Assembly: GCA_011053095.1 (NCBI GenBank) | Contig: DRHS01000002.1 | Span: 2,122 to 66,121 of the forward strand | Source of the DNA: Bacteroides sp. | GTDB taxonomy: Bacteria > Bacteroidota > Bacteroidia > Bacteroidales > SM23-62 | Length of the DNA stretch: 64,000 bases | Direction: 5' to 3' | Shown: positions 1 through 64,000 of the stretch, one piece after another | Layout of the letters: each line of letters opens with the position of its first letter | Position numbering within the stretch: the stretch's first letter is position 1 | Made by a program: the position numbers and the translations under genes | Notes under the pieces: generated by a model | Databases searched by the model: none | Seen by the model: the letters and a program-made list of their open reading frames with translations, nothing else | What the model was told of the DNA's origin: nothing

Positions 1-531
1 ACCAGCATAATTGGATTTGAATAAGCAATCGACAAATGTCTTTTCAAGATCAGAGCACATAACCTTGTTGAAGCTATCAATCCAATTTTTTTTCGAGCCA
101 AAAAAGTGGTCCTTATTATGGTAAATGAACTGGAATGTGACGTTTTTAATATTTAGACTCGAAGGACGAATCTGCTTTGCAACTACTATCTGTTCTTTGA
201 GTGATGGTTGAGTTATCAGGTTATGGACCTGTAAAGCAGAGTAATACCCAATGTAATGATTAGTTCCTTTTGTCAAATGCTCAGCTAGTAAATGCCAGTC
301 AGGCATGAAAGTATCAGCCTCTTGTTCATAAGGTATGATATAGTAAAGACCTTTTTTTAAGCGCATTAAAAGTCCTCTTTTTACCATGTCGCTAAGCAAC
401 TCTTTGAGAGCACTCTCACTTGAATTGGGTAATGCGGTTGCAGCTTCAGAATAATCAAAACAATCCTTAGTCATCTGATTGAAGTAAGTCAGAATTTCAT
501 TGGATTGTGTTGATATGAATTTATTCTTCAT
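1..531 (-). CDS. AbiEi-like antitoxin / wHTH regulator of a type IV (AbiE-type) toxin-antitoxin pair; partial, 3' end runs off the left edge
   Basis: Absent from the ORF track because it is open at the window edge. Reverse-strand translation from ATG (531-529) gives 177 codons with no stop: MKNKFISTQSNEILTYFNQMTKDCFDYSEAATALPNSSESALKELLSDMVKRGLLMRLKKGLYYIIPYEQEADTFMPDWHLLAEHLTKGTNHYIGYYSALQVHNLITQPS... The N-terminal wHTH-like segment followed by the Y.G.YSAL..H.L segment is what I associate with AbiEi/COG5340 proteins. The family call is from memory. Confidence 0.5.
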   Translation of the reverse strand, partial: MKNKFISTQSNEILTYFNQMTKDCFDYSEAATALPNSSESALKELLSDMVKRGLLMRLKKGLYYIIPYEQEADTFMPDWHLLAEHLTKGTNHYIGYYSALQVHNLITQPSLKEQIVVAKQIRPSSLNIKNVTFQFIYHNKDHFFGSKKNWIDSFNKVMCSDLEKTFVDCLFKSNYAG

Positions 532-540
532 AGTAAAATA

Positions 541-624
541 GTCAGCTTTAACCTGACGATAATGATACGAATAATAATTAACAACTCTTATTTATTGTAG
601 TAATAATGTCAGCTTTAACCTGAC
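541..624 (-). promoter_or_regulatory. Candidate operator pair upstream of the AbiEi-like gene
   Basis: Two exact copies of GTCAGCTTTAACCTGAC (541-557 and 608-624). Each is itself a 5-bp inverted repeat (GTCAG-N7-CTGAC). The copies are 67 bp apart and lie 10-93 nt upstream of the start codon at 531. AbiEi proteins are known to autoregulate through repeated inverted repeats in their promoter. Confidence 0.4.
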
Positions 625-1197
625 TTATATGATATAAAACATCATTAAAATACAGGGTAGAAATATTTGGCTCTTTTGTAAAGCTTGGATTGTGAGTTGG
701 CCTGTGTGGCTTTGCAAATGTGCCAAATACGGGTTGGTTGAGAAATATTAAAAAATGCGTAGCGGAGGAAATAGTAATCTTGTCAGACTTAGTCGAATGA
801 TTAAAACATAGTTCAGTTTTTATGTCGGTCCAGCAATATGTTTCTTATATCCGTTACACTTCTTGCCAAGATTCAGTCTATCCTTTTTTGCATGACGCAC
901 AATTAAGGAGTATTTGTCCAAATAAAAGGATAGAAGTTTTTTGATCATATCAGAGAAGTAATTGCACAAATCTTTTCAGTTCCAGTACAAAGAAAACTTA
1001 TGTTGGTTGGCTTTACTGGTTTATTATCTTCAATAATCAAAAACATCCAAAAGACATAGACTTTGAACTCGATGAGATTATTATTCGGGATGGTACCGTT
1101 TTTCACCAGTAGGTGGTATCGGTTTACTCCGGCGTTAAAATCTAAATACTAATTTTCATTCCCATTCAATGCTAGTACTGCAAAAGACTACCCTTTT

Positions 1198-1271
1198 TGA
1201 CGTAAATATTACGTCATTTATTTTGTAATGCGGCGAATACATATTATATTTGCCGTATATATTACGTCATT
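1198..1271 (+). promoter_or_regulatory. Candidate Fic promoter flanked by palindromic operator sites
   Basis: Perfect palindrome TGACGTAA-ATA-TTACGTCA at 1198-1216. TTTG (-33-like) sits at 1222-1225 and TATATTTG at 1245-1252, matching the Bacteroidetes -7 consensus TAnnTTTG with a 19-nt gap. The 13-nt string ATATTACGTCATT occurs twice (1206-1218 and 1259-1271), so the half-site recurs just downstream of the -7 box. The Fic ATG is at 1284. Confidence 0.45.
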
Positions 1272-1283
1272 AAGATATCTTAG

Positions 1284-2390
1284 ATGTATTTACATCAAAA
1301 CAAAGACTGGCCAAATTTCTACTGGGATAACGATATACTAGTCCCATACGTTAGTAAGGTGCGTGATCTACAAGGTAGATTAATAGGAAGAATGGAGGGC
1401 TTAGGATTCGAACTTAGAGAAGAAGCATTACTTGAGACTTTAACCGAAGATATTGTAAAGTCAAGTGCAATTGAAGGAGAGTTTTTGAATCCCGAAGAAG
1501 TAAGATCCTCAGTAGCTAGAAGATTAGGTATAGATATATACGGATTGCCGAATGCAACTCGCGATGTAGAGGGAGTTGTAGAAATGATGTTAGATGCAAC
1601 TCAGAAGTATAAAGACCCTTTAACTAAAGATCGAGTGTGTGGATGGCATGCAGCTCTATTCCCTACAGGAAGGAGTGGGATGTATAAGATAACTGTAGGT
1701 GAATGGAGGAATGATGAACACGGCCCAATGCAAGTTGTATCTGGCCCAATGGGAAGAGAAAAGGTGCATTACATTGCTCCTGAGGCTACACGACTTGAAG
1801 TAGAAATGAATCGATTTATCCAGTGGTTCAATACAGACAATAGCATGGAATTGGTGATTAAATCAGGAATTGCTCATTTATGGTTCGTTACTATCCATCC
1901 TTTCGATGACGGGAATGGAAGAATAGCTAGAGCCATTGCAGATTCTCAATTAGCCAGAGCAGACCGGACCAACCAAAGATTCTATAGTATGTCGGCTCAG
2001 ATAATGAAATCAAAAAAGGGATATTATGCCATATTGGAGTCTGCCCAAAAGGGAAATTTGGATGTCAGCCACTGGCTGGTTTGGTACTTTGAACGTCTAA
2101 CTGAGGCACTTGAGGCAACAGATGAAACACTGTCGAAAGTCTTTGTAAAGGCAAAGTTTTGGGAAATACATAAAACTACCCAGATAAATGATAGACAAGT
2201 CAAAATGATCAATATACTTCTTGGTGACTTCATCGGTAAGTTGCATTCATCCAAATGGGCCAAGATGACAAAAGTGCATAGAGATACTGCCCGCAGAGAT
2301 ATTCAAGACTTAATCGAGAAAGGTATTTTGTCGGATTCAGGTGAAGGAGGAAGAAGTACAAACTACATATTAAATCTTCCAACTCTTTGA
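1284..2390 (+). CDS. Fic family protein (AMPylator-type Fic domain with N-terminal inhibitory-helix motif and C-terminal wHTH-like tail)
   Basis: Canonical Fic motif HPFDDGNGRIAR (aa 205-216, nt 1896-1931) fits HPFx(D/E)GN(G/K)RxxR. The upstream motif S60-SAI-E64-G65 (nt 1461-1478) fits the (S/T)xxxE(G/N) auto-inhibition helix. 368 aa with an ATG start. Confidence 0.9.
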   Translation: MYLHQNKDWPNFYWDNDILVPYVSKVRDLQGRLIGRMEGLGFELREEALLETLTEDIVKSSAIEGEFLNPEEVRSSVARRLGIDIYGLPNATRDVEGVVEMMLDATQKYKDPLTKDRVCGWHAALFPTGRSGMYKITVGEWRNDEHGPMQVVSGPMGREKVHYIAPEATRLEVEMNRFIQWFNTDNSMELVIKSGIAHLWFVTIHPFDDGNGRIARAIADSQLARADRTNQRFYSMSAQIMKSKKGYYAILESAQKGNLDVSHWLVWYFERLTEALEATDETLSKVFVKAKFWEIHKTTQINDRQVKMINILLGDFIGKLHSSKWAKMTKVHRDTARRDIQDLIEKGILSDSGEGGRSTNYILNLPTL

Positions 2391-2589
2391 TTGAAAAACT
2401 ATATTTTAAATCTAAAGGACAGACCCGGTTTTCATTCACATTACTACATTCAGCAATCAAATCCAATAAACAAACGCACAATTTTTTGCTGTAAATAATC
2501 GGGGAAGAAAAATAAACCTACCAATAACCTTTTGTAAATGTTTTGTAAGTATTAATTGAAATTGCATGGAGAAGGATATTTGGATGCTT

Positions 2590-3081
2590 TTAAACCCCGG
2601 ATTCGTAAAGGGTGACGTCAGCTAGGAACTGGTGTACAAAACCGGCTATGAGTCCCTCAGTAACATAAGAAGGCTCAATAGTTACCAGATGTTTGCGGAG
2701 CTGTTTTGAAATCTGGAGATCTTCCCAGTATGGGTATTCAAACCAGACATTGATCTTGCCGGAGATCATCTGGGTAAATCCCAGTTCAGCCCCGATCTTT
2801 ATGAATTGCCGGGTCTTACCGTCCGATGCAGCTTCACTGATCCCGCTGGGGGTATCCTTGATTTTCATCATCACGGTCTCAAGGTTTTTTCTTTCATCCA
2901 TAGCTGAAATTTCCCAGTCAATTCTTTTGAAATTACTCTGTACAGACTCAAGAGTAGATTTTATTTTATCCTTTACCGCAACAGCCCACATATCCCTTCT
3001 CCGTTTAACATTTTTCAAATGTGTTTCGTAGATGAAAGCATTCTCCTGAATAGTGGTTAGTTCGAAATTCAATATTTCCAT
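2590..3081 (-). CDS. hypothetical protein (163 aa)
   Basis: Clean ORF with an ATG start, no signal peptide and no motif I recognise. It sits in the AT-rich accessory patch next to the Fic gene. Confidence 0.5.
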   Translation of the reverse strand: MEILNFELTTIQENAFIYETHLKNVKRRRDMWAVAVKDKIKSTLESVQSNFKRIDWEISAMDERKNLETVMMKIKDTPSGISEAASDGKTRQFIKIGAELGFTQMISGKINVWFEYPYWEDLQISKQLRKHLVTIEPSYVTEGLIAGFVHQFLADVTLYESGV

Positions 3082-3240
3082 TTCCTGTTATTTTATGCGT
3101 TTCCAGCTATATAAAATTAAGAAAATCTTTCCGAATAATTCATGCAAGGATTTTTCAGTACCATTTATACAGACCAGAGCGATAAAGTTGACTGTATCTC
3201 ATTTTTTAATTAACTTACCTGAAACTTAACTTTTGAAACC

Positions 3241-4191
3241 ATGAAACGCCGTAACTTTATCAAATTAAGCGCTGCAGGGGGGATGGCCCTGCAGTTTACT
3301 GATATTCTGAGTATGTATGAAAATATGAAACCAGAGTACATGCCTCGACGCGCTCTTGGCAAAACGGGTGATAAGCTATCTATCGTCGGATTTGGTGGAA
3401 TTGCCCTGCGTAACAATGGACAGGAATTTGCAAAAGAACTTATCCCCAAGGCCTTTAATGCAGGTATCAATTATTTTGATGTCGCCCCTGGCTATGGTGA
3501 TTCCCAGGAATTGATGGGTCCACCATTACGAGTATACAGGAATGATGTTTTTCTTGCCTGCAAGACAGGAGAAAGGGATAAAGCCGGAGCGGAAAAAGAA
3601 CTCCATGAATCCCTGAAATTGTTAAAGACAGATCATTTCGATCTTTATCAGTTCCATGCCATGAGCAAAATGGAGGATGTGGAGAAGGTATTTGGTCCCG
3701 ATGGTGCAATGGAGACTTTCCTTAAAGCCAGGAAGGATGGAAAAATACGGCATATTGGCTTTTCAGCTCATAACGAGGAGGTTGCCCTGAAGATGATGGA
3801 ATTATTTGATTTCGACTCTATATTGTATCCCATAAACTGTGTTTGCTGGGAGAACGGTAATTTCGGTCCCCAGGTATTTAAAATCGCTAAAAGTAAGGGT
3901 ATGGGAGTCCTTGCTCTTAAAGCAGTAGCCAGCCACAGGGTTCCTGAAGCGGAAAGACAATATCCCAATATGTGGTACAAGCCCTTCGAAGAGGATGAAA
4001 AAATTGAGAAAGCATTGGCATACACCCTGTCAAAGGATATCACTGCCACAGTTCATGCAGGTGATAGTATATTCATGAAAAAGACGCTGGACTTTATCCG
4101 GGCAAACAAAGAATTTAAACCACCAACTCAGGCTGAGATCAGTAAAATGGTTAAGGGGATCAAACCCATATTCAGTCATCCGGCAACTTAG
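3241..4191 (+). CDS. aldo/keto reductase with twin-arginine (Tat) signal peptide
   Basis: The N-terminus MKRRNFIKLSAAGGMALQF carries a Tat-type RRxFxK motif. The body is AKR-like (GINYFDVAPGYGDSQE, DLYQFHAM, IRHIGFSAH). Confidence 0.85.
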   Translation: MKRRNFIKLSAAGGMALQFTDILSMYENMKPEYMPRRALGKTGDKLSIVGFGGIALRNNGQEFAKELIPKAFNAGINYFDVAPGYGDSQELMGPPLRVYRNDVFLACKTGERDKAGAEKELHESLKLLKTDHFDLYQFHAMSKMEDVEKVFGPDGAMETFLKARKDGKIRHIGFSAHNEEVALKMMELFDFDSILYPINCVCWENGNFGPQVFKIAKSKGMGVLALKAVASHRVPEAERQYPNMWYKPFEEDEKIEKALAYTLSKDITATVHAGDSIFMKKTLDFIRANKEFKPPTQAEISKMVKGIKPIFSHPAT

Positions 4192-4312
4192 ACAGGAGAA
4201 AGTTGCACTTTGAATAAACCGGCAATAAACAATAGACCATTGCTTCAATGTGCAATCATGAAGCTTCCCTTTCTTGTCTTTATATTAACCTTGCCAACAT
4301 TGTTTTAATTCC

Positions 4313-4320
4313 TAATTTTG
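4313..4320 (+). promoter_or_regulatory. candidate -7 promoter box for the hemolysin-III family gene
   Basis: TAATTTTG matches the Bacteroidetes TAnnTTTG consensus and lies 26 nt upstream of the ATG at 4346. No clean -33 TTTG is present (ATTG at about the right distance). This is a single degenerate motif match only. Confidence 0.25.
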
Positions 4321-4345
4321 CAGGAGTAATAACATATTCTCTCAA

Positions 4346-5008
4346 ATGACCTCTGACGCACATAGATTTTCAGCCTCCGAAGAAAGGGCTAACGCAATTT
4401 CTCATTTTTCAGCTTTGGTTCTGGCTTGCGGGGGACTCGTATTAATGATTGTTTTCTCAGCCATTCGCGGGACAGCCTGGCATGTTGTCTCAACATCAGT
4501 TTTCGGTGCCACCATGATCATTCTTTATACATCATCTACCTTTAATCACTGGCTGAAACCAGGAAAAAGCAAGGAATGGTTCTTTAATTTTGACCAGGTG
4601 GCGATTTTTCTGCTTATCGCCGGGACCTATACACCGCTGACACTGGTTCTGATCCGCGGTGGACTAGGCTGGACAATTTTCGGCATTGAATGGGGACTTG
4701 CCATCATTGGTATAACAATTAGAATTCTCAATCCTTCCAGGTTTGAATCCGGAGTGAATTATTTTTTCATTGCCCTGTATGTCATTATGGGATGGATGCT
4801 GCTGATAGGGATCGGTCCCCTAGCAAGAGCCATTTCTCCTATAGGACTCGCCTGGATACTCATCGGAGGAGGATGCTACACCCTGGGAATACTTTTTTAT
4901 AAAAAAATTATTTTTCCATATCACCACCTTGTATGGCACCTGTTTGTCATCGCCGGAAGCATTTTCCATTTCTTTGCTATATTTTTTCATGTGATACCTG
5001 ATTCATAA
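4346..5008 (+). CDS. hemolysin III / PAQR family channel protein
   Basis: 220 aa with about seven hydrophobic helices. It has an N-terminal SxxEExANAxSH-type segment (SASEERANAISH) and a C-terminal HLFVxxG segment (WHLFVIAGSIFHF), typical of YqfA/hemolysin III proteins. Confidence 0.85.
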   Translation: MTSDAHRFSASEERANAISHFSALVLACGGLVLMIVFSAIRGTAWHVVSTSVFGATMIILYTSSTFNHWLKPGKSKEWFFNFDQVAIFLLIAGTYTPLTLVLIRGGLGWTIFGIEWGLAIIGITIRILNPSRFESGVNYFFIALYVIMGWMLLIGIGPLARAISPIGLAWILIGGGCYTLGILFYKKIIFPYHHLVWHLFVIAGSIFHFFAIFFHVIPDS

Positions 5009-5014
5009 AGGTCG

Positions 5015-6043
5015 ATGCCAATCATTCAGAGATTATTAACAACCTTTCTTTTAATTTTTGCATTATCATGGGCATCTTATGGACAGAATGATACCATTGT
5101 CAGCACAAGGGGAGAAATACTCATAGGGAAGATCGAAATTCTGGAAAAAGGAATACTGACATTCGAGACCCACTACAGCGATAAAGACTTCAATATAGAA
5201 TGGGATCAGATCCAGGAAATGAAAACAAGCCGTACCTTTTTAATCATTCTAACCGATGGACGACGCATGAATGGAAGCGTGAACAGTCTTCCGGGGGACT
5301 CCTCAATTGTAATGATAACCAGTGGCTTCAGATTCTTCATGATTGATGATATTCTCGATATTGTCTACCTGAAACCTGTGGAAAGTACTTTTTTTGGAAG
5401 GCTTGATGCCTCGATTGAAGTCGGATATACATTTACGAAAGAAAATAATAATCATCAGTTTAATACAAGAAGCAGTATTGGCTATTTTGCAGATACATGG
5501 GGAGTAAATGGCTTTTTTGATATGAATCAGAGCGTGCAGGATTCAGTTGCACCAACACAAAGGACAGACGCTTCTGTCGGATTCATTAAATATTTTGAAA
5601 ACTCCTGGTATCTTGGCCTCTCCAACAACTTTTTTCAGAGTAATGAACAGAAAATTAAACTAAGGAGTATCACGAACGTCAGCTATGGACATTTTATTAT
5701 AAATACTTACAAATCATACTGGGGTCTCGGAGCGGGACTTGCTTACAACTATGAATCCTTTACAAGTGATGAACCCGACGAAAAAAGTCTTGAAGCATTG
5801 ATCAACAGCGAGCTGAACCTCTTCGCTTTTGAAGACCTGAGCCTGCTGAGTACACTAAAGCTATATCCCAGTATTACAGTGAGAGGAAGAATTCGTTCAG
5901 ATTTTAAGTTTGATATAAAGTATGATCTGCCTCTGGATTTTTTTATAAAACTTGGTTTAACGCATAACTATGATAATCAGCCAGTGGTAGGTGCAGCCGA
6001 ACATGACTTCATTTTTCAGACAACATTCGGATGGGAGCTCTGA
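5015..6043 (+). CDS. putative outer-membrane beta-barrel protein (DUF481-like?)
   Basis: Signal peptide (LIFALSWASYGQ). The C-terminal two-thirds has alternating aromatic/polar beta-strand-like periodicity and ends in TTFGWEL. The family assignment is tentative. Confidence 0.45.
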   Translation: MPIIQRLLTTFLLIFALSWASYGQNDTIVSTRGEILIGKIEILEKGILTFETHYSDKDFNIEWDQIQEMKTSRTFLIILTDGRRMNGSVNSLPGDSSIVMITSGFRFFMIDDILDIVYLKPVESTFFGRLDASIEVGYTFTKENNNHQFNTRSSIGYFADTWGVNGFFDMNQSVQDSVAPTQRTDASVGFIKYFENSWYLGLSNNFFQSNEQKIKLRSITNVSYGHFIINTYKSYWGLGAGLAYNYESFTSDEPDEKSLEALINSELNLFAFEDLSLLSTLKLYPSITVRGRIRSDFKFDIKYDLPLDFFIKLGLTHNYDNQPVVGAAEHDFIFQTTFGWEL

Positions 6044-6087
6044 TACAAATCAGTTGATTACAGATATTGTCTATAAATGTCAACAGA

Positions 6088-7272
6088 ATGAAATTAATCA
6101 GAAAAAAGTTTCAAAACTTACAAAGCCTCACTATCCTAATCAGCCTCCTGGCTCTTATTGTAGTCTTTTCCCCGGTTCGGGCCCAGGATTATTATTATCC
6201 CCCGAAAGGGGAATGGGAAAGAAAATCACCCTTATCTGAAGGTATCGATACTGAAAAGCTGAATGCTGCTGTAGAATTTGCAAAGGAAAATGAGTATTCC
6301 GGATCCCGTGACCTGAGAATCGCTATTCTGAAATCATTTGCATACGAACCCTTTCACGAGATCGTCGGTGCGGTGAAGGAAAGGGGAGGACCCGCCGGTA
6401 TTATCCTGAAGAACGGATATATTGTTGCCGAATGGGGGGATCCAGGCAGAGTTGATATGACGTTTTCAGTAACCAAAAGTTACCTGTCGACCGTTGCCGG
6501 ATTGGCTGTTGACCAGGGAATGATCTCAGATGTCAACGATAAGGCAGCCGAATATGTTTGGGATGGCACCTTTATGGGAGAACACAATGCTAAAATTACC
6601 TGGAAGCATTTACTGAACCAGTCCTCCGACTGGTCAGGATCCCTTTTCGGAATGTACGACTGGGCTGACCGGCCGCCGGCAGAAGGGGGAATAGATGACT
6701 GGCGCAATCGTACCCTGAATGAGCCCGGTACATTTTACAAATACAATGATGTCCGGGTTAATGTGCTTGCCTATTCACTTCTTCAGGTATGGAGAAAACC
6801 ACTTCCGGTGGTACTTAAGGAACATGTAATGGATCCAATTGATGCGAGTTCAACCTGGAGATGGTTTGGATACGAAACATCCTGGGTGAACATGGATGGA
6901 GTGAAGGTCCAATCCGTGAGTGGAGGAGGACATTCAGGTGGAGGCGTTTTTATCAATAGCTACGACCATGCAAGATTCGGGCTGCTCTTCCTGTCAGAAG
7001 GCCGTTGGGCAGATAAGCAAATCATATCGGAGAATTGGATAAATAAGGCAACCCGGCCTTCCGATGCCAACGAAAGTTATGGCTTCCTATGGTGGCTGAA
7101 CAAGGGAGACAGGCAGGTAGATGGTGTTCCGGAAACTGTATTTTATGCCTCGGGATTCGGGGGCAACTATATTATTATTGATCCGGAGCATGATCTGGTC
7201 ATTGTGGCCCGATGGCTGGAGCCGGCAAAAAGACCTGAATTTCTGAAACTGGTCCTGGATTCCATGAAATAA
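6088..7272 (+). CDS. serine hydrolase, beta-lactamase/transpeptidase-like family
   Basis: SxxK motif in MTFSVTKSY, plus a signal peptide after MKLIRKKFQNLQSLTILISLLALIVVFSPVRAQ. The track ORF begins at a TTG (6067); the in-frame ATG at 6088 is the more likely start. Confidence 0.8.
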   Translation: MKLIRKKFQNLQSLTILISLLALIVVFSPVRAQDYYYPPKGEWERKSPLSEGIDTEKLNAAVEFAKENEYSGSRDLRIAILKSFAYEPFHEIVGAVKERGGPAGIILKNGYIVAEWGDPGRVDMTFSVTKSYLSTVAGLAVDQGMISDVNDKAAEYVWDGTFMGEHNAKITWKHLLNQSSDWSGSLFGMYDWADRPPAEGGIDDWRNRTLNEPGTFYKYNDVRVNVLAYSLLQVWRKPLPVVLKEHVMDPIDASSTWRWFGYETSWVNMDGVKVQSVSGGGHSGGGVFINSYDHARFGLLFLSEGRWADKQIISENWINKATRPSDANESYGFLWWLNKGDRQVDGVPETVFYASGFGGNYIIIDPEHDLVIVARWLEPAKRPEFLKLVLDSMK

Positions 7273-7279
7273 GGAGGGT

Positions 7280-7516
7280 ATGAGTTCAGAACCTAAACTT
7301 CAATTACCAGCCGGGCTGATAAAATTCCTGCTGGCTACAGAGTTTGCGTTCCTGTTTTTTGGGATTCCGTTGCTGATGTATTTCGATACCGGTTTCAAAC
7401 TTCCCAGCGCTCTTCTGATTCCGGTTATTGTAATAATCCTCGGGATTCTCAGGTACTGGACCGATTTTAGCTGGAAAGAACTTATTTATTCAAAAGATAA
7501 GGAGACAAAGCATTAA
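7280..7516 (+). CDS. small membrane protein (78 aa), possibly an N-terminal remnant of a CPBP-type intramembrane protease
   Basis: Two hydrophobic helices (FLLATEFAFLFFGIPLLMYF, LLIPVIVIILGIL). The ORF stops 34 nt before the convergent folD stop. The resemblance to CPBP N-termini is recalled only and not verifiable here. Confidence 0.3.
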   Translation: MSSEPKLQLPAGLIKFLLATEFAFLFFGIPLLMYFDTGFKLPSALLIPVIVIILGILRYWTDFSWKELIYSKDKETKH

Positions 7517-7549
7517 CTTGGCCAGCGACATCAACCGGTATTGTATTCT

Positions 7550-8431
7550 TTAGGAATAGACCTCTTTCTTGGCAGCCTTAAGGGTATTCAACAACAGGGA
7601 AACACGGGTCATGGGACCAATTCCCCCAGGAACCGGTGTGATATAGCTGCATTTGGGTGCAACAGCTTCGAAATCAACGTCCCCTTTGAGTTTGAAGCCT
7701 GATTTTGTCTGGTCAGATTTTACCCGGGTGGTACCTACGTCAATGATGACCGCTCCTTCGGGAACCATGTCTTCGGTGAGGAATCCAGGATAACCCATGG
7801 CAGCTATGATGATATCAGCCTGAAGTGTAAGCTCCTTGATGTTCGTTGTACGACTGTGACAGACGGTAACTGTGCAGTTGCCGGGAGACCTCTTTTGGGC
7901 AAGAAGGGAGGCAATGGGTTTGCCTACAATATTGCTGCGGCCAATTATGACACAATGCTTACCACTGGTTTCTATATTGTATCTATCAATAAGTTCTACT
8001 ATGCCTGCAGGGGTAGCGGACTGGAAACAGGGCATGCCGATCATTAATCTTCCGGCATTTACAGGATGGAAACCATCTACATCCTTGGAAGGATCAATGG
8101 CCTCAATTACCTTGGATTCGGCAATATGGTCAGGAAGGGGAAGCTGAACGATGAATCCGTCTATTTCCGGATCTTCATTGAGTTCTTTTACCTTGTCAAG
8201 CAATACCTGTTCTGAGATATTTTCATCGAATCGGATCAGGCTAGATCCAAAGCCAACCTGCTCGCAATCCTTTACCTTATAATTAACATAGGTTTCACTA
8301 CCACCATCCGTACCAACAAGGACTGCTGCCAGGTGGGGTTTCTTTCCGCCACTGGCAATTATTTTCTTCACTTCCTCAGCTATCTCAAGTTTGATTTTAG
8401 TTGCTGTTTCTTTTCCGTCAATTAAGATCAT
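7550..8431 (-). CDS. folD: bifunctional methylenetetrahydrofolate dehydrogenase / methenyltetrahydrofolate cyclohydrolase
   Basis: 293 aa. [10 protein letters not shown]...[25 protein letters not shown]...GFIVQLPLP...DGFHP.N.G...ATPAGI..L....I...[16 protein letters not shown]...TVCHSRT...[10 protein letters not shown] is collinear with FolD. Confidence 0.95.
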
Positions 8432-8530
8432 TGTATAAGTTATTTAGGTAGTATAAAAGACATATCAAATCTTGACCAGAAATCATACGCGGCATTCAAT
8501 ACTCGTAAATATCATTCTGCTTATTAGATC

Positions 8531-9802
8531 TTAGAACAATGAATCTACGGATCTGTACTCATTCACTGCTTCCAGCATTGCAATGATGTTTTGTATTGGC
8601 ACATTGCTCTGAATATTATGTACAGGATTAAACACATATCCACCATCACCATTAAAAATTTCAATGTTTTTTCTCACTTCATTTTTTACTTCGGACGGCG
8701 TTCCAAACGGCAATGTTTTTTGTGTATCTATTCCCCCTCCCCAGAAAACAATATCTTGCCCAAATTCTTTTTTAAGCTGTACCGGATCCATCCCAGTTGC
8801 TGAAATCTGAACAGGATTTAATATATCCCATCCCGCCTCAATAAAATCAGGAATCAATTCAATAATAGCTCCACAGGAATGAGTAAATGTTTTCCAATTG
8901 GTTAGTTCATGAATTTTATCATTCAGTATTTTCTGATATGGCTTGAATAATTCACGGTAAGATTCGATAGAACTGAACAGTCCGGTTTGGGTTCCGAAAT
9001 CTGTGCCACTGAGAAATACTACCTGAACGCGGTCCCCCATAGCATCAGCTAAAAGTTCAATATTTTTCAGTGCAATTTCACATTGATTCTCAAATATTTT
9101 ATGGATATATTCCGGTCTTGTCAACAAGGACATATACCATTCCGTTATATCACGAACGCCTTTGGGGTTTTTTAACCAGGGAGCTGGTACTAGTGCTATA
9201 TCACCAAATGCCATGCCTGGTAATGTTGCATATATTCCAAGATCAGTCTCTTCAAATAATTTTTTAGATAATTGTTCATAGTATACAAGATCATCTGGCG
9301 ATAGTATCTCAAATTCTTCAAAATTATCAGAAGGATTTAAATTTAAGTCATCAATGGGTAGTTGTCTTGGTAGAGCGTCAAAGAAGAAACTATCCCTGGG
9401 CATTTTAGCACATGGGGGTAAAGTAGTATCACCTTCAGGATACATGTAGATTGCTTCTGTTTCATCCTTAGTGTAATTAAATTTTTCGGGAACCAGACAA
9501 TCAACGCCTCTCATTGAAAATGGTTTCCAGCCTTCATTCCTAAAACCGAACATATTACCCGGGGTAGAAATTCCTGTAACGTCCAATTGCAGAGCATTGA
9601 TTAGTTGGAGGTCAATTTCTCCAAGCATCTGATATGGTTCAATAACTTTAACCTTGTAGTCAGGGTCGGCGATAATTCTTTGTCTCAAATTATGAGCTGC
9701 CAAAATACCCATTCCTGTTTGAGCTCCAGCACCAAGGTCAACGCATAATTGATCTGGCATTCTATGGTTAATTGTTGCTAATAATCTCTCTCTTGAATTC
9801 AT
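8531..9802 (-). CDS. URO-D superfamily protein (uroporphyrinogen decarboxylase / MtaA-like fold), function unknown, not HemE
   Basis: 423 aa with no signal peptide. N-terminus MNSRERLLATINHRMPDQLCVD is shared in pattern with the three paralogues below. Central THSCG motif at nt 8870-8881. It lacks the HemE RQAGR motif. Its ATG (9802-9800) overlaps the upstream GH2 stop codon (9804-9802) by 1 nt. Confidence 0.75.
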   Translation of the reverse strand: MNSRERLLATINHRMPDQLCVDLGAGAQTGMGILAAHNLRQRIIADPDYKVKVIEPYQMLGEIDLQLINALQLDVTGISTPGNMFGFRNEGWKPFSMRGVDCLVPEKFNYTKDETEAIYMYPEGDTTLPPCAKMPRDSFFFDALPRQLPIDDLNLNPSDNFEEFEILSPDDLVYYEQLSKKLFEETDLGIYATLPGMAFGDIALVPAPWLKNPKGVRDITEWYMSLLTRPEYIHKIFENQCEIALKNIELLADAMGDRVQVVFLSGTDFGTQTGLFSSIESYRELFKPYQKILNDKIHELTNWKTFTHSCGAIIELIPDFIEAGWDILNPVQISATGMDPVQLKKEFGQDIVFWGGGIDTQKTLPFGTPSEVKNEVRKNIEIFNGDGGYVFNPVHNIQSNVPIQNIIAMLEAVNEYRSVDSLF

Positions 9803-12672
9803 TAATTAATTTTAGCATATAAAGTATGGTTGATGAGACTTGCATTATCGATGTCAATTACGAGTTTTGGGTCAAATCCTTCTGAATTCATATAATTCAG
9901 AATACTGCTGAGCATTTGTCTCGCCTCGGGACGATTTTCAAGATCCCGTGAAAGATCCATGCTGGAAACCATTAGCTTTCCTTCACCCATTTTTACTTCA
10001 TAAAGAATTCCAAGTCTGCGGGCTGTGTTCCAGTCATCAATAGGTTGAATAAGGGGACTTAAAGCCGGATCGAATTCATCAAGAATCATATTATTGGAAC
10101 GCATGGCAACATCCCACCATTGCCAGTTGCTATGATATTCGGTCGGGAATATTTCAAACACCGGATGAGCCGGATCACACAATAGTCCTAATGTATATGT
10201 CGGTTGAGAGGGGAAATAAAGCCTATTCCAGAAAATAGGTGCAAAACCGAAGGCTTTATCTATAGGAATAGAGTCCGGGTGGATCAACAGGAGGACCTTA
10301 CCTCCATCGGAAAGAATATCGTTGGATGTCTGGTCAAGTTTATGACATACCATAACCTCAGCTTTTTCCAATGATGGATCAGCCGGATAAATCCAGAGAT
10401 TCCAGGAATTCATGAAATCTGTCCCTTTGAGGATGAATTCTAATTTCAATTGCGAAGGTGCCGGAAGATCTGATGTCTCGATCTCAAAATTACCGGTAGA
10501 ATTCTCATTTCCAATTTGAATATCGAATGGTCCAAGTTCTCCATTTTCAATTTCAGTTCCGTCCATTGTGCTCAGGGTCCATCCAATAAGTGCATTTTCA
10601 ATTGGTTCAGGACCGAAATGAGATACTTCCGCAGATATCTCAATGGTGTCTCCTTTAACCCATGTCATTTTACTAACCCTCATGAGAGGAACGGTCACAT
10701 TGCAGAAATGTCTGAATTCTTCAGGAGAGATATATCCTTTTTCATCCCAAAATGCGTCCAAAATACCTACTGTAGCAGTACCCTGTCCCGGGAAATCATG
10801 AATGTCCAGAAGTTGAAATCCGGCATGCCCAGGAGTTCTTAGAACTGCTTCAATTTCTTCCTTATACAAAATCGATTGAAATCTACCAGAAGCCATAAAC
10901 ATGTCTTTCCACTGCTCACCCATATGATTTTCTTCGAGAAAATCACGGGCTATCTCAAAATTATAGGCCCTGGTTACACCGGTATATTTATTGATCTCGG
11001 CGAAGTTTGGGTATACAACCCACTGACCAATCTCGTGGCTTATTACCGGTCCGTCAAATAAGGTATCCAGATCTGCATAGTCAACTCTCATATCCAATTG
11101 CGCGGCATCCAGCCGGCTGGTATACTGGCTTAGCCAGTTGAATATCCGTGGTTCCTGCCGAACATGAAAATCACTTTCCTCAAGATATGGCCAGCCGGAC
11201 CCACTTGTATATAGCCGCCTTTCATCCTGGGATTTCCAATAATGCAAAATGTCTCTCAAGACTGAATCACGTTTATGAGTCTCCGTTCTGGGCCAGATTT
11301 CATTTCCGACACAAAGCATTGTAAAAGACGGATGATTCCCATACTCCCTGAGTATCCGGTCTCCTTCAGCATAAATAAAATCATTCAATTGTTCATCCTC
11401 TCCCAGGTAAGGCCAGACCGGAGCCTCAACCTGAAGCATGAAACCCTCCTCATCGGCTGCTGTGAATGCTGCTTCGGGTGGACACCAGGAATGAAACCTC
11501 AAATGGTTGAGTCCATGGGCTTTTGCCTGTAGATAAATTTTCCTCCATCCTTCAACATCCATATGCGGATATCCCGTAAGTGGAAATATGGCGCATTCCA
11601 AAGATCCCCTAAGGAAGGTTTTTCTTCCGTTCATAGTAAACTGGCTTCCTTCAATACCAATCTCCCTAAGTCCAAAATCACGATGAACCCTATCCTGGAA
11701 TTCTTCCGCCTCAATAGACACGTTCAGTCTGTAAACATTTGGATTGAACTCATCCCATAAGACTGCTTTGTCTCCCATATCGTATTCTAACCTTATTAAA
11801 GATTCACCTTTTAGAAAAGTTTGTTTGCGTGTAAGGGGTTTAACCGTGTTATTTACGGGACTTTCCTTAGTTGTAAAGGCCTCAAGCTTTACATTTCCGG
11901 AAAGCGCACCACCACTGTAATTTTGAACTTTAATTATTGTATTGACCTTTTTTTCCGCAACATCCGGATATACTTGCACGTCCACAATATGAAGGGGGTC
12001 ACGGACCTCAAGCTGAAGTTTGCCAATCAGACCATTCCAGTTTGTCTGTGTATGGTCTGAAACCGAATGTGCGTTTTTGCTGACATTTATTTTGTAGCGG
12101 TTATCTACACTGATGGTGATTTTATGCTTCCCCGGACTTAACCACTTACTCAAATCATAGCAATGAGGTGCACAAAGACTGTTCCGGCTACCTGTATAAT
12201 GATTGTCCACCCATACTCTGGTTTCCCAATGAGCCCTCTCAAGAAGAAGCTGTACACGTTTAGCATCCCAATTGTCGGGTATAACCACTTCCTTCTGAAA
12301 CCATGCCACTCCGGTAAATTTCTTAGTCTGGGTCAACCAAATTGGCATCTTAATCTCTCCGGGTTGTCTGTAACGAGCGTAGCGTTCATCGGTATAGAAG
12401 GAAATATCTGAAACCTTACCAAACCATTCGGTATCCTCAGTTATTTCATTACCATATCCATATTCAACTGTGGAGCCGGGGAGGATAATCTCATTTTCAA
12501 ATTTCTGCCCGTACCATTCTTCGGTATTTCCGACCAGATCAGGATCCAGCCTGATATTCCAGGTACCTTGCAGATCCAGTAATTCTCTTTCTGGTATTTC
12601 TGAACATGAAAGAAACAGAAAAACAGGTACAACTAGAACCAGGTATCTTAATATCAGCTTAGGGAAATACAT
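9802..12672 (-). CDS. glycoside hydrolase family 2-like lipoprotein (canonical catalytic motifs)
   Basis: GH2 sugar-binding domain pattern (VVIPDNWDAKRVQLLLERAHWETRVWVDNHYTG...CYDLSKWLSPGKHKITISV). TIM-barrel motifs are GLNHLRFHSW, the acid/base-type motif GNHPSFTMLCVGNEIW and the nucleophile-type motif PVISHEIGQW. The track start at 12684 is a TTG. The ATG at 12672 gives MYFPKLILRYLVLVVPVFLFLSC, a lipoprotein signal. Confidence 0.8.
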   Translation of the reverse strand: MYFPKLILRYLVLVVPVFLFLSCSEIPERELLDLQGTWNIRLDPDLVGNTEEWYGQKFENEIILPGSTVEYGYGNEITEDTEWFGKVSDISFYTDERYARYRQPGEIKMPIWLTQTKKFTGVAWFQKEVVIPDNWDAKRVQLLLERAHWETRVWVDNHYTGSRNSLCAPHCYDLSKWLSPGKHKITISVDNRYKINVSKNAHSVSDHTQTNWNGLIGKLQLEVRDPLHIVDVQVYPDVAEKKVNTIIKVQNYSGGALSGNVKLEAFTTKESPVNNTVKPLTRKQTFLKGESLIRLEYDMGDKAVLWDEFNPNVYRLNVSIEAEEFQDRVHRDFGLREIGIEGSQFTMNGRKTFLRGSLECAIFPLTGYPHMDVEGWRKIYLQAKAHGLNHLRFHSWCPPEAAFTAADEEGFMLQVEAPVWPYLGEDEQLNDFIYAEGDRILREYGNHPSFTMLCVGNEIWPRTETHKRDSVLRDILHYWKSQDERRLYTSGSGWPYLEESDFHVRQEPRIFNWLSQYTSRLDAAQLDMRVDYADLDTLFDGPVISHEIGQWVVYPNFAEINKYTGVTRAYNFEIARDFLEENHMGEQWKDMFMASGRFQSILYKEEIEAVLRTPGHAGFQLLDIHDFPGQGTATVGILDAFWDEKGYISPEEFRHFCNVTVPLMRVSKMTWVKGDTIEISAEVSHFGPEPIENALIGWTLSTMDGTEIENGELGPFDIQIGNENSTGNFEIETSDLPAPSQLKLEFILKGTDFMNSWNLWIYPADPSLEKAEVMVCHKLDQTSNDILSDGGKVLLLIHPDSIPIDKAFGFAPIFWNRLYFPSQPTYTLGLLCDPAHPVFEIFPTEYHSNWQWWDVAMRSNNMILDEFDPALSPLIQPIDDWNTARRLGILYEVKMGEGKLMVSSMDLSRDLENRPEARQMLSSILNYMNSEGFDPKLVIDIDNASLINHTLYAKIN

Positions 12673-12795
12673 AATGTTGAACAAGGAATTAGATTTAATA
12701 TCTGATTTGTAACAAATATAAATGTATATGACAAGTCAGATTAGGATAGATTTACCATGTATTATGTTAAATCGGGCGAATTGTATAATATGCCT

Positions 12796-15700
12796 TTATT
12801 CAATGATCGATAGTTTGGCGAATTCATTCTTATATCCATAGTCTACTGAAATTATATAGAAGCCTCTCTTCAGCTGGGATGTATTAAGAATTACTTGCTC
12901 AGAGGTAACTTTTTTATTTATCAGGATCTTTCCGGTCATATCTATAAGGCTGACACCTACGGCTGATTCTCCGACAAATTCAACAATTGCCCTATCCGTC
13001 GCGGGATTGGGATAAAGTTTGAAGGAGGGTTTTTCCAGCAGGTCTTTTTCCTCTCTGTCGATAACAGCAGTAGTATTGGTAAGCTCTCCCACCAGTGTAA
13101 CAATTGAAAATCCTGGCATCAGGAAGGGTGCACTTGCATCTGCTTCCCCATAAGCCTTGAGATTCTCCTCTTCTGATGTTACATAGGGAATTAACTTGTC
13201 CAATGTCAGATGTGAAGGCAGAGTACTCAGATCGAAGCTGATATTCTGGGGATTTTTATCATAGTTGATTGCAACGATGATAATTTTCGTTGAATCTTTG
13301 TCCATATATGCAGAAAGGAACTGTTCGTAAGCAGCACCAACGGTACTTGCGCCATCAGAACGTTCCACTTCAAAACGCTGGGATCCGGGTCGGACGAAAC
13401 GGCTGTAATTTCCAAGTGTCCAAAGGGTCCTGGTGACCCAGAAGCTTCCATCGGTATGCGTTGCGTCATCCGGATCCGGATAAAAGTTCATCAGGCCAAA
13501 GCGGTATTCGTGGGTCTGGTAGACCGCATTAACAAGACTTGTCCACCAGTCCCATCCAGTGGCGTTTCCTTCAGTCAGGTCGATATGGATAATTCTTGCT
13601 GTCCACAGGGAATATTCAATGGGTGTCACATTATCCCTTCCTTCCTCGTAATCAGCTCCAAGCAGGCTGTATTCTGTCTGCCAGAAAGACAATGATGAAT
13701 CAAGGGAATTGATCTTGTTCAGTAACTTTTGCCTATGACTGACGGCAGTGGAAACATCCGGATTGGACCAGTAAGAGTGGCCGGCAACGTATTTTGACAT
13801 ACTGGGAAGATCGCCTACATAATCCTGGCTGGCTGGATTCCAGAAGGCATTTATCTGGTCTGAAGTGGCCGGATCACCCAGATTAGTTGAGTGAAGCACC
13901 TGTAGATGCCCAGCCTCGGGGATCAGGATCTTTGAATTGACACCATGCTCGGTAAATTTTGCATCAATGGCCCTTGCAAGATTTGCAATTTCACTATTTG
14001 TTGCATAGGATCCGGATTGTACTGCACCACCATGTGCATACGACCATGCCCACTGAGGCTCATTAACCGGGCTTATAACTTCAAAAGGAGTGCCGTTATC
14101 CTGGAAATGTCTGGCAATTTTGGCAAGGTATTCTGCGTAGTCAACATACTTGTCGCCTGCCAGGTTATACCCAATGGTAGTATCGTGGGCAAAAGAATAA
14201 CCATTTTTGGTCATATGATAGGGCGGGGTTGTAGCCCATCCCGTCAGATATTCCACTCCTGCATTTAAAGCCCAATCCCTGAACCAGTCCGAACCTGGCT
14301 GTTTTGTAAAATCATAGGATCCATCTGCGAGCATAAAGCTCGGTGTTTCTTGCAGCCATGCACTGGAATGAAAACCGGAATCGTCCATATATGCCGATCC
14401 GTCCCCGATATGGTATCTCCAGTTGGATAGTCCAATTCCTTTGGGGCTCCCATCGGGATACATTTCCTGGCTGAACAGGAGCATTGCTATTGAATCACGC
14501 TTGACATCCGGCCATTTGGCAATCCACTGGGTAACCTCTCCGTCAGAGGCTCCGAAATGATGAATTTTCTGCCTGGGTTCATCAAATTTTACCGTGAATG
14601 TCATGTCCTCTGTAGCCACTATTTTGGCTGAATTTCTGCCGGATACATTTCCCTGCTGGTCCTTAGCCCTGACAGACAAATTGTATTCAGAGGAGGAAAG
14701 AAGTCTCAGCTTCATGGCCTCCAAATCGGAAACTGCAATAATTCTCTCACCATCATATATATCATAGGAGCTTACCGCAATATTATCACTTGAAGCAGTC
14801 CATGCAATGATTGCTGATTTAGCATCCACCTTGCCGACAAGCAGTTCGCCAGGATCTGTTGGTGCAACGGTATCGGTCTTCTCATATTCAGTATCCGGAT
14901 TAAATCCCCAGTCCGATGTGAAGATGAACTTGTCTACTTTGACATTTGCTGCACCGGGCGCAATGTTTATGGAATGATAACCCGGGGCCAATGACGGCGA
15001 TTTGTACAGGTTCAACCATTGCCAGCCTTGTGTCATGTGTACGCTGTCAAGCGCTGAATAAGTATCCTGATTGTCTGCCTTTACAAAGAATGGTGTTGCA
15101 ATATCGGCATCAATATTCATGTATGCCCATAGGCTGTAGGTACCTCCTCCGTCAACATATCCATAAAGAACTGATTCATCATCCATAGCTATCTCAGCAG
15201 AAGCTCCATTCCAGAAACCGTATGTGGTATCACCGTCTGATGCAGTACTCCAGTCTCCAAATGTATAGTCCTCCAGTTCAAATACATAAGGGTCAGTATT
15301 GGGACGAATAGGAGAGGTGTCATTTGCAATTGCAAAAATCTGTTCCCCTGTAAGGATCTCTTCCCATATAGCAATGTCATCGTACTTTCCATTTATGGTT
15401 CTGTAGACCCTTCCTTCCTCAATACTGGTACCGAAATAGAATTTCACAAGGTCCATTTCTGAAAGCAAAGATTCCGTAGACCCTGCAAAAGACCGTGCCC
15501 CGTCCAGATATCCTATAACATCACCTTCATTGTAGGTGAATGCCAGGTGTACCCATTTATCAGATGGTAAGGGATTAACATCTTCTATGACCGTCCAGGG
15601 TGGATTGGTTACCAGTCCATAGTTACTTCCTGCCCTTGGAGAAAGATAAAAATGTGAGGTTCCATCGGTATTGTCCCACTCAAATATTTCCTGCCACCAT

Positions 15701-16674
15701 TCTTCAAACTCCGAATCCCAGTAGAACCATGTTGAAAATGTAAAGACATCTTCCGTAACCATGGGTTGTTGTGCAAGCATGTAGGCCGTATCAAGGTGAT
15801 GCATGACAGCCACAGTTCCACCACGTTCAGGAACCCTTTCAAAGCTTATATTTTTCAGGTCCAGCATATTGTCTCCTATGGAATCATTCCCGTTCCCGTC
15901 AAGCGGGAACCAGACAGTTGCTTTGGAGTACAGAGTTGCCTTGTCAATAACCTTAAGAGGTTTATTCTCCTTTGACAATTCTTTGACAGTTGCAGCATCC
16001 AGCGCCTTATGAAAGAATTTCAGGTCATCCATTTTCCCATCATGTGGAAAATTCCTTGCCAGGTCACCACCACCGCCATTAAGGAAAAAGAAGGTGTCGA
16101 CTGCAACTTCGCTGGGAAGGTTCTGGACAGATCCTTCTGCATACATCTCACCATCCAGATAGACTGTCATGAATGTATCCTTTTGGGTAAGAGCAATATG
16201 GTGCCATTTTAAGTCAGGCAGCTCTGGTTCGGCGGTGATCCATTCCCATGCGTCCCCGTAGAAGATTACCCCGTAATTAATTCCCCAGAGGTTGGGTGAC
16301 ATATAGATGTATTTTCCTTCCATAGGATGCCCGGCCTTAGTATTGTTAAACTCAAAAATCTGCTTCCAGTCCCCCTGTGTACCCTCATAAAAATACCAGC
16401 AGGAGACTGTATACTCATCCTGACCTGGAGGCATCATGGCTGACATGGCATACATGTATCCCGCAGAATCTTTTGCCACCTCGGCAACATAGCCCTTCAG
16501 AGAATCCCAGACTACATTCACATCAACCATTCCAAGATTGACATTACCCATACTGTCAACACCACTTTCTTCGAAAGCATAATAGGCAAACAGACTGTCA
16601 GCACCCTGGGCGTTGATCAGGTTCATACCTGCTGTTAGCAGGTATAATAGAATGAGAGTAAAGAATCGGTTCAT
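12796..16674 (-). CDS. secreted multidomain glycanase: 2 LamG-like (Laminin_G_3) modules + CBM-like module + FN3 + GH30-like catalytic domain + T9SS C-terminal sorting domain
   Basis: - Signal peptide: MNRFFTLILLYLLTAGMNLINAQ.
- LamG_3-type terminal strands: KMDDLKFFHKALDAATVKEL and KYDDIAIWEEILTGEQIFAI.
- FN3: AIIAWTASSDNIAVSSYDIY...YNLSVRAKDQQGNVS.
- GH30-type motifs: HHFGASD, SPVNEPQW, FWQTEYS.
- C-terminal KLYPNPATDRAIVEF...FYIISV matches type-A T9SS CTDs. Confidence 0.85.
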   Translation of the reverse strand: MNRFFTLILLYLLTAGMNLINAQGADSLFAYYAFEESGVDSMGNVNLGMVDVNVVWDSLKGYVAEVAKDSAGYMYAMSAMMPPGQDEYTVSCWYFYEGTQGDWKQIFEFNNTKAGHPMEGKYIYMSPNLWGINYGVIFYGDAWEWITAEPELPDLKWHHIALTQKDTFMTVYLDGEMYAEGSVQNLPSEVAVDTFFFLNGGGGDLARNFPHDGKMDDLKFFHKALDAATVKELSKENKPLKVIDKATLYSKATVWFPLDGNGNDSIGDNMLDLKNISFERVPERGGTVAVMHHLDTAYMLAQQPMVTEDVFTFSTWFYWDSEFEEWWQEIFEWDNTDGTSHFYLSPRAGSNYGLVTNPPWTVIEDVNPLPSDKWVHLAFTYNEGDVIGYLDGARSFAGSTESLLSEMDLVKFYFGTSIEEGRVYRTINGKYDDIAIWEEILTGEQIFAIANDTSPIRPNTDPYVFELEDYTFGDWSTASDGDTTYGFWNGASAEIAMDDESVLYGYVDGGGTYSLWAYMNIDADIATPFFVKADNQDTYSALDSVHMTQGWQWLNLYKSPSLAPGYHSINIAPGAANVKVDKFIFTSDWGFNPDTEYEKTDTVAPTDPGELLVGKVDAKSAIIAWTASSDNIAVSSYDIYDGERIIAVSDLEAMKLRLLSSSEYNLSVRAKDQQGNVSGRNSAKIVATEDMTFTVKFDEPRQKIHHFGASDGEVTQWIAKWPDVKRDSIAMLLFSQEMYPDGSPKGIGLSNWRYHIGDGSAYMDDSGFHSSAWLQETPSFMLADGSYDFTKQPGSDWFRDWALNAGVEYLTGWATTPPYHMTKNGYSFAHDTTIGYNLAGDKYVDYAEYLAKIARHFQDNGTPFEVISPVNEPQWAWSYAHGGAVQSGSYATNSEIANLARAIDAKFTEHGVNSKILIPEAGHLQVLHSTNLGDPATSDQINAFWNPASQDYVGDLPSMSKYVAGHSYWSNPDVSTAVSHRQKLLNKINSLDSSLSFWQTEYSLLGADYEEGRDNVTPIEYSLWTARIIHIDLTEGNATGWDWWTSLVNAVYQTHEYRFGLMNFYPDPDDATHTDGSFWVTRTLWTLGNYSRFVRPGSQRFEVERSDGASTVGAAYEQFLSAYMDKDSTKIIIVAINYDKNPQNISFDLSTLPSHLTLDKLIPYVTSEEENLKAYGEADASAPFLMPGFSIVTLVGELTNTTAVIDREEKDLLEKPSFKLYPNPATDRAIVEFVGESAVGVSLIDMTGKILINKKVTSEQVILNTSQLKRGFYIISVDYGYKNEFAKLSIIE

Positions 16675-16744
16675 AAGTTTAAGTTTTTGAGATTTATTTA
16701 ATGGATTTGAATTATTTAGTAAATGCCGGGTTAAGTATATATTA

Positions 16745-18139
16745 TTAACCTATCAATTCTTTTTCTATGGTTTCGAGTGATTTTTGCTTTGTTTCGATTA
16801 GTCTTGATCGTATAAAGATGAATCCTGCTACACAAACTAATCCGAATATCCAGAAAGAACCCGATGCTCCCAGGGCTTTGTTCAGGAAAGGAAAAGTATA
16901 TACGAGTATAAAACTTGCTGCCCAAAGTGAGACAGTAGCAACTGCCAGTGCAGCGCCGCGGACCCGATTCGGGAATATTTCGGATAAAACCACCCAGGTA
17001 ATTGGTGCAATTGACATTGCATAACATGCAATTGCGAGCAATACAACAATCAGTACTGGTAATCCATGGAATTCAAAATAATAAAAGGCTCCCATGACGG
17101 CATAAATGCCTGCAAGTCCAGCAGATCCAATCATCATCAGTGCTTTACGGCCAATCTTATCAACTGTATATATGGCCACAAAGGTAAATACCAGGTTGAC
17201 GCTGCCGGTGACTACAATATTGAATAGGATGTCTGAGACTCCATAGCCAGCAGCTGAAAAAATTTCCTCGGCATAATTGAATATAATGTTGATTCCGCAC
17301 CATTGCTGGAAGGCTGCAAGCACAATCCCAATTATTAAAACCTTTGACATACCACCCGAGAACAATGCTTTGAAGCTGACACCACCGGTATTGGCTTTAA
17401 GTGAATTCTCGATTTCGACGATCTCCCGTTCGGCATATTCTTTGCCTCCCAAACGCTTCAATATGGAAAGTACACGATCATATTTATTTCGTGTGGCAAG
17501 CCAGCGTGGACTTTCGGGGACGAACCACATAAGGGTAAAGAAAAGTGAAGCTGGAACAAGTTCTGCCCAGAACATCCACCTCCAGCCGCTTTGTCCATTC
17601 CATGATTGAAGTATATCAGCAGCATTTGCAGTTTCTGGAACAGGCTCTGCAATCAACCAGTTAACAATCTGTGCTGCCAGTATCCCGATTACAATGGTTA
17701 GCTGGTTTATGGAGACAAAACCTCCCCTGAATCGTGCAGGAGTTACTTCAGCTATGTACATTGGTGATAGATTGGAGGCCAGGCCAATGCCTATACCACC
17801 TAATATCCTGAATATGACAAAGGAGTTAAAATGATTGGATGCACCAGTTCCCAGAGCAGACAGGATAAATAAAAATGCTGCCAGGATTAACAGCCTTTTT
17901 CTTCCATATCGGTCGCTGAGAAATCCGGATAATATGGCGCCAAGAAGGCAACCTGTAAGGGCACAACTCATGGCCCAACCCTGCAACCTGGGAAGGTCAG
18001 CAATCTCAAAGAATTTCTCATAAAAGGGTTTCGCTCCCCCGATCACCACCCAGTCATAGCCAAACAGTAACCCACCCATGGCTGAAACAAGAGAAATACC
18101 AAAAATATATCGGTAGTTAAATTTATTTTGTAGTTCCAT
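16745..18139 (-). CDS. MFS sugar porter (sugar:H+ symporter, XylE/GalP-like)
   Basis: 464 aa. Motifs: GGLLFGYD, GRKRLL, PESPRWL, and the C-terminal PETKQKSLETIE (PETKG-type) motif. Twelve hydrophobic segments. Its start overlaps the upstream GH30 gene by 17 nt. Confidence 0.9.
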   Translation of the reverse strand: MELQNKFNYRYIFGISLVSAMGGLLFGYDWVVIGGAKPFYEKFFEIADLPRLQGWAMSCALTGCLLGAILSGFLSDRYGRKRLLILAAFLFILSALGTGASNHFNSFVIFRILGGIGIGLASNLSPMYIAEVTPARFRGGFVSINQLTIVIGILAAQIVNWLIAEPVPETANAADILQSWNGQSGWRWMFWAELVPASLFFTLMWFVPESPRWLATRNKYDRVLSILKRLGGKEYAEREIVEIENSLKANTGGVSFKALFSGGMSKVLIIGIVLAAFQQWCGINIIFNYAEEIFSAAGYGVSDILFNIVVTGSVNLVFTFVAIYTVDKIGRKALMMIGSAGLAGIYAVMGAFYYFEFHGLPVLIVVLLAIACYAMSIAPITWVVLSEIFPNRVRGAALAVATVSLWAASFILVYTFPFLNKALGASGSFWIFGLVCVAGFIFIRSRLIETKQKSLETIEKELIG

Positions 18140-19739
18140 GAGATAATATATTTTCTTCCATTAACAGAGTCAATACGGATCGGGCGGGTATGTTCAGAAG
18201 CTTTCCCCTTGTTTCTACATATTCCAGATTTTTGTCTTCACTGGTAATATAGGAGTGAAGGGAAAAATATTTTTCATTATCCGGAAGGTGCACACTTTTT
18301 TCTTCCCCGGAATAATTCACAAATACGATCACAATATCTTTTTTTACCGGGTCCCTGAATGCAGACACCATTAAATCGGTGGCTTGCTCTGTCAAGGAAA
18401 ATCTGTTTGCGAATTCGGCATTTATTCTATGCATGCCCGGACGAATGAAATGTGAATAATTCCCCAGTGCCCAGAGAATTTTAGAATCCCTTATTTCTCC
18501 ATCGTATTTCAAACTTTCATATAATTTATCGCGGGGACCAGTACTTCCCTGGTTCCCTTCTCCTGCATCAACATAGATTAATCCTCCTTTGAAATTCATG
18601 TGGGTCATAGCTGTCCAGAACTGCCAGGAGGAGGCATTTGCCAGGCTCAGATCATGATGTATTATCCTTGCAACGTACAATGCGGTATTTATCCCAAGAT
18701 CACGTCTCCACCCATTTCCTATGTCATCATTTTGCTGCAAAATGCAATACTCTGTCTGCCAGAAAGATATATCAGCATTGGTGTTACTTATTTTTTCAGT
18801 AATCCTCTTTCGTGTAAGGATCAGGGTATCCACCGGCCAGACACTATGGTAGCTATGGGAGGAAATAGCTTTTTCAACATTGGGGAGATTACCGAGGTAG
18901 GATGGGGATGAGGGAGAATAGAAGTAATTTATTTTATTACCGCGTGCTTTGTCATTGTTGAAATCACTGAATAGATATCTGTGGTCGCCGGCATCTCCAA
19001 TCAGCATTTTTGTGCTTAATTTTCTCTTTGAGAATTCACGATCAAGTTCCTTTATAAGCGTATAAAGTTCATCGTTAGAAGCGGGTGAGCCTTCTGCAAG
19101 ACCACCTGACCAGTCCCATTCCGGTTCGTTAAAGGGACTGAGATAGTCAAAGGGTGTACCCTCATCCTGGAAGTGTTGTAGAATATCTGCGAGGAAGGAA
19201 GCATATTCTGATATTTTTTCCGGTTGGATATTCATATGCAAGGTCTCCTCGGGTGCGGAAATATTCAGACCGTTTCGGGTCCACCAATAGGGTGGGGAAT
19301 AAACGATGGCTTTGTAATACTCCACCCCATATTCCCTGGCCTTATTCAAGAACCATTGCTGACCTTCCTGCTTACTCCAGTCCCAGTTTCCGTCAGCATC
19401 CCTGAAACAATCTGTTCTTCTCCAGTTCCAATGCATTCTGCTGCTGTCACCTAACTGGGCTCCTCCCGTGCCTATGTTAAATCTCCAAAGTGACAGGCCA
19501 ATCCCTGAGGGATTTCCATTTTCATCGAATTCTTTGCTGAAGAGCCACTCTGCCATTTTCTCTCTTTTTTCAAGAGGATAATTTTTTCCAAAAAATTGTG
19601 CTGCCCATGAATCAGAAGCTCCGAAACTATGCATGGTTTGATAATTGATATCAGGATCCAGGATAAGCTCAAGTTCAGCCTGCGCAGAAGATCTGTGCAG
19701 GGACAGGAGAGACAGTGATATAAGAAAAATAATGCGCAT
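18123..19739 (-). CDS. GH30-like glycoside hydrolase, periplasmic/secreted
   Basis: Signal peptide MRIIFLISLSLLSLHRSSAQA. Motifs: HSFGASDSWAAQF, GLSLWRFNIG, SPPYWWTRNG, SPFNEPEWDW (acid/base-type NEP) and FWQTEYC (nucleophile-type). A C-terminal beta-sandwich-like tail is present. The subfamily cannot be assigned by eye. Confidence 0.75.
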   Translation of the reverse strand: MRIIFLISLSLLSLHRSSAQAELELILDPDINYQTMHSFGASDSWAAQFFGKNYPLEKREKMAEWLFSKEFDENGNPSGIGLSLWRFNIGTGGAQLGDSSRMHWNWRRTDCFRDADGNWDWSKQEGQQWFLNKAREYGVEYYKAIVYSPPYWWTRNGLNISAPEETLHMNIQPEKISEYASFLADILQHFQDEGTPFDYLSPFNEPEWDWSGGLAEGSPASNDELYTLIKELDREFSKRKLSTKMLIGDAGDHRYLFSDFNNDKARGNKINYFYSPSSPSYLGNLPNVEKAISSHSYHSVWPVDTLILTRKRITEKISNTNADISFWQTEYCILQQNDDIGNGWRRDLGINTALYVARIIHHDLSLANASSWQFWTAMTHMNFKGGLIYVDAGEGNQGSTGPRDKLYESLKYDGEIRDSKILWALGNYSHFIRPGMHRINAEFANRFSLTEQATDLMVSAFRDPVKKDIVIVFVNYSGEEKSVHLPDNEKYFSLHSYITSEDKNLEYVETRGKLLNIPARSVLTLLMEENILSHGTTK

Positions 19740-19749
19740 AATTTTCTTC

Positions 19750-21342
19750 TTAATTATCCAGAATTATTGTAGATATTGATCTTGCGGGTATAATGAGTTC
19801 ATCCAGGTTCACGATGGATTTTTTGAGATTGCTGATATTGGAGGTAACATACATCTCTGCAATTGAGCTTGCTGCCTCATTCATTATCCTGCTCTTAAGT
19901 TTAACTTGACGGTCAGTTGTGGTCTGGTTAACGATAACCAATACGAGGGGACCGGATAGGGTATCTTTAAAAGCTGAGACCATGAGCTCCTTTGATTGCT
20001 CAACTAGAGTGCCCGATCCCTCAATTTCAGCCTGGACACGGATCATACCCGGCCGGATGAAACGGGAATAGTTACCAAGCGCCCAAAGCAATTTCGTATC
20101 ACGTACGTAACCGTCATATTTCAAAGATTCATTTAATTCACTTCTTGGGTCTCTAACCCCATTGCTCTTACCATCATCGAGATGAATCAGTCCATCTTTA
20201 TAATCAAACTGGGACAGGGCCGTCCACCATTGCCAACTGGCGGCATTGGCTATACAAAGATCATTATGAATAATTCTGGCAACAAAAAGAGCAGTTGGCA
20301 TACCAAGGTCACGTTTTCTTCCTCCCTTTATTTCATCATTTTTCTCAAGGATGCAATATTCTGTCTGCCAGTATGCAAGGTCCGGATCTGTTTGTTGAAT
20401 CTTTGCGGCAAGCTTTTGCCGAGTTTCAACCTGGTCTTCAATTGGCCAGACCGTAAAATAGCTGTGACCTGAAATGGTATTACTGATGTTAGGAAGATCA
20501 CCGATGTACATAGCTGAGCTGGGATTAAAAAATACTTCCACCTGGTTATCTCTTGAATCGTTATCTACTGTGTCTGTCAGGTGTCTGATAGTGGCAGCTT
20601 CCCCAATTACCAACTGGGTGTGTAGTTTTCTTTCATTTAGTTCAGCTGACAAATACTTAATAAATCTGTACAGGTCTTCATTTTGAGCTGATGTGCCTTC
20701 CTGGGAATTCTTATGCCAGGACCATTGTGGTTCATTAAAAGGACTCAGGTAATTGAATTCGAGTCCCTCATCCCCAAAATGTTCCATCACCTCTGCAAGG
20801 TAAGCAGCATAATCTTCAAGGTGTGCGGGTTTTATATTCATACCCATGTCGTCTTTGATGGAATGACCCATTCCATTTTTAGACCAAAAAACTGGAGGAG
20901 CGATTGTAAAAGCAAGGAACTTACTGACCCCTCTTTCCTTTGCAGTTCTGAGAAACCTTTGTTGTCCACTGTGCTTCGACCAGTCATAATTTCCATCTGC
21001 ATCAAGGAAACATTCTGCGCGTCTCCATTCATTAACTATGCCTGAAGATTCTCCCATTTCACTGGTACCGGCTCCAAGATAGAATCGCCAGATTGATAAC
21101 CCTATACCCAGCGGATTACCATCCGGATCAATATTCTGACTGAATAAAAGGTCAGCTATTTTTTCGGTTTTTTCCTCAGGCCAGTAGGCTCCTGTAAATT
21201 GGATCCTCCAGGCATCGGAGGCTCCGAATCCTACTATAGTCTGATATCTTATTTGTTCGTCAATTATAACGGTTACAAGATTATCTTCAGCAATGCAAAC
21301 TGCAGATAACTGGCACAGTATCAGAAAAATCAGGGTTTTCAT
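19750..21342 (-). CDS. GH30-like glycoside hydrolase, tandem paralogue of 18123-19739
   Basis: Signal peptide MKTLIFLILCQLSAVCIA. Motifs: GFGASDAWRIQF, GLSIWRFYLG, SPFNEPQWSW, YWQTEYC. It is collinear with the neighbouring GH30 along the full length. Confidence 0.75.
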   Translation of the reverse strand: MKTLIFLILCQLSAVCIAEDNLVTVIIDEQIRYQTIVGFGASDAWRIQFTGAYWPEEKTEKIADLLFSQNIDPDGNPLGIGLSIWRFYLGAGTSEMGESSGIVNEWRRAECFLDADGNYDWSKHSGQQRFLRTAKERGVSKFLAFTIAPPVFWSKNGMGHSIKDDMGMNIKPAHLEDYAAYLAEVMEHFGDEGLEFNYLSPFNEPQWSWHKNSQEGTSAQNEDLYRFIKYLSAELNERKLHTQLVIGEAATIRHLTDTVDNDSRDNQVEVFFNPSSAMYIGDLPNISNTISGHSYFTVWPIEDQVETRQKLAAKIQQTDPDLAYWQTEYCILEKNDEIKGGRKRDLGMPTALFVARIIHNDLCIANAASWQWWTALSQFDYKDGLIHLDDGKSNGVRDPRSELNESLKYDGYVRDTKLLWALGNYSRFIRPGMIRVQAEIEGSGTLVEQSKELMVSAFKDTLSGPLVLVIVNQTTTDRQVKLKSRIMNEAASSIAEMYVTSNISNLKKSIVNLDELIIPARSISTIILDN

Positions 21343-21368
21343 TAGAATTAAATAAGGAAAGAAATTTT

Positions 21369-21410
21369 TAAAAAAAGAGGCTGCCCGGTTTATGGATCCA
21401 GGCAGCCTCT
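21369..21410 (-). terminator. rho-independent terminator after the giant LamG-GH30 gene
   Basis: A 10-bp GC-rich stem, AGAGGCTGCC (21376-21385) pairing with GGCAGCCTCT (21401-21410). It is followed on the minus strand by a run of 8 T (plus-strand A-run 21369-21376). It sits 35 nt after the stop codon at 21445-21447. Confidence 0.65.
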
Positions 21411-21444
21411 TAATGTTTAATTAACGTCTACAAGCTGAATGATC

Positions 21445-24400
21445 TTACTCAATTATTGATAATTTCTGGAATTCAGTTTTGTAACCGTATTCAACTGCTA
21501 TGATATAGAATCCTCTATTCAGGTTCGATGTATTAAGAATTACCTGTCCATCGGTAACACTCTTATAAATGAGGATCTTTCCGGTCATATCAATAAGCTT
21601 TACAGCATCGGCAGGATCTCCGGCAAACTCAACAATTGCATGATCCATTGCAGGGTTAGGATAGAGCTTGAAGGAAGCCTCTTCCAGAAGGACCTTTTCA
21701 CCCCTGTCATCAATAGCTGTAGTATTGGTAAGATCTCCAACCAAAGTGACAATGGATAATCCTGGCATCAGGAAGGGTGCAGTTGCATCCACTTTTGCAT
21801 ATGCCTTCAGATTATCGCTCTCAGATGTTATATATGGAGTTAACTTATCCATTAACAGATGAGCAGGCAGATTGCTTACATCGAAAGTCAGATTCTGAGG
21901 ATTTCTGTTATAGTTAACAGCAACAATAATAATTTTAGTTGAATCTTCATCTACGTAAGCTGATACAAACTGATCATAAGCAGAGCCAACAATACTGGCA
22001 CCATCTGAGCGTTCAACATTAAGGCGCTTACTCCCAGGGCGTACAAATCGACTGAAGTTACCGAGCGCCCAAAGGTTAGGCATTACCTCAAATGTTCCAT
22101 CTGTATGGGATGCATCGTCCGGTTCAGGATACCAGCTTAATAAACCATAACGATAATCCATAGTAGGTGAAGGCACCCTGGTTAAAGCAGTCCACCAATC
22201 CCAACCAGTTGCACCTCCTTCCGTTACATCTATATGGATAATACGAGCCATCCACAAAGAATATTCGATAGGCTTCAGAGTGATTCGTCCATCCTGGAAT
22301 GCACCACTAAGAAGACTATATTCGGTCTGCCAAAAGGAAAGATCAGAATCCACATCATTGATTTTGTCCAAAAGGCTTTTACGGTTTGCCACGGTAGTGA
22401 TTACATCTGGATTCGAATAGTAGCTATGTCCTGCCACGTATTTTGACAGATTGGGTAAATCTCCAATATAATCAGGACTTGTGGGATCCCAGAAGGCATA
22501 AACCTGGTTTGAAGTAGCAGGATCCCCAGCATCGGGAGAATGTAGCTTATCGATCATCCCAGCTTCAGGAATTAGAATCTTGGCTGTGACTCCAAACTCA
22601 GTGAATTTAGCATCTATGGCTTTCGCAACGGCTGCAACTTCACTATTGGTTGCATAGGATCCTGACTGGACCGCATTCCCATGAGAAAAGGCCCAAGACC
22701 ATTGTGGTTCATTGATCGGGCTTATCACCTCGAAAGGTGTCCCATCGTCCTGGAATTGTTTGGCAATCTTCGCTAAATATTCCCCATAGTCATCATACTT
22801 GTCAACTGCTAGGTTGTACCCGATGGTTGAATCATGCCTATATGGGAAACCGTTCTTGGTCATATGAGGGGGAGGAGAAGTGGTCCACCCTGTAAGATAC
22901 TCAACTCCCGCTGCTATTGCCCTGTCCTTAAACCAGTCAGATTCAGCCTGTTTAGTAAAGTCATAGGTCCCGTCTGCATTCATAAAACTAGAGATCTCGC
23001 GGAACCAGTAATCTGGATGAAATCCTCCATCTGACATGTCCGCAGATCCTTCACCGATTTGGTATCTCCAGTTTGACAGCCCTATCCCTTTGGGACTACC
23101 ATCGGGATACATTTCCTGGCTGAAAAACAACATGGCAATGGAATCCCGTTTTGCATCCGGCCAATTCGCTACCCAACGGATAGCCCAGGCGTCTGAAGCT
23201 CCGAAGTGGTGTATGGTCTGTTCTGGTTCATCAAATTTCACAGTAATTGTGAGATCTTCAGTTGTTACATCCTTTGCGGCATTTCTTCCGGACACATTTC
23301 CCTGCTGGTCTTTGGCTCGTACGGACAGGCTGTAATCGCTGGATGCCATTAGCTTCAGTTTCAAGGCTTCTACATCGGAAATGGCCACAATTCTGTCACC
23401 ATCGTATATATCATAGGTAGTTACCTTTACATTGTCAGTTGATGCTGACCAGGCCATTGTTGCAGAGGAGGCATCAACATTGTTAATAAGCAGTTCTCCA
23501 GGATCTGTCGGAGCTTCGGTGTCGGTAATCTCAAACTCGGTATTGGGATCAAAGCCCCAATCAGATGTATAGATGAGCTTATCTATCATGAAATTTGCAG
23601 CCCCGGGAGCAATTCTAATTGTATGATTACCCCCTGGTAGTGAAGGTGTTTTGAACAGTTGTACCCATTGCCATCCCATTGTTGGATGCACAGTGTCAAG
23701 TGCTGTGTAGAAACCATCATTACCATCCCAACTCAAAAAGAGAGGATTGGCGACGTCCACATCTGTTTTAATACGTCCCCACAGTTTAAAAGTTCCTCCT
23801 CCATTGGCATATCCATATAGAATGGATTCATCATGCATGGCCACATCAGCAGAAGTACCGCCCCAGAAACCATAGGAAGTATCTCCATCGGTTCCTTTAC
23901 TCCAGTCGCCAAAAGTGTAATCCTCCAGTTCGATAATATAAGGATCCACATCCGGTCGAACAGGAAATGTATCGTTGGCGATGGCAAAAATTTGCTCTGC
24001 TGTCAGGATTTCTTCCCATAATGCTATATCATCATATTTACCGGATATGGGACGATAAATTCTGCCAGGTTCCAGGCTCGTACCAAAATAGAATTTGACC
24101 AGGTCCAACTCCGAAAGTAGTGATCCTGTCTCTCCTTGGAAAGCCTGAGCACCATCAAGATATCCAATAACATACCCTTCATCGTAGGAGAATGCTAGAT
24201 GGATCCATTTGTCATGGGGCAAGGTCTTAACATCTGTAGTGGCGGTCCAAGGAGGATGAGTCACAAGTCCGTAGTTAGCACCGGCTCTGGGAGATAGATA
24301 TATATGAGCAGTCCCGTCAATATTGTCCCACTCAAAGATTTCCTGCCAATATTCATCGTACTGTGAATCCCAATAGAACCATGTGGCAAAAGTAAAGACG

Positions 24401-26658
24401 TCCTCTGTTATCAGTGGTTGCTGAGCAAGCATGTAGGAGGTATCAAGGTGGCTTAAGGAAGCAACCAAGCCGCCACGTTCTATTTCCTTTACAAAGGTAA
24501 CGTCGGACAAATCAAGGATATGGTCGCCGATATTATCATTGCCATCTCCATCAAGCGGAAACCAGACAGTAGCCTTCTCATACAATTTTCTCTTATCAAT
24601 AAATTTCAATGGTTTATTCTCCTGAGAAAGTTTCTTTACCGTTTCAGCGTCCAGGGCTTTATGGAAAAATTTCAGATCATCCATTTTTGCATAATGGGGA
24701 AAATTCCTGTCAGCACCTGCAGCTCCTACTCCGGCTCCTCCATTGAGGAAGAAGAAAGTATCAACGGCCATCTCACTTGGAAGTAACTGAACCTTGCTTT
24801 CAGCATATACCTCACCATTCAAATAAACTGTAACCACGGTATCTAATTGGGTTACAGCAAGATGATACCAGGTTGAGTCAGGGAGAATGGGCTCTTCAGA
24901 GATCCATTCCCAGCTTGTTCCTCCTGAAATATATCCATAATTTGATCCCCATAGATTTGGAGATAGGTAGTAATAGCTGTCTTTCTGTGGATGCGGATCC
25001 TTGGTATTATTAAATTCGAATATTTGTTTCCAGTCTCCATAATTATTTTCATAATAATACCAGCAGGAAACAGTGTATTCATCTTGGTCTTCAGGCATCA
25101 AAGCTGACATCCCGTACATATAACCAGATGAATCCTGGACAATCTCAGCCACAAAACCCTTCACAGGATCCCAGACAACTTCAACATCGACCATTCCAAG
25201 ATTTACATTTCCCATACTGTCTACTCCACTTTCCTCGAAAGGATAGTAGGCAAAAAGACTGTCAGGCGCTGGAGGAGGAGGAGGAATATACACCAAATCA
25301 GGCCGGTCTTCGTTTGCCAGTACCGCGACAGCCACAGAATCAAGGGCTTTGTGGAAAATTTTCAGGTTGTCCATCTTTGCATCATGCGGGAATTTCCTCC
25401 CGTCCGGCCAACCTCCATTGAAAAAGAAAAATGTGTCCACTGCCAAATCACTGGGCATAGTGGTGGTTGTATCCTTCAAAAATTCCACGCCATCAAGGTA
25501 AACCGTAACCACGGTGTCCTTCATTGTCAAAGCAAGATGCCTCCATTCTTTTTCTGGCAGTAGGGGTTCCTTGACTATATAGTCCCAGTTATTTCCATAG
25601 TATACCAATCCAAGACTGTTGCCACCCAAATTAGGTCCCATATAAAAATGTTTCTGATAATGTGGATGCGCGGGTTTAGAATTGGCCCACTCTAAAATTT
25701 GTTTCCAATCTCCGGAATTGTTCTCGTAGAAGTACCAGTAGGAGACGGTGAACTCATCCTGATCATCGGGCATTAACGGGGACATAGCATACATGTAACC
25801 CGAAGAGTCCTGAACGACTTCGGCGACCATGCCTTTGAGCGAGTCATTAACGATCTTTACATCCACAAAACCCAGGTCGACATTTCCCATACTGTCTACA
25901 CCGCTTTCTTCAAATGCATAATAAGCATAAAGGCTGTGAGTCCATGGCTCATCTTCCTTTGCCAGGATTGCAACGGTTGAGGGTTCCAGTGCCTTATGGA
26001 ATATCTTCAGGTGGTCCATTTTTGCATCGTGGGGAGATTTCCTCCCGTCCGGCCAACCTCCGTTAAAAAAGAAAAATGTATCCACCGCCAATTCGCTGGG
26101 CATGGTGGTGGCTGTATCCTTAAAAAATTCCACCCCATCAAGGTAAACCGTAACCACGGTGTCTTTCATTGTCATAGCAATATGCCTCCATTCTTTTTCT
26201 GGAAGTTTGGGTTCCTTGACTAGATAGTCCCAGTTATTTCCATAGTATACCAATCCAAGGCTGTTGCCACCCAAATTAGGTCCCATATAAAAATGTTTCT
26301 GATAATGAGGATGCGCAGGCTTAGAATTGGCCCACTCTAAAATTTGTTTCCAATCTCCAGAATTGTCCTCGTAGAAATACCAAAAGGATACGGTGAATTC
26401 ATCCTGATCCTCGGGCATTAACGTGGACATAGCATACATGTAACCCGAAGAGTCTTGAACGACTTCGGCGACCATGCCTTTGAGTGAGTCCCTTACGATC
26501 TTAACATCTACAAAACCGAGGTCAACATTGCCCATGCTGTCTGTTCCAGTCTCTTCAAAGGAATAGAAAGCAAAAAGACTATCAGCGCCCTGGGCACTGA
26601 TATTGTTTATGCCTGCCAATAGCAGGCATATCCAGGTAAAAAGTAAGATTCGCTTCAT
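21445..26658 (-). CDS. giant secreted glycanase: 4 LamG-like modules (3 type A + 1 type B) + CBM-like module + FN3 + GH30-like catalytic domain + T9SS C-terminal sorting domain
   Basis: Collinear paralogue of 12796-16674 with two extra N-terminal LamG modules. Motifs: KMDHLKIFHKAL, KMDNLKIFHKAL, KMDDLKFFHKAL, KYDDIALWEEIL; a PPPPPAP linker; FN3; HHFGASDAW, SPINEPQW, FWQTEYS. The C-terminal KLYPNPAMDHAIVEF...FYIIAV is a T9SS CTD. The track ORF extends to 26766. The ATG at 26658 gives MKRILLFTWICLLLAGINNISAQ, a proper signal peptide that aligns with the paralogue. Confidence 0.85.
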   Translation of the reverse strand: MKRILLFTWICLLLAGINNISAQGADSLFAFYSFEETGTDSMGNVDLGFVDVKIVRDSLKGMVAEVVQDSSGYMYAMSTLMPEDQDEFTVSFWYFYEDNSGDWKQILEWANSKPAHPHYQKHFYMGPNLGGNSLGLVYYGNNWDYLVKEPKLPEKEWRHIAMTMKDTVVTVYLDGVEFFKDTATTMPSELAVDTFFFFNGGWPDGRKSPHDAKMDHLKIFHKALEPSTVAILAKEDEPWTHSLYAYYAFEESGVDSMGNVDLGFVDVKIVNDSLKGMVAEVVQDSSGYMYAMSPLMPDDQDEFTVSYWYFYENNSGDWKQILEWANSKPAHPHYQKHFYMGPNLGGNSLGLVYYGNNWDYIVKEPLLPEKEWRHLALTMKDTVVTVYLDGVEFLKDTTTTMPSDLAVDTFFFFNGGWPDGRKFPHDAKMDNLKIFHKALDSVAVAVLANEDRPDLVYIPPPPPAPDSLFAYYPFEESGVDSMGNVNLGMVDVEVVWDPVKGFVAEIVQDSSGYMYGMSALMPEDQDEYTVSCWYYYENNYGDWKQIFEFNNTKDPHPQKDSYYYLSPNLWGSNYGYISGGTSWEWISEEPILPDSTWYHLAVTQLDTVVTVYLNGEVYAESKVQLLPSEMAVDTFFFLNGGAGVGAAGADRNFPHYAKMDDLKFFHKALDAETVKKLSQENKPLKFIDKRKLYEKATVWFPLDGDGNDNIGDHILDLSDVTFVKEIERGGLVASLSHLDTSYMLAQQPLITEDVFTFATWFYWDSQYDEYWQEIFEWDNIDGTAHIYLSPRAGANYGLVTHPPWTATTDVKTLPHDKWIHLAFSYDEGYVIGYLDGAQAFQGETGSLLSELDLVKFYFGTSLEPGRIYRPISGKYDDIALWEEILTAEQIFAIANDTFPVRPDVDPYIIELEDYTFGDWSKGTDGDTSYGFWGGTSADVAMHDESILYGYANGGGTFKLWGRIKTDVDVANPLFLSWDGNDGFYTALDTVHPTMGWQWVQLFKTPSLPGGNHTIRIAPGAANFMIDKLIYTSDWGFDPNTEFEITDTEAPTDPGELLINNVDASSATMAWSASTDNVKVTTYDIYDGDRIVAISDVEALKLKLMASSDYSLSVRAKDQQGNVSGRNAAKDVTTEDLTITVKFDEPEQTIHHFGASDAWAIRWVANWPDAKRDSIAMLFFSQEMYPDGSPKGIGLSNWRYQIGEGSADMSDGGFHPDYWFREISSFMNADGTYDFTKQAESDWFKDRAIAAGVEYLTGWTTSPPPHMTKNGFPYRHDSTIGYNLAVDKYDDYGEYLAKIAKQFQDDGTPFEVISPINEPQWSWAFSHGNAVQSGSYATNSEVAAVAKAIDAKFTEFGVTAKILIPEAGMIDKLHSPDAGDPATSNQVYAFWDPTSPDYIGDLPNLSKYVAGHSYYSNPDVITTVANRKSLLDKINDVDSDLSFWQTEYSLLSGAFQDGRITLKPIEYSLWMARIIHIDVTEGGATGWDWWTALTRVPSPTMDYRYGLLSWYPEPDDASHTDGTFEVMPNLWALGNFSRFVRPGSKRLNVERSDGASIVGSAYDQFVSAYVDEDSTKIIIVAVNYNRNPQNLTFDVSNLPAHLLMDKLTPYITSESDNLKAYAKVDATAPFLMPGLSIVTLVGDLTNTTAIDDRGEKVLLEEASFKLYPNPAMDHAIVEFAGDPADAVKLIDMTGKILIYKSVTDGQVILNTSNLNRGFYIIAVEYGYKTEFQKLSIIE
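25294..26583 (-). repeat. intragenic tandem duplication, 2 x 645 bp (one LamG module each)
   Basis: Copy 1 is 25939-26583 and copy 2 is 25294-25938. The DNA aligns base for base at a 645-nt offset (for example GGGTTCCTTGAC at 26209 vs 25564). My manual protein alignment shows about 29 mismatches in 215 positions. A third, more diverged copy follows at ~24590-25263. Confidence 0.85.
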
Positions 26659-26782
26659 TAAAATTGATTTTTGTGGTTTCAATTTCAATCGAAATGAAAC
26701 CGGTTTAAAAAATTGTTTAGAGGAAGGTCTTTTCATAGTTTTGATTTTAGTTAGGAGTATGTACATATTACTATTTTCAATA

Positions 26783-27868
26783 TTATTTGGAGAGTGTCAC
26801 AATGATCTCGCTTTTTGACTGGAATATCTCCTCTGAACCAGGTTGCTTGTAAAGCAGATGGTAGGTCAGGGGATTTGTAAAATCATTTGTCGAAACTCCG
26901 CTTTCCTGTGGTACATTGTCCACCATCACCTCAATACTATCATCCCATAAGCTAAAATCAGCTGCCAGGTTACTAAGATCAGTGACATGGTCTACTGTCA
27001 GTTCAATATAGAATTTATGATAGGTAAGAGGATCAACTAGGTAATTGGTCATATGATCGGCAATGTTTTCCGTGGAAACGGTCTTTCCTGCTATGGTAAA
27101 TGTCTTGAATTCAGGTATGAACATAAGTCCAACATCATACTCCCTTTTAGATCCGTCATCTGCGGTTACCAGATATGTTTTTGGGATAAGATTGCCGCTT
27201 TCGTCTACATGGTTTACATATTCTCCATTCCCAACCTGGGATCCGTCAACGGTAACTACAGCAACCTCTGAATCAAGTGTAATAATTGGAATAACAGGGA
27301 TTTCCGAAGCGCCGGTATAGGGAAGCTTTGTTGAAAGGTTAAATATACGGGCATACTGGTATAGATATACTTTGACAATCCCTTCATCCTGATAAATCGC
27401 ACCTTCCTGGCTGAAATCAAGGAAATCATTTGCACCGGAGAAATAGGCTCCTAAAGTGCCGAAATCCATTTTTTCAATGGTATTGCGGTTTTCAGATATG
27501 GATATGGATTTTTCATAAGTATCCCTGACGGTTTTTCCATCTCTGTGATCATAACCTGTTGCGATAAGCACAATATTGTAAGTTCCGGGTTTTCTGTAGG
27601 AGTGGATCAGTTCACCCTGTGGATTGGGACTTAAACCAATATCTCCTGCTGAAAGGCTATCATAATTATGTCCTTCATCCCCTGTAAAGAATGTGAAATA
27701 CTGGCCACCGCCTGTGATTTGAAGAGTAATCAGGTCAAGCACGCTTGCAGATTCAGGTTGAAGGGTGAAATCCGCTTTTGGCTGGATAAAATAATCGTCA
27801 TTCTCACACGCATTAAAGATGAGAATGGCAGGCAAAATCAAGCCTATAAATCTTTTCATTGCTTTCAT
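26783..27868 (-). CDS. surface lipoprotein downstream of susD; candidate surface glycan-binding protein with PKD-like N-terminal domain
   Basis: Lipoprotein signal MKAMKRFIGLILPAILIFNAC. PKD-like segment (FTLQPESA...GTYNIVLIATG). Its position immediately after susD (2-nt gap) is typical for SusE/F-type SGBPs. No catalytic motif was seen. Confidence 0.55.
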   Translation of the reverse strand: MKAMKRFIGLILPAILIFNACENDDYFIQPKADFTLQPESASVLDLITLQITGGGQYFTFFTGDEGHNYDSLSAGDIGLSPNPQGELIHSYRKPGTYNIVLIATGYDHRDGKTVRDTYEKSISISENRNTIEKMDFGTLGAYFSGANDFLDFSQEGAIYQDEGIVKVYLYQYARIFNLSTKLPYTGASEIPVIPIITLDSEVAVVTVDGSQVGNGEYVNHVDESGNLIPKTYLVTADDGSKREYDVGLMFIPEFKTFTIAGKTVSTENIADHMTNYLVDPLTYHKFYIELTVDHVTDLSNLAADFSLWDDSIEVMVDNVPQESGVSTNDFTNPLTYHLLYKQPGSEEIFQSKSEIIVTLSK

Positions 27869-27870
27869 GG

Positions 27871-29553
27871 TTAATATCCCGGATTTTGTGTAACAATGCC
27901 ATTCGAAAGGTCAATCTCCACCTGGGGTATCGGGAATATTTCGTTGACCCCTTTGACGAAATGTTTCTTATACCGGTCCAGTCCCATTTTCTGATTAAAC
28001 TCGGCCAGTCTCTCAGCTGCCTGTCCCGTCCTTACAATATCCCAGAACCTGTCGAATTCACAGGCCTTTTCTATTCTTCTTTCCTTCCATATCCGGTCGC
28101 GGACCTGGAGATAATTTCCATATGGTATGTCATCAGGACCTGATGGGATGGCTGTCCACCGTCCACTGACAGCAATTTGTCGTGCCCTGTATCTTAACTT
28201 ATTTGCTTCATCAATGGCAGCAACCGGATCTCCAGTCTCATTCAGTGCTTCGGCATAATACAGAATAATGTCGGCGAAGCGCAACATCCTGAAATTTTTA
28301 GGATTCCCAGCCTGAAGCTGTCTCTCATATCGCAGGGTATACCATTTATAGCAGGAGGTATATGTCGGTCCTGCCTGTCCACCGATAGAAGTATTATCGG
28401 GTACAAAGCCAGGCTGCTCAAGCACTGTAGTAAACAACCTGGGATCATTGCTTGAACCTTTCAGATCGAGCAGGTTCTGGGAAGGTTGTATGATATCAGC
28501 ATGGGGATAATTCCTGGAATTAAGTTCCTCTGAAAACCATGATCCAAAATTCCTGTCTATGTTGGGTGTGTTTACATGATTGACTTCAATCAAGGAACTC
28601 TCGGAGAATTCCCCGGAAAGATTCCACAACTCATCATAGGCAGTGGAAAGATTGTATTTACCAGCAACCATAATCAGGCTGTCCAGATTTAAGCTATTTC
28701 TGAATCCAAGCCTTTCTGCAATCTCTTCCGGGGATTCATCAGGATATAGGTTGTCGAAATCCAGTAATTCGCGAATGGACATGTTTTCCTGGTTAATGAA
28801 TGCAGATCCCATACTTACCACCTCGTCCCATTTTGGGTGCTGAATCCCCGGTTTGCCCTGGTAAGCAAGAACCTTAATGAGGAGGCCTGTTGCTGCTCCT
28901 TTTGTAATATGTCCAAATTCTTCCTCTATGTAAGATTCCCTGAGTCCAAGAATAGATTCCCGGAGGTCTTTTTCAATATACTGGTATACTTCCGTGAGAG
29001 AAGACCGTGGCTGGACAAAATTGTCTGTTCCATCTGCAGTAATCTCCAACTTCTCTGGTTTTATAGGCACACCTCCATAGGTTTTAACAAGATTGAAGTA
29101 GAACAGTGCCCTTAGAAATTTGGCCTGGCATATTATCTCCCTTAGAACATTCTGGTTTGCACCCCCTAAGCCCGGCCACTGGTATGTCCCGGGTGCATTA
29201 AGAATGATCCAGTTTGCACGAAAGATACCTGTGTAATTGATCTGCCATCGTGTCCTAATCATATCATTATCAGAAGAAAACGTAAATAGCCCTACCTGAC
29301 CCAGGTGGCTGGATGGATTGACGCCATCCGTAAGAGTGCAATCATCTCCGCAACCGTCGCCAAACAACCATTCACTTTTTTGAAAATTGTTATCTGCAAG
29401 AATTGAATATACCGCGTTAAGACCGATCTGCAATTCATTCAGATTTTGATAGAACTTTTCATCAGTCGGGTTACCCTGGGGCGTATGCTCGAAATAATCC
29501 TCACAAGAGGAAAACAAAACAAGGATTATTGTAAAACAAATGGTCTTTCTCAT
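27871..29553 (-). CDS. susD: SusD/RagB family nutrient-binding outer-membrane lipoprotein
   Basis: Follows susC with an 11-nt gap. MRKTICFTIILVLFSSC is a lipoprotein signal; the track start at 29595 would overlap susC. SusD-like features: RALFYFNLVKTYGGVP, LRFADIILYYAEALNE, IWKERRIEKACEFDRFWDIVR. Confidence 0.9.
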   Translation of the reverse strand: MRKTICFTIILVLFSSCEDYFEHTPQGNPTDEKFYQNLNELQIGLNAVYSILADNNFQKSEWLFGDGCGDDCTLTDGVNPSSHLGQVGLFTFSSDNDMIRTRWQINYTGIFRANWIILNAPGTYQWPGLGGANQNVLREIICQAKFLRALFYFNLVKTYGGVPIKPEKLEITADGTDNFVQPRSSLTEVYQYIEKDLRESILGLRESYIEEEFGHITKGAATGLLIKVLAYQGKPGIQHPKWDEVVSMGSAFINQENMSIRELLDFDNLYPDESPEEIAERLGFRNSLNLDSLIMVAGKYNLSTAYDELWNLSGEFSESSLIEVNHVNTPNIDRNFGSWFSEELNSRNYPHADIIQPSQNLLDLKGSSNDPRLFTTVLEQPGFVPDNTSIGGQAGPTYTSCYKWYTLRYERQLQAGNPKNFRMLRFADIILYYAEALNETGDPVAAIDEANKLRYRARQIAVSGRWTAIPSGPDDIPYGNYLQVRDRIWKERRIEKACEFDRFWDIVRTGQAAERLAEFNQKMGLDRYKKHFVKGVNEIFPIPQVEIDLSNGIVTQNPGY

Positions 29554-29564
29554 TTTCTTCAACG

Positions 29565-32500
29565 TTAAAAAGTTACATTTAATCCAAGTTGCCATGTCCT
29601 GGCCTGGGGGTAATTTGCATTATCAAATCCTAGTTTTAGATTGTCAGTTCTTCCCGTCTGGGGATCAAGTCCCCCAATCTCGGGATCCATCCCATTATAA
29701 TCGGTAAAGGTCATAAGATTAAGAACTCCGAGGTATACCCGTAGGTGCTGAATGCGCAATTTTTCGCAAATCCCGGATGACAAACTATAACCCAGTTGAA
29801 CGTTTTTCAACCTCAGATAGGATCCATCTTTTACATAGAAATCAGACGGCCTGTAATTCTTGTTCTTTCCTTCTGCCAGTTTTGCACGTGGCAAATCCGC
29901 TTCAGTGTTTATCAGCCTGGTATCGTTCGGATCATTGTCATTCACATAATCCATGTAGAAAAGATTCCAGGTTCCCTCAAGGGCATTATTGTTATGAAAT
30001 GCCCTTAGATTATAGTCCATTTCATTGTATATACTATTCCCAAAACCTCCCTGAAGAAAGGCTGTAAAATCAAATCCTTTGTAATCAAAGCCCAGGTTAA
30101 TACCCAGCAGGATATCGGGATGTGGACTTCCGATAAATGTTCTGTCCTTGTCATCGATAAGACCATCTCCATTCAGGTCAAGGAACCTTACATCCCCTGG
30201 CTGGGCCAGGTCCTTCTGAGAACTTTCAGCGATTTCCTCCCAACTTCTGAAGAGGCCATCTGCTACCCAGCCGTACATCATCCCGATTGGATAACCGACA
30301 ACAGTTTTTGTCCGGAAATAATCCTGATCGTAGGCACCCCAAACTGGATCATTCCGCTGCCCCAGGCTTGTAACTTTATTGGTGATACTTGTGAAATTAA
30401 ATCCGGCATTGTACTTAAATCTATTTTTGGTATTTCGATATTCCAGGGTGAATTCGTAACCTGTGTTCTGAACCTCACCTGCATTTCGGTAGGGATTAAT
30501 ATCCATTCCGGATGATGGAACCAGAGGAATTCTCAGAAGCATATCCCGGGTATCCTTTTTGAAATAGTTCCCTGTCATGTAAAGGCTGCGAAAAAGATTG
30601 ATATCGAATCCCAGGTTATATGAAACCACAGTTTCCCACAATATACCTGAATTGGCTAAGCTCTGGGGAGCCCATCCGCTTTGTATGTGGTTCTTCCGGT
30701 CGGAACCATAGACATAATCCATCTTGGGGTATAGAAGGGTATAGATCCCATAATTCCCGATCCGGTCATTTCCATTCTGTCCGTAATTTGCTCTAAGTTT
30801 AATCATGTCTATCCAGACTGGGGGTGTCCAGAAATTTTCCTGAGTTATTCTCCATCCCACTGAAATGGATGGAAAGAATCCCCAGCGATTATCTTCTGAG
30901 AAACGGGAGGATGCATCGGCTCTGAATACTGCATTTAAAAGGTACCGTTCATCGTAGGAATATGTAAGCCTTGTAACACCACTGAAACGGGTCCAGCTTG
31001 ATGCCTGTCCCTGAGCAGAATTATAGCTGAAACCGGCGGATAAATAACCGTAATCCGGATCCGTTCCAACGAAACCCCAGTTACCACCATTCATATACTC
31101 GTTCCAGTTTCCCTCCATGCTGGAAACCAAAATGGCTCCCAGTTTATGCTTACCATAGATGTTATCGTAGCTAAAAATATTGTCCCATTGCCATTTGTTA
31201 TTGTAATTATAACTACTGTAATTATTTGAGCCGTAATCCCCGTAATTATAGTTGAATGCATCTGAGGCAGCCTGGAAATACTTCTGGAATACATCTGACC
31301 TCTGGTAGGACCCCAAGGTGGTATATTTGAAATGGGGAGTAATATCCCATTCAAGATTGAGGCTCATCCTGCCGGTTTCGGTAGTAATATTATTCTGTAC
31401 CCGGGTAATTCGGGTGTAAGGATTATCGGTCAGAAATCCATCGGTGTTGCGAAGCGTTGAGAGGGGACTCCAAATCAGGGCATCCTGGAAGGATGTACCG
31501 GGAACAACATTCTGGTCCGAATTACTGTAGAAGAGATTTGTTTTCAAAACGAGATTATCCCTCAGCTTGAAGGTAATATTCGAAATGATATTGTAGCGAT
31601 TATAATCACTTTTAATTACCATTCCCTTATCACTGAAATAATCTGCACTGAGATAGTATGTAATCTTTTCGGATCCACCCGTTAAAGAAAGATTGTATTT
31701 CTGAATGGCCCCTTTCTGAGAGATCAGGTCTACCCAGTCCTTTACAGCATCTTTGTAATCAGGGTGATCATCACTGCGGTTCTCATCAAGTCTTAACCTT
31801 GCCTTATCGATAAATCCCGAACCCACATTTTTGAAGATATCATACTCGGCCGGCCCCATGACATCGATAGTTTTCCAGTACTCTTTGAAGGCGTAGTAGG
31901 TATTGAAATTAACCTGGATCTTTCCACTTTTGCCTTCTTTTGTTGTAATTAATACAACACCGTTTGCAGCACGTGAACCATATACAGCTGCTGAGGCAGC
32001 ATCCTTCAGGATTTCTGTAGAGGCGATGTCTGAAGGGTTAACATTATTTATGTCTTCCACGATGATACCATCCACAACATACAAGGGCTCGGAATTATTA
32101 ATTGTCCCTGTCCCCCGAATCTTAATGGAAACTCCGTCACCTGGTGCCCCTGAATTCTGAACTACCTGCACACCTGCTGCACGACCCTGGATTGCTTGAG
32201 CAGCACTTGATACAGGCATTTTCTGAATTTCATCCACATCTATGGAGGCAATGGCCCCGGTTACCTCACTCTTCCTCATTTTGCCGTAACCAACAACAAT
32301 GATCTCGTCAATCTCTGTGATTTCTGCCAGCAACTGGATATCAATGATTGTTTGCACCGATATGGAAATTTCCTGAATGGCATAACCAATAAATGAGAAC
32401 ACCAGGATATCCCCATCATTTATTTCAATATTGTATAAACCATCAAGGTTGGTGACGGTACCGGAAGTTGTACCTTTTCTGAACACGTTGGCTCCGGGAA

Positions 32501-32621
32501 TTGCCTCTCCGTTCTCAGCATCTGTTACAGTACCAGAAATGGTTCTTTGTCCAAAATTAGATACCAGAATTCCAAAACTGATGAGAGTCACAAATACAAG
32601 AAATTTCCATTTTCCTTTCAT
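29565..32621 (-). CDS. susC: SusC/RagA family TonB-dependent outer-membrane transporter
   Basis: About 1018 aa. N-terminal carboxypeptidase-regulatory-like domain (ISGTVTDAENGEAIPGANV). Plug motifs (IVVGYGKMRKSEVTGAI, QGRAAGVQVVQNSGAPG, IRGTGTINNSEPLYVVDG). The C-terminal barrel ends in WQLGLNVTF. The ATG at 32621 gives MKGKWKF; the track start at 32627 is a TTG. Confidence 0.95.
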   Translation of the reverse strand: MKGKWKFLVFVTLISFGILVSNFGQRTISGTVTDAENGEAIPGANVFRKGTTSGTVTNLDGLYNIEINDGDILVFSFIGYAIQEISISVQTIIDIQLLAEITEIDEIIVVGYGKMRKSEVTGAIASIDVDEIQKMPVSSAAQAIQGRAAGVQVVQNSGAPGDGVSIKIRGTGTINNSEPLYVVDGIIVEDINNVNPSDIASTEILKDAASAAVYGSRAANGVVLITTKEGKSGKIQVNFNTYYAFKEYWKTIDVMGPAEYDIFKNVGSGFIDKARLRLDENRSDDHPDYKDAVKDWVDLISQKGAIQKYNLSLTGGSEKITYYLSADYFSDKGMVIKSDYNRYNIISNITFKLRDNLVLKTNLFYSNSDQNVVPGTSFQDALIWSPLSTLRNTDGFLTDNPYTRITRVQNNITTETGRMSLNLEWDITPHFKYTTLGSYQRSDVFQKYFQAASDAFNYNYGDYGSNNYSSYNYNNKWQWDNIFSYDNIYGKHKLGAILVSSMEGNWNEYMNGGNWGFVGTDPDYGYLSAGFSYNSAQGQASSWTRFSGVTRLTYSYDERYLLNAVFRADASSRFSEDNRWGFFPSISVGWRITQENFWTPPVWIDMIKLRANYGQNGNDRIGNYGIYTLLYPKMDYVYGSDRKNHIQSGWAPQSLANSGILWETVVSYNLGFDINLFRSLYMTGNYFKKDTRDMLLRIPLVPSSGMDINPYRNAGEVQNTGYEFTLEYRNTKNRFKYNAGFNFTSITNKVTSLGQRNDPVWGAYDQDYFRTKTVVGYPIGMMYGWVADGLFRSWEEIAESSQKDLAQPGDVRFLDLNGDGLIDDKDRTFIGSPHPDILLGINLGFDYKGFDFTAFLQGGFGNSIYNEMDYNLRAFHNNNALEGTWNLFYMDYVNDNDPNDTRLINTEADLPRAKLAEGKNKNYRPSDFYVKDGSYLRLKNVQLGYSLSSGICEKLRIQHLRVYLGVLNLMTFTDYNGMDPEIGGLDPQTGRTDNLKLGFDNANYPQARTWQLGLNVTF

Positions 32622-32668
32622 ATTCAAAATATTTCAAAAGAATTACGGGCTGACCGCAACGATAGAAA

Positions 32669-32701
32669 GGTGTCCCTGAATTCTGAAAAATTCAGGACAC
32701 C
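32669..32701 (-). terminator. hairpin terminator after the ELWxxDGT-repeat gene
   Basis: GGTGTCC(C)TGAATT (32669-32682) pairs with AATTCAGGACACC (32689-32701), a 13-bp stem with one bulged C and a 6-nt loop. It starts 7 nt after the stop codon at 32708-32710. The downstream T-tract on the minus strand is short (TTTCT). Confidence 0.5.
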
Positions 32702-32707
32702 ATATTA

Positions 32708-34672
32708 TTATTTAATTATGAAGTTTGCGGTTCGTACTCTGCCTTCAAGGGTAATCATAAAGACATAAAGACCGGACTCAAAATTACTTACCGGAACCTG
32801 GGAGCCTGACTCAACTCTCTGTCTCCAGATTACTTGTCCCACCGAATTCACGATCAATGCATTTGCAGATCCGGCTATTTTTATATCAACGGTTAGGTAA
32901 TCAGATGCCGGGTTGGGATATATAGCAAAACCCTGGTTCACCATCAGGTCTTCAACGGACTCAACCACGCAGGGTCCCTTATAATCACAGGTATCTCCAA
33001 TACTCTCCTGATAATCATCAATTCGTGTGTTTTTAAGGCTGGTTACAGCCGGCCCTTTCATAGTGGCATCATTCTGAGATTTTTTCGGCCAGCGTCCATC
33101 GTCATACATGTACAATCTCTGCTTATCAATATCACCCTCCTTGAATTTTGTAATGAAAGCAAGTTTTTCTCCCGCATTTATTAGGGAGTGGTAGATTGTG
33201 TTTTCATTACCCTGTTCATCAAAAACAGTTAGGGGTGTTTGGGTCGGATCATCTGCTCTTGGTTTCATGCTCCAGATCTTTCTGCTGGCTTCATCCTGGT
33301 CAGCTGCGTGATAATACATTCTGTCATTAACCACAACAAAGTCCTCCGGCCATCCACTATAGGCTCCTTCGCTTCCCGGCACATGATCATAGGTAAGGTA
33401 TACTTCATCGGTGTTGATATCGTAATGGAAGAGCTCGTATCCAACGTTTGGAAACACTCCGTGATGAGAACTGTCAATCCATACACCTGCAAACATATAG
33501 ACCAAACTGTCGAAAACCACCTCGTAACCCTGTAGCCAGGAAGGTGCTTCTGCTCCTTCCCATGCTCCGTTAATATTGAAAGTATGCTTAGTGCCGTCAG
33601 GGGTCAGATCTGTCTCACTCCATTCCACATGATGCAGTCCATCATCAGCACGGAAAAAAACTTTTCCTCCATATTGAAGTGGGAAGGCATATCCTGTACC
33701 CTGGGTTCGGGTGATATCATCTATCTCCAGGGCTGTATTAAAATCTTTTAATAGGTAGGTGCCTGCAGCCGTACCGTCAGTTACCCAGAGCTCTTCGCCT
33801 ATGCTGGAAAGCTCTGCTTCCTTATTTAGCCACCATGCAGGTGTTTCCGCCCTGAAAAGTATCTGTTTCTCATTAGCTACAACCTGCCATTCGATCTTCG
33901 TTGATTTAGTGGCACCATCAATGGGATTATCAATATCATCTGCAAAACCTATATCAAGTATCATATGCGTTCCTTCAGCAGTACCATCCGATACCCAGAA
34001 TTCCTCTCCGTATTTAGCATCCTGGCCTATAAAGAAGGCCTTGTTATTGGTCACCTGGATGAAGTAAATTGGAGGTTCAGCATCACCAGCATTTCTTATC
34101 TGGATCTCAGCCAGCATTTTGGTTCCCTCAGCGGTACCATCTGATATCCACAGCCATTTCTCTTCCTCCAGGTTGCTCCAAAGGTCTGTGGCCCTGAAAA
34201 CAACACTGCCATAAAAAGGTGTGATCATATCCGGAGAAGAGGAATTGCTTCCACTGAATACGTCTTTTACCATCACAGTGCCATCGGATGTTCCGTCTGT
34301 CATCCAGAGTTCGATCCCTGAAGATCCATCAAAGGCAGCAAAAAACACCTTGTCTCCTGATACTTCAAGGTTTGTTGGGGCTGAACTTCCTGAACCCGGA
34401 TTAATATCCTTCAGCAGTTTGGTGCCTGCAACCGAACCATCAGTAATCCAAATCTCTTCGCCATTGGTTGCATCTTTACCAACAAAAACGATCATGGTAT
34501 CAAGAACTGCAAGTTTTTTTCCATAATTCCCTTTGCCTGCGGTCGTATTCATTATTTCAACCCCATCGGGAGTAAGGTCGATAATGGTTCCTGGTGCACC
34601 CGGCTCAAGGGACTGAGCCTGCAGGAAGAAACCTACTAATAAGAAAAAGAAGGGTAAAAGAATTTTTTTCAT
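32708..34672 (-). CDS. ELWxxDGT-repeat protein with T9SS C-terminal sorting domain
   Basis: Repeated motif: EEIWITDGSVAGTKLLKDINPG, IELWMTDGTSDGTVMVKDV, WLWISDGTAEGTKMLAEI, EEFWVSDGTAEGTHMILDI, EELWVTDGTAAGTYLLKDF. Signal peptide MKKILLPFFFLLVGFFLQAQ. The C-terminal AIYPNPASDYLTVD...LYVFMITL is a T9SS CTD. Confidence 0.75.
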   Translation of the reverse strand: MKKILLPFFFLLVGFFLQAQSLEPGAPGTIIDLTPDGVEIMNTTAGKGNYGKKLAVLDTMIVFVGKDATNGEEIWITDGSVAGTKLLKDINPGSGSSAPTNLEVSGDKVFFAAFDGSSGIELWMTDGTSDGTVMVKDVFSGSNSSSPDMITPFYGSVVFRATDLWSNLEEEKWLWISDGTAEGTKMLAEIQIRNAGDAEPPIYFIQVTNNKAFFIGQDAKYGEEFWVSDGTAEGTHMILDIGFADDIDNPIDGATKSTKIEWQVVANEKQILFRAETPAWWLNKEAELSSIGEELWVTDGTAAGTYLLKDFNTALEIDDITRTQGTGYAFPLQYGGKVFFRADDGLHHVEWSETDLTPDGTKHTFNINGAWEGAEAPSWLQGYEVVFDSLVYMFAGVWIDSSHHGVFPNVGYELFHYDINTDEVYLTYDHVPGSEGAYSGWPEDFVVVNDRMYYHAADQDEASRKIWSMKPRADDPTQTPLTVFDEQGNENTIYHSLINAGEKLAFITKFKEGDIDKQRLYMYDDGRWPKKSQNDATMKGPAVTSLKNTRIDDYQESIGDTCDYKGPCVVESVEDLMVNQGFAIYPNPASDYLTVDIKIAGSANALIVNSVGQVIWRQRVESGSQVPVSNFESGLYVFMITLEGRVRTANFIIK

Positions 34673-34868
34673 AGCTATTAGTTTGATTGGTGAATAGACT
34701 TGGTTTAATTGTGTTTATTATATGAAAACAATATTATTAATTGATGAACAAATGGATTAAGATAAATCAACCTTGGATTGTGTCAAATCCTTCACTCGGG
34801 GGATTTATACTCCAGCCTTCCTGTGAAAAGGGTCCTCTGATAGAAATAATAAGACAATAAATATTTTT

Positions 34869-36443
34869 CTACTTTGTACTTCCCCACCATTCATTTCCGG
34901 GATCAAAATCCTTTGACAGAAATATCATCCTTTGGCGTTCAAGGTGGGGAAGAAGATTTTCTTCTATTTCTTTAAGATATGTCTGTTCATTCTCCAATAC
35001 ATATGTTGGATCTTTCCGGGGATACCTGGCATTGTTATCATTCAGGAATTCAAATAACTCTTTCATCAATTTCGAAACAAGTTCCGGTTGCTGACCCGAA
35101 ATCTCATGTTCTTCTTCCGGGTCATCCAGCAGGTTATACAACTCCTGCCGGCCATCTTCATAAAAATGAATGAGCTTCCAGGGTCCCTTGCGGATTATTG
35201 AAGATGGATCACCACCCTGGTTTCCATAATGAGGATAATGCCATATTAGTGAACGCTCACCAATGCTGCCACCACTTAACAGTGGAACGAGGCTGACGCC
35301 ATCGGAATGCTCTTCCGGCAATAGGTCTTCACCTATAAGATCGAGTATGGTAGGATAGAAATCACTCCCTGTGACAGGGACATCACATCTTTTCAATCCC
35401 TTCTGCCAGGGAACCTTAATGAAATAAGGTTCACGGATCCCTCCTTCATAAGCTTGTCCTTTACCACCCCGAAAGGGAAGATTTGAAGTCGCAAAAGCGT
35501 CCCCTGCTGCAACACCTCCATTGTCCGATGTGAAAATAACTATTGTATTGTCATTCAATCCCAATTCATCAAGACATGCAAGAACTTTTCCGACAGCATC
35601 ATCCATGCTTTCTACCAGTCCCCCGTAAACCGGATTATCCTGAACCTTTCTAATCGGGAGGTAATTCTCCATTTCGAATCCGGTTTTTAAAATTCCTGCA
35701 GCTTCAGCCTTCTGACGATATTTGGCCCATTTTTCCTGTGTGGTCTGGATGGGACCATGTACTGCATAAAAGGACAAAAAGGCAAAAAAGCTTGTGTCTT
35801 TATGTTCTGAAATGAATTTCACTGTTTCCCCGGCCAGACGCATGGATAGATTTTCTCCATTTTCCAGATTTTCCAGGTTCGGATTTTCCCAGGGAGAGAA
35901 ATATCCTCCCCGGGGACTGCCGGATTGCCAGCCTCCAATGTTAATGTCAAATCCATGATCTGAAGGCCAGGATCCTTCTTTGCCAAGATGCCATTTTCCG
36001 GCAAAGAATGTTTTATATCCTGCCTGTTTCATTGCCTCAGGAAGGGTAATGTATTCAGAGGAAAGATTATGGACGTATTCGGCAGGCAAAAGTTTATTGT
36101 ATCGTCCCAATTCCCTCCATTTTTCACCGGTTCTTGCACCGATCCAATCTGTAATGCCATGTCGGGCTGGAAACTTGCCGGACATTATACTTGCTCTTGA
36201 GGGACTGCAAACCTGGCAGTTTGCATATCCATTCGTAAAGACTATCCCTTCATTTCCTATCCTGTCAATATTCGGAGTTTCGTAAAATGCACTCCCCATA
36301 CAGTTCAGATCATAGTATCCCAAATCATCAGCCAGTATAAACAGTACGTTTGGTTTCATTGGATTAACCTCTTTACTGCCGCACCCAAATACAATAATGA
36401 CCAGGCAGACACCAGTGAAAATTTGCAGAGACCTCTTTTTCAT
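34869..36443 (-). CDS. S1-family (formylglycine-dependent) sulfatase, lipoprotein
   Basis: Lipoprotein signal (VIIVFGC). Metal-site motif NVLFILADDLGYYD. Formylglycine motif CQVCSPSRASIMSGKFPARHG (C-x-P-x-R). Also SDNGG and a GKW.L.K-type segment. Confidence 0.9.
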   Translation of the reverse strand: MKKRSLQIFTGVCLVIIVFGCGSKEVNPMKPNVLFILADDLGYYDLNCMGSAFYETPNIDRIGNEGIVFTNGYANCQVCSPSRASIMSGKFPARHGITDWIGARTGEKWRELGRYNKLLPAEYVHNLSSEYITLPEAMKQAGYKTFFAGKWHLGKEGSWPSDHGFDINIGGWQSGSPRGGYFSPWENPNLENLENGENLSMRLAGETVKFISEHKDTSFFAFLSFYAVHGPIQTTQEKWAKYRQKAEAAGILKTGFEMENYLPIRKVQDNPVYGGLVESMDDAVGKVLACLDELGLNDNTIVIFTSDNGGVAAGDAFATSNLPFRGGKGQAYEGGIREPYFIKVPWQKGLKRCDVPVTGSDFYPTILDLIGEDLLPEEHSDGVSLVPLLSGGSIGERSLIWHYPHYGNQGGDPSSIIRKGPWKLIHFYEDGRQELYNLLDDPEEEHEISGQQPELVSKLMKELFEFLNDNNARYPRKDPTYVLENEQTYLKEIEENLLPHLERQRMIFLSKDFDPGNEWWGSTK

Positions 36444-36718
36444 ATTGACTCTTAATTTAAAAATTGTTTAAAACTATGAATTGGCTTTTGAATTAACTAT
36501 GATAAAACAGGCATGAACTGTACCAGATTCATCAATCAGGGATGGCCGAACAAAATTCTATCTGCCAGGTACCAGCTAACATTTCAGCATACAACATATT
36601 GCACGGCTGAATGATTAGTCCAATAAAATGAAGAATAAATTTTATTTTGATCAATATTAAAGATCTAGATTTACCTCAAACAATTGAATCTGGTAGAAAA
36701 AAAATTAAAATCAACAAA

Positions 36719-39700
36719 ATGAGCAATTGGTCCATGTCACTGAATACTGCAATATACATTTTATTGCTAAGCACCTTCCCGATTAATTCTATTGCCCACG
36801 CATCTCCTGCAGACAATGAACTGGAGGGCTACCTTTTATGCAAAAAGGCTGTTTTTACAAACAGAGGTGACGTGCACAGCAACTGGATAAAGCCGGACTG
36901 GAAAATTGTGAAGCAGGGTGTTTACTACAAATACACTTCATTTGACATTCCTGAGGAAAAAATCCCAATTGACGATGATGTACGATCAATTGTCTCACAC
37001 AGCGAAGAGATAAGGCTACATTTATACGGATTGAATCCCACATCAAAATTTAAACTCAGGCTTACATATCTATCCAATTCATCCGGCCGGGTATTCTCCC
37101 TGAAAGCCGATGATAAGATTCTGCAAAAAGAGATAACCCTGCCTGCAGGTGAAAAGATAGAATATATACTCGACCTCCCGAAATCTGTGTATAAGGACGA
37201 AGCTGTAGATCTCAGTATTATTAATGAATCAGGTCCCAATGCCGTCCTTTCTTCAATTGAGCTTTGGGGGAACAGCAAAGAATCACTTGTTAACCTCGAG
37301 ATAGATATCCAGGGAGATTTTCGTTCCAATATATTCGGCAATATATCTGATGGCTATATGCAGAAAGTTGAAGATGCTGAAATTGAACTCAAACTCGAAG
37401 GAACTGAAAAATCAATAAAACTAAAAAGTGGCAAGGACGGGGCGTTTGAAGCCACGATACCACAGGATTGGAGAAACGATGAGGATAAATGGATATTTGT
37501 CTCTGCAAAAAAAGGCCGTTTGCATGGGAATAATATCCTTGCAAGTATGGAGGTTTTCATTCCAAGGCTTTCTCCAAAACCTTTCAGCGTGAAATCGGTA
37601 AGAAATGCGGAAATAGATCTGAAAGGAATATGGCAATTTAATCCGAATCCGCCGAAAAATAACTATGACATCAATATTAATACTGCAAACTGGGCAAGCA
37701 TAGAGGTACCCGGAGAATGGGGCATGCAGGGATTTGAAGTAGAGGTTGACTCTGCTGCTGCCTACCGGCGTATCATAAACATCCCCCAGGATTGGGCTGG
37801 TAAAAGTGTAAAACTGCGTTTTGATGCTGTTTATAGTGAAACCGATATATGGTTTAATGGCATATATGTAGGGCACCACATGAGTACATATACTCCTTTT
37901 GAGGTTGATGTCACAAAGGCTGTAATGCCGGGTAAGCCGAATGTGCTTGCCATGGAAGTATGCGGAGAGAGTCTTGCCGATGACAATACCGCAAATTATA
38001 TGATGATAGGCAGACGGGCAGGTGGTATTATCCGGCGCACTTCAGCCTTTGCCCTGCCAAAGGTAAACATAGCTTTATTGCATGTTGAGACCCAGTTTGA
38101 TAATGAGTATAACGATGCCGTGTTAATGGTATTTATTGAAATCGCCAACGAGAGTACTGAAGATGTAAGCGGAGTCTCTATGGATTTCGATTTGACCGAT
38201 ACGGATATAAATACTAAAAAATTAGAATTCGGTCCGGCATCCTTCAATCTTGGAGATATAAAAGCCGGAGAATATCTATACAAGACCCTTGAGATCCCGG
38301 TAAAATCACCAAAGCACTGGAATGCTGAAAATCCCAATTTGTACTATCTGGATGGGAAACTGAACATAGAAGGAAATGAACTGCAGGTCTCCAGGCGAAG
38401 AATCGGTTTCCGGGAGTTGGAGATCAGAGGAAATCAGGTCTTAATAAATGGCTCGGTAACAAGGCTTCGGGGGATGTCCCGTCAGGATTCTGATCCTCTT
38501 TGGGGAAGAACCGTTCCGGAAGAAACATTACGCAGAGAAATGGAACTTCTAAATCAAATGAATGTAAATAATGTGTATACCTGTGCATTTTCTCCCGACG
38601 AGTTGATTCTTGATCTGGCTGATGAAATGGGGATGTATATGTTTGAAGAACCAAGTACCTGCTGGATTGGATGGTGGAACGATAATATGGAATCCAGACA
38701 GTATCATTTCAGGCAAAATAAAGTATCCGGCAATACGGATCCAAAAATGTACATGGAATTTCTCAGGCCTGTTGTTGAAATGATACAGCGGGGAAGGAGC
38801 CATCCTTCTTCCATGACATGGATGATTGCAGATGAGTCCGCTTTTATTCCGGCATTTGAGAGGGTTAGGAAATGTGTAAAAGTGTTAGATCCTACACGAC
38901 CTGTGCATTTTGCATGGGATGTACGCGATGAAAGCATTTTCGATCTGGGAAGCCATCACTATCCGAGTTATGTACAGCTTGAAGAATATTCTCATTCGAC
39001 ACGTCCTGTAATTTTTGACCAGTATTATCATATATACAGAAACCGGTTTGTGCTGTCAGTTGATCCCGGGATCCGTAATGAATGGGTGAATGCATTTGTG
39101 CCTTTTTGGGAAAAAACATGGGACACACCTTCTATTTGGGGCGGACAGCTCTTCAATTACACCGATGATATATTTTTAATGCCTTCAGGTGAAGTTGTTG
39201 GATACGGAGCCTGGGGTGTAATAGACCTCTGGAAAAGAGAAAAACCTGAAGCATGGCATATTAAAAAGGGATATTCACCTGCAAAGATTGTGGATGAAAC
39301 AAGTCCCATCCCCGTACCTAAAAGCGGGAACCCGATTGAAATCCAAATAGAGAACAGATATGATTTCACAAATTTAAATGAATTAAATATTGAGTGGTCT
39401 ATTGAGGATGAAACAGGCAAAATAGCCCCGGATATTCCTCCACAAACAAATGGTGTTCTTTCCATCTTTCCTAAAACGAAGAAGCTTGACGGTAAATTGA
39501 TGTCACTCGATTTTTATAAAGACGGGGCATTGGTTGACAGCTACCGTCTCAGGCTTGGAGAACCGAAAAAAGTAAAAATTGGAAAACCAGCTGGGGCAAT
39601 TGAACTTTTGGAATCCGATGCTGCATTTTATATAAATGGAAATGAATTTAAGATGGAAATTGATCGAGAATCAGGGCAATTAAGTGTGAGTTCTTCTGAG

Positions 39701-40465
39701 GGTAAAAAACTACTGGCCACTGGACCCGAACTTGTAATCATGCTGGAAAACAATGAAATTCATACTTCAGGATTCCCCTGGCCCAGACCTGAGATGCCTC
39801 CTCTGAAAGAACTTAATCAGAAGTGTACTGGCTGGGAAGCCAGAGAGGTTGCTGCAAACAAATCGGAGAGTGGGGTAGAGATACTAATCAGGGGAAGCTA
39901 TCAGGAAGCTGAGGGACTGTATCGGTTGAATATCGGAGGCAATGGTAAAATGACTATCGATTATGAGTTTACAACTCATGAGGAAATGCATGTGCGACAG
40001 ATTGGGATCCTTTTCTATCTGCCAAATTCATATGATGAACTGAGCTGGAAAAGAAATGGAAGGTGGTCTAGCTATCCCGACAATCACATAGGCCGCAACG
40101 AGGGTACAGTAAAAGCCTTCAGAGATGCAAGTTTTCCTGAAGTTGATTCAAAAACCAAACCACCCTGGCCCTGGGAGCTTGACAGTAATGAAATGGGAAC
40201 CAATGAGTTTCGTGCAACGCGAACAAATATTCTGGAAGCTGCTCTCAGAGATAAAGATAATGCTGGGATAACAGTAAGGTCGGATGGCAGCCAACAAGTA
40301 AGAGCATTTATAGAAGGCGAGCATACTGGATTATTAGTTTCTGATTTCTATTCACCCGGCCTTGGTAGTTTTGCCGGGGCACAATTAAAATACCAGTTGT
40401 TCAGTGATAAAATACCGAAAGATTCTGTAATCAAGGGCAGGGTAAATTTAGAACTGATTCCATGA
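36719..40465 (+). CDS. GH2-like protein with ~300-aa N-terminal extension and atypical catalytic motifs
   Basis: GH2 sugar-binding domain (INIPQDWAGKSVKLRFDAVYSETDIWFNGIYVGHHMSTYTPFEVDVT). TIM-barrel segments are collinear with LacZ. HPSSMTWMIADES aligns with HPSVIIWSLGNES (Asp replaces Asn before the acid/base Glu; nt 38831-38836). TRPVIFDQYYH aligns with TRPLILCEYAH (Gln CAG at 39020-39022 at the nucleophile position). The ATG at 36719 gives a signal peptide; the track start at 36647 is a TTG. Confidence 0.75.
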   Translation: MSNWSMSLNTAIYILLLSTFPINSIAHASPADNELEGYLLCKKAVFTNRGDVHSNWIKPDWKIVKQGVYYKYTSFDIPEEKIPIDDDVRSIVSHSEEIRLHLYGLNPTSKFKLRLTYLSNSSGRVFSLKADDKILQKEITLPAGEKIEYILDLPKSVYKDEAVDLSIINESGPNAVLSSIELWGNSKESLVNLEIDIQGDFRSNIFGNISDGYMQKVEDAEIELKLEGTEKSIKLKSGKDGAFEATIPQDWRNDEDKWIFVSAKKGRLHGNNILASMEVFIPRLSPKPFSVKSVRNAEIDLKGIWQFNPNPPKNNYDININTANWASIEVPGEWGMQGFEVEVDSAAAYRRIINIPQDWAGKSVKLRFDAVYSETDIWFNGIYVGHHMSTYTPFEVDVTKAVMPGKPNVLAMEVCGESLADDNTANYMMIGRRAGGIIRRTSAFALPKVNIALLHVETQFDNEYNDAVLMVFIEIANESTEDVSGVSMDFDLTDTDINTKKLEFGPASFNLGDIKAGEYLYKTLEIPVKSPKHWNAENPNLYYLDGKLNIEGNELQVSRRRIGFRELEIRGNQVLINGSVTRLRGMSRQDSDPLWGRTVPEETLRREMELLNQMNVNNVYTCAFSPDELILDLADEMGMYMFEEPSTCWIGWWNDNMESRQYHFRQNKVSGNTDPKMYMEFLRPVVEMIQRGRSHPSSMTWMIADESAFIPAFERVRKCVKVLDPTRPVHFAWDVRDESIFDLGSHHYPSYVQLEEYSHSTRPVIFDQYYHIYRNRFVLSVDPGIRNEWVNAFVPFWEKTWDTPSIWGGQLFNYTDDIFLMPSGEVVGYGAWGVIDLWKREKPEAWHIKKGYSPAKIVDETSPIPVPKSGNPIEIQIENRYDFTNLNELNIEWSIEDETGKIAPDIPPQTNGVLSIFPKTKKLDGKLMSLDFYKDGALVDSYRLRLGEPKKVKIGKPAGAIELLESDAAFYINGNEFKMEIDRESGQLSVSSSEGKKLLATGPELVIMLENNEIHTSGFPWPRPEMPPLKELNQKCTGWEAREVAANKSESGVEILIRGSYQEAEGLYRLNIGGNGKMTIDYEFTTHEEMHVRQIGILFYLPNSYDELSWKRNGRWSSYPDNHIGRNEGTVKAFRDASFPEVDSKTKPPWPWELDSNEMGTNEFRATRTNILEAALRDKDNAGITVRSDGSQQVRAFIEGEHTGLLVSDFYSPGLGSFAGAQLKYQLFSDKIPKDSVIKGRVNLELIP

Positions 40466-40493
40466 TTAAATAGCTTTAATTATAAGTCGTATC

Positions 40494-41525
40494 ATGCCAA
40501 ACCCAGATCAGATAAAAATCCATAAACTGCAGAATAAATCCGGAATGACAGTTGGTCTTAGCAATTATGGAGCAAGGGTATTATCAATTATTGTAAAGAA
40601 CAAACATAATAGATATACTGACGTGGCGCTTGGGTACGATACGATTGAAGAATACCTGGTATCAAATGATCCGTATTTTGGAGCAACAGTTGGTAGGTTT
40701 GCAAACAGGATATCCTCTGGCAAATTTGTATTGAATGGAAAAGAATATCAGCTGTCAAAAAATGATCCATGCGGCCCAAATCATGTTCATGGAGGAGATA
40801 CCGGGTTTTCTCATGTTGTATGGAATGTAGTGTTGTCAGACACAAATTCGATAGAGTACCAGTATTTATCCAGGGATATGGAAGAAGGCTTTCCAGGGAA
40901 TTTAAATGTCAGGGTAAAATACAGCTTAAATGATGAAAACTCTTTGGTTATAGACTATAGGGCAACTACCGATGCATCAACGATATGCAACCTTACCAAT
41001 CATACATTTTTTAACCTGAACGGAACCCGAAGTGTTGATATATTGGATCATAGATTATTAATTAATGCCGCAGAATACACACCCGTAAATGATCAATTAT
41101 TACCCATTGGAAATAACATGTTGGTAAAAGATACACCTTTTGATTTCAATTCATTTTCAGCAATAGGTTCCAGATTAGATTCCATAGATGAACAGATTCG
41201 TATTGGCAGGGGATATTGCCATAATTATGTATTAAATAAGAATAATTCTGATTCACCTGCTGCTATAGCTTTTTCCCCGGAATCTGGTATAAGGATGGAG
41301 ATGTTTACTACTGAACCCGGATTACAGTTTTATTCCTGTGGATTTATGGATGGCAGTGATACAGGAAAGGGTAACATGGTTTACGGCAAAAACAGTGCAT
41401 TCTGTCTGGAGGCGCAACATTTCCCGGATTCACCAAACCAACCCGGTTATCCTTCGACCGAACTTATGCCTGGTGAAGTATATTCCCAGATAACGACATA
41501 TAATTTTTCGCTGGATAATTCATAA
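40494..41525 (+). CDS. galM: aldose 1-epimerase (galactose mutarotase)
   Basis: 343 aa, cytoplasmic. Motifs: GATVGRFANRI, NHVHGGDTGF, the C-terminal FCLEAQHFPDSPN motif and NLTNHTFFNL. Confidence 0.9.
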   Translation: MPNPDQIKIHKLQNKSGMTVGLSNYGARVLSIIVKNKHNRYTDVALGYDTIEEYLVSNDPYFGATVGRFANRISSGKFVLNGKEYQLSKNDPCGPNHVHGGDTGFSHVVWNVVLSDTNSIEYQYLSRDMEEGFPGNLNVRVKYSLNDENSLVIDYRATTDASTICNLTNHTFFNLNGTRSVDILDHRLLINAAEYTPVNDQLLPIGNNMLVKDTPFDFNSFSAIGSRLDSIDEQIRIGRGYCHNYVLNKNNSDSPAAIAFSPESGIRMEMFTTEPGLQFYSCGFMDGSDTGKGNMVYGKNSAFCLEAQHFPDSPNQPGYPSTELMPGEVYSQITTYNFSLDNS

Positions 41526-41555
41526 TAACACAAACTATTAGCCTAAAAATCTATT

Positions 41556-42938
41556 GTGAAATATAAAATCAACATTCTGTTTGTCTCCGCAATTACGATG
41601 ATATCCGCTATGGGTGGATTATTATTTGGGTACGACTGGGTAGTGATAGGAGGCGCAAAGCATTTCTATGAAATTTATTTCAATATAATGGACTCTCCCA
41701 ATTTGCAGGGCTGGGCAACAAGCAGTGCATTAATAGGGTGTATTGCCGGGGCAATCCTGGCAGGTACTTTATCGGATAAATACGGCAGAAAACCACCCCT
41801 GATCTTTTCAGCACTGCTTTTTACAATATCAGCAATCGGTACCGGCATGGCTGAAAACTTCACAATATTCATTGTGTTCCGGTTGGTCGGAGGAATTGGT
41901 ATTGGCATGGCAGCATTACTTTCTCCGATATACATAGCAGAAATATCGCCGGCCCGTTTCAGGGGGCTTTTTGTATCAATAAACCAATTGACTATAGTTA
42001 TTGGAATTCTCCTGGCACAAATCGTTAATTATTATATTGCTGAAATTGTTCCTGAAGGATTTACAAATGAGCAAATTCGGAATTCCTGGAACGGACAAAT
42101 GGGCTGGCGATGGATGTTCTGGGCTGAAACCATTCTATCGATATCCTTTCTTTTTCTTGCGTTTTTAATTCCCGAAAGTCCCCGCTGGCTGGTTAAAGCT
42201 GATAAAGGGGACAAAGCCCTGAAAGTACTTTCAAAAATCGGGGGGATGGAGTTTGCTGCAAAAATAAAAGGAGAGATCCAGGATAACCTAAAGAGCGAAA
42301 CGACTAAAATAAATCTCAGGGAATTTAAACATCCCAAAATCAAAAAAATATTAATGATAGGAGTGATTTTCGCCATCCTTCAGCAAATGTGCGGCATAAA
42401 CGTAATTTTCATTTATTCTGATGAAATTTTCACAAATGCCGGATACGGTGTTAACGATATGCTGTTTAATATTATAATGACAGGAAGTGTTAATCTGCTA
42501 TTTACCCTTATTGCTCTCGGGGTAATAGATTCCTGGGGACGACGCCTGTTGATGAAGCTGGGATATGGTGTCTTGGCATTTATCTATATTATTTTCGGAA
42601 TATTTTATAAAATGGGCCTGACCGGTCCCGTTATGCTGGTCTGTGTTTTACTGGCAATTGGTATTTACGCCTTGGCCCTCGCCCCAACAACATGGGTTGT
42701 GCTATCTGAAATTTTTCCAAACAAGGTAAGAGGAGTGGCTATGTCGATAGCTACTTTTGCACTCTGGTCATCCAGTTTTCTAACTACCTATAGTTTTCCG
42801 ATTATTAATAAAACTTTTAAATCATACGGAACGTTTTGGATTTATGCAGGTGTATGCGTTTTGGGATTTATATTCGTTTATAAATTCCTGCCTGAAACCA
42901 AAGGGAAGACCCTAGAAGAAATTGAGGATGCATTTTAG
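41556..42938 (+). CDS. MFS sugar porter, paralogue of 16745-18139
   Basis: GTG start. The N-terminus is collinear with the paralogue (GGLLFGYDWVVIGGAK identical in both). Also GRKPPL, PESPRWL and PETKGKTLEEIE. Confidence 0.9.
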   Translation: MKYKINILFVSAITMISAMGGLLFGYDWVVIGGAKHFYEIYFNIMDSPNLQGWATSSALIGCIAGAILAGTLSDKYGRKPPLIFSALLFTISAIGTGMAENFTIFIVFRLVGGIGIGMAALLSPIYIAEISPARFRGLFVSINQLTIVIGILLAQIVNYYIAEIVPEGFTNEQIRNSWNGQMGWRWMFWAETILSISFLFLAFLIPESPRWLVKADKGDKALKVLSKIGGMEFAAKIKGEIQDNLKSETTKINLREFKHPKIKKILMIGVIFAILQQMCGINVIFIYSDEIFTNAGYGVNDMLFNIIMTGSVNLLFTLIALGVIDSWGRRLLMKLGYGVLAFIYIIFGIFYKMGLTGPVMLVCVLLAIGIYALALAPTTWVVLSEIFPNKVRGVAMSIATFALWSSSFLTTYSFPIINKTFKSYGTFWIYAGVCVLGFIFVYKFLPETKGKTLEEIEDAF

Positions 42939-42981
42939 AAATTTCATCAGATATTATGACAATCAATAAAATCCAAATATC

Positions 42982-44154
42982 ATGAACTCAAGAGAAAGAC
43001 TGCTAAAAGCGATTAATGGAGAGAAGACAGACAGAGTACCCGTTACCCTGTTCATTCAGGATCATGGGCATTATATTCATCAGTTGCATCCTGAGATCGA
43101 TCCAATGGATTACCAGCAACTCACATTTAAAGTGATTGATTACCAGAGAAAACTTGGCTGTGATGTTTTTGCCCGGATGATCTTCGATCTGTATCACCCG
43201 ATTAATATTTGCCTTGGTGGTGTAAATGACGGAGAGGAAACAGATACCTGGAAGGTTGATACAGAAATCATTGAGGAAGGGAATAATTACATCAAAAAAT
43301 CGAAAATAACAACCCCCGAAGGTGTACTTAACCAGACACTTACCCGAGCCTCACAGAATAAGGGCACACATGTATATTGCTGTACCGAAAAGCCAATTAC
43401 CACCGAAGAGGAACTTGACATTGCTATAAAATATGAACCAAAAATGTCAAAAGAGTATGGTGAAATGGTGACTGGAAAAATACAAAGAATAAAGGATTAC
43501 ATAGGAGATGACGGAATTCTCGGAACCTGGGTTTCCGGGGGTCCTGTAAACAATGCTTCAATGATTTTTGACCATGTTAGTTTATATATGCTGTTCATGA
43601 CTGATCCTGATTTTTTCGACAAACTGATGAGATTTACCACAGAGCGTACTCTCAGTTATACCAAGGCTTTCATTGATGCCGGAGCTGATGTTATGCTGGT
43701 TGGTGGCAATGTGGCGGGAGGCTTTCTGGGTACTGAAGTTTATGAAGACTATATATTAAAATACGAGAAAGAATATATTGATTTCATTCAAAATACCGGA
43801 ACACCGGCAGTTTATCATAATTGTGGAAACATTATGAATCTTGTTGAATCATATAAGAAACTTGGGGCACAGGTAGTAGAACCATTTTCTCCTGTACCAC
43901 TTGGAGATGCAGACTTAAAGAAAGCAAAGGAGATTGTAGACGGAGAATATGTAATGATCGCTGGGATAGATCAGGTAAATGTTTTAAAAAATGGTACCGT
44001 CGAAGACGTTATCAAAGTGACAAAAGAAACTATTGATATTGGTAAAAAAGGCGGAAAATTTATCATGCAGAGTGTTGATTTTCTGGAATATAATACGCCT
44101 CCTGAAAATGTGGAGGCATTTGTAAAAACAGCTCTTGAAAATGCATATTACTAA
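42982..44154 (+). CDS. URO-D superfamily protein (MtaA/HemE-like fold), function unknown
   Basis: 390 aa with no signal peptide. N-terminus MNSRERLLKAINGEKTDRVPVT. HNCG motif at nt 43816-43827. No RQAGR motif and no Cys downstream of the HxCG motif. It starts 43 nt after the sugar porter. Confidence 0.75.
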   Translation: MNSRERLLKAINGEKTDRVPVTLFIQDHGHYIHQLHPEIDPMDYQQLTFKVIDYQRKLGCDVFARMIFDLYHPINICLGGVNDGEETDTWKVDTEIIEEGNNYIKKSKITTPEGVLNQTLTRASQNKGTHVYCCTEKPITTEEELDIAIKYEPKMSKEYGEMVTGKIQRIKDYIGDDGILGTWVSGGPVNNASMIFDHVSLYMLFMTDPDFFDKLMRFTTERTLSYTKAFIDAGADVMLVGGNVAGGFLGTEVYEDYILKYEKEYIDFIQNTGTPAVYHNCGNIMNLVESYKKLGAQVVEPFSPVPLGDADLKKAKEIVDGEYVMIAGIDQVNVLKNGTVEDVIKVTKETIDIGKKGGKFIMQSVDFLEYNTPPENVEAFVKTALENAYY

Positions 44155-44292
44155 ATCTGTCAGATCAAAATTATAGTTATCTGCATAGGTACTTACTCAG
44201 ACAGCTTTAAGGTGATTTAGAGACTGTTTTTATTCTTTGAACTTTTCTTAGTTCGGGATATTCATTATCATTGCGATATCAGTATTCGTTCA

Positions 44293-47200
44293 ATGATAAA
44301 ACGGCAAAATATTGTTATAAGTTTTCTTTTGCTACTGTGGATGTCTCAAGTGATTGAAGCACAGCCACTACCAATTTCTCCAGAATTTGTAAGAATCGAT
44401 AGCAAAACAGGTCTTTCCTCAGATAATGTTACCGACATTTTACAGGACAGGGAAGGATTTTTATGGTTTACCACGGTGGATGGAATAAACCGTTTTGATG
44501 GTTATGATATTAAAGTTTTCAAACCTGACTTCAACACCATTAACAGTTTCAATACAGTTCATTTTCAATGCATTGAAGAAGATGCTGAAGGAAATCTCTG
44601 GTTTGGGAGCTATCATTCCGGAATTAATATTTATAGTCGGGTCGATGAATCCGTGCGAATAATTGATGAGAACGGGCCCGAAGGAATGGCTCTTCTGGAC
44701 AATCATATCAATGATATTTTTTGCGATTCAAAAAACAGGATGTGGATATCCACTTTCGCGGGACTAAACCTTTATCTCAGTGATTCAAACAAAATGATCA
44801 CATTTTCCGATGATTACAGTCCCAAAAAAACATTTCCCCGAGGTACAGTTTCCAGAACATTTGAAGATTCCAGGGGCAGAATAATTGTGGGCACATTCGG
44901 TGAGGGACTCTTTCTGTACAATGAAGAAGAAGATGACTTCACACAATTGCTTATAGATGAGATCTATAATATTGAACCTTATGAGAACAGAATATGGACC
45001 ATGCTTGAGATCTCCATGGATACGTTCTGGATTGGGACCTGGGCTGGTGGACTGTTTAAGGCTGTTATTAAGGATGGTGATCCCATTGAAATCCTTACGC
45101 ATTATTCCACAAGCTCTGATGCTCCCAATACCCTGAACAGCGATATCATATATAGCCTGTATTCTGATCCGGATAGTACCCTGTGGATAGGAACACCATA
45201 CGGCCTTCATCTCATGGAAAATCCCGGATCGCCGAAATCAAGTATCACAATTATCCCCGCAGGGTCAAAACCGAATGAAGTCTCCAACAATGAGATCAAT
45301 CGAATTTTTAGTGACAGGGCTGGTGTGATTTGGTTGGGTACCGGAGCAGGTGGTGTTAATAAAGCGGACCTTTCAATCAAGAAATTCGATCTTTTTACCA
45401 TTCCCATCGAGCCCCAATTAGAATCACAGGCCATCCGGGCTTTTGTAAAGGGTCCTGACTCAAGATTTTACGTAGGGGTTAATGGAATGGGCTTCGGGGA
45501 GTACAATGTAAACGACAGAACTTTTATCTCCTATACCCTCATCCCTATGTTCCGGAATGTCAGAAAAGATCTGAATGCAGCTTTATGTTTCCTTCAGGAT
45601 TCCCGGGGATACTTCTGGATTGGAACAAGATATTTTGGATTGATCCGGGTCAGGCCTGAAACCGGTGAAGTAAAATCCTTTTTTCCGTTTGAGTCGGGCA
45701 GCAGCAGGACCATTTACAGCTTGCTTGAAGACGCTTCAAATAATATATGGGTAGGCACAGAGAATGGACTTTTTAAACTTGTTTCAAGGGATGGTCCTGA
45801 ACCATACCAGATTCATCGATTCATTAATGATGAAGATGATCCGTTCTCGATAAGTGGGAATTTTATAAGTGAAATAAAGATGGATTCCCGTGGAAATATC
45901 TGGGTTGGTACCGTTGGAAATGGATTGAACCGGATTGGCAACAGCACAAATACTAATCCACAATTAACTTTCCAGCGATATAATGCCGATAGATCGAATC
46001 CTGAGGGATTGAAGTCCGACATTGTTTATAGTATACATGAAGACGCTAATAAAAGAATTTGGATAGGAACTGGTGCAGCCGGACTTGCCCTGTTAAATCC
46101 CTATAACGGGTCATTTAGGCATTTCTCTGATAATGTCGGCATCAGAGGAGATGCCATCTATGATATTCTTGAAGACGATCAAAATCAACTATGGCTTTCA
46201 AGCAATAATGGCATTACCAAATTTCAATTCAATAATCCTGATGATACCAAGGTTGAAAACTTTGATTACGAAGATGGACTCCAGGGAAATATTTTTAATA
46301 ATGGGGCTACCTATAAGGATGAAACCGGACAGATGTATTTCGGAGGCTCTCATGGGTTTAACCGCTTCAGACCTGATCAATTTGTCAGAAACGAATATAT
46401 TTCCCAGCCAGCATTCACCCAAATCAGTGTTTCTAACAGGCCAGTTAATATATATTCTGCTCTTAGGGATGGACTGGTCATAAAGCACAAGGATAAAAGC
46501 TTTGAATTTTCTTTTACAGCCCTTTCTTTCTCACAGGAAAAAAAGAATAAATTTTCATATATCCTAGATGATTATGACAGTGATTGGCAGATCGTTTCTT
46601 CAAACAGGCGTGAAGTGCGCTATACTAATATCCCGCCCGGGCATTACAAATTCATGCTCACAGCTTCTAACTCCAGTGATGCCTGGAATGATGAACCACT
46701 TATCCTAAACATCCGAATATTGCCTGCACCTGCATACACCTGGTGGGCATTCTCAATATACGGCATCTTACTGATCTCAATTCTTATTACGATTTACTAT
46801 TTTCTGGTAAATAATATTAAGATCAAACAGGCTTATGAAATTGAGAAGATTGAACATATTAGGGATGAGAAGCTTGCCCAGTTCAAATTGAGATTTTTTA
46901 CCAATATTTCCCATGAATTGCTTACTCCTTTATCTGTGATATCCTGTACGGTTGAGGATTTTCTGCATAACAGGCAAATCAAAAATGATAATATACTTGC
47001 CATGCAGAGGAACATCAACCGTCTTATGAGGCTAATCAGTCAGTTGCTGGATTTTCGCAAGGTTGAAAGCGGTTCAATGAAGCTAGTGGTACAAAAGGGG
47101 GATTTCAATGTATTTATGAAGCAAATGATCGACAATTTCAAGCCCCTGACCAGTAGTAAGAACTTAGACATCGAGTTAACCGGCAACCTGGAAAAGGATA

Positions 47201-48444
47201 TATGGTTTGATCTGGATAAACTTGATAAAATAATCAGCAATCTTATGTCCAATGCGCTCAAATATTCACCAGATCATGGAAAGCTGCGGATAAAATACAA
47301 TTTGACCCGAAAGGAAAACAGCAATTTTCTTAATGTTGAATTCACCGATTCCGGTCCCGGAATTGACAAGGAAAAACTGCAACATGTTTTTGATAGGTTT
47401 TACAGGATAGAATCCGTGACAGGTAAAACCTTTGGTACAGGTATTGGACTGGCATTGTCTAAAACTCTTGTCGAGGTTCATAAGGGAGAGATCCATGTTG
47501 AAAATGACAAGGAACTTGGTGCCAAATTTTCATTTGAGATTCCGGTTTCGAAAAAATCTTTTGATCCAGTACAGACCCAGTCCCAGGAAATGGATTACAA
47601 TTCTTTAAATCAAATTACGGATTTTGAAGATTATCCTGACAAAGACGCAGATGACATACCTGAAATATCTGAGGATAAGAAATTTACCATACTCATTGTA
47701 GAAGATAACATAGACTTCAGAAGACTTCTTTCAAATTATTTTTCCACTTTCTACAATGTCATTGAAGCAGATAATGGTAAACAGGGATTGGAACTTACCA
47801 GTGAGAAGCATCCGGACCTGGTTCTGTCAGATGTGATGATGCCTGAGATGAACGGAGTTGATCTTTGCAAGCAGATAAAGACCAATCTTGAAATAAGTCA
47901 TATCCTTGTAATCCTTCTAACAGCGAAAACAGGAGAACAAACCATGCATGAAGGATATTATGCCGGAGCCGATTCCTATCTTGCGAAACCCATAAACCTG
48001 CGAATACTTCATACACGTGTCAATTCCTTACTGGATCAGAGAATCAAACTGATCGAGAAATTCAACACTGGTTATATGCCAGAACCCGGTGAGAAAAAAT
48101 TACCCAGCCTGGATAATAAATTTCTTACAAAGATCCAGGATCTGATTATGGATAAGATAACCGATCCTGAATTAAATGTTACAAGTCTGTGTCGTGAAAT
48201 AGGGGTTAGCAGCTCCATGCTATACCGTAAGTTAACTCGAATAACAGGCAAATCCCCGGTAGAGTTTATTCGGTTCATACGGCTTCAAAATGCTGCCCGA
48301 CAAATGGTTAAAGAAGATGTTAATGTATCCGAAGCAGCCTATCAAAATGGCTTCAATGACTTGAGTTACTTCAGCAAAAGCTTTAAGAATCAATTTGGAT
48401 CCACACCCAAACAATTTATTAAAGACAAGTCGGGAATAAAATAA
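44293..48444 (+). CDS. hybrid two-component system regulator (HTCS): periplasmic beta-propeller/Y_Y_Y sensor, HisKA-HATPase, receiver, AraC-type HTH
   Basis: 1383 aa. It has repeated propeller blades (LWFGS, MWISTFAGL, LWIGTPYGL, IWVGTENGLF and others), a TM helix (WWAFSIYGILLISILITIYYF), an H-box (FFTNISHELLTPL), an ATPase domain (DSGPGID...GTGIGL), a receiver (DLVLSDVMMPEMNG) and an AraC HTH (AYQNGFNDLSYFSKSFKNQFG). Confidence 0.95.
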   Translation: MIKRQNIVISFLLLLWMSQVIEAQPLPISPEFVRIDSKTGLSSDNVTDILQDREGFLWFTTVDGINRFDGYDIKVFKPDFNTINSFNTVHFQCIEEDAEGNLWFGSYHSGINIYSRVDESVRIIDENGPEGMALLDNHINDIFCDSKNRMWISTFAGLNLYLSDSNKMITFSDDYSPKKTFPRGTVSRTFEDSRGRIIVGTFGEGLFLYNEEEDDFTQLLIDEIYNIEPYENRIWTMLEISMDTFWIGTWAGGLFKAVIKDGDPIEILTHYSTSSDAPNTLNSDIIYSLYSDPDSTLWIGTPYGLHLMENPGSPKSSITIIPAGSKPNEVSNNEINRIFSDRAGVIWLGTGAGGVNKADLSIKKFDLFTIPIEPQLESQAIRAFVKGPDSRFYVGVNGMGFGEYNVNDRTFISYTLIPMFRNVRKDLNAALCFLQDSRGYFWIGTRYFGLIRVRPETGEVKSFFPFESGSSRTIYSLLEDASNNIWVGTENGLFKLVSRDGPEPYQIHRFINDEDDPFSISGNFISEIKMDSRGNIWVGTVGNGLNRIGNSTNTNPQLTFQRYNADRSNPEGLKSDIVYSIHEDANKRIWIGTGAAGLALLNPYNGSFRHFSDNVGIRGDAIYDILEDDQNQLWLSSNNGITKFQFNNPDDTKVENFDYEDGLQGNIFNNGATYKDETGQMYFGGSHGFNRFRPDQFVRNEYISQPAFTQISVSNRPVNIYSALRDGLVIKHKDKSFEFSFTALSFSQEKKNKFSYILDDYDSDWQIVSSNRREVRYTNIPPGHYKFMLTASNSSDAWNDEPLILNIRILPAPAYTWWAFSIYGILLISILITIYYFLVNNIKIKQAYEIEKIEHIRDEKLAQFKLRFFTNISHELLTPLSVISCTVEDFLHNRQIKNDNILAMQRNINRLMRLISQLLDFRKVESGSMKLVVQKGDFNVFMKQMIDNFKPLTSSKNLDIELTGNLEKDIWFDLDKLDKIISNLMSNALKYSPDHGKLRIKYNLTRKENSNFLNVEFTDSGPGIDKEKLQHVFDRFYRIESVTGKTFGTGIGLALSKTLVEVHKGEIHVENDKELGAKFSFEIPVSKKSFDPVQTQSQEMDYNSLNQITDFEDYPDKDADDIPEISEDKKFTILIVEDNIDFRRLLSNYFSTFYNVIEADNGKQGLELTSEKHPDLVLSDVMMPEMNGVDLCKQIKTNLEISHILVILLTAKTGEQTMHEGYYAGADSYLAKPINLRILHTRVNSLLDQRIKLIEKFNTGYMPEPGEKKLPSLDNKFLTKIQDLIMDKITDPELNVTSLCREIGVSSSMLYRKLTRITGKSPVEFIRFIRLQNAARQMVKEDVNVSEAAYQNGFNDLSYFSKSFKNQFGSTPKQFIKDKSGIK

Positions 48445-48460
48445 TTAAAATATTCCTGCG

Positions 48461-50368
48461 ATGAATTTCCGGATATACATTTTGATCTTGCTGAGTTACG
48501 GAACCAAATTTACTCTCACATCTGCACAAACTCCAAACATTCTCTGGATCACCATCGAAGATACTTCTCCTCAGTTTATCGGATGTTATGGAAATTCAGA
48601 TGCCAGGACACCCACGATAGACTGGATAGCTGAGGAGGGCGTATGATTTGAATCTGCTTTTTCAAATGGGACTGTCTGCTCTCCCAGTCGTTCTTCCATC
48701 ATAACCGGATGCAGAACAAATGCTATGGGCACAGGTAACCACCGGAGTTCTTATCCAATTCCTGAATTTATCAGAGGATTTCCGGCATATCTTCGGGAGG
48801 CTGGGTATTATACTTCCAACAATAGTAAAACTGACTATAATACCTCGGAAGCCAGACGTATTAGCCTGGAATCATGGGACGAGAGTTCAGATACTGCCGG
48901 CTGGTGGAAAAGGAAACCGGGTCAACCCTTTTTTGCCGTTTTTAATTTCATCGATTCACATCAGTCCCGCGTCATGACCAATCCCTGGACCATCTACAAA
49001 AGCCAGGTTCTGGATCATCTGGACAAAGAAGAAATCATCGATCCCGAAGATATAACTATGCCGCCGTTTTATAAAGATTCCCCTCCTATGAGGAAGGAGC
49101 ATTCACGGATATATAACGGCCTCAGCCTGACGGATAAAAAAATTGACACTCTTTTGTCTGCGCTAAGATCGGACGGGTTAATTGATAGTACTATTATATT
49201 TTTTTATGCCGATCACGGTGAAGGCATGCCCAGGGGGAAAGCCAATTCAACCGGACTTGGTTACAGGGTGCCATGGGCTATATGGTTTCCTGACATGTAC
49301 AAACATTTATCTCCATGGGGAACCGGAACCCATACCAGGGAAACTGCAAGTTTTGTCGACCTGGCACCAACCATACTAAGCCTCGCAGGTATAGAAATTC
49401 CTGCATATATGTCCGGAAGAGCTATACTCGGGGAACAGAGGACGCATGCAGATGAATTTCTTTACCTCAGCAACGACCGCAGCGGTGAAGCAAGTGACAT
49501 TGAACGTTCATTAACTGACGGGAGGTATATGTACACCAGGGTATACAAGCCATTTTTGCCTGAACACCGATGGCAGAAATATTTCGATTATGCCGAAATA
49601 TGCAAAATCATGGTGAACGACTACAGTGCTGGCATACTTGACCCGGTCCAAAAACGCACATTTCAAAAAAGATCAGCCGAATATCTGTATGATCTCGAAA
49701 AGGATCCCTGGGAGATTCATAATCTGGCTGGGGAACAAGCCTACGAAAATCAGCTTGTAAAGTTCCGTAAAGCTCTAAATGACAATCTGAGCGAGATCAG
49801 GGATATTCATTTCCTTCCTGAATATCATCTGGACAGTATTAGCAGTTCTATTACCCCCTGGGAATATCGCCTAAAAGAGGACCGGTATTCATTCGAGGAT
49901 ATATTCGCAGCGGCCTCACTCTCCGGAATGGGCAGCAAAGTCCTTAAACAGCAGTTAGAACTTCTTAAACATCCCAATGGTGATGTCCGTTACTGGGCTG
50001 GCGTGGGACTAAGATCTCAGTCTATCGACCTTGGAAAATACCGCAATCAAATAATAGATGCCCTTGGGGATGAATACCCCCCTGCCAAAATTATAATCTC
50101 TGGAATATGCCATAATGATTTCCATGAATCCATGGCAAGGGATTACCTGGAGGAAACCTGCAGAAATGAAAACCCCCATCTTGCATTGATGGCTCTCCAG
50201 ACCATTATGTATCTTGATGAGGAAAATTCCAGGTCCTATCTGCCAATGATCCATGAACTTTATGCAGGCCTGGAAAACAAAAAAGGTTTTGAAGGAGTGA
50301 GGGATGCCTGCGAAATGCTGTTGTATGTTTTAGAGGGAAAGGAACTCTCCTATGAGTTGTTCTGGTAA
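48461..50368 (+). pseudogene. S1-family sulfatase interrupted by an in-frame TGA upstream of the active-site CxPxR
   Basis: ORFs 48461-48646 and 48725-50368 are in the same frame. Reading through the TGA at 48644-48646 gives ...TPTIDWIAEEGV*FESAFSNGTVCSPSRSSIITGCRTNAMGTGNHR..., a continuous sulfatase N-terminus. The signal peptide lies before the stop and the CSPSR motif (48677-48691) lies after it. Confidence 0.75.
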
Positions 50369-50520
50369 GGACGGTCTATCCATTCAGGCTGTATGTCAAG
50401 CAGCCAAAAGCAGGTTTTGATTCAATAAATGAAGGATTTATACCAATTTACTTCAATTGATTGGAATAATTTAGCAGAATAAACCCGGTATTACCCGGAT
50501 TTAACTTACATCTTTTGAGA

Positions 50521-52512
50521 ATGAATCAAACTACAATATCTCTTATAGTTACATTATTTATGTTCCAGCTGTCATCATGTGACCAATTACAGGATGCGGG
50601 AAAGCATGATAGCCTGGTTATTCAAATCGATCCTGAAGGATCAGGACGGACTTTTGAGGGGATAGGCGGAGTCAGCGCAGGAGCATCGTCGGAATTGTTG
50701 ATTGATTATCCCGAACCATACAGGTCAGATATCCTTGACTATCTTTTCAAGCCGGGATTTGGAGCTTCCTTTCAGCAACTTAAAGTAGAGATAGGAGCAG
50801 ATGCAGTGGTGGTAGGATCAGAACCCAGCCATGCACGGAACCGAGATGAACTGCTCAATCCCAGGCCGGAATATTATCAGAGAGGTTATGAGTTCTGGTT
50901 TATGAAAGAAGCCCTGAAACGAAATCCCACGATAACTACCTCTGCACTCGAATGGGCTGCGCCGGCATACCTTGGGGGACACTGGACGCAGGCCAATGCC
51001 GATTACATTGTTCAATTTATCAGAGGTGCAAAAGATTTTTGGGACATAGACATTAAGTACATTTCTCCGGGCAAAAATGAAAGTAAAATCAGTACAGAAT
51101 GGCTGAAGGATGTTTTCAAACCAACACTCGATGCAGCCGGTTTTTCCGATGTAAAAATACTTGCCCCGGATAACCTTGGTTATTATTGGGAGATATGTGA
51201 AGAGATGATAACAGATCCGGAGCTTGAATCTGTTATTGATGCAGTAGGCTATCATTATGTATATTATCATCTTCCACAATTGGGTCATGAGGAATATGCC
51301 TCTACAGAATCTGCAAAATCTCTGGATGCATCGCTCTGGGCGTCGGAGGACTGGTCTGCGCACGATGGATCCTGGAAAAATGCACACCTACTGGCCGGTA
51401 TCCTTAATAAAATGTATATCCGTGACCGTATTACAGCTATGCAGATTTGGTGTCCATTCGACGGGTATTATGATAATACCGGAGAATGGAAATCTACCGG
51501 ACTGATGAAAGCCGATCAACCTTGGACCGGATACTATGAAGTCTCCCCAGCCATATGGGCAGCTGCACATTTTACTCAATTCACAGATATTGGATGGAAC
51601 TATATTGACTCCGCTTGTGGTTATTTTGAGTCTTCATCGGGTGGCAACTATACCACTCTGATCAATCCTGAAAAGACCGAATATTCTACTATTTTCTTTA
51701 CAGACAGTGTTGCCAGATCTATCGAGCTTATCTGCCCGGAGCAAGCAAGTGGAAGAATTCATAAAATTTGGCATTCTAATGAGAGTGAACAATTTGTCCA
51801 ATTACAAGACATCGAACCCCTCAATGGAAGGATCACACTCGAACTCGAGCCCGGGTCCATCTATACCATATCTACTTTGGAAGGACGCAGAAAAGGGAAA
51901 GCTCTTTCAGCGATCCCTGATTCCGCAGGTTTCCCAATACCATATGCTGAGAATTTTAACGAGGAACGACCGGGTATGAGTCCCTCGTATTTCGCAGACA
52001 TTCAGGGAAGTTTTGAATTAACATCAGCAAACGGAAAACAATGGCTGGAACAAAAAGTTACAGAGGATCCCATCGATTGGACCTTCTTCAATGCATTCAA
52101 GCCCCTTGGCCCACTTACCCAGGTTGGTGATATCACCTGGGAAGATTATGATGTTTCAGTAGACGTTATGCTCCCCGACGAGGGATATGCACAGCTTATT
52201 GCACGGATGGGAGAACTGCCAGTTTATACCAGTGGATATATACTTAAGCTGTATCATGACGGATATTGGGAATTACTATTAAACAGCCACCAAATATTGG
52301 GCTCCGGCAAAATCGGGAATAAGAGCAATGAATGGCATAGTTTGATGCTGCGATGTTCAGGTTCCAGGATTGAAGCATACATAGATGGATCCCTTCTTAA
52401 GATGGTCGAGGACGACAGGGTTGGAAGGGGACTTGTGGGACTTGGATGCAGCTGGAATAAAATCAGATTCGATAACCTTACAATTGAAGAATATGTACAA
52501 AATCCCAAGTAA
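50521..52512 (+). CDS. GH59 glycoside hydrolase (galactocerebrosidase-like beta-galactosidase) with C-terminal lectin-like domain, lipoprotein
   Basis: Long collinear matches to human GALC as I remember it: [33 protein letters not shown] vs [48 protein letters not shown] vs GYEWWLMKEAKKRNP; KNES (acid/base-type); LWASEDWS vs LWSSEDFS (nucleophile); [14 protein letters not shown] vs SPVWVSAHTTQFT. The signal ends in QLSSC. ATG at 50521. Confidence 0.9.
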   Translation: [663 protein letters not shown]

Positions 52513-52516
52513 ATAC

Positions 52517-53626
52517 ATGGATCGCATAGAAAACTCCAAGGAAAGAATCCGAGCTGTCTATGAACACCGTAACCTTGAGATGCCATATATCGTGAACTAC
52601 ATGAATTACTGGCTTGAGGGTGAAACCCCATCCATGATACCTCAAGATTATTTCGATGATCCTGCTGTTATGACAGATTTTCAGCTGAAGAAGATTGATT
52701 TTCACATGGAAAATTTTCAGGATGATTTCATCCCCCTGCTGCATCCCTGGTTCGGAATAGGAGTGGTACCATCGGCAATGGGATGTGAAATTGAATTTGT
52801 AAAAAATGGGGATCCTGCAATACGTAAAGCCGCCATCAACCACCCCGAACAAATAATGGAGCTGAAAAGGCCGGATCCTTATAGTGATGGACTTATGCCC
52901 AGGGTACTCGGGGCAATCGACTATATGAAACAGCATACCGATATTCCTGTGAGTGTAACCGATACCCAGGGACCCTTGAATATTGCACTAAGTGTATGTG
53001 GACTTGAAAACATGTTCTCCTGGATGCTTATGTATCCGGAAAAGGCACATGAATTAATGGAACTAAGTACAGATATCCTAATTGATTGGGTAAAGGTTCA
53101 GAAAAAACATGCGGGACAGGAGATGGAATCAGGTGCCTGGCCCCATGCTATCCACCTTCCTGAGGGATATGGGGGTGTATGGCTTTCTGATGATGATTGC
53201 ACCCAGCTTCCGGCCGATCTTTACAGGGAATTTGTTGTCCCCTATAACAGCAAGGTGCTAAAAGCCTTCGGGGGTGGGACGATTCATTTCTGCGGAACGG
53301 CGGATCACCAGCTTGATAATTTCCTGGCGACAGATGGACTTACAGGGATCAATAATTTCTGCATGGGAGATTTCAACCAGGTAAAGCTGATGCAGGAGAA
53401 GTTTGAGGACAAGATTGCCATAATGGTTTGTGATTTCGCTCCCCTGGATATGGAAGGATATTTTCATGAAATCTTTTCTGTTATGCGCACTAAAGGCAAT
53501 ATTCTGGCAATTTTTATTGCCCCCGAATTTGCCCTGGGTGACGGACGCTATAAATTGGGTTCCCGCGAGGGTAATGAAACATCGAGGATTATCAATGAAA
53601 TTATTCGGAAGCAATTAAATAGATAA
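52517..53626 (+). CDS. URO-D superfamily protein (MtaA/HemE-like fold), function unknown
   Basis: Start taken at the ATG at 52517, 4 nt after the GH59 stop; the track ORF from 52385 overlaps GH59. N-terminus MDRIENSKERIRAVYEHRNLEMPYIV. HFCG motif at nt 53285-53296. No signal peptide and no RQAGR motif. Confidence 0.7.
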   Translation: MDRIENSKERIRAVYEHRNLEMPYIVNYMNYWLEGETPSMIPQDYFDDPAVMTDFQLKKIDFHMENFQDDFIPLLHPWFGIGVVPSAMGCEIEFVKNGDPAIRKAAINHPEQIMELKRPDPYSDGLMPRVLGAIDYMKQHTDIPVSVTDTQGPLNIALSVCGLENMFSWMLMYPEKAHELMELSTDILIDWVKVQKKHAGQEMESGAWPHAIHLPEGYGGVWLSDDDCTQLPADLYREFVVPYNSKVLKAFGGGTIHFCGTADHQLDNFLATDGLTGINNFCMGDFNQVKLMQEKFEDKIAIMVCDFAPLDMEGYFHEIFSVMRTKGNILAIFIAPEFALGDGRYKLGSREGNETSRIINEIIRKQLNR

Positions 53627-53634
53627 ACTGCATT

Positions 53635-54300
53635 ATGACTGAATGGAAAAATGATGATGAGCTGATCAGGACCATTAAAGAGGAACTGTTCACCGCAGTG
53701 ATTGGAGATATCATGGACAAGATGAATTATCTGAACCAATTCCTTCCTCCTCAGATTCAGCCCCTCCGTGACAACATGATAGTGGTTGGCAGGGCAATGC
53801 CGGTACTTGAGGCAGATACCTTTGGGAATACCGTTGCGGGTACGGCCAATGACTTAATGAACAAACCTTTTGGATTAATGCTCGAGGCGCTTGATGACCT
53901 TAAGAAAAATGAAGTTTACATCTGTACGGGATCCTCTCCCAGTTATGCTTTATGGGGTGAGTTGATGAGCACAAGGGCCATAAAATTAGGTGCTGCAGGC
54001 GCAGTGGTTGATGGGTATGCCCGGGACACCCTGGGCATATTGGACCTGAACTTCCCCACATTTTGCTACGGTAGGTACGCACAGGACCAGGCTCCACGCG
54101 GTAAGGTGATTGACTTCCGGCTGCCAGTTCAAATAGGAAATGCTAAGGTCAATCCCGGAGATCTGGTAGTTGGAGATCTTGACGGTGTCTGCATCGTTCC
54201 CAGAGATATCGAGAAAGAGGTTATCGGGGAGTCCCTTGAGAAAGCCAGGGGAGAAAAAATGGTACAAAAAGCCATTGAAGAGGGAATGAGCGCAAGGTAA
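53635..54300 (+). CDS. RraA-family protein (class II pyruvate aldolase / oxaloacetate decarboxylase-like)
   Basis: 221 aa. LWGELMSTRAIKLGAAGAVVDGYARDT...FPTFCYG...PGDLVVGDLDGVCIVP matches the RraA/HMG-CHA aldolase family pattern (G.....A...G..G.V.DG..RD ... GD.DGV..VP). Confidence 0.8.
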   Translation: MTEWKNDDELIRTIKEELFTAVIGDIMDKMNYLNQFLPPQIQPLRDNMIVVGRAMPVLEADTFGNTVAGTANDLMNKPFGLMLEALDDLKKNEVYICTGSSPSYALWGELMSTRAIKLGAAGAVVDGYARDTLGILDLNFPTFCYGRYAQDQAPRGKVIDFRLPVQIGNAKVNPGDLVVGDLDGVCIVPRDIEKEVIGESLEKARGEKMVQKAIEEGMSAR

Positions 54301-54338
54301 GCTTTTGATAAATTTGGAATAATGTAACTCTGAAAATT

Positions 54339-55499
54339 ATGAAGATTACTGATGTAAAAGTCTGGCTTGTCGAGGGAATAAAGTACAACTGGACCATGCT
54401 GAAGATCTATACCGATGAAGGTTATACAGGAGTAGGAGAGGCTACCAACTGGCCTGGAAGCCCTATCGTTGAAGCTGCAGCAAAACACGCGGGTGAAAGG
54501 ATAATAGGCATGGATCCTATCCGAACGGATTATATCTGGACCAAGCTTTACCGGGACCTTAACTGGGTAGGACCATTTGGCGCTAGTTTATGTGCCATTA
54601 GTGGCATAGATATGGCCCTGCTTGACCTGAAGGCCAAGGTCCTCGGAGTCCCATGCTATGACTTATTGGGAGGTGCATACAGGAATGAGATCCTGCTCTA
54701 TGCAAATTACTGGTTTATAGATGGGGGACATAATGCCCGTGATTATGCTGATCAGGCACTAAAGGTGGTTGAGAAAGGTTTTACGGGACTCAAATTTGAT
54801 CCATTTGCACACACAAGTTATTTTTATGGGGACGATCTTTCCACAAATATGGCATTGGACCGTGACCAGCAGGATAAATCCTATGAAATTGTGAAAGCCG
54901 TCAGAGAGGCAGTTGGTCCAAATGTCGATATACTGATAGAAACACATGCCCTGCTGAATTTCAAGACTGCCATCATAATGGCCGAACGCTTAGCCGAACT
55001 TGATATTACATGGTTTGAAGAACCTGCCGGACCTGAGAACGAAAAGACATTGAAGGTTTTCAGGGAGCGCCTTGATCCCAGGGTCTCAATATGTGTGGGT
55101 GAGAGGCATTATACCCGCTATGGTATCAGGCCAATCCTGGAAAACGGTATTTGCGATATCATTATGCCCGATATTACCCGATGCGGTGGACCATCCGAGA
55201 TGAAGCGAATGGCGACAATGGCAGAAACCTATAGTGTACTGATTGCTCCGCACAATCCCAACGGTCCGTTGAGCACCCTGGCAAGTGGACATGTATGTGC
55301 CTCTATACCAAATTTATACCGACAGGAATTTATGCTGAAAGATGTGCTCTGGAGAGATGAAATCATCGATCACCCCCTTGAGTTCAAGAATGGGCACCTG
55401 GTACTTTCAGACCGATCGGGACTTGGGGTCGATCTTGTAGAAGAAGTGATGGAAGCGCATCCTGGTATTCGTAAAGCGAAACAGGGTTTTTATGTATAA
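54339..55499 (+). CDS. enolase-superfamily sugar-acid dehydratase (mandelate racemase/muconate lactonizing family; galactonate/mannonate dehydratase-like)
   Basis: MKITDVKVWLVEG...LKIYTDEGYTGVGEAT is a DgoD/ManD-like N-terminal capping domain. Barrel motifs: GIDMALLDLKAKVLGVPCYDLLGG, VDILIETH, ITWFEEP, ICVGER, DIIMPDITRCGG. Confidence 0.85.
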   Translation: MKITDVKVWLVEGIKYNWTMLKIYTDEGYTGVGEATNWPGSPIVEAAAKHAGERIIGMDPIRTDYIWTKLYRDLNWVGPFGASLCAISGIDMALLDLKAKVLGVPCYDLLGGAYRNEILLYANYWFIDGGHNARDYADQALKVVEKGFTGLKFDPFAHTSYFYGDDLSTNMALDRDQQDKSYEIVKAVREAVGPNVDILIETHALLNFKTAIIMAERLAELDITWFEEPAGPENEKTLKVFRERLDPRVSICVGERHYTRYGIRPILENGICDIIMPDITRCGGPSEMKRMATMAETYSVLIAPHNPNGPLSTLASGHVCASIPNLYRQEFMLKDVLWRDEIIDHPLEFKNGHLVLSDRSGLGVDLVEEVMEAHPGIRKAKQGFYV

Positions 55500-55517
55500 C
55501 CCATATTAATATTAAAT

Positions 55518-56309
55518 ATGATACCCATTGATCTCAAAGACAAAGTGGCCATTGTGACAGGTGTTTCCAGTGGGATCGGTGCCGGTGTTGCGGCAACCCT
55601 TGCAGAAGCTGGCTGCCACATATCCTGTTGCGCAAAGAATAATCCGGATTCCCCGGGAGTCTTGAATTTCATACATACAGTGGAATCTCTTGATCGCAAA
55701 TGCATGTATCAGAAAGCAGATGTCACATCCACAGAGGAAATTCAATCCTTAGTAAAAAATACCGTTGATAAATATGGCAGGATTGACATCCTTATATCCA
55801 ATGCGGGAATGAATGTTTTTAAAGGTGCTGAGGAAGCTTCAGAAGGAGACTGGGATTTTAATATGAACCTCAATCTGAAGTCTCACTGGACAATTGCCAA
55901 ACTATGTAAACCATATCTATCAGAAAGTCCGAATGGTGTAATTATTATTAACTCCTCCAATCATGCCTACAGTACAATACCCGGTTGTTTCCCCTATAAT
56001 GTATCCAAGGCTGGAATTTCTGGCCTGGTACAGTCCATTGCCATTGAATGGGGACCTGATATCCGAACCATTGGGATTGCTCCCGGATTTATCGTTGTCG
56101 AAAGCACAAAAGCATGGTTCGATTCCTTCCCCGATCCCGGGGCTGAGCTGGAAAGAACCATACAGAGACATCCTGCGGGCAAGATTGGGACTCCCCAAGA
56201 CATAGGGGCGTTCTGCGCTTTCCTGGCCAGTGATTATGCGGGATTTATTACAGGTGTTACCTACCTTATCGACGGGGGCAGATCTGCTCTAATGCAGGAT
56301 GATCAATAA
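55518..56309 (+). CDS. short-chain dehydrogenase/reductase (SDR)
   Basis: TGVSSGIGAG (TGxxxGxG), NAG and YNVSKAG (YxxxK). 263 aa. The stop TAA (56307-56309) overlaps the next ATG (56309-56311). Confidence 0.9.
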   Translation: MIPIDLKDKVAIVTGVSSGIGAGVAATLAEAGCHISCCAKNNPDSPGVLNFIHTVESLDRKCMYQKADVTSTEEIQSLVKNTVDKYGRIDILISNAGMNVFKGAEEASEGDWDFNMNLNLKSHWTIAKLCKPYLSESPNGVIIINSSNHAYSTIPGCFPYNVSKAGISGLVQSIAIEWGPDIRTIGIAPGFIVVESTKAWFDSFPDPGAELERTIQRHPAGKIGTPQDIGAFCAFLASDYAGFITGVTYLIDGGRSALMQDDQ

Positions 56310-57205
56310 TGCAGGCTGAACTCATATATGATGCACGTGCAACGCTCGGCGAGGGTCCATTCTGGGACCATCAAAATGACCTGCTGATCTGGGTCGACAT
56401 CGAAGAAGGCAGTGTGCATTTTTACAATCCTGCCAATGGGCAGGATAAATACCGGGAGCTTGGAACGAGAATTGGAATGGCAGTACCAAATACCGAAGGA
56501 CATATAATCGCAGCCCTACAGGATGGATTCGCCTGGATTATTGAAGACAGTAATCCGATTTATATTGCGGATCCGGAAAATGATCTTAAAAATAACAGGT
56601 TCAATGACGGGAAATGTGATCCTCAGGGACGGCTCTGGGCAGGGACGATGGATTTGGAAGCTGAGGAAAATTGCGGAAGTCTTTATCGTATGAATGAAGA
56701 CCTCACGGTCTCTCAAATGATATCCGGTGTCAGCATTTCAAACGGACTGGCATGGTCGCATGATTCTAAAACCATGTATTACATAGATACCCTTAGCTAC
56801 AATGTAATGTCATATGAATTTAGTCCCTCAGAAGGTATCATTGCCAACCCGGAGACAGTTATCGTAATCCCGAAAGACCATGGCGCCCCCGACGGCATGA
56901 CCATTGACCGGGATGGAAAGCTCTGGATCGCTCACTGGGGTGGGGGAAATGTCAGCCGCTGGGATCCCGATACCGGTCAATTGATGAAGGTAATAATCGT
57001 TCCGGTGCCTCAACCCACATCCTGTGTTTTTGGAGGCAGTCTGCTGGATACTCTTTATATTACATCTGCCAGAACAGGATTATCCGTACAGGAACTTAAT
57101 GAATACCCGGAAAGCGGGGGATTATTTGCTGTAAAACCGGGGGTGAGCGGCTATCACTCTTCCTGCTTTAAAGGAAAACCCGGGCGGATTGATGATAAGA
57201 TGTGA
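56309..57205 (+). CDS. SMP-30/gluconolactonase/LRE-family lactonase
   Basis: LGEGPFWDHQNDLLIWVDI, RFNDGKCDPQGRLWAGTM, SNGLAWSHDSKTMYYIDT, PDGMTIDRDGKLWIAHWGGG and TSCVFGG...LYITSA form a regucalcin-type six-blade pattern. Confidence 0.85.
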   Translation: MQAELIYDARATLGEGPFWDHQNDLLIWVDIEEGSVHFYNPANGQDKYRELGTRIGMAVPNTEGHIIAALQDGFAWIIEDSNPIYIADPENDLKNNRFNDGKCDPQGRLWAGTMDLEAEENCGSLYRMNEDLTVSQMISGVSISNGLAWSHDSKTMYYIDTLSYNVMSYEFSPSEGIIANPETVIVIPKDHGAPDGMTIDRDGKLWIAHWGGGNVSRWDPDTGQLMKVIIVPVPQPTSCVFGGSLLDTLYITSARTGLSVQELNEYPESGGLFAVKPGVSGYHSSCFKGKPGRIDDKM

Positions 57206-57250
57206 TCAAATCAAGTTAAATGAATCAACTGAACTAAAAGTAAAATAAGT

Positions 57251-58324
57251 ATGAGTACAAATAGAGAAAATCTTATAAGATCCCTGAAACGTGAAGGCTT
57301 TGATCATGTGCCAGTAGATTTCTGGCTATGTGAATCGCAGATTAAGGCCTTTAAGGATCGGATAGGACATGAAGATTACCAGTACTGGTTTAATCTGAGC
57401 CACAGAATGTTTGAAATGGAGGTTAGGAGAAATTTTAAAGATGGGCATGAACTGTTTCATAGAGAAAAGCTTCCTTCAGACACAAAGTTTGATGAATATG
57501 GAATAGGTCATTCCAAAGGTTCAGAATTGGCATTTCATATGACAAGGATGCACCATCCGCTGAAAGGAGCCGGTTTGAGCGAGATTCTCGATTATCCTTA
57601 CCCCTCAGTAGACTCCCAAAAGGAGAAGAAAATAGAAGAAATTGTAAATGGTTTGCATAGCCAGGGACTAGCTTCCTTTGCTTTCATGCAGATGACTGTA
57701 TGGGAAGCCTCATGGTATCTTAGATCCATGGAGGAATTGATGATGGACATGATGATGATGGATGAAAAAGCAACCGTTCTTCTTGATAAAATCACCGAGT
57801 TTGCCTGCGCCAAAGCCGGTGCATATGCGGAAGCCGGAGTGGACATCTTGAGCCTTGGAGATGATATCGGTACTCAGAATTCTATAATGATTGATGTGGG
57901 ACTATGGGAGCAATGGCTGAAACCCAGGATCTCAAAGGTTATCGAGACTGCCCGGGAAATCAATCCGGATATATTAATATTTTATCATTCCTGCGGATAT
58001 ATTGTTCCCTTCATCGACCAGCTTATCGAAGTTGGCGTGGATATATTGAACCCTATCCAGCCCGAATGTATGAGTTTTGATGAAATCGCCAATAAGTATG
58101 GCAATAGGGTGTCATTTTGGGGAACAATCGGTACGCAGGAACTCTTGCCCTTTGGTACAGCTAATGAAGTCAGGAAAGTGAGTACATCAAGGCTTGAGAA
58201 ATGTGGAGAAAAGGGAGGTCTTTGCATTGGTCCGACACACCTTGTCGAACCCGAAGTTCCCTGGGAAAACCTTATGGCAATCAAGGAAGCCGTCAGTGAA
58301 TTTGAAAGCAAAATTAAAGGGTGA
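57251..58324 (+). CDS. URO-D superfamily protein (MtaA/HemE-like fold), function unknown
   Basis: 357 aa with no signal peptide. N-terminus MSTNRENLIRSLKREGFDHVPVD. HSCG motif at nt 57986-57997. Its C-terminal part (VDILNPIQPE..FWGTIGTQELLPFGT..EV) closely parallels 8531-9802 (WDILNPVQIS..FWGGGIDTQKTLPFGTPSEV). Confidence 0.75.
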   Translation: MSTNRENLIRSLKREGFDHVPVDFWLCESQIKAFKDRIGHEDYQYWFNLSHRMFEMEVRRNFKDGHELFHREKLPSDTKFDEYGIGHSKGSELAFHMTRMHHPLKGAGLSEILDYPYPSVDSQKEKKIEEIVNGLHSQGLASFAFMQMTVWEASWYLRSMEELMMDMMMMDEKATVLLDKITEFACAKAGAYAEAGVDILSLGDDIGTQNSIMIDVGLWEQWLKPRISKVIETAREINPDILIFYHSCGYIVPFIDQLIEVGVDILNPIQPECMSFDEIANKYGNRVSFWGTIGTQELLPFGTANEVRKVSTSRLEKCGEKGGLCIGPTHLVEPEVPWENLMAIKEAVSEFESKIKG

Positions 58325-58329
58325 CTATA

Positions 58330-59052
58330 ATGAAATGCATCCAATGTCATCTATGCTTTATTTTTCTGATACTTCTTACATCAGGTATGGATGCACAAAA
58401 TCAATTCCCTGAACAAATGTATCTCGATAATATTAAGACAGAACTGCAGCTTGAGTGGCCTGAAAACCGTACCATAAACATCGTTTTTCATGGTCATTCT
58501 GTGCCTGCAGGATATTTTTCCACTCCTGAAGTAAATACCCTGGAATCATATCCACATCTGACCCTGAGGAAAATTAAAGAATCATACCCCAATGCAGTTG
58601 TTAATGTTATTTTAACTGCAATCGGAGGAGAACATTCAGAACAGGGTGCTGCTCGATTCAAGGCTGATGTAATGAACCATAAACCCGACCTTGTGGTTAT
58701 AGATTATGCGCTGAATGACAGAAGTATAGGTCTCCAAAAAGCAAGACTGTCATGGGAAATAATGATAAAAATGGCCAAGTCTTTCGAAGTTAAGGTAATA
58801 CTTCTTACCCCAAGCCCTGATACCAGTGAAGATATCCTTCAGCCGAATGCTCAACTTGCTCAACACAGTAAACAGATCCGGGAGCTGGCATTACTGCATG
58901 AAGTTGGACTTGTTGACAGTTATTCCATTTTTAAAGAGATAGCTGCAGAAGAATCGCTTGAAAAATACATGGCACAGAGCAATCATATAAATGCACTTGG
59001 ACATTGGCTGGTATCTGAGCAGCTGTTTGAATGGTTTAAGCCAGGTAATTAA
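58330..59052 (+). CDS. SGNH/GDSL-type hydrolase (probable carbohydrate esterase), secreted
   Basis: Signal peptide MKCIQCHLCFIFLILLTSGMDAQ. Block I-like IVFHGHSVPAG (GHS in place of GDS). Block III-like VVIDYALNDR. Block V-like SNHINALGH. The track start at 58321 is a GTG overlapping the previous stop; the ATG at 58330 is preferred. Confidence 0.65.
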   Translation: MKCIQCHLCFIFLILLTSGMDAQNQFPEQMYLDNIKTELQLEWPENRTINIVFHGHSVPAGYFSTPEVNTLESYPHLTLRKIKESYPNAVVNVILTAIGGEHSEQGAARFKADVMNHKPDLVVIDYALNDRSIGLQKARLSWEIMIKMAKSFEVKVILLTPSPDTSEDILQPNAQLAQHSKQIRELALLHEVGLVDSYSIFKEIAAEESLEKYMAQSNHINALGHWLVSEQLFEWFKPGN

Positions 59053-59078
59053 CAGATCCGATTCCCGTTAAGGTTAAA

Positions 59079-62000
59079 ATGATGAAAAGAGAAGTTAAAG
59101 TATGGAGGGATAAGGTAATTATTCCGACCTACAAAATCGGGAAACCCGAAAAATTTCCAATATTTCTTGAAAAACGTGTGTACCAGGGCAGCAGCGGAAG
59201 TGTTTATCCCCATCCTGTCATTGAAAATATAAGCGACGAAAAATCAAATGAGGAGTGGGAGGTTATATTTCTGGAAAATGACTACCTGAAAATAATGGTA
59301 TTGCCCTCCCTTGGAGGTAGGATACAGATGGCATATGACAAGATCCGCCAACGTCATTTTGTTTATTACAATCAAGTAATTAAACCTGCACTGGTAGGCT
59401 TAACAGGTCCCTGGATATCGGGTGGAATAGAGTTCAACTGGCCCCAGCACCACAGGCCGAGTACCTTCGATCCGGTTGATTTTGACCTGGAAGAAAATGA
59501 AGACGGTAGTTGTACAATCTGGGTCAGTGAGGTGGAAAGGATGTTCCGATCCAAAGGCATGGCAGGATTCACCTTGTATCCCGATAAGGCATATCTGGAA
59601 ATATCTGTAAAATTATACAACCGTACACCCCTGCCACAGACCTTCCTTTGGTGGGCCAACCCGGCTGTTAAAGTTAACGACCATTACCAATCGGTATTCC
59701 CTCCAGATGTTAATGCTGTTTTTGACCATGGTAAAAGGGACGTATCTGAGTTCCCTATTGCCAGAGGTGAATATTATAAAGTTAATTACGCCCCAGGAAC
59801 AGATATTTCCAGGTATAAAAACATTCCCGTTCCCACATCCTATATGGCCATTACTTCCAAGTACGATTTTGTTGGAGGTTACGAAAATGATACACGATGC
59901 GGATTGCTTCATGTGGCAGATCATCATGTGTCACCGGGCAAAAAACAATGGACATGGGGAAGTGGAGAGTTTGGCAAAGCGTGGGACCGTAATCTCACAG
60001 ATGAAGACGGACCTTATATTGAGCTGATGTGTGGAGTTTATACAGATAATCAGCCGGATTTTTCCTGGATGCACCCATACGAGGAAAAAAGCTTCAAACA
60101 ATACTTTATGCCCTATTATAATGTGGGACTGGTAAAAAATGCCACGAAAGAAGCTCTGGTAAACCTTGAAATTAATGAAAGGAAGGCTGTTGTAAAAGTC
60201 TATGTGACTTCTGAGTACATACATTGCCGCATAACCCTTAAAAAAAATGATGATTTCTTTTTGGATGAAAGACATGATTTGTCACCAGAGAAAGATTTTG
60301 AGTGCAGTGTGGATATAAGTCCGGCAAAATTCTATGAACTTCAATTGGAGGTTTTAGATAATAAAGGAAATTTGCTTGTTTCCTGGCATCCGGAAAAGCC
60401 AATTGAAAATCCTGCTCCTAAACCTGCTATCGCCGCAAAACTACCCAGAGAAATTGATAGCATAGAACAGCTTTACCTGCGTGGTTTACACCTCGAACAA
60501 TACCGGCATGCCACATATGATCCAGTAGAATATTATATGGAAGCCTTATCAAGAGAACCGGGAGACAGTAGAAGCAATAATGCCTTGGGTATCTGGTACT
60601 TGAGAAGAGGTATGTTCGAGCTGGCTCTGAAATATTTCAATCGAGCGATAGATACATTCACTGAGAAGAATCCCAATCCTAAGGATGGAGAAACATACTT
60701 TAACCGGGGCCTTACATTAAGGTTTCTTGGAAGAATGGACCAGGCCTATGCATCTTTCTATAAGTCCTGCTGGAATGCAGAGTGGCAGGATGCAGGGTAT
60801 TTCAATCTGGCTCAGATCGATTGCCATCGGGGTAATTATGGAAAGGCTCATGAACATGTGAACAGGTCGCTTATTAAAAACTGGCATAATCATAAGGCAA
60901 GGCATCTTAAAATTATTATCCTGAGGAAGCTTGGTAAGAAGGATAATGCACAGGAACTTATTCGTGAATCTTTGTCCATCGATAGATTTAATTTTGGTGC
61001 TCTGTTTGAGAAGTACCTCCTAAGTTGTAATTCAGACGATCTGGATCAGGTCAGGATACAGTTTCGCGATTATGTACATAATTACATTGAGTTTTCGCTT
61101 GATTATGCACAGGCAGGAATGTTTGAAGAAGCAATCAGACTTTTGAATGAATATAGCAGTGGAAAAGATACCATGTATCCAATGGCACAATATTTTCTTG
61201 GCTGGTACCATGAGCAGTTGAGGATAGGTGATGATGCAATGAAACACTATAAAATGGCTGAGGAAATGCCTTCTGATTATTGCTTTCCAAACCGGCTCGA
61301 AGAAGTTGTGGTACTGCAATCCGCGCTTAAAATTAATCAGGAAGATGCAAAAGGCCTCTACTACCTGGGTAATTTCTGGTATTCTTCAAAGCAGTACCAA
61401 AAGGCAAGAGAGTGCTGGGAGGCTTCCCTGAAAATCGACGATACTTTTCCAATAACTTACAGGAACCTGGCCTTATTGTACTTTAATAAAGAAAATAATG
61501 CGGAGCTTGCACGTAACATGCTTGAAAGAGCTTTTGAACTTGATGGTCAGGATGCGCGATTATTGATGGAGTTAAGCCAGTTATATAAAAAACTGAACCT
61601 GCCGGCCAGTAAACGATTAACCTTATTGGAAAATAATCTGGAACTCACCCATTCACGTGATGATCTTTATCTGGAAAGGATTGAACTCTACAATATTCAA
61701 GGTGATTACAAAAGGGCATTAACCCTAATAATGAAACGGAACTTTCATCCATGGGAAGGCGGGGAAGGGAAAGTACCCCTTCAATATGTTACCTCCTGTA
61801 CTGAGTTGGCCAAACAGAATATTGCACAGGGGAACTTAAAAATCGCACAGGACTATCTTGAAAAAGCACAACAATATCCTGAAAACCTGGGAGAAGGCAA
61901 ACTGTTTGGCACACAGGAAAATGATATTTTTTATTGGTTGGGTTGTGTCTATGAGGGTATGGGTCAGGACAAAGAAGCCAGAAAATACTGGAATAAAGCT

Positions 62001-62387
62001 TCTGCCGGATTAATAATACCGGGTCAGGCCATGTTTTACAATGATCAGCCTGCCGATAAAATATTCTACCAGGGCCTGGCATTACAAAAATTGGGCAGGC
62101 GGAAGGAAGCTCAATCACGGTTTAACAAACTTATTGAATACGGGGAGGAGCACATGAACAGCGATGTGCGAATCGACTATTTTGCTGTATCATTACCGGA
62201 TATTCTAATATGGGAAGATAACCTGAATCTCAGGAACCAAACACATTGCCACTATTTAATGGGGCTGGGTAAATTGGGTCTGGGAAATTCGGCAGAGGCA
62301 TTAAATGAATTTTATGAAACATTGGGACGGGACAGATATCATATTTCGGCCTTGCTTCACAAATACATGGCTGAGAACCCAATGTAA
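59079..62387 (+). CDS. 1102-aa cytoplasmic protein: N-terminal beta-rich domain (DUF5107/DUF4380-like, recalled) + long C-terminal TPR array (YphG-like)
   Basis: No signal peptide. The C-terminal ~650 aa contains many TPR-like units (ALGIWYLRRGMFELALKYFNRAI, YFNRGLTLRFLGRMDQAYASFYKS, YYLGNFWYSSKQYQKARECWEASLKID, TYRNLALLYFNK...ARNMLERAFELD, FYWLGCVYEGMGQDKEARKYWNKA). The N-terminal family name is from memory of similar ~1100-aa proteins such as E. coli YphG. Confidence 0.6.
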   Translation: MMKREVKVWRDKVIIPTYKIGKPEKFPIFLEKRVYQGSSGSVYPHPVIENISDEKSNEEWEVIFLENDYLKIMVLPSLGGRIQMAYDKIRQRHFVYYNQVIKPALVGLTGPWISGGIEFNWPQHHRPSTFDPVDFDLEENEDGSCTIWVSEVERMFRSKGMAGFTLYPDKAYLEISVKLYNRTPLPQTFLWWANPAVKVNDHYQSVFPPDVNAVFDHGKRDVSEFPIARGEYYKVNYAPGTDISRYKNIPVPTSYMAITSKYDFVGGYENDTRCGLLHVADHHVSPGKKQWTWGSGEFGKAWDRNLTDEDGPYIELMCGVYTDNQPDFSWMHPYEEKSFKQYFMPYYNVGLVKNATKEALVNLEINERKAVVKVYVTSEYIHCRITLKKNDDFFLDERHDLSPEKDFECSVDISPAKFYELQLEVLDNKGNLLVSWHPEKPIENPAPKPAIAAKLPREIDSIEQLYLRGLHLEQYRHATYDPVEYYMEALSREPGDSRSNNALGIWYLRRGMFELALKYFNRAIDTFTEKNPNPKDGETYFNRGLTLRFLGRMDQAYASFYKSCWNAEWQDAGYFNLAQIDCHRGNYGKAHEHVNRSLIKNWHNHKARHLKIIILRKLGKKDNAQELIRESLSIDRFNFGALFEKYLLSCNSDDLDQVRIQFRDYVHNYIEFSLDYAQAGMFEEAIRLLNEYSSGKDTMYPMAQYFLGWYHEQLRIGDDAMKHYKMAEEMPSDYCFPNRLEEVVVLQSALKINQEDAKGLYYLGNFWYSSKQYQKARECWEASLKIDDTFPITYRNLALLYFNKENNAELARNMLERAFELDGQDARLLMELSQLYKKLNLPASKRLTLLENNLELTHSRDDLYLERIELYNIQGDYKRALTLIMKRNFHPWEGGEGKVPLQYVTSCTELAKQNIAQGNLKIAQDYLEKAQQYPENLGEGKLFGTQENDIFYWLGCVYEGMGQDKEARKYWNKASAGLIIPGQAMFYNDQPADKIFYQGLALQKLGRRKEAQSRFNKLIEYGEEHMNSDVRIDYFAVSLPDILIWEDNLNLRNQTHCHYLMGLGKLGLGNSAEALNEFYETLGRDRYHISALLHKYMAENPM

Positions 62388-62514
62388 CAATCCTGGGATA
62401 TCCTGGATCCAAATTAAATATTTGTTCAAAATAATAACTAATTTGGAATACTTTATTAAAGTATTATATCTCCTCAGAGACCAAATCAGTAACTAAACCC
62501 AATTCATCAATCAA

Positions 62515-64000
62515 ATGATCAATTTCAAATTCATAGGGGCCATCCTGGCTGTGTTCATTTTGTGTTTAAAAGTAAATGCTCAACCCGGACATCCGAAAGC
62601 CAGGTTTAACCGTCAGGATACCCTCCGTGGTTCCATAACCCCCGAGAGGGAATGGTGGCAGCTTACCTATTATCATCTTGATGTCGAAGTCTTTCCCTCA
62701 GACAGCAACCTGAGCGGATCGGTTACTATACATTACAGGGTGCTTGAGCCATCAACCGGAACCCAGGTAGAGCCTTTCAGAATGCAGGTTGATCTGCAAT
62801 CTCCAATGCAGATCTCAAAAGTTATGCAGAATGGTGAAGAGCTTGATTTTGTGAAGGACGGGAATGCCTGGTTTATAACCATGCATGAAGAGCAACAGGA
62901 GGGAGAGCTTAAAAACATAATCGTATCCTACCAGGGAAAACCCAAAGTCAGCCGCCGCCCTCCCTGGGACGGTGGATTCACCTGGACCACTGATGAGGCA
63001 GGAAAGCCATTCATTGCCACAGCCAATCAGGGAGACGGAGCAAGCCTCTGGTGGCCCTGCAAGGACCACATGTACCAGGAAGCTGACAGCATGCTCATCA
63101 CCGTGACAACCCCAAAGGATCTTAAGAATGTATCAAACGGAAGTTTTCGCGGTATGAAAAAAAACAAGGGTGGTACGAAAACCTGGTCCTGGTTTGTATC
63201 AAATCCTATCAGCAACTACGTGATCAATCTTAACATTGCTAATTATGCTCACTTCGGCGAGGTGTATGATGGAGAACTCGGGTCCCTGAACTGTGATTAT
63301 TATGTTCTGAAGGAAAACATCACAAAGGCCAAGGAACAGTTCAAACAGGTGCCTATGATGCTCGAAGCCTTCGAACACTGGTTCGGTCCCTATCCATTCT
63401 ATGAGGACGGATTCAAACTTGTCGAGGTACCATACCCGGGTATGGAGCACCAGAGTTCAGTAACCTACGGCAATGGCTATGAAAACGGCTTCGGAGGACG
63501 GGATGTCAGCCGTACTGGCTGGGGGGATAAGTTCGACTTTATCATTATTCATGAGTCGGGACACGAGTGGTTTGCCAATAATATCACCTACAGGGATATG
63601 GCTGATATGTGGATTCATGAGAGTTTCACAGCCTATTCCGAGGGACTGTATGTAGAGTATCATTACGGAAAGGATGCCGGCTTCGAGTACCTGCGCGGGG
63701 TTCGCTCAAATATAAGGAATGACAGGCCCATTATTGGACATTATGATGTAAACCACAGCGGCTCGGGAGATATGTATCCCAAGGGAGCTAACATGCTTCA
63801 TACCATCCGGCAGCTTGTTGATGATGATGAGAAGTGGAGAGGAATTCTTCGCGGGCTTAACAAAACATTCTGGCACCAGGTTGTAACTACCAGTCAGATA
63901 GAGGACTATATGAATGAAAATACGGATATGGAGCTGTCAAAAATATTTGACCAGTACCTCAGGGATACCCGGATTCCAACATTCGAATACAGGTTCAACC
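62515..64000 (+). CDS. M1-family zinc metallopeptidase (aminopeptidase N-like), partial, runs off the right edge
   Basis: Not in the ORF track because it is open at the window edge. Translation from the ATG at 62515 gives MINFKFIGAILAVFILCLKVNAQ (signal peptide), then GASLWWPCKD and the gluzincin signature HESGHEWFANNITYRDMADMWIHE (HExxH followed by 18 residues and then Glu). Confidence 0.85.
   Translation, partial: MINFKFIGAILAVFILCLKVNAQPGHPKARFNRQDTLRGSITPEREWWQLTYYHLDVEVFPSDSNLSGSVTIHYRVLEPSTGTQVEPFRMQVDLQSPMQISKVMQNGEELDFVKDGNAWFITMHEEQQEGELKNIIVSYQGKPKVSRRPPWDGGFTWTTDEAGKPFIATANQGDGASLWWPCKDHMYQEADSMLITVTTPKDLKNVSNGSFRGMKKNKGGTKTWSWFVSNPISNYVINLNIANYAHFGEVYDGELGSLNCDYYVLKENITKAKEQFKQVPMMLEAFEHWFGPYPFYEDGFKLVEVPYPGMEHQSSVTYGNGYENGFGGRDVSRTGWGDKFDFIIIHESGHEWFANNITYRDMADMWIHESFTAYSEGLYVEYHYGKDAGFEYLRGVRSNIRNDRPIIGHYDVNHSGSGDMYPKGANMLHTIRQLVDDDEKWRGILRGLNKTFWHQVVTTSQIEDYMNENTDMELSKIFDQYLRDTRIPTFEYRFN

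Follow-up and report, generated by a model that had tools for sequence, protein, structure and literature searches.

A bidirectional polysaccharide utilization locus with four MtaA-like genes in an uncultured Bacteroidales and its possible link to B12-dependent demethylation of sugars

Gene content and organization of the locus

We analysed a stretch of DNA of 64,000 nucleotides (the window), in which a locus of ~54 kb (8531-62387) is organized in two arms that, according to the ORF map, diverge from 36443/36647. Based on Pfam domains, the locus contains adjacent susC-like and susD-like genes, and co-located with these are genes for CAZymes (four GH30, two GH2 and one GH59), two sulfatases, an esterase and an HTCS regulator. 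We conclude that an uncultured Bacteroidales host has here a genuine, bidirectional polysaccharide utilization locus (PUL) of the SusC/SusD kind. The single susC/susD pair and single HTCS regulator reported in the first-pass annotation were recovered in the ORF map and in Pfam and NCBIfam scans, as were its four GH30 domains, two of which are on giant LamG/T9SS proteins (PF14587, E 1e-92 to 1e-137). Similarly, the two GH2-like genes, the GH59 gene, the two sulfatase genes, one of which is interrupted, the SGNH esterase gene, galM, the two Sugar_tr porter genes and the cytoplasmic sugar-oxidation block all lie where that annotation had placed them.

The minus arm begins with an intact S1_16-like sulfatase (34869..36443; PF00884 7e-54), which has the C-x-P-x-R motif in an intact frame as CSPSR at residue 79. 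It is followed by genes for an ELWxxDGT-repeat protein with a T9SS tail (32708..34672; TIGR04534 2.5e-66, Por_Secre_tail), of which a 79% identical orthologue is present in the syntenic locus L105; the SusC-like TonB-dependent transporter (29565..32627; CarbopepD_reg_2, Plug, TonB_dep_Rec_b-barrel); and the SusD-like protein (27871..29595; SusD_RagB, SusD-like_3). The next gene (26783..27868) encodes a 361-aa protein that has an apparent N-terminal signal or lipoprotein-like sequence by eye and no Pfam or NCBIfam match; its position suggests a SusE/F-like surface protein. Of the four GH30_4-like proteins, one of up to 1773 aa (21445..26766; PF14587 1e-92, Por_Secre_tail) combines four Laminin_G_3 stretches detected with Pfam, the catalytic domain and a T9SS C-terminal domain, and one of 1292 aa (12796..16674; PF14587 5e-93, Laminin_G_3, Por_Secre_tail) has the same architecture with two LamG domains. 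Between these two genes lie those for the smaller GH30_4-like proteins of 530 aa (19750..21342; PF14587 1e-137) and 538 aa (18123..19739; PF14587 1e-119) and for MFS sugar:H+ porter 1 (16745..18139; Sugar_tr 9e-113), an orthologue of which, 73% identical, lies beside GH59 in L096. The arm continues with a secreted 960-aa GH2_20-like β-galactosidase (9802..12684; Glyco_hydro_2_N, Glyco_hydro_2), whose stop codon is overlapped by 1 nt by the start of the gene for the 423-aa URO-D/MtaA-like protein a (8531..9802; PF01208 E 1e-17; HSCG), which also has sub-threshold MtaA/CmuA matches. Directly downstream of the arm, on the same strand, is folD for methylene-THF dehydrogenase/cyclohydrolase (7550..8431; THF_DHG_CYH, THF_DHG_CYH_C), the second of two folD copies in the genome. 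The region 7300-9900, which includes the 99-nt gap between folD and the URO-D-like gene, was scanned for terminator-like sites and contained none, and we infer that this folD is part of the minus-arm operon.

The plus arm begins with a LacZ-type GH2-like protein of 1272 aa (36647..40465) with five GH2/LacZ domains (LacZ matches near 1e-38), an N-terminal extension of ~300 aa and the stretches ADES and FDQY; in the alignment of the first-pass annotation it has Gln at the putative LacZ-nucleophile position, and this Gln is kept in the 73% identical L105 orthologue. Then follow galM for aldose 1-epimerase (40494..41525; PF01263 3e-82), MFS sugar:H+ porter 2 (41556..42938; Sugar_tr 1e-111), the 390-aa URO-D/MtaA-like protein b (42982..44154; PF01208 7.5e-33) and the HTCS regulator (44293..48444; Reg_prop, Y_Y_Y, HisKA, HATPase_c, Response_reg, HTH_18). 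The second S1 sulfatase gene (48461..50368) has the C-x-P-x-R motif, but a single in-frame TGA (48644-48646) interrupts it after the signal peptide and before CSPSR; the Pfam match on the restart product spans only profile positions 128-301. Downstream of this gene are those for a GH59 β-galactosidase-like protein (50515..52512; PF02057 1e-94, GH59_C), an apparent lipoprotein by eye from its N terminus, and for URO-D/MtaA-like protein c (52385..53626; PF01208 5.6e-24 over profile positions 72-272; HFCG), the true start of which is probably near 52490 and which has a 79% identical orthologue after GH59 in L106.

A sugar-oxidation block without a kinase (53635-57205) consists of genes for an RraA-like protein, a candidate 2-keto-3-deoxy-acid aldolase (53635..54300; PF03737 6e-32); an enolase-superfamily sugar-acid dehydratase (54339..55499; MR_MLE_N, MR_MLE_C) with sub-threshold matches to galactonate-dehydratase models; an SDR that is a candidate aldose 1-dehydrogenase (55518..56309; adh_short_C2 8e-47); and an SMP-30/gluconolactonase-type lactonase (56309..57205; PF08450 3e-82). 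The arm ends with genes for the 357-aa URO-D/MtaA-like protein d (57251..58324; PF01208 2e-19; HSCG), which has His in the third-ligand column; an SGNH/GDSL esterase (58321..59052; Lipase_GDSL_2) with a signal peptide by eye and a 50% identical orthologue in L096; and a cytoplasmic 1102-aa DUF5107 and TPR protein (59079..62387; PF17128 1e-58 plus TPRs), a 54% identical orthologue of which adjoins URO-D paralogues in Clostridium sediminicola. The four URO-D/MtaA-like genes, the DUF5107 and TPR gene and the second folD copy were not part of the earlier gene list.

The core of GH59, GH30, GH2, sulfatases, SGNH esterase, MFS porter and oxidation block recurs on the metagenomic contigs L096-L098, with the four-gene block adjoining GH59 in L097 and L098. 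Moreover, syntenic pieces that include URO-D-like genes b and c are present in L105 and L106 at 71-83% identity, and the nearest named relatives of the b-type gene are in Prolixibacteraceae MAGs. A literature search combining the enzyme families of the locus returned no matching report. In total, this PUL type is conserved on other contigs and uncharacterised, and it is not unique to the window.

Enzyme subfamilies and the candidate target glycan

PDB matches for the GH30 proteins come from a search with the 530-aa protein only. Its best match is 3clw (E 3e-104, 353 bits), a GH30_4 structure (PMC13431644), and the characterised GH30_4 enzymes are β-D-fucosidases only (PMC5966431, PMC11058611). 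Because the closest GH30 match belongs to a subfamily of this kind, β-1,6-glucan and β-1,6-galactan are less likely targets; judged from these sequence matches, β-D-fucose or C6-modified galactose is a candidate target sugar. A PUL for β-1,6-glucan (pustulan) or for the β-1,6-galactan of type II arabinogalactan, built around GH30 endo-enzymes, would fit the presence of four GH30 domains, and a 2026 structure paper likens the GH30_4 cleft to that of the GH30_5 β-1,6-galactanase at subsites -1 and -2. However, the GH30_5 galactanase 24td scored only 32 bits, all other GH30 subfamilies scored at most 59 bits, no GH30_3 entry was among the PDB matches of the 530-aa protein, and Pfam scans detected no GH43, GH35 or GH16 domain in the locus; we regard a β-1,6-glycan target as quite improbable. 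To our knowledge, the characterised pustulan PUL has neither sulfatases nor an oxidation block without a kinase.

The other enzymes point to galacto-configured sugars. The 960-aa GH2 protein matches 8U01 with E 1e-248 over residues 62-951, and 8U01 belongs to GH2_20, a β-galactosidase group active on decorated substrates (PMC12243196). GH59 resembles galactocerebrosidase (PDB match E 9e-79), and the best PDB matches of the intact sulfatase are 6ust (8e-118) and 9fo1 (4e-110), the latter labelled as a κ-carrageenan S1_16 sulfatase. Finally, the SGNH esterase fits acetyl groups on the glycan. The proposal in the first-pass annotation was a decorated β-linked galactan or a β-1,6-linked glycan: the galacto-configured option is the best fit (GH59, GH2_20-like, S1_16-like, SGNH), whereas the β-1,6-linked option is disfavoured by the GH30_4 match. 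Altogether, the best fit is a predicted sulfated, acetylated glycan of the β-galactose/fucose type.

The URO-D/MtaA-like proteins and corrinoid machinery elsewhere in the genome

All four URO-D/MtaA-like proteins match PF01208, and the top fold match of the b type is MtaA, in line with the URO-D/MtaA TIM-barrel fold expected of a methyltransferase I. For the b type, MtaA (4ay7) is the best match both in sequence and in fold (TM 0.81; AF2 model, pLDDT 82), with UROD structures scoring almost equally in the fold comparison. The H-x-C-G motif is kept at the zinc position of MtaA in all four paralogues, and the column of the third zinc ligand contains His or Asp; in the b type, H279-N-C281 and D366 are invariant. 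Across at least 10 phyla, family members of the b type share 44-83% identity. Paralogues a-d are only 13-23% identical to each other, and the match of c is confined to the middle part of the URO-D profile. By eye, no signal peptides are evident in a-d, consistent with a cytoplasmic location. Against the MtaA/CmuA (TIGR01463) and MtaA/MtbA equivalog models, a-d score 22-100 bits, below the NCBIfam cut-offs of 235-600; against the HemE model (TIGR01464) they score 26-41 bits with a cut-off of 303, or have no match. Genuine hemE genes of the class reach ~450 bits on PF01208.

The genome contains ~17 URO-D-like paralogues, compared to 0-3 across 200 genomes of the same class. Most of the other paralogues examined (six clusters) are located in sugar-catabolic clusters: one lies between a GntR regulator and RhaT-RhaA-kinase, one after GH95 and GH127, one between an SSF symporter and GH43, and two within a sialidase/SASA cluster. 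Among 80 loci with b orthologues, a type-a gene (at least 40% identity) is found within 10 kb in 17 and an MFS porter in 16; a corrinoid protein is found within 10 kb in only seven. In L050, L060, L061 and L063, the b-type gene adjoins dehydratase, SDR or lactonase genes. In the Chloroflexota locus L070, genes for a sugar-binding protein, an ABC ATPase, a permease, a corrinoid protein and URO-D-like d, c and b follow each other on one strand.

No corrinoid protein, methyltransferase II or activase is encoded in the window, so that the components of an O-demethylase do not form a single operon here; such linkage is seen only in certain other genomes, e.g. in L070. The genome does encode all of them: contig C140 contains genes for a corrinoid protein (B12-binding_2 and B12-binding; motif DLHDIG, i.e. 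DxHxxG), a pterin-binding methyltransferase (Pterin_bind), a MetV-MTHFR, FTHFS, FocA and the activase RACo. In the order, RACo was detected in nine of 101 genomes, eight of which also have URO-D-like matches (Fisher p = 1.3e-7). Moreover, 46 of 50 carriers of b orthologues, from at least 10 phyla, encode RACo, compared to 9% of the genomes of the order and 33 of 100 genomes in a Planctomycetota sample, and so do all ten planctomycete carriers, compared to the 33% background. RACo is common in some phyla, and this co-occurrence may partly reflect an anaerobic lifestyle. The host itself is not a strict anaerobe, as its genome encodes a haem-copper oxidase; no P450 was found in this 83%-complete genome.

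Together, four MtaA-like genes and corrinoid machinery in trans give real support to the earlier suggestion that the glycan is possibly methylated. The four cytoplasmic enzymes probably remove methyl-ether groups from the imported sugars using vitamin B12 and without oxygen. We found this reaction described for no sugar, and a literature search returned no paper combining corrinoid or cobalamin with methylated sugars. The core PUL on L096-L098 has no visible URO-D genes, so that methyl removal is not essential to this PUL type.

Alternatively, the locus could be an ordinary PUL for a sulfated or acetylated β-galactan or fucoside. The URO-D-like proteins would then need no cofactor and have nothing to do with B12, acting instead on sugars or sugar acids, e.g. 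as decarboxylases or isomerases, and the co-occurrence with RACo would stem from a shared anaerobic habitat. The URO-D fold does include a cofactor-free decarboxylase, and the near-equal UROD scores, the lack of a corrinoid gene in the PUL, the rarity of corrinoid genes near b orthologues, the RACo background in one phylum and the dehydratase, SDR and lactonase neighbours all agree with such a role. However, the zinc motif kept in all four paralogues, the RACo frequencies among carriers, the scores far below the hemE cut-off and the corrinoid gene immediately preceding three same-strand paralogues in L070 argue against it, and we consider cofactor-independent enzymes rather unlikely.

A second alternative retains B12 and dispenses with sugar demethylation: the URO-D-like proteins could be MtaA-type (MT2) enzymes that transfer the methyl group of methyl-cobalamin to a thiol or other acceptor, e.g. 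in a split methionine synthase. Among solved structures, the nearest relative is a methylcobalamin:CoM methyltransferase. Moreover, two stand-alone homocysteine methyltransferases are encoded in the genome, so that the C140 genes could serve a split methionine synthase, and the set of corrinoid protein, pterin methyltransferase, MTHFR and RACo resembles split MetH systems. Four observations make this role improbable: a full-length MetH is present in the genome; His or Asp takes the place of the third zinc ligand, which is Cys in thiol-binding MtaA; the paralogues examined are mostly beside sugar porters and glycosidases; and the cluster on C140 extends to genes for formate-THF ligase and a formate channel, which fits methyl oxidation and not methionine synthesis.

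A tentative demethylation pathway and its relation to known systems

At a little under even confidence, we favour the reading that the PUL targets an O-methylated and sulfated galactan or fucan and that demethylation depends on B12. The two giant T9SS-exported LamG-array GH30_4-like enzymes would attack the polymer outside the cell, and the two smaller GH30_4-like enzymes, the GH2_20-like enzyme, GH59, the S1 sulfatases and the SGNH esterase would then act outside the cell or in the periplasm; together they would dismantle a β-linked galacto- or fuco-configured glycan bearing sulfate and acetyl groups. The two MFS porters would import monosaccharides, which would be processed in the cytoplasm by GalM and the route without a kinase (dehydrogenase, lactonase, dehydratase and aldolase). 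As putative methyltransferase I components, the four URO-D/MtaA-like zinc enzymes would each transfer the methyl group of an O-methyl sugar to Co(I) in one common corrinoid protein, the gene for which is on another contig. Subsequently, the pterin-binding methyltransferase would form methyl-THF, which MetV-fused MTHFR, FolD and formate-THF ligase would oxidise to formate for export by the FocA-type channel, with RACo re-reducing oxidised cobalt. In this scheme, gene content, fold, motifs, gene neighbourhoods and co-occurrence are observed, and the identity of the substrate, the direction of methyl transfer and all catalytic activities are predicted. The known O-demethylases act on aryl ethers, and we know of none in which Co(I) attacks an aliphatic methyl ether.

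It is possible, although we would not put it at even chances and hold it a shade more loosely, that this is a cross-phylum system of oxygen-free, B12-dependent sugar demethylation, in which many substrate-specific methyltransferase I paralogues, dispersed over sugar-catabolic loci (~17 in this genome, four of them in this PUL), rely on a common set of one corrinoid protein, one enzyme forming methyl-THF and one RACo, and the methyl group ends as formate with a gain of ATP. If so, it would be the equivalent of the P450 sugar demethylases for anaerobic conditions. The P450 that demethylates 6-O-methyl-D-galactose in porphyran and agar PULs of marine Bacteroidetes is oxygen-dependent and releases formaldehyde (PMC6292453). 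In both cases, sugar O-methyl removal enabling catabolism would be PUL-encoded; the chemistry proposed here is an oxygen-free methyl transfer to cobalamin.

With the aryl methyl-ether O-demethylases (Odm, Vdm and Mtv of acetogens and Desulfitobacterium), the genome shares the four component types, including a candidate methyltransferase I with the URO-D fold, and the methyl group is likewise expected to end on THF. By contrast, the methyltransferase I candidates here are spread over sugar loci with a single set of partners elsewhere; sugar methyl ethers, which are aliphatic, take the place of phenyl methyl ethers as the expected substrates; and the methyl group is apparently oxidised to formate, in a member of the Bacteroidales that is fermentative or facultative. 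The b type is most similar to MtaA of Methanosarcina mazei, with which its H-x-C zinc motif aligns. However, identity is only 18-19%, NCBIfam scores are 46-100 bits with cut-offs of 235-600, the b-type protein is ~50 residues longer and its AF2 model has a β-rich stretch at residues ~90-136 that is probably an insertion, and the coenzyme M context is absent. Where MtaA has Cys as third ligand, the paralogues of the PUL have Asp or His.

The β-1,6-glucan PUL of Bacteroides thetaiotaomicron (GH30_3 BT3312) and other GH30-centred PULs are likewise SusC/D loci around GH30; here, by contrast, GH30_4-like enzymes are combined with GH59, GH2_20, sulfatases, an esterase, an oxidative sugar route and MtaA-like genes. 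Finally, the oxidation block has the same order of steps, and the same lack of a kinase, as the non-phosphorylative aldose oxidation routes for D-fucose and L-arabinose in pseudomonads and for L-fucose in anaerobes, but differs in its RraA-like aldolase candidate and in a dehydratase that scores below every NCBIfam equivalog cut-off.

Locus architecture and conservation

In the six-frame ORF list, the PUL consists of two divergent arrays of co-directional genes, one occupying 36443-8531 of the minus strand and the other 36647-62387 of the plus strand. Every item listed in the first-pass annotation was borne out by Pfam and NCBIfam scans, i.e. SusC, SusD and an HTCS regulator; four GH30 domains (PF14587), of which two belong to LamG-array proteins (1292 and 1773 aa) with a C-terminal T9SS sorting domain; two GH2-like genes, one GH59 and two S1 sulfatases; an SGNH esterase, galM and two Sugar_tr porters; and an oxidation block encoding an RraA-like protein, a dehydratase, an SDR and a lactonase. 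Absent from that list were four PF01208 (URO-D) genes, here referred to as types a to d (8531-9802, 42982-44154, 52385-53626 and 57251-58324), a 1102-aa DUF5107+TPR protein (59079-62387), and folD (7550-8431), which follows the minus arm immediately downstream and on its strand. A scan of 7300-9900, an interval that spans the gap between folD and the PUL, revealed no terminator-like site. Upstream of the PUL, positions 1-2390 of the window hold an unrelated AbiEi-like antitoxin fragment and a Fic/DOC protein with DUF4172.

Neither a DNA search with the plus arm nor a search for GH59 recovered the PUL in the single same-genus genome, and the GH59 search likewise turned up nothing in 100 further genomes sampled from that order. 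The nearest metagenomic GH59 homologues sit in clearly related loci: L096 encodes a LamG-GH30-T9SS protein, sulfatases, GH30, an MFS porter (73% identical), GH59, GH2, SGNH and a second GH2; L097 encodes SusC, SusD, the same four-gene oxidation block (39-74% identical), MFS, GH59 and GH30; and L098 encodes the oxidation block, GH59 and GH2. The oxidation block is tied to GH59. Moreover, two other MAG contigs are part-syntenic with the window at 69-83% identity. On one of these (L105), the divergence point separates an ELW-repeat T9SS protein from the GH2-like protein, galM, MFS and URO-D b, while the second (L106) carries a sulfatase, GH59 and URO-D c. The ELWxxDGT-repeat T9SS protein of the window (32708-34672, between a sulfatase and susC) is 79% identical to its counterpart in L105 and is, therefore, a stable member of the locus type. 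Because related and syntenic loci occur elsewhere, we conclude with near certainty that the locus represents a real, conserved and, as far as we could find, uncharacterised PUL type. A literature search for GH30, GH59 and a sulfatase combined in one PUL returned no match.

Glycan-degrading enzymes and the predicted target

The 530-aa GH30 matched PDB 3clw with an E value of 3e-104, while all other GH30 structures scored at most 59 bits. 3clw, from Bacteroides fragilis, is an uncharacterised member of subfamily GH30_4 (PMC13431644), in which the characterised enzymes are beta-D-fucosidases only (PMC5966431, PMC11058611). Similarly, the 960-aa GH2 matched PDB 8U01 (E 1e-248), the sole structure for GH2_20, a beta-galactosidase subfamily with reported activity on decorated substrates (PMC12243196). 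The resemblance of GH59 to galactocerebrosidase spans its whole length, and the nearest structures to the intact sulfatase were 6ust and 9fo1, the latter a kappa-carrageenan S1_16 sulfatase. The dehydratase and the RraA-like protein matched only unannotated structural-genomics entries in the PDB.

Taken together, the GH30_4, GH2_20, GH59 and S1_16-type matches suggest that the target is probably a beta-linked galacto- or fuco-configured glycan that is sulfated and acetylated. The earlier proposal of a decorated beta-linked galacto-type glycan is retained in this reading, and a beta-1,6-glucan is unlikely given that the 530-aa GH30 is nearest to GH30_4. A PUL for porphyran, agar or carrageenan was rejected, as no GH16, GH86, GH117, GH50 or GH82/GH150 domain was detected in the Pfam and NCBIfam scans.

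The 1272-aa GH2-like protein is LacZ-like and, according to the alignment in the first-pass annotation, has Gln at residue 792 (39020-39022, FDQY) in the position of the LacZ nucleophile. The same Gln (FDQF) is present in the 73% identical L105 orthologue; thus, the residue is conserved in this group of GH2-like proteins, and a recent single-base lesion is ruled out. The second sulfatase gene contains a single in-frame TGA (48644-48646) between the signal peptide and the CSPSR motif, for which we considered a sequencing error, a pseudogene or recoding. L106 holds a 71% identical orthologue of this sulfatase, and its contig begins downstream of the TGA position.

MtaA-like genes in the PUL and across the genome

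The four URO-D-like genes scored 26-41 bits on the NCBIfam hemE model (cut-off 303), far below the cut-off, ruling out that they are hemE, and 22-100 bits on the MtaA, CmuA and MtbA models (cut-offs 235-600). Types a to d share only 13-23% identity with each other and are, therefore, old paralogues. A signal peptide was evident by eye in none of them. Type b (390 aa) had 3351 relatives at E <= 1e-3 among 1.84 billion cluster representatives, and homologues of 44-83% identity occur in Bacteroidota, Ignavibacteriota, Planctomycetota, Spirochaetota, Chloroflexota, Acidobacteriota, Bacillota and others. Cultivable carriers of the type b family include Sedimentisphaera salicampi and Clostridium sediminicola. 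By sequence and profile alike, its best solved relative was MtaA (PDB 4ay7); MtaA was also the top fold match (TM 0.81) of an AlphaFold model of type b (pLDDT 82, pTM 0.84), followed by UROD and MetE. H279-N-C281 of type b is invariant in the family and aligns with the H-x-C zinc ligands of MtaA, and an invariant Asp occupies the column of the third MtaA Cys. H-x-C-G is kept in all four types; in a and d, the third-ligand column holds His.

The genome encodes approximately 17 PF01208 genes versus 0-3 in 200 sampled genomes of the same class, where these are almost always a single hemE. Because the best PF01208 match reached only 122 bits, no canonical hemE was found in this 83%-complete genome. 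The paralogues lie on contigs including C135, C156, C191, C3, C206, C229, C124, C232 and C243. Of those examined, one is located between a GntR regulator and RhaT-RhaA-kinase, one among rhamnulose-phosphate-aldolase-like genes, one after GH95 and GH127, one between an SSF symporter and a GH43/CBM6 enzyme, and one between a BNR protein and a phosphoesterase with GH20 nearby; two are in a cluster with a sialidase, a SASA-esterase, NanA-like and GlcNAc-2-epimerase genes. Such a distribution, with one MtaA-like enzyme per sugar pathway and often a porter beside it, is what would be expected if substrate-specific demethylases for methyl sugars shared a single corrinoid system.

Of the 80 loci retrieved for b-type orthologues, 17 had an a-type gene within 10 kb, 12 a c-type gene, 16 an MFS porter and 2 a DUF5107-TPR protein, with an identity threshold of 40% for a match. 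A metagenome contig with a 74% identical b-type gene carries five consecutive radical-SAM genes (L001:13332-20733) downstream of a cluster of GH95, GH29, GH92, MFS and URO-D b. DUF5107+TPR proteins of ~1030-1110 aa number three in the genome, including that of the PUL (the others at C4:6355-7230 and C89:4330-5211), and in Clostridium sediminicola a 54% identical protein lies between URO-D-like genes. Judged from a weak DUF4432 match in a neighbouring gene, their N-terminal domain may be mutarotase-like. No link of the URO-D family with a PUL or glycoside hydrolase was found in the literature search, and for DUF5107 the literature offered nothing relevant.

Corrinoid partners and a possible demethylation route

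The corrinoid partner genes are encoded in trans to the PUL, on contig C140 (L007:2067-11704), and comprise a cobW-like gene, a GntR regulator, a corrinoid protein (222 aa; B12-binding_2 and B12-binding domains; DLHDIG), a pterin-binding methyltransferase, a MetV-fused MTHFR, formate-THF ligase, FocA and the reductive corrinoid activase RACo. The contig starts with an ISAZ013-type transposase. FolD, the remaining enzyme of the route from methyl-THF to formate, is present in two copies, one at the PUL end and one at C13:21212-21718. The C140 genes could instead serve a split methionine synthase, which would fit the two stand-alone homocysteine methyltransferases of this genome; however, a complete MetH is also encoded.

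Among 101 genomes of the order, 14 had URO-D-like matches to the b profile, 9 had RACo and 8 had both (Fisher p = 1.3e-7, related genomes not being fully independent). RACo was also detected in 46 of 50 b-orthologue carriers from many phyla; it is frequent in some anaerobe-rich phyla, and in Planctomycetota it was found in 33 of 100 sampled genomes versus 10 of 10 carriers. Corrinoid genes seldom adjoin the b-type gene, a corrinoid protein lying within 10 kb in 7 of the 80 loci. In a Chloroflexota locus (L070), genes for a sugar-binding protein, an ABC ATPase, a permease, a corrinoid protein and URO-D d, c and b follow each other on one strand. Finally, the core PUL occurs elsewhere without visible URO-D genes.

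Based on this genomic evidence, we tentatively suggest, as a possibility falling slightly short of an even chance, that the URO-D-like genes encode B12-dependent sugar demethylases. Surface and periplasmic enzymes would free sulfate, acetate and monosaccharides, part of the latter O-methylated, and the sugars would enter via the MFS porters. A URO-D-like enzyme, with zinc as Lewis acid on the ether oxygen, would then transfer the methyl group to Co(I) of the corrinoid protein, and the pterin enzyme would make methyl-THF, from which MTHFR, FolD and formate-THF ligase would yield formate and ATP, with formate leaving through FocA and RACo repairing Co(II). The freed sugar would pass to galM, and then to standard routes or the kinase-less oxidation block. 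The block would fit a sugar whose C6 is not open to phosphorylation, e.g. D-fucose.

Polysaccharides of algae, plants, cyanobacteria and soil contain O-methylated sugars, which block ordinary sugar catabolism. Our literature searches found no account of how anaerobes handle these sugars in sediments, soils or guts, and no match tying corrinoid or cobalamin to methylated sugars, including 6-O-methyl-D-galactose. The locus and its genome would provide a concrete gene set for an anaerobic methyl-sugar step, with four candidate methyl-ether-to-Co(I) methyltransferases beside presumed glycosidases and porters and a full corrinoid/THF/formate back end in the same genome. They also define a conserved uncharacterised PUL type with GH59, GH30_4, GH2_20, sulfatases and a kinase-less oxidation route; identifying its glycan would provide a natural substrate for GH30_4 and bacterial GH59.

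To our knowledge, the sole sugar demethylase is a cytochrome P450, which requires oxygen. A search of this genome (83% complete) yielded no P450. It encodes a haem-copper oxidase, so the organism is probably facultative. The C140 set corresponds to the partners needed by aryl O-demethylases, plus enzymes that would oxidise methyl-THF to formate.

What the first reader, a model, noticed from the sequence alone, without database searches (positions are those of the whole stretch)
8531..58324. Four divergent cytoplasmic URO-D/MtaA-fold paralogues wired into the glycan locus (candidate undescribed sugar-modifying step)
**Seen:**
- Four ORFs (8531-9802 minus; 42982-44154, 52517-53626 and 57251-58324 plus) share an N-terminal pattern: M-(N/S)-(S/T)-(N)-RE-(R/N)-L-(L/I)...D-(R/H)-VPV.
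- All four have a central H-x-C-G motif: HSCG 8870-8881, HNCG 43816-43827, HFCG 53285-53296, HSCG 57986-57997.
- Two of them (8531-9802 and 57251-58324) share a C-terminal DILNP(V/I)Q...FWG...T(Q)..LPFGT..EV segment.
- None has a signal peptide or the HemE RQAGR motif.
- No other haem-pathway gene and no B12/corrinoid-binding protein is present in the window.
- Each sits directly beside sugar-handling genes: a GH2 (1-nt overlap), a sugar porter, GH59 and the RraA-like gene, and the lactonase and esterase.

**Established:** the URO-D fold superfamily contains HemE and the zinc-dependent MtaA/MtbA/CmuA-type methyltransferases. The latter have an HxCxnC zinc motif and work with corrinoid proteins in methyl-ether, methylamine and methanol metabolism.

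**Inference:**
- These are not haem enzymes. They are a paralogue family acting in the cytoplasm on imported mono- or oligosaccharides.
- Candidate roles are removal or transfer of O-methyl groups from methylated sugars, or a decarboxylation.
- Only two of the four have any Cys downstream of HxCG, so a full MtaA-like zinc triad is not conserved and the chemistry may be new.
- I know of no described role for this fold in a PUL.
Basis: partly seen in the sequence, partly recalled or inferred. Interest (0 to 1): 0.85.

Follow-up and report, generated by a model that had tools for sequence, protein, structure and literature searches.

The report
Candidate B12-dependent sugar demethylases in a glycan locus
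Four divergent MtaA-like (uroporphyrinogen-decarboxylase-fold) enzymes sit beside sugar importers in this Bacteroidales glycan-degradation locus; close relatives elsewhere sit in operons with vitamin-B12 carrier proteins, so they probably remove methyl groups from methylated sugars, a step not yet explained in anaerobes.

Summary
All four ORFs exist at the stated coordinates and pass Pfam URO-D (PF01208). Models of two of them match MtaA best and HemE second, and all four share H-x-C-G. None is HemE.

Each belongs to a large, conserved family. The U1 family has relatives in at least 586 species of more than ten phyla.

The gene neighbourhood is conserved. A sugar transporter (MFS or SSF) lies within 600 bp of the U1 orthologue in 36 of 80 loci, usually with AraC regulators and GH2, GH35 or GH95 genes.

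The new result concerns corrinoid partners. The window has none, but orthologues elsewhere are contiguous with the classic corrinoid O-demethylase set. A 74%-identical U4 orthologue lies in the order corrinoid protein, RACo activase, URO-D, MFS sugar porter, FucU/RbsD mutarotase. Upstream on the opposite strand lie AraC, FTHFS, a pterin-binding methyltransferase and MTHFR. U1 orthologues adjoin a corrinoid protein, and in some loci RACo, DUF1638 or a sugar ABC importer, in 5-6 of 80 loci.

The "missing" third zinc Cys is an invariant His in U1 and U4 and an invariant Asp in U2.

Best reading (confidence about 0.6): these are substrate-specific methyltransferase-I components of a corrinoid-dependent O-demethylase for imported methylated sugars, with the corrinoid partners encoded in trans. 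No paper describing this was found. No substrate or activity has been tested.

The parts
8531..9802 (-). U1: 423-aa URO-D-fold, MtaA-like putative methyltransferase. HSCG is at 8870-8881. The predicted third metal ligand His395 is at 8618-8620.
   Evidence: - Pfam URO-D 64.5 bits.
- AF2 model pLDDT 87.6; best Foldseek matches are MtaA 4ay8/4ay7, TM 0.67-0.68 normalised to MtaA.
- D268, Q272, H308, C310, G311, N329, P330, Q332, W354, H395 and N396 are invariant in all 85 family sequences compared.
- Orthologues adjoin a sugar transporter in 36 of 80 loci and a corrinoid protein in 6 of 80.
42982..44154 (+). U2: 390-aa URO-D-fold putative methyltransferase. HNCG is at 43816-43827. Candidate further metal ligands are Glu300 and Asp366 (44077-44079).
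   Evidence: - Pfam URO-D 114 bits. MtaA 4ay7 at E = 1.4e-9.
- Family invariants H279, N280, C281, G282, E300, D366 and E369.
- hhalign maps D366 onto U4 H330.
- Orthologues lie next to MFS sugar porters, a monosaccharide ABC importer or polysaccharide lyases.
52493..53626 (+). U3: 369-377-aa URO-D-fold paralogue. HFCG is at 53285-53296.
   Evidence: - Pfam URO-D 85 bits.
- Across 20 family members, H257 and G260 are invariant and C259 is kept in at least 90%.
- In three metagenome loci, U3 and U4 orthologues are directly adjacent.
- The third ligand position could not be resolved.
57251..58324 (+). U4: 357-aa URO-D-fold, MtaA-like putative methyltransferase I. HSCG is at 57986-57997. The predicted third ligand His330 is at 58238-58240.
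   Evidence: - Pfam URO-D 70 bits.
- AF2 model pLDDT 90.6; best Foldseek matches are MtaA 4ay7/4ay8, TM 0.66-0.72.
- The family profile aligns H246/C248 to MtaA HICG and H330 to the Cys of MtaA APGCG.
- A 74%-identical orthologue (P0024, locus L095) lies in the order corrinoid protein, RACo, URO-D, Sugar_tr, FucU.
41556..42938 (+). MFS sugar porter immediately upstream of U2. Candidate importer of the substrate.
   Evidence: - Pfam Sugar_tr 374 bits.
- 60% identical to the porter that follows the U4 orthologue in the corrinoid operon of L095.
16745..18139 (-). Second MFS sugar porter, on the same strand as GH30, GH2 and U1.
   Evidence: - Pfam Sugar_tr 378 bits.
- 58% identical to the L095 porter.
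7550..8431 (-). FolD (methylene-THF dehydrogenase/cyclohydrolase), 99 bp downstream of U1 on the same strand. Possible link to oxidation of a THF-bound methyl group.
   Evidence: - Pfam THF_DHG_CYH 137 bits and THF_DHG_CYH_C 215 bits.
- FolD is also adjacent to a U1 orthologue in L013 (Acidobacteriota).
- L095 carries FTHFS, Pterin_bind and MTHFR beside the U4 orthologue.
- Membership in the system is inferred, not shown.
53635..57205 (+). Sugar-acid pathway genes between U3 and U4: RraA-like aldolase, enolase-superfamily dehydratase, SDR and SMP-30 lactonase.
   Evidence: - Pfam hits.
- Context only. These genes show that U3 and U4 sit inside a cytoplasmic monosaccharide catabolic block.
59079..62387 (+). 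DUF5107 + TPR protein (1102 aa) that co-occurs with URO-D paralogues in other phyla. Function unknown.
   Evidence: - Pfam DUF5107 199 bits plus TPR repeats.
- Homologues lie beside URO-D paralogues in L008 (Clostridium sediminicola), L022, L078 (Bellilinea) and L091/L092.

Best explanation
U1-U4 are cytoplasmic, probably zinc-dependent methyltransferases of the URO-D/MtaA fold. Each most likely acts as the substrate-specific methyltransferase I of a corrinoid-dependent O-demethylase.

**Proposed pathway**
1. The locus's extracellular and periplasmic glycoside hydrolases and sulfatases release methyl-etherified monosaccharides or small oligosaccharides.
2. The adjacent MFS sugar porters import them.
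3. In the URO-D barrel, a metal held by His-x-Cys plus a third His (U1, U4) or Asp/Glu (U2) polarises the ether oxygen.
4. Co(I) of a small corrinoid protein takes the methyl group, leaving the free sugar for ordinary catabolism.
5. Methyl-Co(III) is discharged by a pterin-binding methyltransferase II to tetrahydrofolate.
6. The methyl group is oxidised through MTHFR, FolD and FTHFS. A RACo-type activase re-reduces any Co(II) that forms.

In this genome the corrinoid protein, activase and MT II would be encoded outside the 64-kb window and shared by the four paralogues. The paralogues would differ in which methylated sugar they accept.

**Shown:** fold; family membership; conserved motif set; conserved linkage to sugar transporters; physical linkage of orthologues to corrinoid, RACo, MT II and THF genes.

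**Inferred:** substrate class; direction of transfer; metal identity; partners acting in trans.
For: **Fold and motifs**
- All four pass Pfam URO-D and score higher against MtaA/CmuA models than against HemE.
- The U4 and U1 models match MtaA first and HemE second.
- HxCG aligns with the MtaA zinc HxC. The position of the MtaA third Cys holds His in U4 (invariant in 30 of 30 sequences) and in U1 (85 of 85), and Asp in U2 (invariant).

**Linkage to sugar import**
- MFS Sugar_tr or SSF lies within 600 bp of the U1 orthologue in 36 of 80 genomes. These span Planctomycetota, Verrucomicrobiota, Acidobacteriota, Hydrogenedentota, Bacteroidales and others.
- AraC and GH35-GH2-GH95 recur alongside.
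- U4 orthologues occur as AraC-UROD-SSF-GH2 or with GH3. U2 orthologues lie with MFS porters or a monosaccharide ABC importer.

**Linkage to corrinoid machinery**
- L095, around a U4 orthologue of 74% identity, runs: corrinoid protein (B12-binding_2 + B12-binding), RACo, URO-D, Sugar_tr, RbsD/FucU. Upstream on the opposite strand lie AraC, FTHFS, Pterin_bind and MTHFR.
- A second contig repeats RACo-UROD-Sugar_tr-FucU.
- L080 runs: U1-like, corrinoid protein, sugar substrate-binding protein, two ABC permeases.
- L012, L064, L084 and L057 carry a corrinoid protein plus RACo; L012, L064 and L057 also carry DUF1638.
- Corrinoid-linked and transporter-linked U1 orthologues interleave in the tree and share every invariant residue.
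- The corrinoid proteins and RACo of these loci, L095 included, are about 45-60% identical to one another. The L095 porter is 58-60% identical to both window porters.

**Background**
- The UroD superfamily already contains the phenolic O-demethylase MT I enzymes OdmB and VdmB (PMC10418091).
- Anaerobic sugar demethylation is stated to be unexplained (PMC12316285).
- FolD lies 99 bp downstream of U1.
Against: - No corrinoid protein, RACo, MT II or MtaB is in the window, nor in about 90% of orthologue loci. Known MT I genes usually sit beside their corrinoid protein.
- Two U1-like loci (L084, L057) carry MtaB next to the corrinoid protein. There the U1-like protein could be the MtaA-type MT II rather than MT I.
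- Some host lineages (Pirellulales, Verrucomicrobiae, Chthonomonadales) are typically aerobic, which is awkward for Co(I) chemistry.
- In L095 several genes are split by frameshifts. This could reflect assembly errors or decay.
- In L032 the corrinoid protein is separated from the U1 orthologue by housekeeping genes.
- No methylated sugar is known for this locus's target glycan, which could not be identified.
- No activity has been tested.
Confidence: 0.6

Rival explanations
1. **Corrinoid-protein-independent enzymes with new chemistry.** The URO-D barrel acts alone on the imported sugar. One option is a MetE-like direct zinc-assisted methyl transfer between a sugar ether and THF or a thiol. 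Another is a different zinc-dependent modification or decarboxylation of a sugar or sugar acid.
For: - About 90% of U1-family loci and the window itself have no corrinoid gene nearby.
- The family occurs in lineages that are usually aerobic.
- MetE, which transfers methyl groups without cobalamin, has the same fold and is recovered by Foldseek.
- The ligand set (His/Cys/His, or His/Cys/Glu/Asp) differs from the MtaA His/Cys/Cys.
- FolD adjoins a U1-family gene in two genomes.
- U3 and U4 sit among keto-deoxy sugar-acid enzymes.
Against: - Orthologues with an identical invariant residue set are operon-linked to a corrinoid protein, RACo, DUF1638 and MT II in several phyla. That is hard to explain if the enzyme does not use a corrinoid.
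- No precedent exists for thiolate or N5-THF attack on an unactivated alkyl methyl ether (my own knowledge).
- HemE-type decarboxylation needs a pyrrole substrate, and the HemE motif is absent.
Confidence: 0.17
2. **MtaA-type methyltransferase II.** The proteins take methyl groups from a methyl-corrinoid protein and pass them to an acceptor such as THF or a thiol. The corrinoid is loaded by MtaB from methanol, for example methanol released by esterases from methyl-esterified glycans. Under this reading they are not the sugar-specific component.
For: - L084 (KSB1) has the canonical order RACo, MtaC-like corrinoid protein, MtaB (541 bits), U1-like. L057 (Verrucomicrobiae) carries U1-like, DUF1638, RACo, AraC, MtaC and MtaB.
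- HxC is exactly at the MtaA zinc position.
- The closest sequence and structure match is MtaA itself.
- GDSL and other esterases lie next to U4 and its relatives.
Against: - No MtaB is in the window or in L095.
- In L095 a separate pterin-binding MT II is present, which leaves the URO-D protein as the only candidate MT I.
- A generic MT II would not be expected to sit next to sugar transporters and AraC regulators in 36 of 80 genomes, or to occur as four divergent paralogues in one PUL.
- In L057 the MtaB cluster is itself flanked by sugar ABC importers.
Confidence: 0.13
3. **Methyl-sulfur or methyl-selenium metabolism.** The proteins work like MtsA or the Mlp proteins of type 1 mlp gene clusters, with zinc activating a thiol or thioether substrate rather than a sugar ether.
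For: - An HxC zinc site is typical of thiol-activating members (MtaA, MtbA, MtsA, MetE).
- Mlp clusters also combine several UroD-family paralogues with one corrinoid protein and an activase (PMC10418091), as in L064.
Against: - Identity to MtaA is only 13-18% in the structural alignments, below the >25% that defines Mlps (PMC10418091).
- The neighbours are sugar porters, a mutarotase, glycoside hydrolases and sulfatases, not sulfur-metabolism genes.
- The Cys-rich ligand set is replaced by His or Asp.
Confidence: 0.05
4. **Genuine uroporphyrinogen decarboxylases (HemE)** of haem biosynthesis, as the database name suggests.
For: - Source annotations call relatives "uroporphyrinogen decarboxylase".
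- All four match Pfam URO-D.
Against: - HemE equivalog scores are 12-41 bits for U1-U3 and no match for U4, against a cut-off of 303.
- There is no RQAGR motif and no haem gene nearby.
- There are four paralogues at 21-27% identity, and an HxC metal motif that HemE lacks.
Confidence: 0.01

Closest known systems
Corrinoid-dependent aryl O-demethylase systems of anaerobes (Acetobacterium dehalogenans OdmABCD/VdmB; Desulfitobacterium hafniense Dhaf_4610-4612): MT I of the UroD superfamily, corrinoid protein, pterin-binding MT II, RACo-type activase
   Same: - The four-component logic is seen intact around the U4 orthologue in L095: URO-D-fold MT, B12-binding_2 + B12-binding protein, RACo, Pterin_bind protein, plus MTHFR and FTHFS.
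- MT I belongs to the UroD superfamily (PMC10418091).
   Different: - The known substrates are phenyl methyl ethers such as vanillate, veratrol and guaiacol. Here the operon partners are sugar porters, a sugar mutarotase and glycoside hydrolases, which implies alkyl (sugar) methyl ethers.
- In the window, the MT genes are unlinked from the corrinoid partners and embedded in a PUL.
- I could not compare sequences with OdmB or VdmB here.
MtaA/MtbA/MtsA methylcobamide:CoM methyltransferases of methanogens (PDB 4AY7; TIGR01463)
   Same: - Best sequence and structure match.
- H-x-C aligns with the zinc motif.
- They work with a small corrinoid protein.
   Different: - Scores are 46-96 bits against a family cut-off of 235, and structural-alignment identity is 13-18%.
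- The third zinc Cys is replaced by His or Asp.
- The hosts are non-methanogenic bacteria, which to my knowledge do not make CoM.
- U1 carries an extra beta-rich insert, about 80 residues longer than MtaA.
Cytochrome P450 / ferredoxin / ferredoxin-reductase 6-O-methyl-D-galactose demethylase of aerobic marine bacteria (Reisky et al. 2018; PMC6292453)
   Same: - The same proposed physiological job: removing a methyl ether from an algal or plant sugar inside a polysaccharide-utilisation context so that the sugar can enter central metabolism.
   Different: - An unrelated fold and mechanism: O2-dependent oxidation that releases formaldehyde.
- The system proposed here is O2-independent methyl transfer to cobalt and THF.
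Type 1 mlp gene clusters (MtaA-like proteins + corrinoid protein + RACE; Kountz & Balskus, PMC10418091)
   Same: - Several UroD-superfamily paralogues share one corrinoid protein and one activase in non-methanogens. L064 looks like this.
   Different: - Mlps are defined by >25% identity to CoM methyltransferases and are proposed to act in methyl-sulfur or methyl-selenium metabolism.
- The present families are more distant and are linked to sugar transport and glycoside hydrolases.
Cobalamin-independent methionine synthase MetE (same fold clan)
   Same: - The (beta/alpha)8 barrel has a zinc site built from His-x-Cys, a Glu on the next strand and a late ligand. U2 keeps the Glu position, E300.
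   Different: - MetE is a double barrel of about 750 aa. It binds homocysteine and methyl-THF and needs no corrinoid.

Membership tests
Pfam URO-D (PF01208) / UroD superfamily | Match to the family HMM above the gathering score | tested here: met
   U1 64.5, U2 114.4, U3 85.2 and U4 70.2 bits against a cut-off of 23.9.
Pfam URO-D (PF01208) / UroD superfamily | URO-D-type (beta/alpha)8 barrel fold | tested here: met
   - AF2 models of U4 (pLDDT 90.6) and U1 (pLDDT 87.6) hit MtaA and more than 20 HemE structures at Foldseek E = 1e-8 to 1e-11, TM 0.6-0.7.
- U2 and U3 were not modelled.
HemE (uroporphyrinogen decarboxylase, TIGR01464) | Equivalog HMM score above the cut-off (302.95 bits) | tested here: not met
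   U1 11.9, U2 40.9 and U3 26.0 bits; U4 has no hit.
HemE (uroporphyrinogen decarboxylase, TIGR01464) | N-terminal substrate-binding RQAGR motif | tested here: not met
   Absent from all four.
MtaA/CmuA family methyltransferases (TIGR01463; NF040654 MtaA; NF041608 MtbA) | Family HMM score above the cut-off (235-600 bits) | tested here: not met
   The best scores are 46-96 bits against TIGR01463. These are distant relatives, not members.
MtaA/CmuA family methyltransferases (TIGR01463; NF040654 MtaA; NF041608 MtbA) | H-x-C-x(n)-C zinc motif | tested here: not met
   - H-x-C is present and aligned to MtaA HICG.
- The distal Cys of MtaA (APGCG) is His in U4 and U1 and Asp in U2. It is unresolved in U3.
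- A metal site is still plausible, but with a different ligand set.
Corrinoid-dependent O-demethylase system (MT I + corrinoid protein + MT II + activase) | MT I belongs to the UroD superfamily | tested here: met
   PMC10418091 places OdmB and VdmB in this superfamily.
Corrinoid-dependent O-demethylase system (MT I + corrinoid protein + MT II + activase) | Cognate corrinoid protein (B12-binding_2 + B12-binding) encoded with the MT | tested here: inconclusive
   - Not in the window.
- Present beside orthologues in L095 (U4 type) and in L012, L080, L064, L084 and L057 (U1 type).
- The rest of this genome could not be searched.
Corrinoid-dependent O-demethylase system (MT I + corrinoid protein + MT II + activase) | RACo-type reductive activase and pterin-binding MT II | tested here: inconclusive
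   - RACo is present in L012, L057, L064, L084 and L095. Pterin_bind, MTHFR and FTHFS are present in L095.
- None is in the window.
Corrinoid-dependent O-demethylase system (MT I + corrinoid protein + MT II + activase) | Methyl transfer from a methyl ether to Co(I) | not testable with these tools
   Needs anoxic enzyme assays.
Mlp proteins of type 1 mlp gene clusters | >25% identity to a characterised CoM methyltransferase, in a cluster with a corrinoid protein and a RACE activase | tested here: not met
   13-18% identity to MtaA in the structural alignments, and no such cluster in the window.

The most novel reading that the evidence does not exclude
In this genome, and in the roughly 90% of carrier genomes where no corrinoid gene is linked, the URO-D paralogues demethylate sugars without a dedicated corrinoid protein. 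The His/Cys/His(Asp) metal site would activate the sugar ether, and the methyl group would pass directly to tetrahydrofolate or a thiol. This would be a MetE-like reaction run on an ether, and a methyl-ether cleavage chemistry not described before. FolD immediately downstream of U1 would process the product.
Probability: 0.12. Interest if true: 0.9.

Novelty: new variant of a known kind. Interest (0 to 1): 0.78.

Why it matters
**The open question.** Methyl ethers on sugars occur in porphyran and agars (6-O-methyl-galactose), in RG-II (2-O-methyl-fucose and 2-O-methyl-xylose), in xylans and arabinogalactans (4-O-methyl-glucuronate), and in many microalgal and bacterial exopolysaccharides. They block ordinary sugar catabolism.
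- The only characterised sugar demethylase is an O2-dependent P450 (PMC6292453).
- A 2025 study of the gut porphyran PUL states that demethylation in anaerobes "has not been elucidated yet" (PMC12316285).

**What this finding offers.** It gives a concrete, testable candidate: a widespread set of MtaA-like enzyme families. The U1 family alone has relatives in at least 586 species of Planctomycetota, Verrucomicrobiota, Bacteroidota, Acidobacteriota, Chloroflexota, Kiritimatiellota, Bathyarchaeia and others. The genes are wired to sugar importers and, in some genomes, to a complete corrinoid/THF methyl-transfer module.

**If confirmed, it would:**
- add an O2-independent step to glycan degradation;
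- link polysaccharide turnover to cobamide availability and C1 metabolism in sediments and guts;
- correct thousands of "uroporphyrinogen decarboxylase" annotations;
- supply biocatalysts for cleaving alkyl methyl ethers.

Tried and rejected
- **HemE identity:** rejected.
- **Mlp or CoM-methyltransferase membership:** rejected on score and identity.
- **A closer solved structure:** none exists. Sequence and profile searches of the PDB return only MtaA 4ay7 and one HemE. Foldseek returns nothing nearer than MtaA.
- **Literature:** nine searches combined URO-D/UroD, PUL, glycoside hydrolase, methyl sugars, corrinoid/cobalamin and demethylation. None found a paper on this role. The library holds only CC-licensed PMC papers and bioRxiv, so absence there is not proof.
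- **Target glycan via the GH30 genes:** the best PDB hit, 3clw, is an uncharacterised exported protein, so the glycan remains unknown.
- **A 915-aa protein next to U1 orthologues in 6 loci:** it shows only marginal similarity to the GH67/GH115 N-terminal domain. The tempting link to 4-O-methyl-glucuronidases is therefore not supported.
- **Greedy longest-ORF gene calling:** it failed in high-GC loci because antisense shadow ORFs displaced real genes. I replaced it with tblastn against a labelled panel plus clustering of unlabelled ORFs.
- **L032 corrinoid protein:** it turned out to be separated from the U1 orthologue by housekeeping genes, so I do not count it as operon evidence.
- **Metal-site geometry:** it could not be measured, because model coordinates are not exposed to the scripting sandbox.
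- **U3's third ligand:** unresolved, because the profile alignment ends before that position.

Full report
**1.

The four ORFs exist exactly as described:
- U1: 8531-9802 (-), 423 aa.
- U2: 42982-44154 (+), 390 aa.
- U3: 52517-53626 (+), 369 aa. Homologues extend about 10 residues further upstream, so ATG 52493 is the more likely start.
- U4: 57251-58324 (+), 357 aa.

They are 21-27% identical to one another. The H, C and G of H-x-C-G are three of only ten invariant columns, and the quoted motif coordinates are correct. None has the HemE RQAGR motif, and only U3 and U4 have Cys residues after HxC.

All four pass the Pfam URO-D gathering score (64-114 bits against 23.9). NCBIfam ranks MtaA/CmuA-type models above HemE for each, but far below the family cut-offs.

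AlphaFold2 models were compared with the PDB by Foldseek:

| Model | pLDDT | Best match | Next matches |
|---|---|---|---|
| U4 | 90.6 | MtaA 4ay7/4ay8 | HemE, then the MetE barrel |
| U1 | 87.6 | MtaA 4ay8/4ay7 | HemE, then the MetE barrel |

No closer solved structure exists.

**2. The setting**

The window is a Bacteroidota polysaccharide-utilisation locus. It contains:
- SusC and SusD.
- Four GH30 genes, two of them with T9SS sorting domains.
- Two GH2 genes and one GH59 gene.
- Two sulfatases.
- A hybrid two-component regulator.
- An aldose epimerase.
- Two MFS sugar porters.
- A lactonase, SDR, dehydratase and RraA-aldolase block.

An identical copy of U4 is recorded from a MAG labelled "Bacteroides sp.". 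The window holds no haem gene and no corrinoid protein, RACo, MtaB or DUF1638.

**3. Each paralogue represents a large conserved family**

- U4: more than 3,400 homologues, and the top 120 clusters are at least 68% identical.
- U1: at least 8,000 homologues.
- U2: 773 homologues with a strikingly constant length of 390 aa. Cultured carriers include Sedimentisphaera salicampi and Clostridium sediminicola.
- U3: 1,357 cluster representatives.

The best 80 are 53-64% identical. They span Planctomycetota, Verrucomicrobiota, Kiritimatiellae, Lentisphaerae, Acidobacteriota, Armatimonadota, Hydrogenedentota, Anaerolineae, Bacteroidales, Ignavibacteriae, KSB1, Spirochaetales and Bathyarchaeia. To my knowledge most of these lineages are polysaccharide degraders.

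**4. The link to sugar import is conserved**

- An MFS Sugar_tr or SSF gene lies within 600 bp of the U1 orthologue in 36 of 80 loci. This is a lower bound, because many contigs end at the gene.
- Recurrent arrangements are AraC-UROD-transporter and UROD-transporter-GH35-GH2-GH95.
- U4 orthologues appear as AraC-UROD-SSF-GH2, GH9-UROD-SSF-GH3, and beside GH95 and sialic-acid-type genes.
- U2 orthologues sit by MFS porters (Sedimentisphaera), a monosaccharide ABC importer (Clostridium) or heparinase-II/III-like lyases.
- U3 and U4 orthologues are directly adjacent in three metagenome loci. One of these lies inside a sialidase, NanA-like lyase and NanM-SSF cluster.

**5. New evidence: corrinoid machinery next to orthologues**

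I clustered the unlabelled neighbours of the 80 U1 loci. This revealed a 210-220-aa protein with the DxHxxG, SxL and GG signature, and a 2Fe-2S/ASKHA protein. Pfam confirms these as a B12-binding_2 + B12-binding corrinoid protein and a RACo reductive activase.

Six of the 80 loci carry the corrinoid protein:

| Locus | Host lineage | Arrangement |
|---|---|---|
| L012 | Verrucomicrobiia | Corrinoid protein ends 22 bp before the U1 orthologue; RACo and DUF1638 nearby |
| L080 | Anaerolineales | U1-like, corrinoid protein, sugar substrate-binding protein, two ABC permeases |
| L064 | Acidobacteriota | DUF1638, three U2-like genes, RACo, corrinoid protein, two U1-like genes |
| L084 | KSB1 | RACo, corrinoid protein, MtaB, U1-like |
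| L057 | Verrucomicrobiae | U1-like, DUF1638, RACo, AraC, corrinoid protein, MtaB; flanked by sugar ABC importers |
| L032 | Phycisphaerae | Corrinoid protein 5.5 kb away, separated by housekeeping genes; discounted |

In a neighbour-joining tree the corrinoid-linked orthologues interleave with the transporter-linked ones. All 85 sequences keep D268, Q272, H308, C310, G311, N329, P330, Q332, W354, H395 and N396. I therefore treat this as one enzyme family seen in two genomic contexts.

The clearest case is L095, around P0024, which is 74% identical to U4 and is part of the U4 alignment with all invariants. On one strand it runs:
- corrinoid protein
- RACo
- URO-D
- MFS sugar porter
- RbsD/FucU mutarotase

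The gaps in this run are 18-99 bp. Upstream, on the opposite strand, lie AraC, FTHFS, a pterin-binding methyltransferase, and the MTHFR C-terminal and catalytic parts. A second, independent contig repeats RACo-UROD-Sugar_tr-FucU.

This is the full four-component architecture of a corrinoid-dependent O-demethylase plus the methyl-THF oxidation branch, joined to a sugar importer. Because a separate pterin-type MT II is present, the URO-D protein is left as the substrate-side MT I.

Three further links tie L095 to the window and to the U1 loci:
- The L095 porter is 58-60% identical to both window porters.
- Its corrinoid protein and RACo are about 45-50% identical to those of the U1-type loci.
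- FolD, the one step missing from the L095 set, lies 99 bp downstream of U1 in the window and next to a U1 orthologue in L013.

**6. The metal site**

- The U4 family profile aligns H246-S-C248-G with MtaA H-I-C-G, and the invariant H330 (GPTH) with the Cys of MtaA APGCG. From my own knowledge, these MtaA positions form its H-x-C-x(n)-C zinc motif.
- U1 H308, C310 and H395 map onto the same positions.
- In U2, H279 and C281 match. E300 occupies the strand-end position where MetE has its Glu ligand, and the invariant D366 replaces the distal ligand.
- U3 keeps H257 and C259, but its distal ligand could not be aligned.

The triad is therefore remodelled (Cys to His or Asp) rather than lost. Harder ligands would make the metal a better Lewis acid for an oxygen ligand. 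That fits ether activation, but it is an inference.

**7. Most likely mechanism**

Glycoside hydrolases and sulfatases release methylated sugars, and MFS porters import them. Each URO-D paralogue then binds one kind of methyl sugar. Its metal polarises the ether oxygen, and Co(I) of a corrinoid protein removes the methyl group. MT II passes the methyl group to THF, and MTHFR, FolD and FTHFS oxidise it. RACo repairs oxidised cofactor.

In this genome the partners would act in trans.

I put this at about 0.6. The main weaknesses are:
- There are no partners in the window or in about 90% of loci.
- The MtaB-containing loci allow an MT II reading for the U1 type.
- Some host lineages are aerobic.
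- L095 contains frameshifts.
- The target glycan is unknown.
- There is no biochemistry.

Rival readings:
- Corrinoid-independent new chemistry: 0.17.
- MtaA-type MT II serving methanol-derived methyl groups: 0.13.
- Methyl-sulfur metabolism of the Mlp or MtsA kind: 0.05.
- True HemE: 0.01.

**8. Comparison with what is known**

- **How it works.** It resembles the aryl O-demethylases of acetogens and Desulfitobacterium, whose MT I enzymes (OdmB, VdmB) are UroD-superfamily proteins (PMC10418091).
- **Membership.** It is a member of the URO-D superfamily. It is not a member of HemE, of the MtaA/CmuA family as defined by NCBIfam, or of the Mlps.
- **Physiological role.** It would parallel the P450 6-O-methyl-galactose demethylase of aerobic marine bacteria (PMC6292453) by an unrelated, O2-independent route.
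- **Prior description.** Nine literature searches found no paper linking this fold, or any corrinoid system, to sugar demethylation or to PULs.
- **Open question.** PMC12316285 (2025) says explicitly that anaerobic demethylation of methyl-galactose is undiscovered.

**9. Verdict**

The finding is best described as a new variant of a known kind: the corrinoid O-demethylase principle applied to sugars and wired into glycan loci. Interest is high because it makes an acknowledged open question directly testable, but the functional claim rests on genomic context alone.

Noticed in passing
window 48450-50368 (+): The second sulfatase gene appears disrupted. A signal peptide and the sulfatase N-terminus (MNFRIYILILLSYG...) are followed by an in-frame stop just before the formylglycine motif CSPSR. 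As a result, the longest clean ORF (48725-50368) lacks the first ~127 positions of the Pfam sulfatase profile. This is either a pseudogene or a sequencing error.
   Followed up: partly
window 59079-62387 (+); L008 12332-15658; L022 3-1604; L078 19202-21694; L091 80-3415: A roughly 1,100-aa DUF5107 + TPR protein of unknown function co-occurs with URO-D paralogues in Bacteroidales, Clostridium sediminicola, Pirellulales, Bellilinea and metagenome contigs. It may belong to the same system, for example as a scaffold or sensor, or as an enzyme with a mutarotase-like fold.
   Followed up: partly
window 7550-8431 (-); L013 2024-2875: FolD lies directly beside a U1-family gene in two unrelated genomes (this window and an Acidobacteriota MAG). 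L004 has GcvT/H/P about 3.5 kb downstream of its U1 orthologue. This may reflect a link to THF-bound C1 units, or it may be coincidence.
   Followed up: partly
L084 7028-8389; L057 15444-16817: Full-length MtaB homologues (methanol:cobalamin methyltransferase, about 540 bits) occur in KSB1 and Verrucomicrobiae MAGs, next to a corrinoid protein, RACo and a U1-like gene. In L057 they are flanked by sugar ABC importers. Two readings are possible: methanol use by non-methanogens, or MtaB running in reverse to release the methyl group as methanol.
   Followed up: no
L064 700-11254: An Acidobacteriota MAG has five URO-D paralogues in a row (three U2-like, two U1-like) with one DUF1638, one RACo and one corrinoid protein. 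This resembles a multi-substrate demethylase island.
   Followed up: no
L035, L041, L042, L047, L067, L069 (e.g. L069 7136-9880): A conserved secreted protein of about 915 aa, with no solid Pfam match, adjoins U1 orthologues in six Planctomycetota, Kiritimatiellae and Anaerolineales loci. It has only marginal similarity to the N-terminal domain of GH67/GH115 alpha-glucuronidases. It may be an undescribed glycoside hydrolase family.
   Followed up: partly
L091 5204-12195: The U3-U4 orthologue pair sits directly after a NanM-SSF fusion transporter, a DHDPS/NanA-like lyase and a BNR sialidase-like gene, with esterases and a sulfatase following. This suggests a modified nonulosonic-acid substrate for this pair in that organism.
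   Followed up: no
window 26783-27868 (-) and 32708-34672 (-): Two PUL genes lack any functional domain match. One is a 361-aa protein just downstream of SusD with no Pfam hit. The other is a 654-aa protein whose only match is a T9SS sorting domain. They are likely surface glycan-binding proteins or novel enzymes.
   Followed up: no
L095 425-6421: Several genes of the corrinoid/THF module (MTHFR, the Pterin_bind methyltransferase, the corrinoid protein) are split into fragments by frameshifts, while the URO-D, porter and RACo genes are intact. This is probably long-read assembly error, but gene decay cannot be excluded.
   Followed up: partly

Follow-up and report, generated by a model that had tools for sequence, protein, structure and literature searches.

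ChiA (Fjoh_4555), encoded in the chitin utilisation locus (ChiUL) of Flavobacterium johnsoniae, is the closest described counterpart of the enzymes reported here. It is PUL-encoded and is a secreted T9SS substrate on which chitin use depends (PMC5127042). ChiA is likewise a large multimodular hydrolase that combines non-catalytic modules for binding with a T9SS CTD (PMC5127042; Kharade and McBride 2014 as cited there), and its locus, too, is of the SusC/SusD type, encoding a sensor and an inner-membrane transporter besides the periplasmic enzymes. Further large Bacteroidota CAZymes that carry a TIGR04183 CTD together with CBMs and functionally unassigned modules are the T9SS-linked cellulases of Ca. 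Paraporphyromonas polyenzymogenes (PMC5831590) and the cellulases of Cytophaga hutchinsonii. Those two systems are described as being without archetypal PULs, whereas the cargo genes studied here lie inside a SusCD locus. Pairing SusCD with a multimodular enzyme that the T9SS secretes is not new; it is exactly the published design of the F. johnsoniae chitin utilisation locus (PMC5127042), and the current picture of PUL or T9SS function is unchanged by our locus. Its value is incremental: a clean, conserved example from Bacteroidales-type bacteria, beyond the Flavobacteriia, of a SusCD locus whose outer arm would be formed by T9SS-exported enzymes. ChiA carries two GH18 domains and acts on chitin, whereas the present locus encodes two paralogues (P0001 and P0002), each with one apparently GH30_4-like domain, a LamG array and a CBM6/35-fold module. 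A third T9SS cargo, an ELWxxDGT repeat protein, is another difference from the ChiA locus. Secretion is proven for ChiA and predicted for P0001 and P0002.

The window, i.e. the whole stretch of 64,000 nucleotides that was analysed, comes from a MAG that is 83% complete. An earlier note on this DNA had assigned a common domain order to the two large proteins, and this order was confirmed almost to the base (Table 1), with Pfam Laminin_G_3, Glyco_hydr_30_2 and Por_Secre_tail in both and Laminin_G_3 in two stretches of P0001 and four of P0002. The two stand-alone GH30 genes and the sugar porter that had been placed between the paralogues were found there. The longest ORF of P0002 spans 21445-26766(-) and encodes 1773 aa, the frame being open back to 26766. 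We prefer the start at 26658 because the N-terminus (MKRILLF...NNISAQ) then parallels that of P0001 (MNRFFTL...NLINAQ); by this parallel, the length and end coordinate in the earlier note were a better choice than the longest ORF. The same note spoke of a SusCD operon. SusC and SusD are indeed adjacent and the CAZyme genes lie on the same strand, ten same-strand genes following SusC/SusD with gaps of ≤124 nt (range -31 to 124 nt). No terminator-like sites were detected in the intergenic gaps of the locus. The operon itself is a reading of this packing and of the absence of terminators, from which we infer co-transcription of the locus. A sigma-70 promoter scan, using a model that is not suited to Bacteroidota, gave results at chance level.

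Table 1. Coordinates of the genes and protein modules of the locus (positions in the window).
Feature	Position	Strand	Remarks
Paralogue 1 (P0001)	12796..16674	-	1292 aa; signal peptide, LamG-A, LamG-B, CBM6/35-fold module, FN3, GH30, T9SS CTD
P0001 LamG-A (residues 24-245)	15940..16605	-	PF13385 59.6 bits, module alone
P0001 LamG-B (residues 246-455)	15310..15939	-	PF13385 62.3 bits; AF2 model segment
P0001 orphan CBM6/CBM35-fold module (residues 456-600)	14875..15309	-	AF2 model and Foldseek
P0001 FN3 (about residues 598-690)	14605..14883	-	PDB 1k85 match, E 8e-10
P0001 GH30 barrel and beta-sandwich (about residues 691-1205)	13060..14604	-	PF14587 E 5e-93
P0001 type A T9SS CTD	12799..13032	-	PF18962 45.1 bits, module alone
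Paralogue 2 (P0002)	21445..26658	-	1737 aa; signal peptide, LamG-A1, -A2, -A3, LamG-B, CBM6/35-fold module, FN3, GH30, CTD
P0002 LamG-A1	25939..26583	-	PF13385 67.7 bits
P0002 LamG-A2, then Pro-rich linker (PPPPPAP)	25264..25938	-	PF13385 57.7 bits
P0002 LamG-A3	24592..25263	-	PF13385 and module identity; counterpart of the single LamG-A of P0001 (73% identical)
P0002 LamG-B	23962..24591	-	PF13385 56 bits
P0002 CBM6/35-fold module	23524..23961	-	61% identical to P0001 module
P0002 GH30	21709..23253	-	PF14587 E 1.4e-92; catalytic motifs retained
P0002 T9SS CTD	21448..21681	-	CTD profiles
SusC-like TonB-dependent transporter	29565..32627	-	upstream of paralogues
SusD-like lipoprotein	27871..29595	-	overlaps SusC gene by 31 nt
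361-aa lipoprotein, no known family, SGBP position after SusD	26783..27868	-	N-terminal part conserved in related loci
Stand-alone GH30, 530 aa	19750..21342	-	signal peptide, predicted periplasmic; full-length 3CLW match
Stand-alone GH30, 538 aa	18123..19739	-	signal peptide; 48% identical to other stand-alone copy
MFS sugar porter	16745..18139	-	predicted inner-membrane monosaccharide import; PF00083 E 9e-113
ELWxxDGT-repeat protein with T9SS CTD	32708..34672	-	third T9SS cargo of locus; homologue upstream of SusC in related loci
GH2 lipoprotein	9802..12684	-	BT4151 exo-beta-1,4-galactosidase model, 1074 bits, below equivalog cut-off of 1500
Hybrid two-component sensor	44293-48444	divergent arm	gene neighbourhood

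The paralogues had been described as collinear and highly similar from the last LamG-A module to the C-terminus, and the alignment bears this out, with 897 of 1272 residues identical (71%) and five gaps. Between individual LamG modules, identity was 73% for the LamG-A of P0001 and A3 of P0002, 88% for A1 and A2, 57-61% for A1/A2 against A3/A, and 27% for A against B. Comparison of the paralogues gave a saturated dS with a dN of about 0.2, and for every module a dN/dS of 0.07-0.14; LamG-A1 and A2 of P0002 gave a dN/dS of 0.13. These values point to old duplications and to long-term purifying selection on both copies. The order of the duplications was judged from dN values alone (0.30 vs 0.19), by which the extra LamG-A lineage appears older than the gene duplication and the difference in LamG copy number is probably old; in a maximum-likelihood tree of these modules the decisive node lacked resolution. 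With the extra lineage predating the gene duplication, the shorter protein P0001 has probably lost a LamG-A module. An accidental duplication that left one paralogue redundant or decaying, with no functional partition, would fit the shared module order and the 71% identity, and two such genes were seen in no relative examined. We consider it very improbable, since both reading frames are intact, the catalytic residues are retained and purifying selection is evident in every module of both copies.

The C-terminal domains, whose recognition as T9SS signals was the point on which the proposed export turned, are of type A and exceed the cut-offs of both profiles in both proteins. TIGR04183 scored 38.3 bits in each (cut-off 23) and ended ≤5 residues from the C-terminus (residues 1287 and, counted in the 1773-aa frame, 1770). 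PF18962 (cut-off 27) scored 39 and 36 bits in the full proteins and 45 bits for the CTD module alone. At the N-termini, inspection of the sequence showed Sec signal peptides without a lipobox cysteine (MNRFFTLILLYLLTAGMNLINAQ/G and MKRILLFTWICLLLAGINNISAQ/G). The search for the T9SS core covered GldK, GldM and SprA, and all three were found in the same genome above their cut-offs (561, 361 and 2754 bits, respectively), together with about 100 matches to CTD proteins. Export of P0001 and P0002 by the T9SS is what these signals predict.

The N-terminal modules had been taken to be lectin-like, and all six LamG modules, each scored alone, exceed the gathering score of PF13385 (Laminin_G_3, a lectin fold) with 56.0-67.7 bits vs 27.6. 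In the AF2 model, the LamG-B segment of P0001 has block-mean pLDDT values of mostly 74-89. Its best structural match is the arabinan-binding domain 4 of AbnA (5hon), on which it superposes with a TMt of 0.79, an rmsd of 2.5 Å and 21% sequence identity. Like LamG-B, domain 4 of this GH43 arabinanase from Geobacillus stearothermophilus is a jelly-roll lectin-like domain on an extracellular glycanase, and it was crystallised with an oligosaccharide ligand; AbnA differs in its Gram-positive host, its catalytic family and its ligand. With a three-module AF2 model, Foldseek also returned multi-domain matches to the binding domains of clostridial neurotoxins; at an rmsd of about 19 Å these reflect the generic jelly-roll fold and were rejected as being without functional meaning. 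For the LamG-A region, a word-based search returned only the window's own paralogue, and an exhaustive HMMER search showed it to be a diverged representative of the very large Laminin_G_3 family (5578 matches at E ≤ 1e-3). The likeness of LamG-B to the AbnA domain suggests that the LamG modules may bind glycans. LamG folds serve also as spacers or protein-binding modules. The arrays might be rigid spacers, or dock onto the cell surface or SusCD by protein-protein contacts, the one-versus-three difference setting only length or geometry. LamG-A is without close relatives on other enzymes, its nearest outside relatives (35-41% identical) residing in LamG+Big_2+CTD proteins without a catalytic domain; a separate CBM6/35-fold module that could bind glycan is already present, and a Pro-rich linker follows LamG-A2. 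We nevertheless regard this explanation as improbable. Apart from the superposition on a ligand-bound domain, Laminin_G_3 is commonly appended to secreted CAZymes, with GH16 and acetyl xylan esterase examples among the matches, and a dN/dS of 0.13 indicates strong purifying selection in all copies, more than a plain spacer usually needs.

The module called CBM-like in the earlier note was borne out at the level of the modelled fold and matched no Pfam family. Searched in isolation, it gave no CBM_6 or CBM_35 match at E ≤ 0.1, and a profile of six homologues matched no PDB sequence. A word-based search with this region found the window's own paralogue only. In the three-module AF2 model the region was poor (pLDDT 27-44 in its first half). 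Modelled alone from a six-sequence alignment it reached a pLDDT of 77.8 and a pTM of 0.76, and the best Foldseek matches of this model were CBM6 and CBM35 structures (5fui, 2cdp, 4qb2; TM 0.6-0.7). Nearly all of the top 20 matches belonged to CBM6 or CBM35, at a TM of 0.52-0.70 and E-values of 1e-4 to 1e-3, which is a moderate match. The module as modelled has a CBM6/CBM35-type beta-sandwich fold, and it is not filed as a member of either family because neither the family sequence profiles nor the PDB search gave a match. The FN3 assignment held in part. In P0001 the module scored 17.5 bits with Pfam fn3, below the cut-off of 25, but phmmer matched it to the FnIII domain of chitinase A1 (Table 1), its model has a pLDDT of about 80, and PF00041 is precomputed for two homologues.

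The catalytic domains of both paralogues match Glyco_hydr_30_2 (PF14587) with E-values of 5e-93 (P0001) and 1e-92 (P0002). Residues 698-1197 of P0001 align to 3clw (E 2e-73), an alignment that takes in both the (beta/alpha)8 barrel and the beta-sandwich at its side. The acid/base glutamate lies in VNEPQW and the nucleophile in WQTEYS, positions that agree with the description of clan GH-A (acid/base after strand 4, nucleophile after strand 7; PMC13431644). Both glutamates are kept in all four GH30 domains of the locus, as NEPQW and WQTEY in P0001 and P0002 and as NEPQW or NEPEW with WQTEY in the stand-alone copies, and E872 and E1001 of P0001 are invariant in nine homologues.

For each of these four domains the closest solved structure is 3CLW (E 2e-73 to 3e-104), i.e. 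BF1510 of Bacteroides fragilis, an uncharacterised protein of GH30 subfamily 4. The 530-aa stand-alone enzyme aligns with it over the full length, and BF1510 differs from the paralogues in being single-domain, without LamG, CBM, FN3 or CTD. In the paper on Sa16Gal30A, 3CLW is placed in GH30_4, and its -1/-2 cleft is said to resemble that of GH30_5 beta-1,6-galactanase (PMC13431644). Sa16Gal30A itself, a GH30_5 endo-beta-1,6-galactanase of Streptomyces avermitilis (PDB 24td), shares family and catalytic machinery with our enzymes; it belongs to another subfamily, has no accessory modules and gives only a weak, partial match (E 4e-7, N-terminal half). As 3CLW, called GH30_4 in PMC13431644, is by far the best PDB relative, the GH30 domains appear to be GH30_4-like. 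GH30_4 comprises beta-fucosidases, GH30_5 beta-1,6-galactanases and GH30_11 beta-1,6-galactobiohydrolases; the sugars on which all of these act are galacto-configured (PMC11058611). The sole activity cited for GH30_4 is that of an exo beta-fucosidase. A literature search on GH30_4 and on PULs with GH30 and GH59 yielded no characterised bacterial system.

Besides the BT4151-like GH2 gene of Table 1, the neighbourhood contains a second GH2-like gene, an aldose 1-epimerase (mutarotase), a GH59 gene, sulfatases and two MFS porters. GH2, GH59, the mutarotase and the sulfatases are suggestive of a galactose-type beta-glycan. By guilt by association with these genes and the GH30_4 likeness, we tentatively propose a beta-galactan-type glycan as the substrate. 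The same architecture might instead serve a beta-1,6-glucan, xylan or glucuronide-containing polymer, the galactose-related neighbours acting on side chains only. Glucanases, xylanases and glucuronidases are among the enzymes of the GH30 family (PMC11058611), 3CLW is uncharacterised, and the NCBIfam models of XynC and of the BT3312 beta-1,6-glucanase gave weak matches. These matches are partial and far below their cut-offs (43 vs 650 bits and 21 vs 700 bits, respectively), while the best relatives belong to group 2 (GH30_4), many functions encoded in the locus relate to galactose and the trio of GH30, GH2 and MFS porter recurs elsewhere. A non-galactan substrate therefore seems rather unlikely to us.

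It seems likely that P0001 and P0002 are the paralogous extracellular front-line glycanases of a SusC/SusD PUL that leave the cell via the T9SS and not by lipoprotein anchoring. The sequence shows which domains are present, an export signal, T9SS core genes in the genome, intact catalytic residues, conserved synteny and purifying selection, whereas export itself, glycan binding by the LamG modules, the division into endo and exo action and the substrate are inferred. The earlier note saw in the locus a selfish import system joined to possibly released, multivalent enzymes, with the number of LamG-A modules tuning avidity or reach; these features are hypothetical. Both proteins would cross the inner membrane via Sec by means of the N-terminal signal peptide. 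The T9SS would recognise the type A CTD and pass them across the outer membrane, to be released or attached to the surface at the C-terminus. If attached, they would have the GH30 domain on the cell side, while the LamG and CBM6/35-fold modules of the N-terminal part would point outward, holding the polymer. The retaining, GH30_4-like enzyme would then cut a beta-linked, probably galactose-configured glycan into oligosaccharides, which SusD and the adjoining lipoprotein would bind and SusC would import. In the periplasm, both stand-alone GH30 enzymes would trim them together with the beta-galactosidase-like GH2 enzyme. Endo-acting cleavage might take place outside and exo-acting cleavage inside, and the MFS porter would take up the monosaccharides.

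Related loci occur in other genomes. A profile scan yielded 78 loci, the nearest of which come from Bacteroidales MAGs. A close-relative scan of species genomes with P0001 gave no match, and the locus was absent from all 14 same-genus genomes searched. The synteny [CTD repeat protein]-SusC-SusD-lipoprotein-(GH30)-[LamG..GH30-CTD] is kept in at least six other loci, and by this gene order the locus is one of a conserved family of uncharacterised PULs in Bacteroidales-type MAGs. It points to an uncharacterised GH30_4-like clade and to two orphan types of binding module, which are targets for enzyme discovery, e.g. on beta-galactans or sulfated galactans. A more far-reaching joint reading is that the window holds the most elaborate member of this family, which combines a T9SS-exported repeat protein, SusCD, a novel lipoprotein and a T9SS-exported LamG/CBM-fold/FN3/GH30_4-like enzyme. 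The family would target a beta-galactan-type glycan (e.g. a beta-1,6-galactan, which might be sulfated) without a described Bacteroidota system, and LamG-A and the orphan CBM-fold modules would be new carbohydrate-binding families whose copy number sets avidity. Taken as a whole, this reading is speculative and we think it unlikely to hold in every part; if true, it would provide the first polysaccharide activity for a bacterial GH30_4 enzyme. Among the relatives examined, two T9SS paralogues and LamG-A modules were found only in this window. In related loci, GH30 recurs with a GH2 protein of about 950 aa (35-44% identical), and the MFS porter found alongside GH30 is 59-62% identical in seven loci and 41-46% identical in six others.

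The region at 8.5-36.4 kb of the window is a single gene array, encoded entirely on the minus strand. From SusC onward downstream, the intergenic gaps measure -31 to 124 nt, and no terminator-like sites were found in the intergenic gaps of the array. Together with a divergent arm (36647-52512, +), which encodes a 1272-aa GH2-like protein, an aldose 1-epimerase, a second MFS sugar porter, a sulfatase and a GH59 enzyme, it forms a bidirectional locus of ~54 kb that is rich in galactose-related functions. The lipoprotein following SusD has no Pfam or NCBIfam match. Both arms also contain a URO-D/MtaA-fold gene without a signal peptide, one of which overlaps the stop of the GH2 gene.

Genes of the minus-strand array in transcription order, with two genes of the divergent arm
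Feature	Coordinates	Strand	Remarks
Sulfatase	34869-36443	-	First in array
ELWxxDGT-repeat protein with T9SS CTD	32708-34672	-	654 aa; TIGR04534, 219 bits; directly upstream of SusC
SusC	29565-32627	-	
SusD	27871-29595	-	
Lipoprotein without known family	26783-27868	-	361 aa; Cys then ENDD; SGBP position after SusD
Larger multimodular enzyme	21445-26658	-	
Stand-alone GH30	19750-21342	-	
Stand-alone GH30	18123-19739	-	
MFS sugar porter	16745-18139	-	
Smaller multimodular enzyme	12796-16674	-	
GH2 lipoprotein	9802-12684	-	
URO-D-like gene	8531-9802	-	Last in array
URO-D/MtaA-fold gene	42982-44154	+	Divergent arm
Hybrid two-component sensor	44293-48444	+	Divergent arm

The earlier note had proposed a pair of LamG/GH30 enzymes exported through a type IX secretion system (T9SS) within a SusCD locus, and this arrangement is real and was well described. 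The general design has already been published: in F. johnsoniae, the SusCD locus for chitin utilisation encodes a hydrolase of several modules that bears a T9SS C-terminal domain (CTD) and works alongside enzymes of the periplasm, a transporter and a sensor. ChiA of this locus is essential and leaves the cell through the T9SS as a soluble protein (PMC5127042). The window locus shares this design, with export predicted from sequence, and is therefore not a new kind of locus; its two enzymes may be released, as ChiA is, or may stay attached through the C-terminus. In rumen and soil Bacteroidota, large CAZymes linked to the T9SS have been described that include modules whose function is unknown (PMC5831590); these resemble the two enzymes here in size and T9SS linkage.

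The genome, a MAG in 300 contigs with 83% completeness, encodes GldK, GldM and SprA, each scoring above cut-off, and about 100 type A CTDs; a route for export is thus in place and in heavy use. With a profile built for this analysis, 96 ORFs of the same genome were found to end in a CTD; nine of them, across six loci, lie within 12 kb of one of the 17 detected SusCD pairs. T9SS cargo adjoining polysaccharide utilisation loci (PULs) is therefore not peculiar to the window locus. Within the genome, such cargo near SusCD was found to bear a glycoside hydrolase only in the window locus. Another contig, C24, encodes at 5040-7655 an 872-aa sulfatase-F5/8 type C-CBM6-CTD protein with a SusCD pair 287 nt away; this protein is predicted to be a T9SS-exported sulfatase adjoining another PUL.

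The two multimodular enzymes are 71% identical across 1272 residues, with five gaps. Although the longest ORF of the larger enzyme begins at 26766 (1773 aa), a start at 26658 (1737 aa) yields a signal peptide that parallels that of the paralogue, and the coordinates originally proposed are therefore right. The frame is open for 36 codons upstream of this likely start (26659-26766, -), and in a public protein cluster the protein has 1763 aa. Database entries are therefore likely to include a spurious N-terminal stretch that masks the signal peptide. Pfam detects Laminin_G_3 in two stretches of the smaller and four of the larger enzyme, and Glyco_hydr_30_2 (E about 1e-92) and Por_Secre_tail in both; NCBIfam TIGR04183 also exceeds its cut-off in both. 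When cut out singly, all six LamG units pass the PF13385 gathering score (56-68 bits vs 27.6), and the CTD on its own reaches 45 bits in Pfam. The FN3 unit, at 17.5 bits, is below the Pfam cut-off but has a match in chitinase A1 of Bacillus (FnIII domain, PDB 1k85, E 8e-10). In a three-module model, LamG-B has block-mean pLDDT values mostly of 74-89 and superposes on domain 4 of Geobacillus arabinanase AbnA (5hon; TM 0.79 on target, rmsd 2.5 A); the AbnA domain was crystallised with ligand, and the likeness of LamG-B to it is one of modelled fold.

Between LamG-B and FN3 lies a unit of 145 residues for which neither Pfam nor PDB gives a sequence match. Folded alone from a six-sequence alignment, it gave a beta-sandwich (pLDDT 77.8, pTM 0.76) whose best structural neighbours are nearly all CBM6/CBM35 (5fui, 2cdp, 4qb2 and others; TM 0.6-0.7, E 1e-4 to 1e-3). 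Here it is termed an orphan with a predicted CBM6/35 fold and is assigned to neither family.

Each of the four GH30 domains in the locus retains its acid/base motif, NEP(Q/E)W, and its nucleophile motif, WQTEY, and the catalytic-motif glutamates E872 and E1001 are invariant among nine homologues. Their placement agrees with the geometry of clan GH-A as described for Sa16Gal30A (PMC13431644). By a wide margin, the closest solved structure is 3CLW (B. fragilis BF1510), which the T9SS enzyme matches at E 2e-73 and a stand-alone copy, over the full length, at E 3e-104. 3CLW is an uncharacterised GH30_4 protein whose -1/-2 cleft resembles that of a GH30_5 beta-1,6-galactanase (PMC13431644). GH30_4 comprises beta-fucosidases, GH30_5 beta-1,6-galactanases and GH30_11 beta-1,6-galactobiohydrolases (PMC11058611), all of which act on galacto-configured sugars. 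The T9SS-borne and stand-alone domains are only 36-37% identical (48% between the stand-alone pair), and a loop of 12-13 residues in the stand-alone domains is absent from the T9SS-borne ones. These differences are compatible with a division of labour in which endo-acting enzymes would work outside and exo-acting enzymes inside.

The GH2 lipoprotein scores 1074 bits on the BT4151 exo-beta-1,4-galactosidase model, which is below the equivalog cut-off. The other neighbours include a second GH2-like gene, the epimerase, the second porter, GH59 and two more sulfatases. Taken with the specificities of the nearest GH30 subfamilies, these genes tentatively point to a beta-linked galactose-type glycan, possibly sulfated, as the substrate.

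LamG-A and LamG-B are 27% identical, and the nearest outside relatives of LamG-A (35-41%) occur in LamG+Big_2+CTD proteins. Between the paralogues, synonymous sites are saturated, with dN of 0.17-0.23 and, where computable, dN/dS of 0.07-0.14. Modules A1 and A2 of the larger enzyme differ by dN 0.076 and dS 0.58 (dN/dS 0.13). Because they are only 86% identical at the DNA level, the array is not an assembly artefact of identical repeats. A recent accident is likewise ruled out; all copies are, in our firm judgement, old and under purifying selection. A1 is separated by dN 0.30 from both A3 and the LamG-A of the smaller enzyme, which are themselves separated by 0.19. If rates are similar, the ancestor of both genes would already have carried two or more LamG-A modules; the short paralogue would have lost one and the long paralogue would later have duplicated its first. 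A tree of LamG modules did not resolve the duplication order.

A search of 5.8 billion proteins returned only about eight whole-enzyme relatives outside the window. These are ~1090 aa long, 41% identical, and consist of LamG-B, the CBM-fold module, FN3, GH30 and CTD, without LamG-A. Their loci are syntenic with the window: a CTD protein, SusC (36-38% identity), SusD (32-38%), a lipoprotein, a stand-alone GH30 and the T9SS enzyme are followed by GH2 and often an MFS porter. The lipoprotein is homologous to the 361-aa protein, its N-terminal ~170 residues being about 30% identical. The CTD protein is a homologue of the ELWxxDGT protein (30-37%) and occupies the same position, upstream of SusC, in six related loci; the repeat protein thus seems to belong integrally to this PUL family, as an uncharacterised component that is predicted to be exported by the T9SS and may be a propeller that binds glycans. 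In a Candidatus Barnesiella MAG, the enzyme of the same cassette is LamG x2-GH30-CTD, without the CBM-fold and FN3 modules, and a Saccharicrinis genome encodes a LamG x1-GH30 enzyme whose CTD match is weak. The 78 best species-level loci contain 81 stand-alone GH30 ORFs and eight GH30 ORFs with LamG modules. GH30 and a ~950-aa BT4151-like GH2 co-occur in many of these loci, and an MFS porter is also present in seven at 59-62% identity to that of the window and in six others at 41-46%. In 14 same-genus genomes, neither such an enzyme nor a GH30 of its type was found, with matches only to CTD/FN3 segments. The locus thus occurs sporadically within its lineage, in keeping with horizontal gain or repeated loss.

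What is new lies in the detail: an uncharacterised but conserved PUL family whose core is a GH30_4-like T9SS enzyme together with a T9SS repeat protein, the presence of that enzyme in two local copies, LamG-A modules that only the window locus shows, and the orphan CBM6/35-fold module. Avidity tuning by LamG copy number and selfish uptake by the locus are conjectures.

In a related Bacteroidales MAG (at L001, 16729-22699, and L002, 12783-18753), the homologous PUL is followed by an apiosidase-family gene and an apionate-lactonase-like gene, a hint that plant glycans containing apiose are handled by that locus or by the one beside it.
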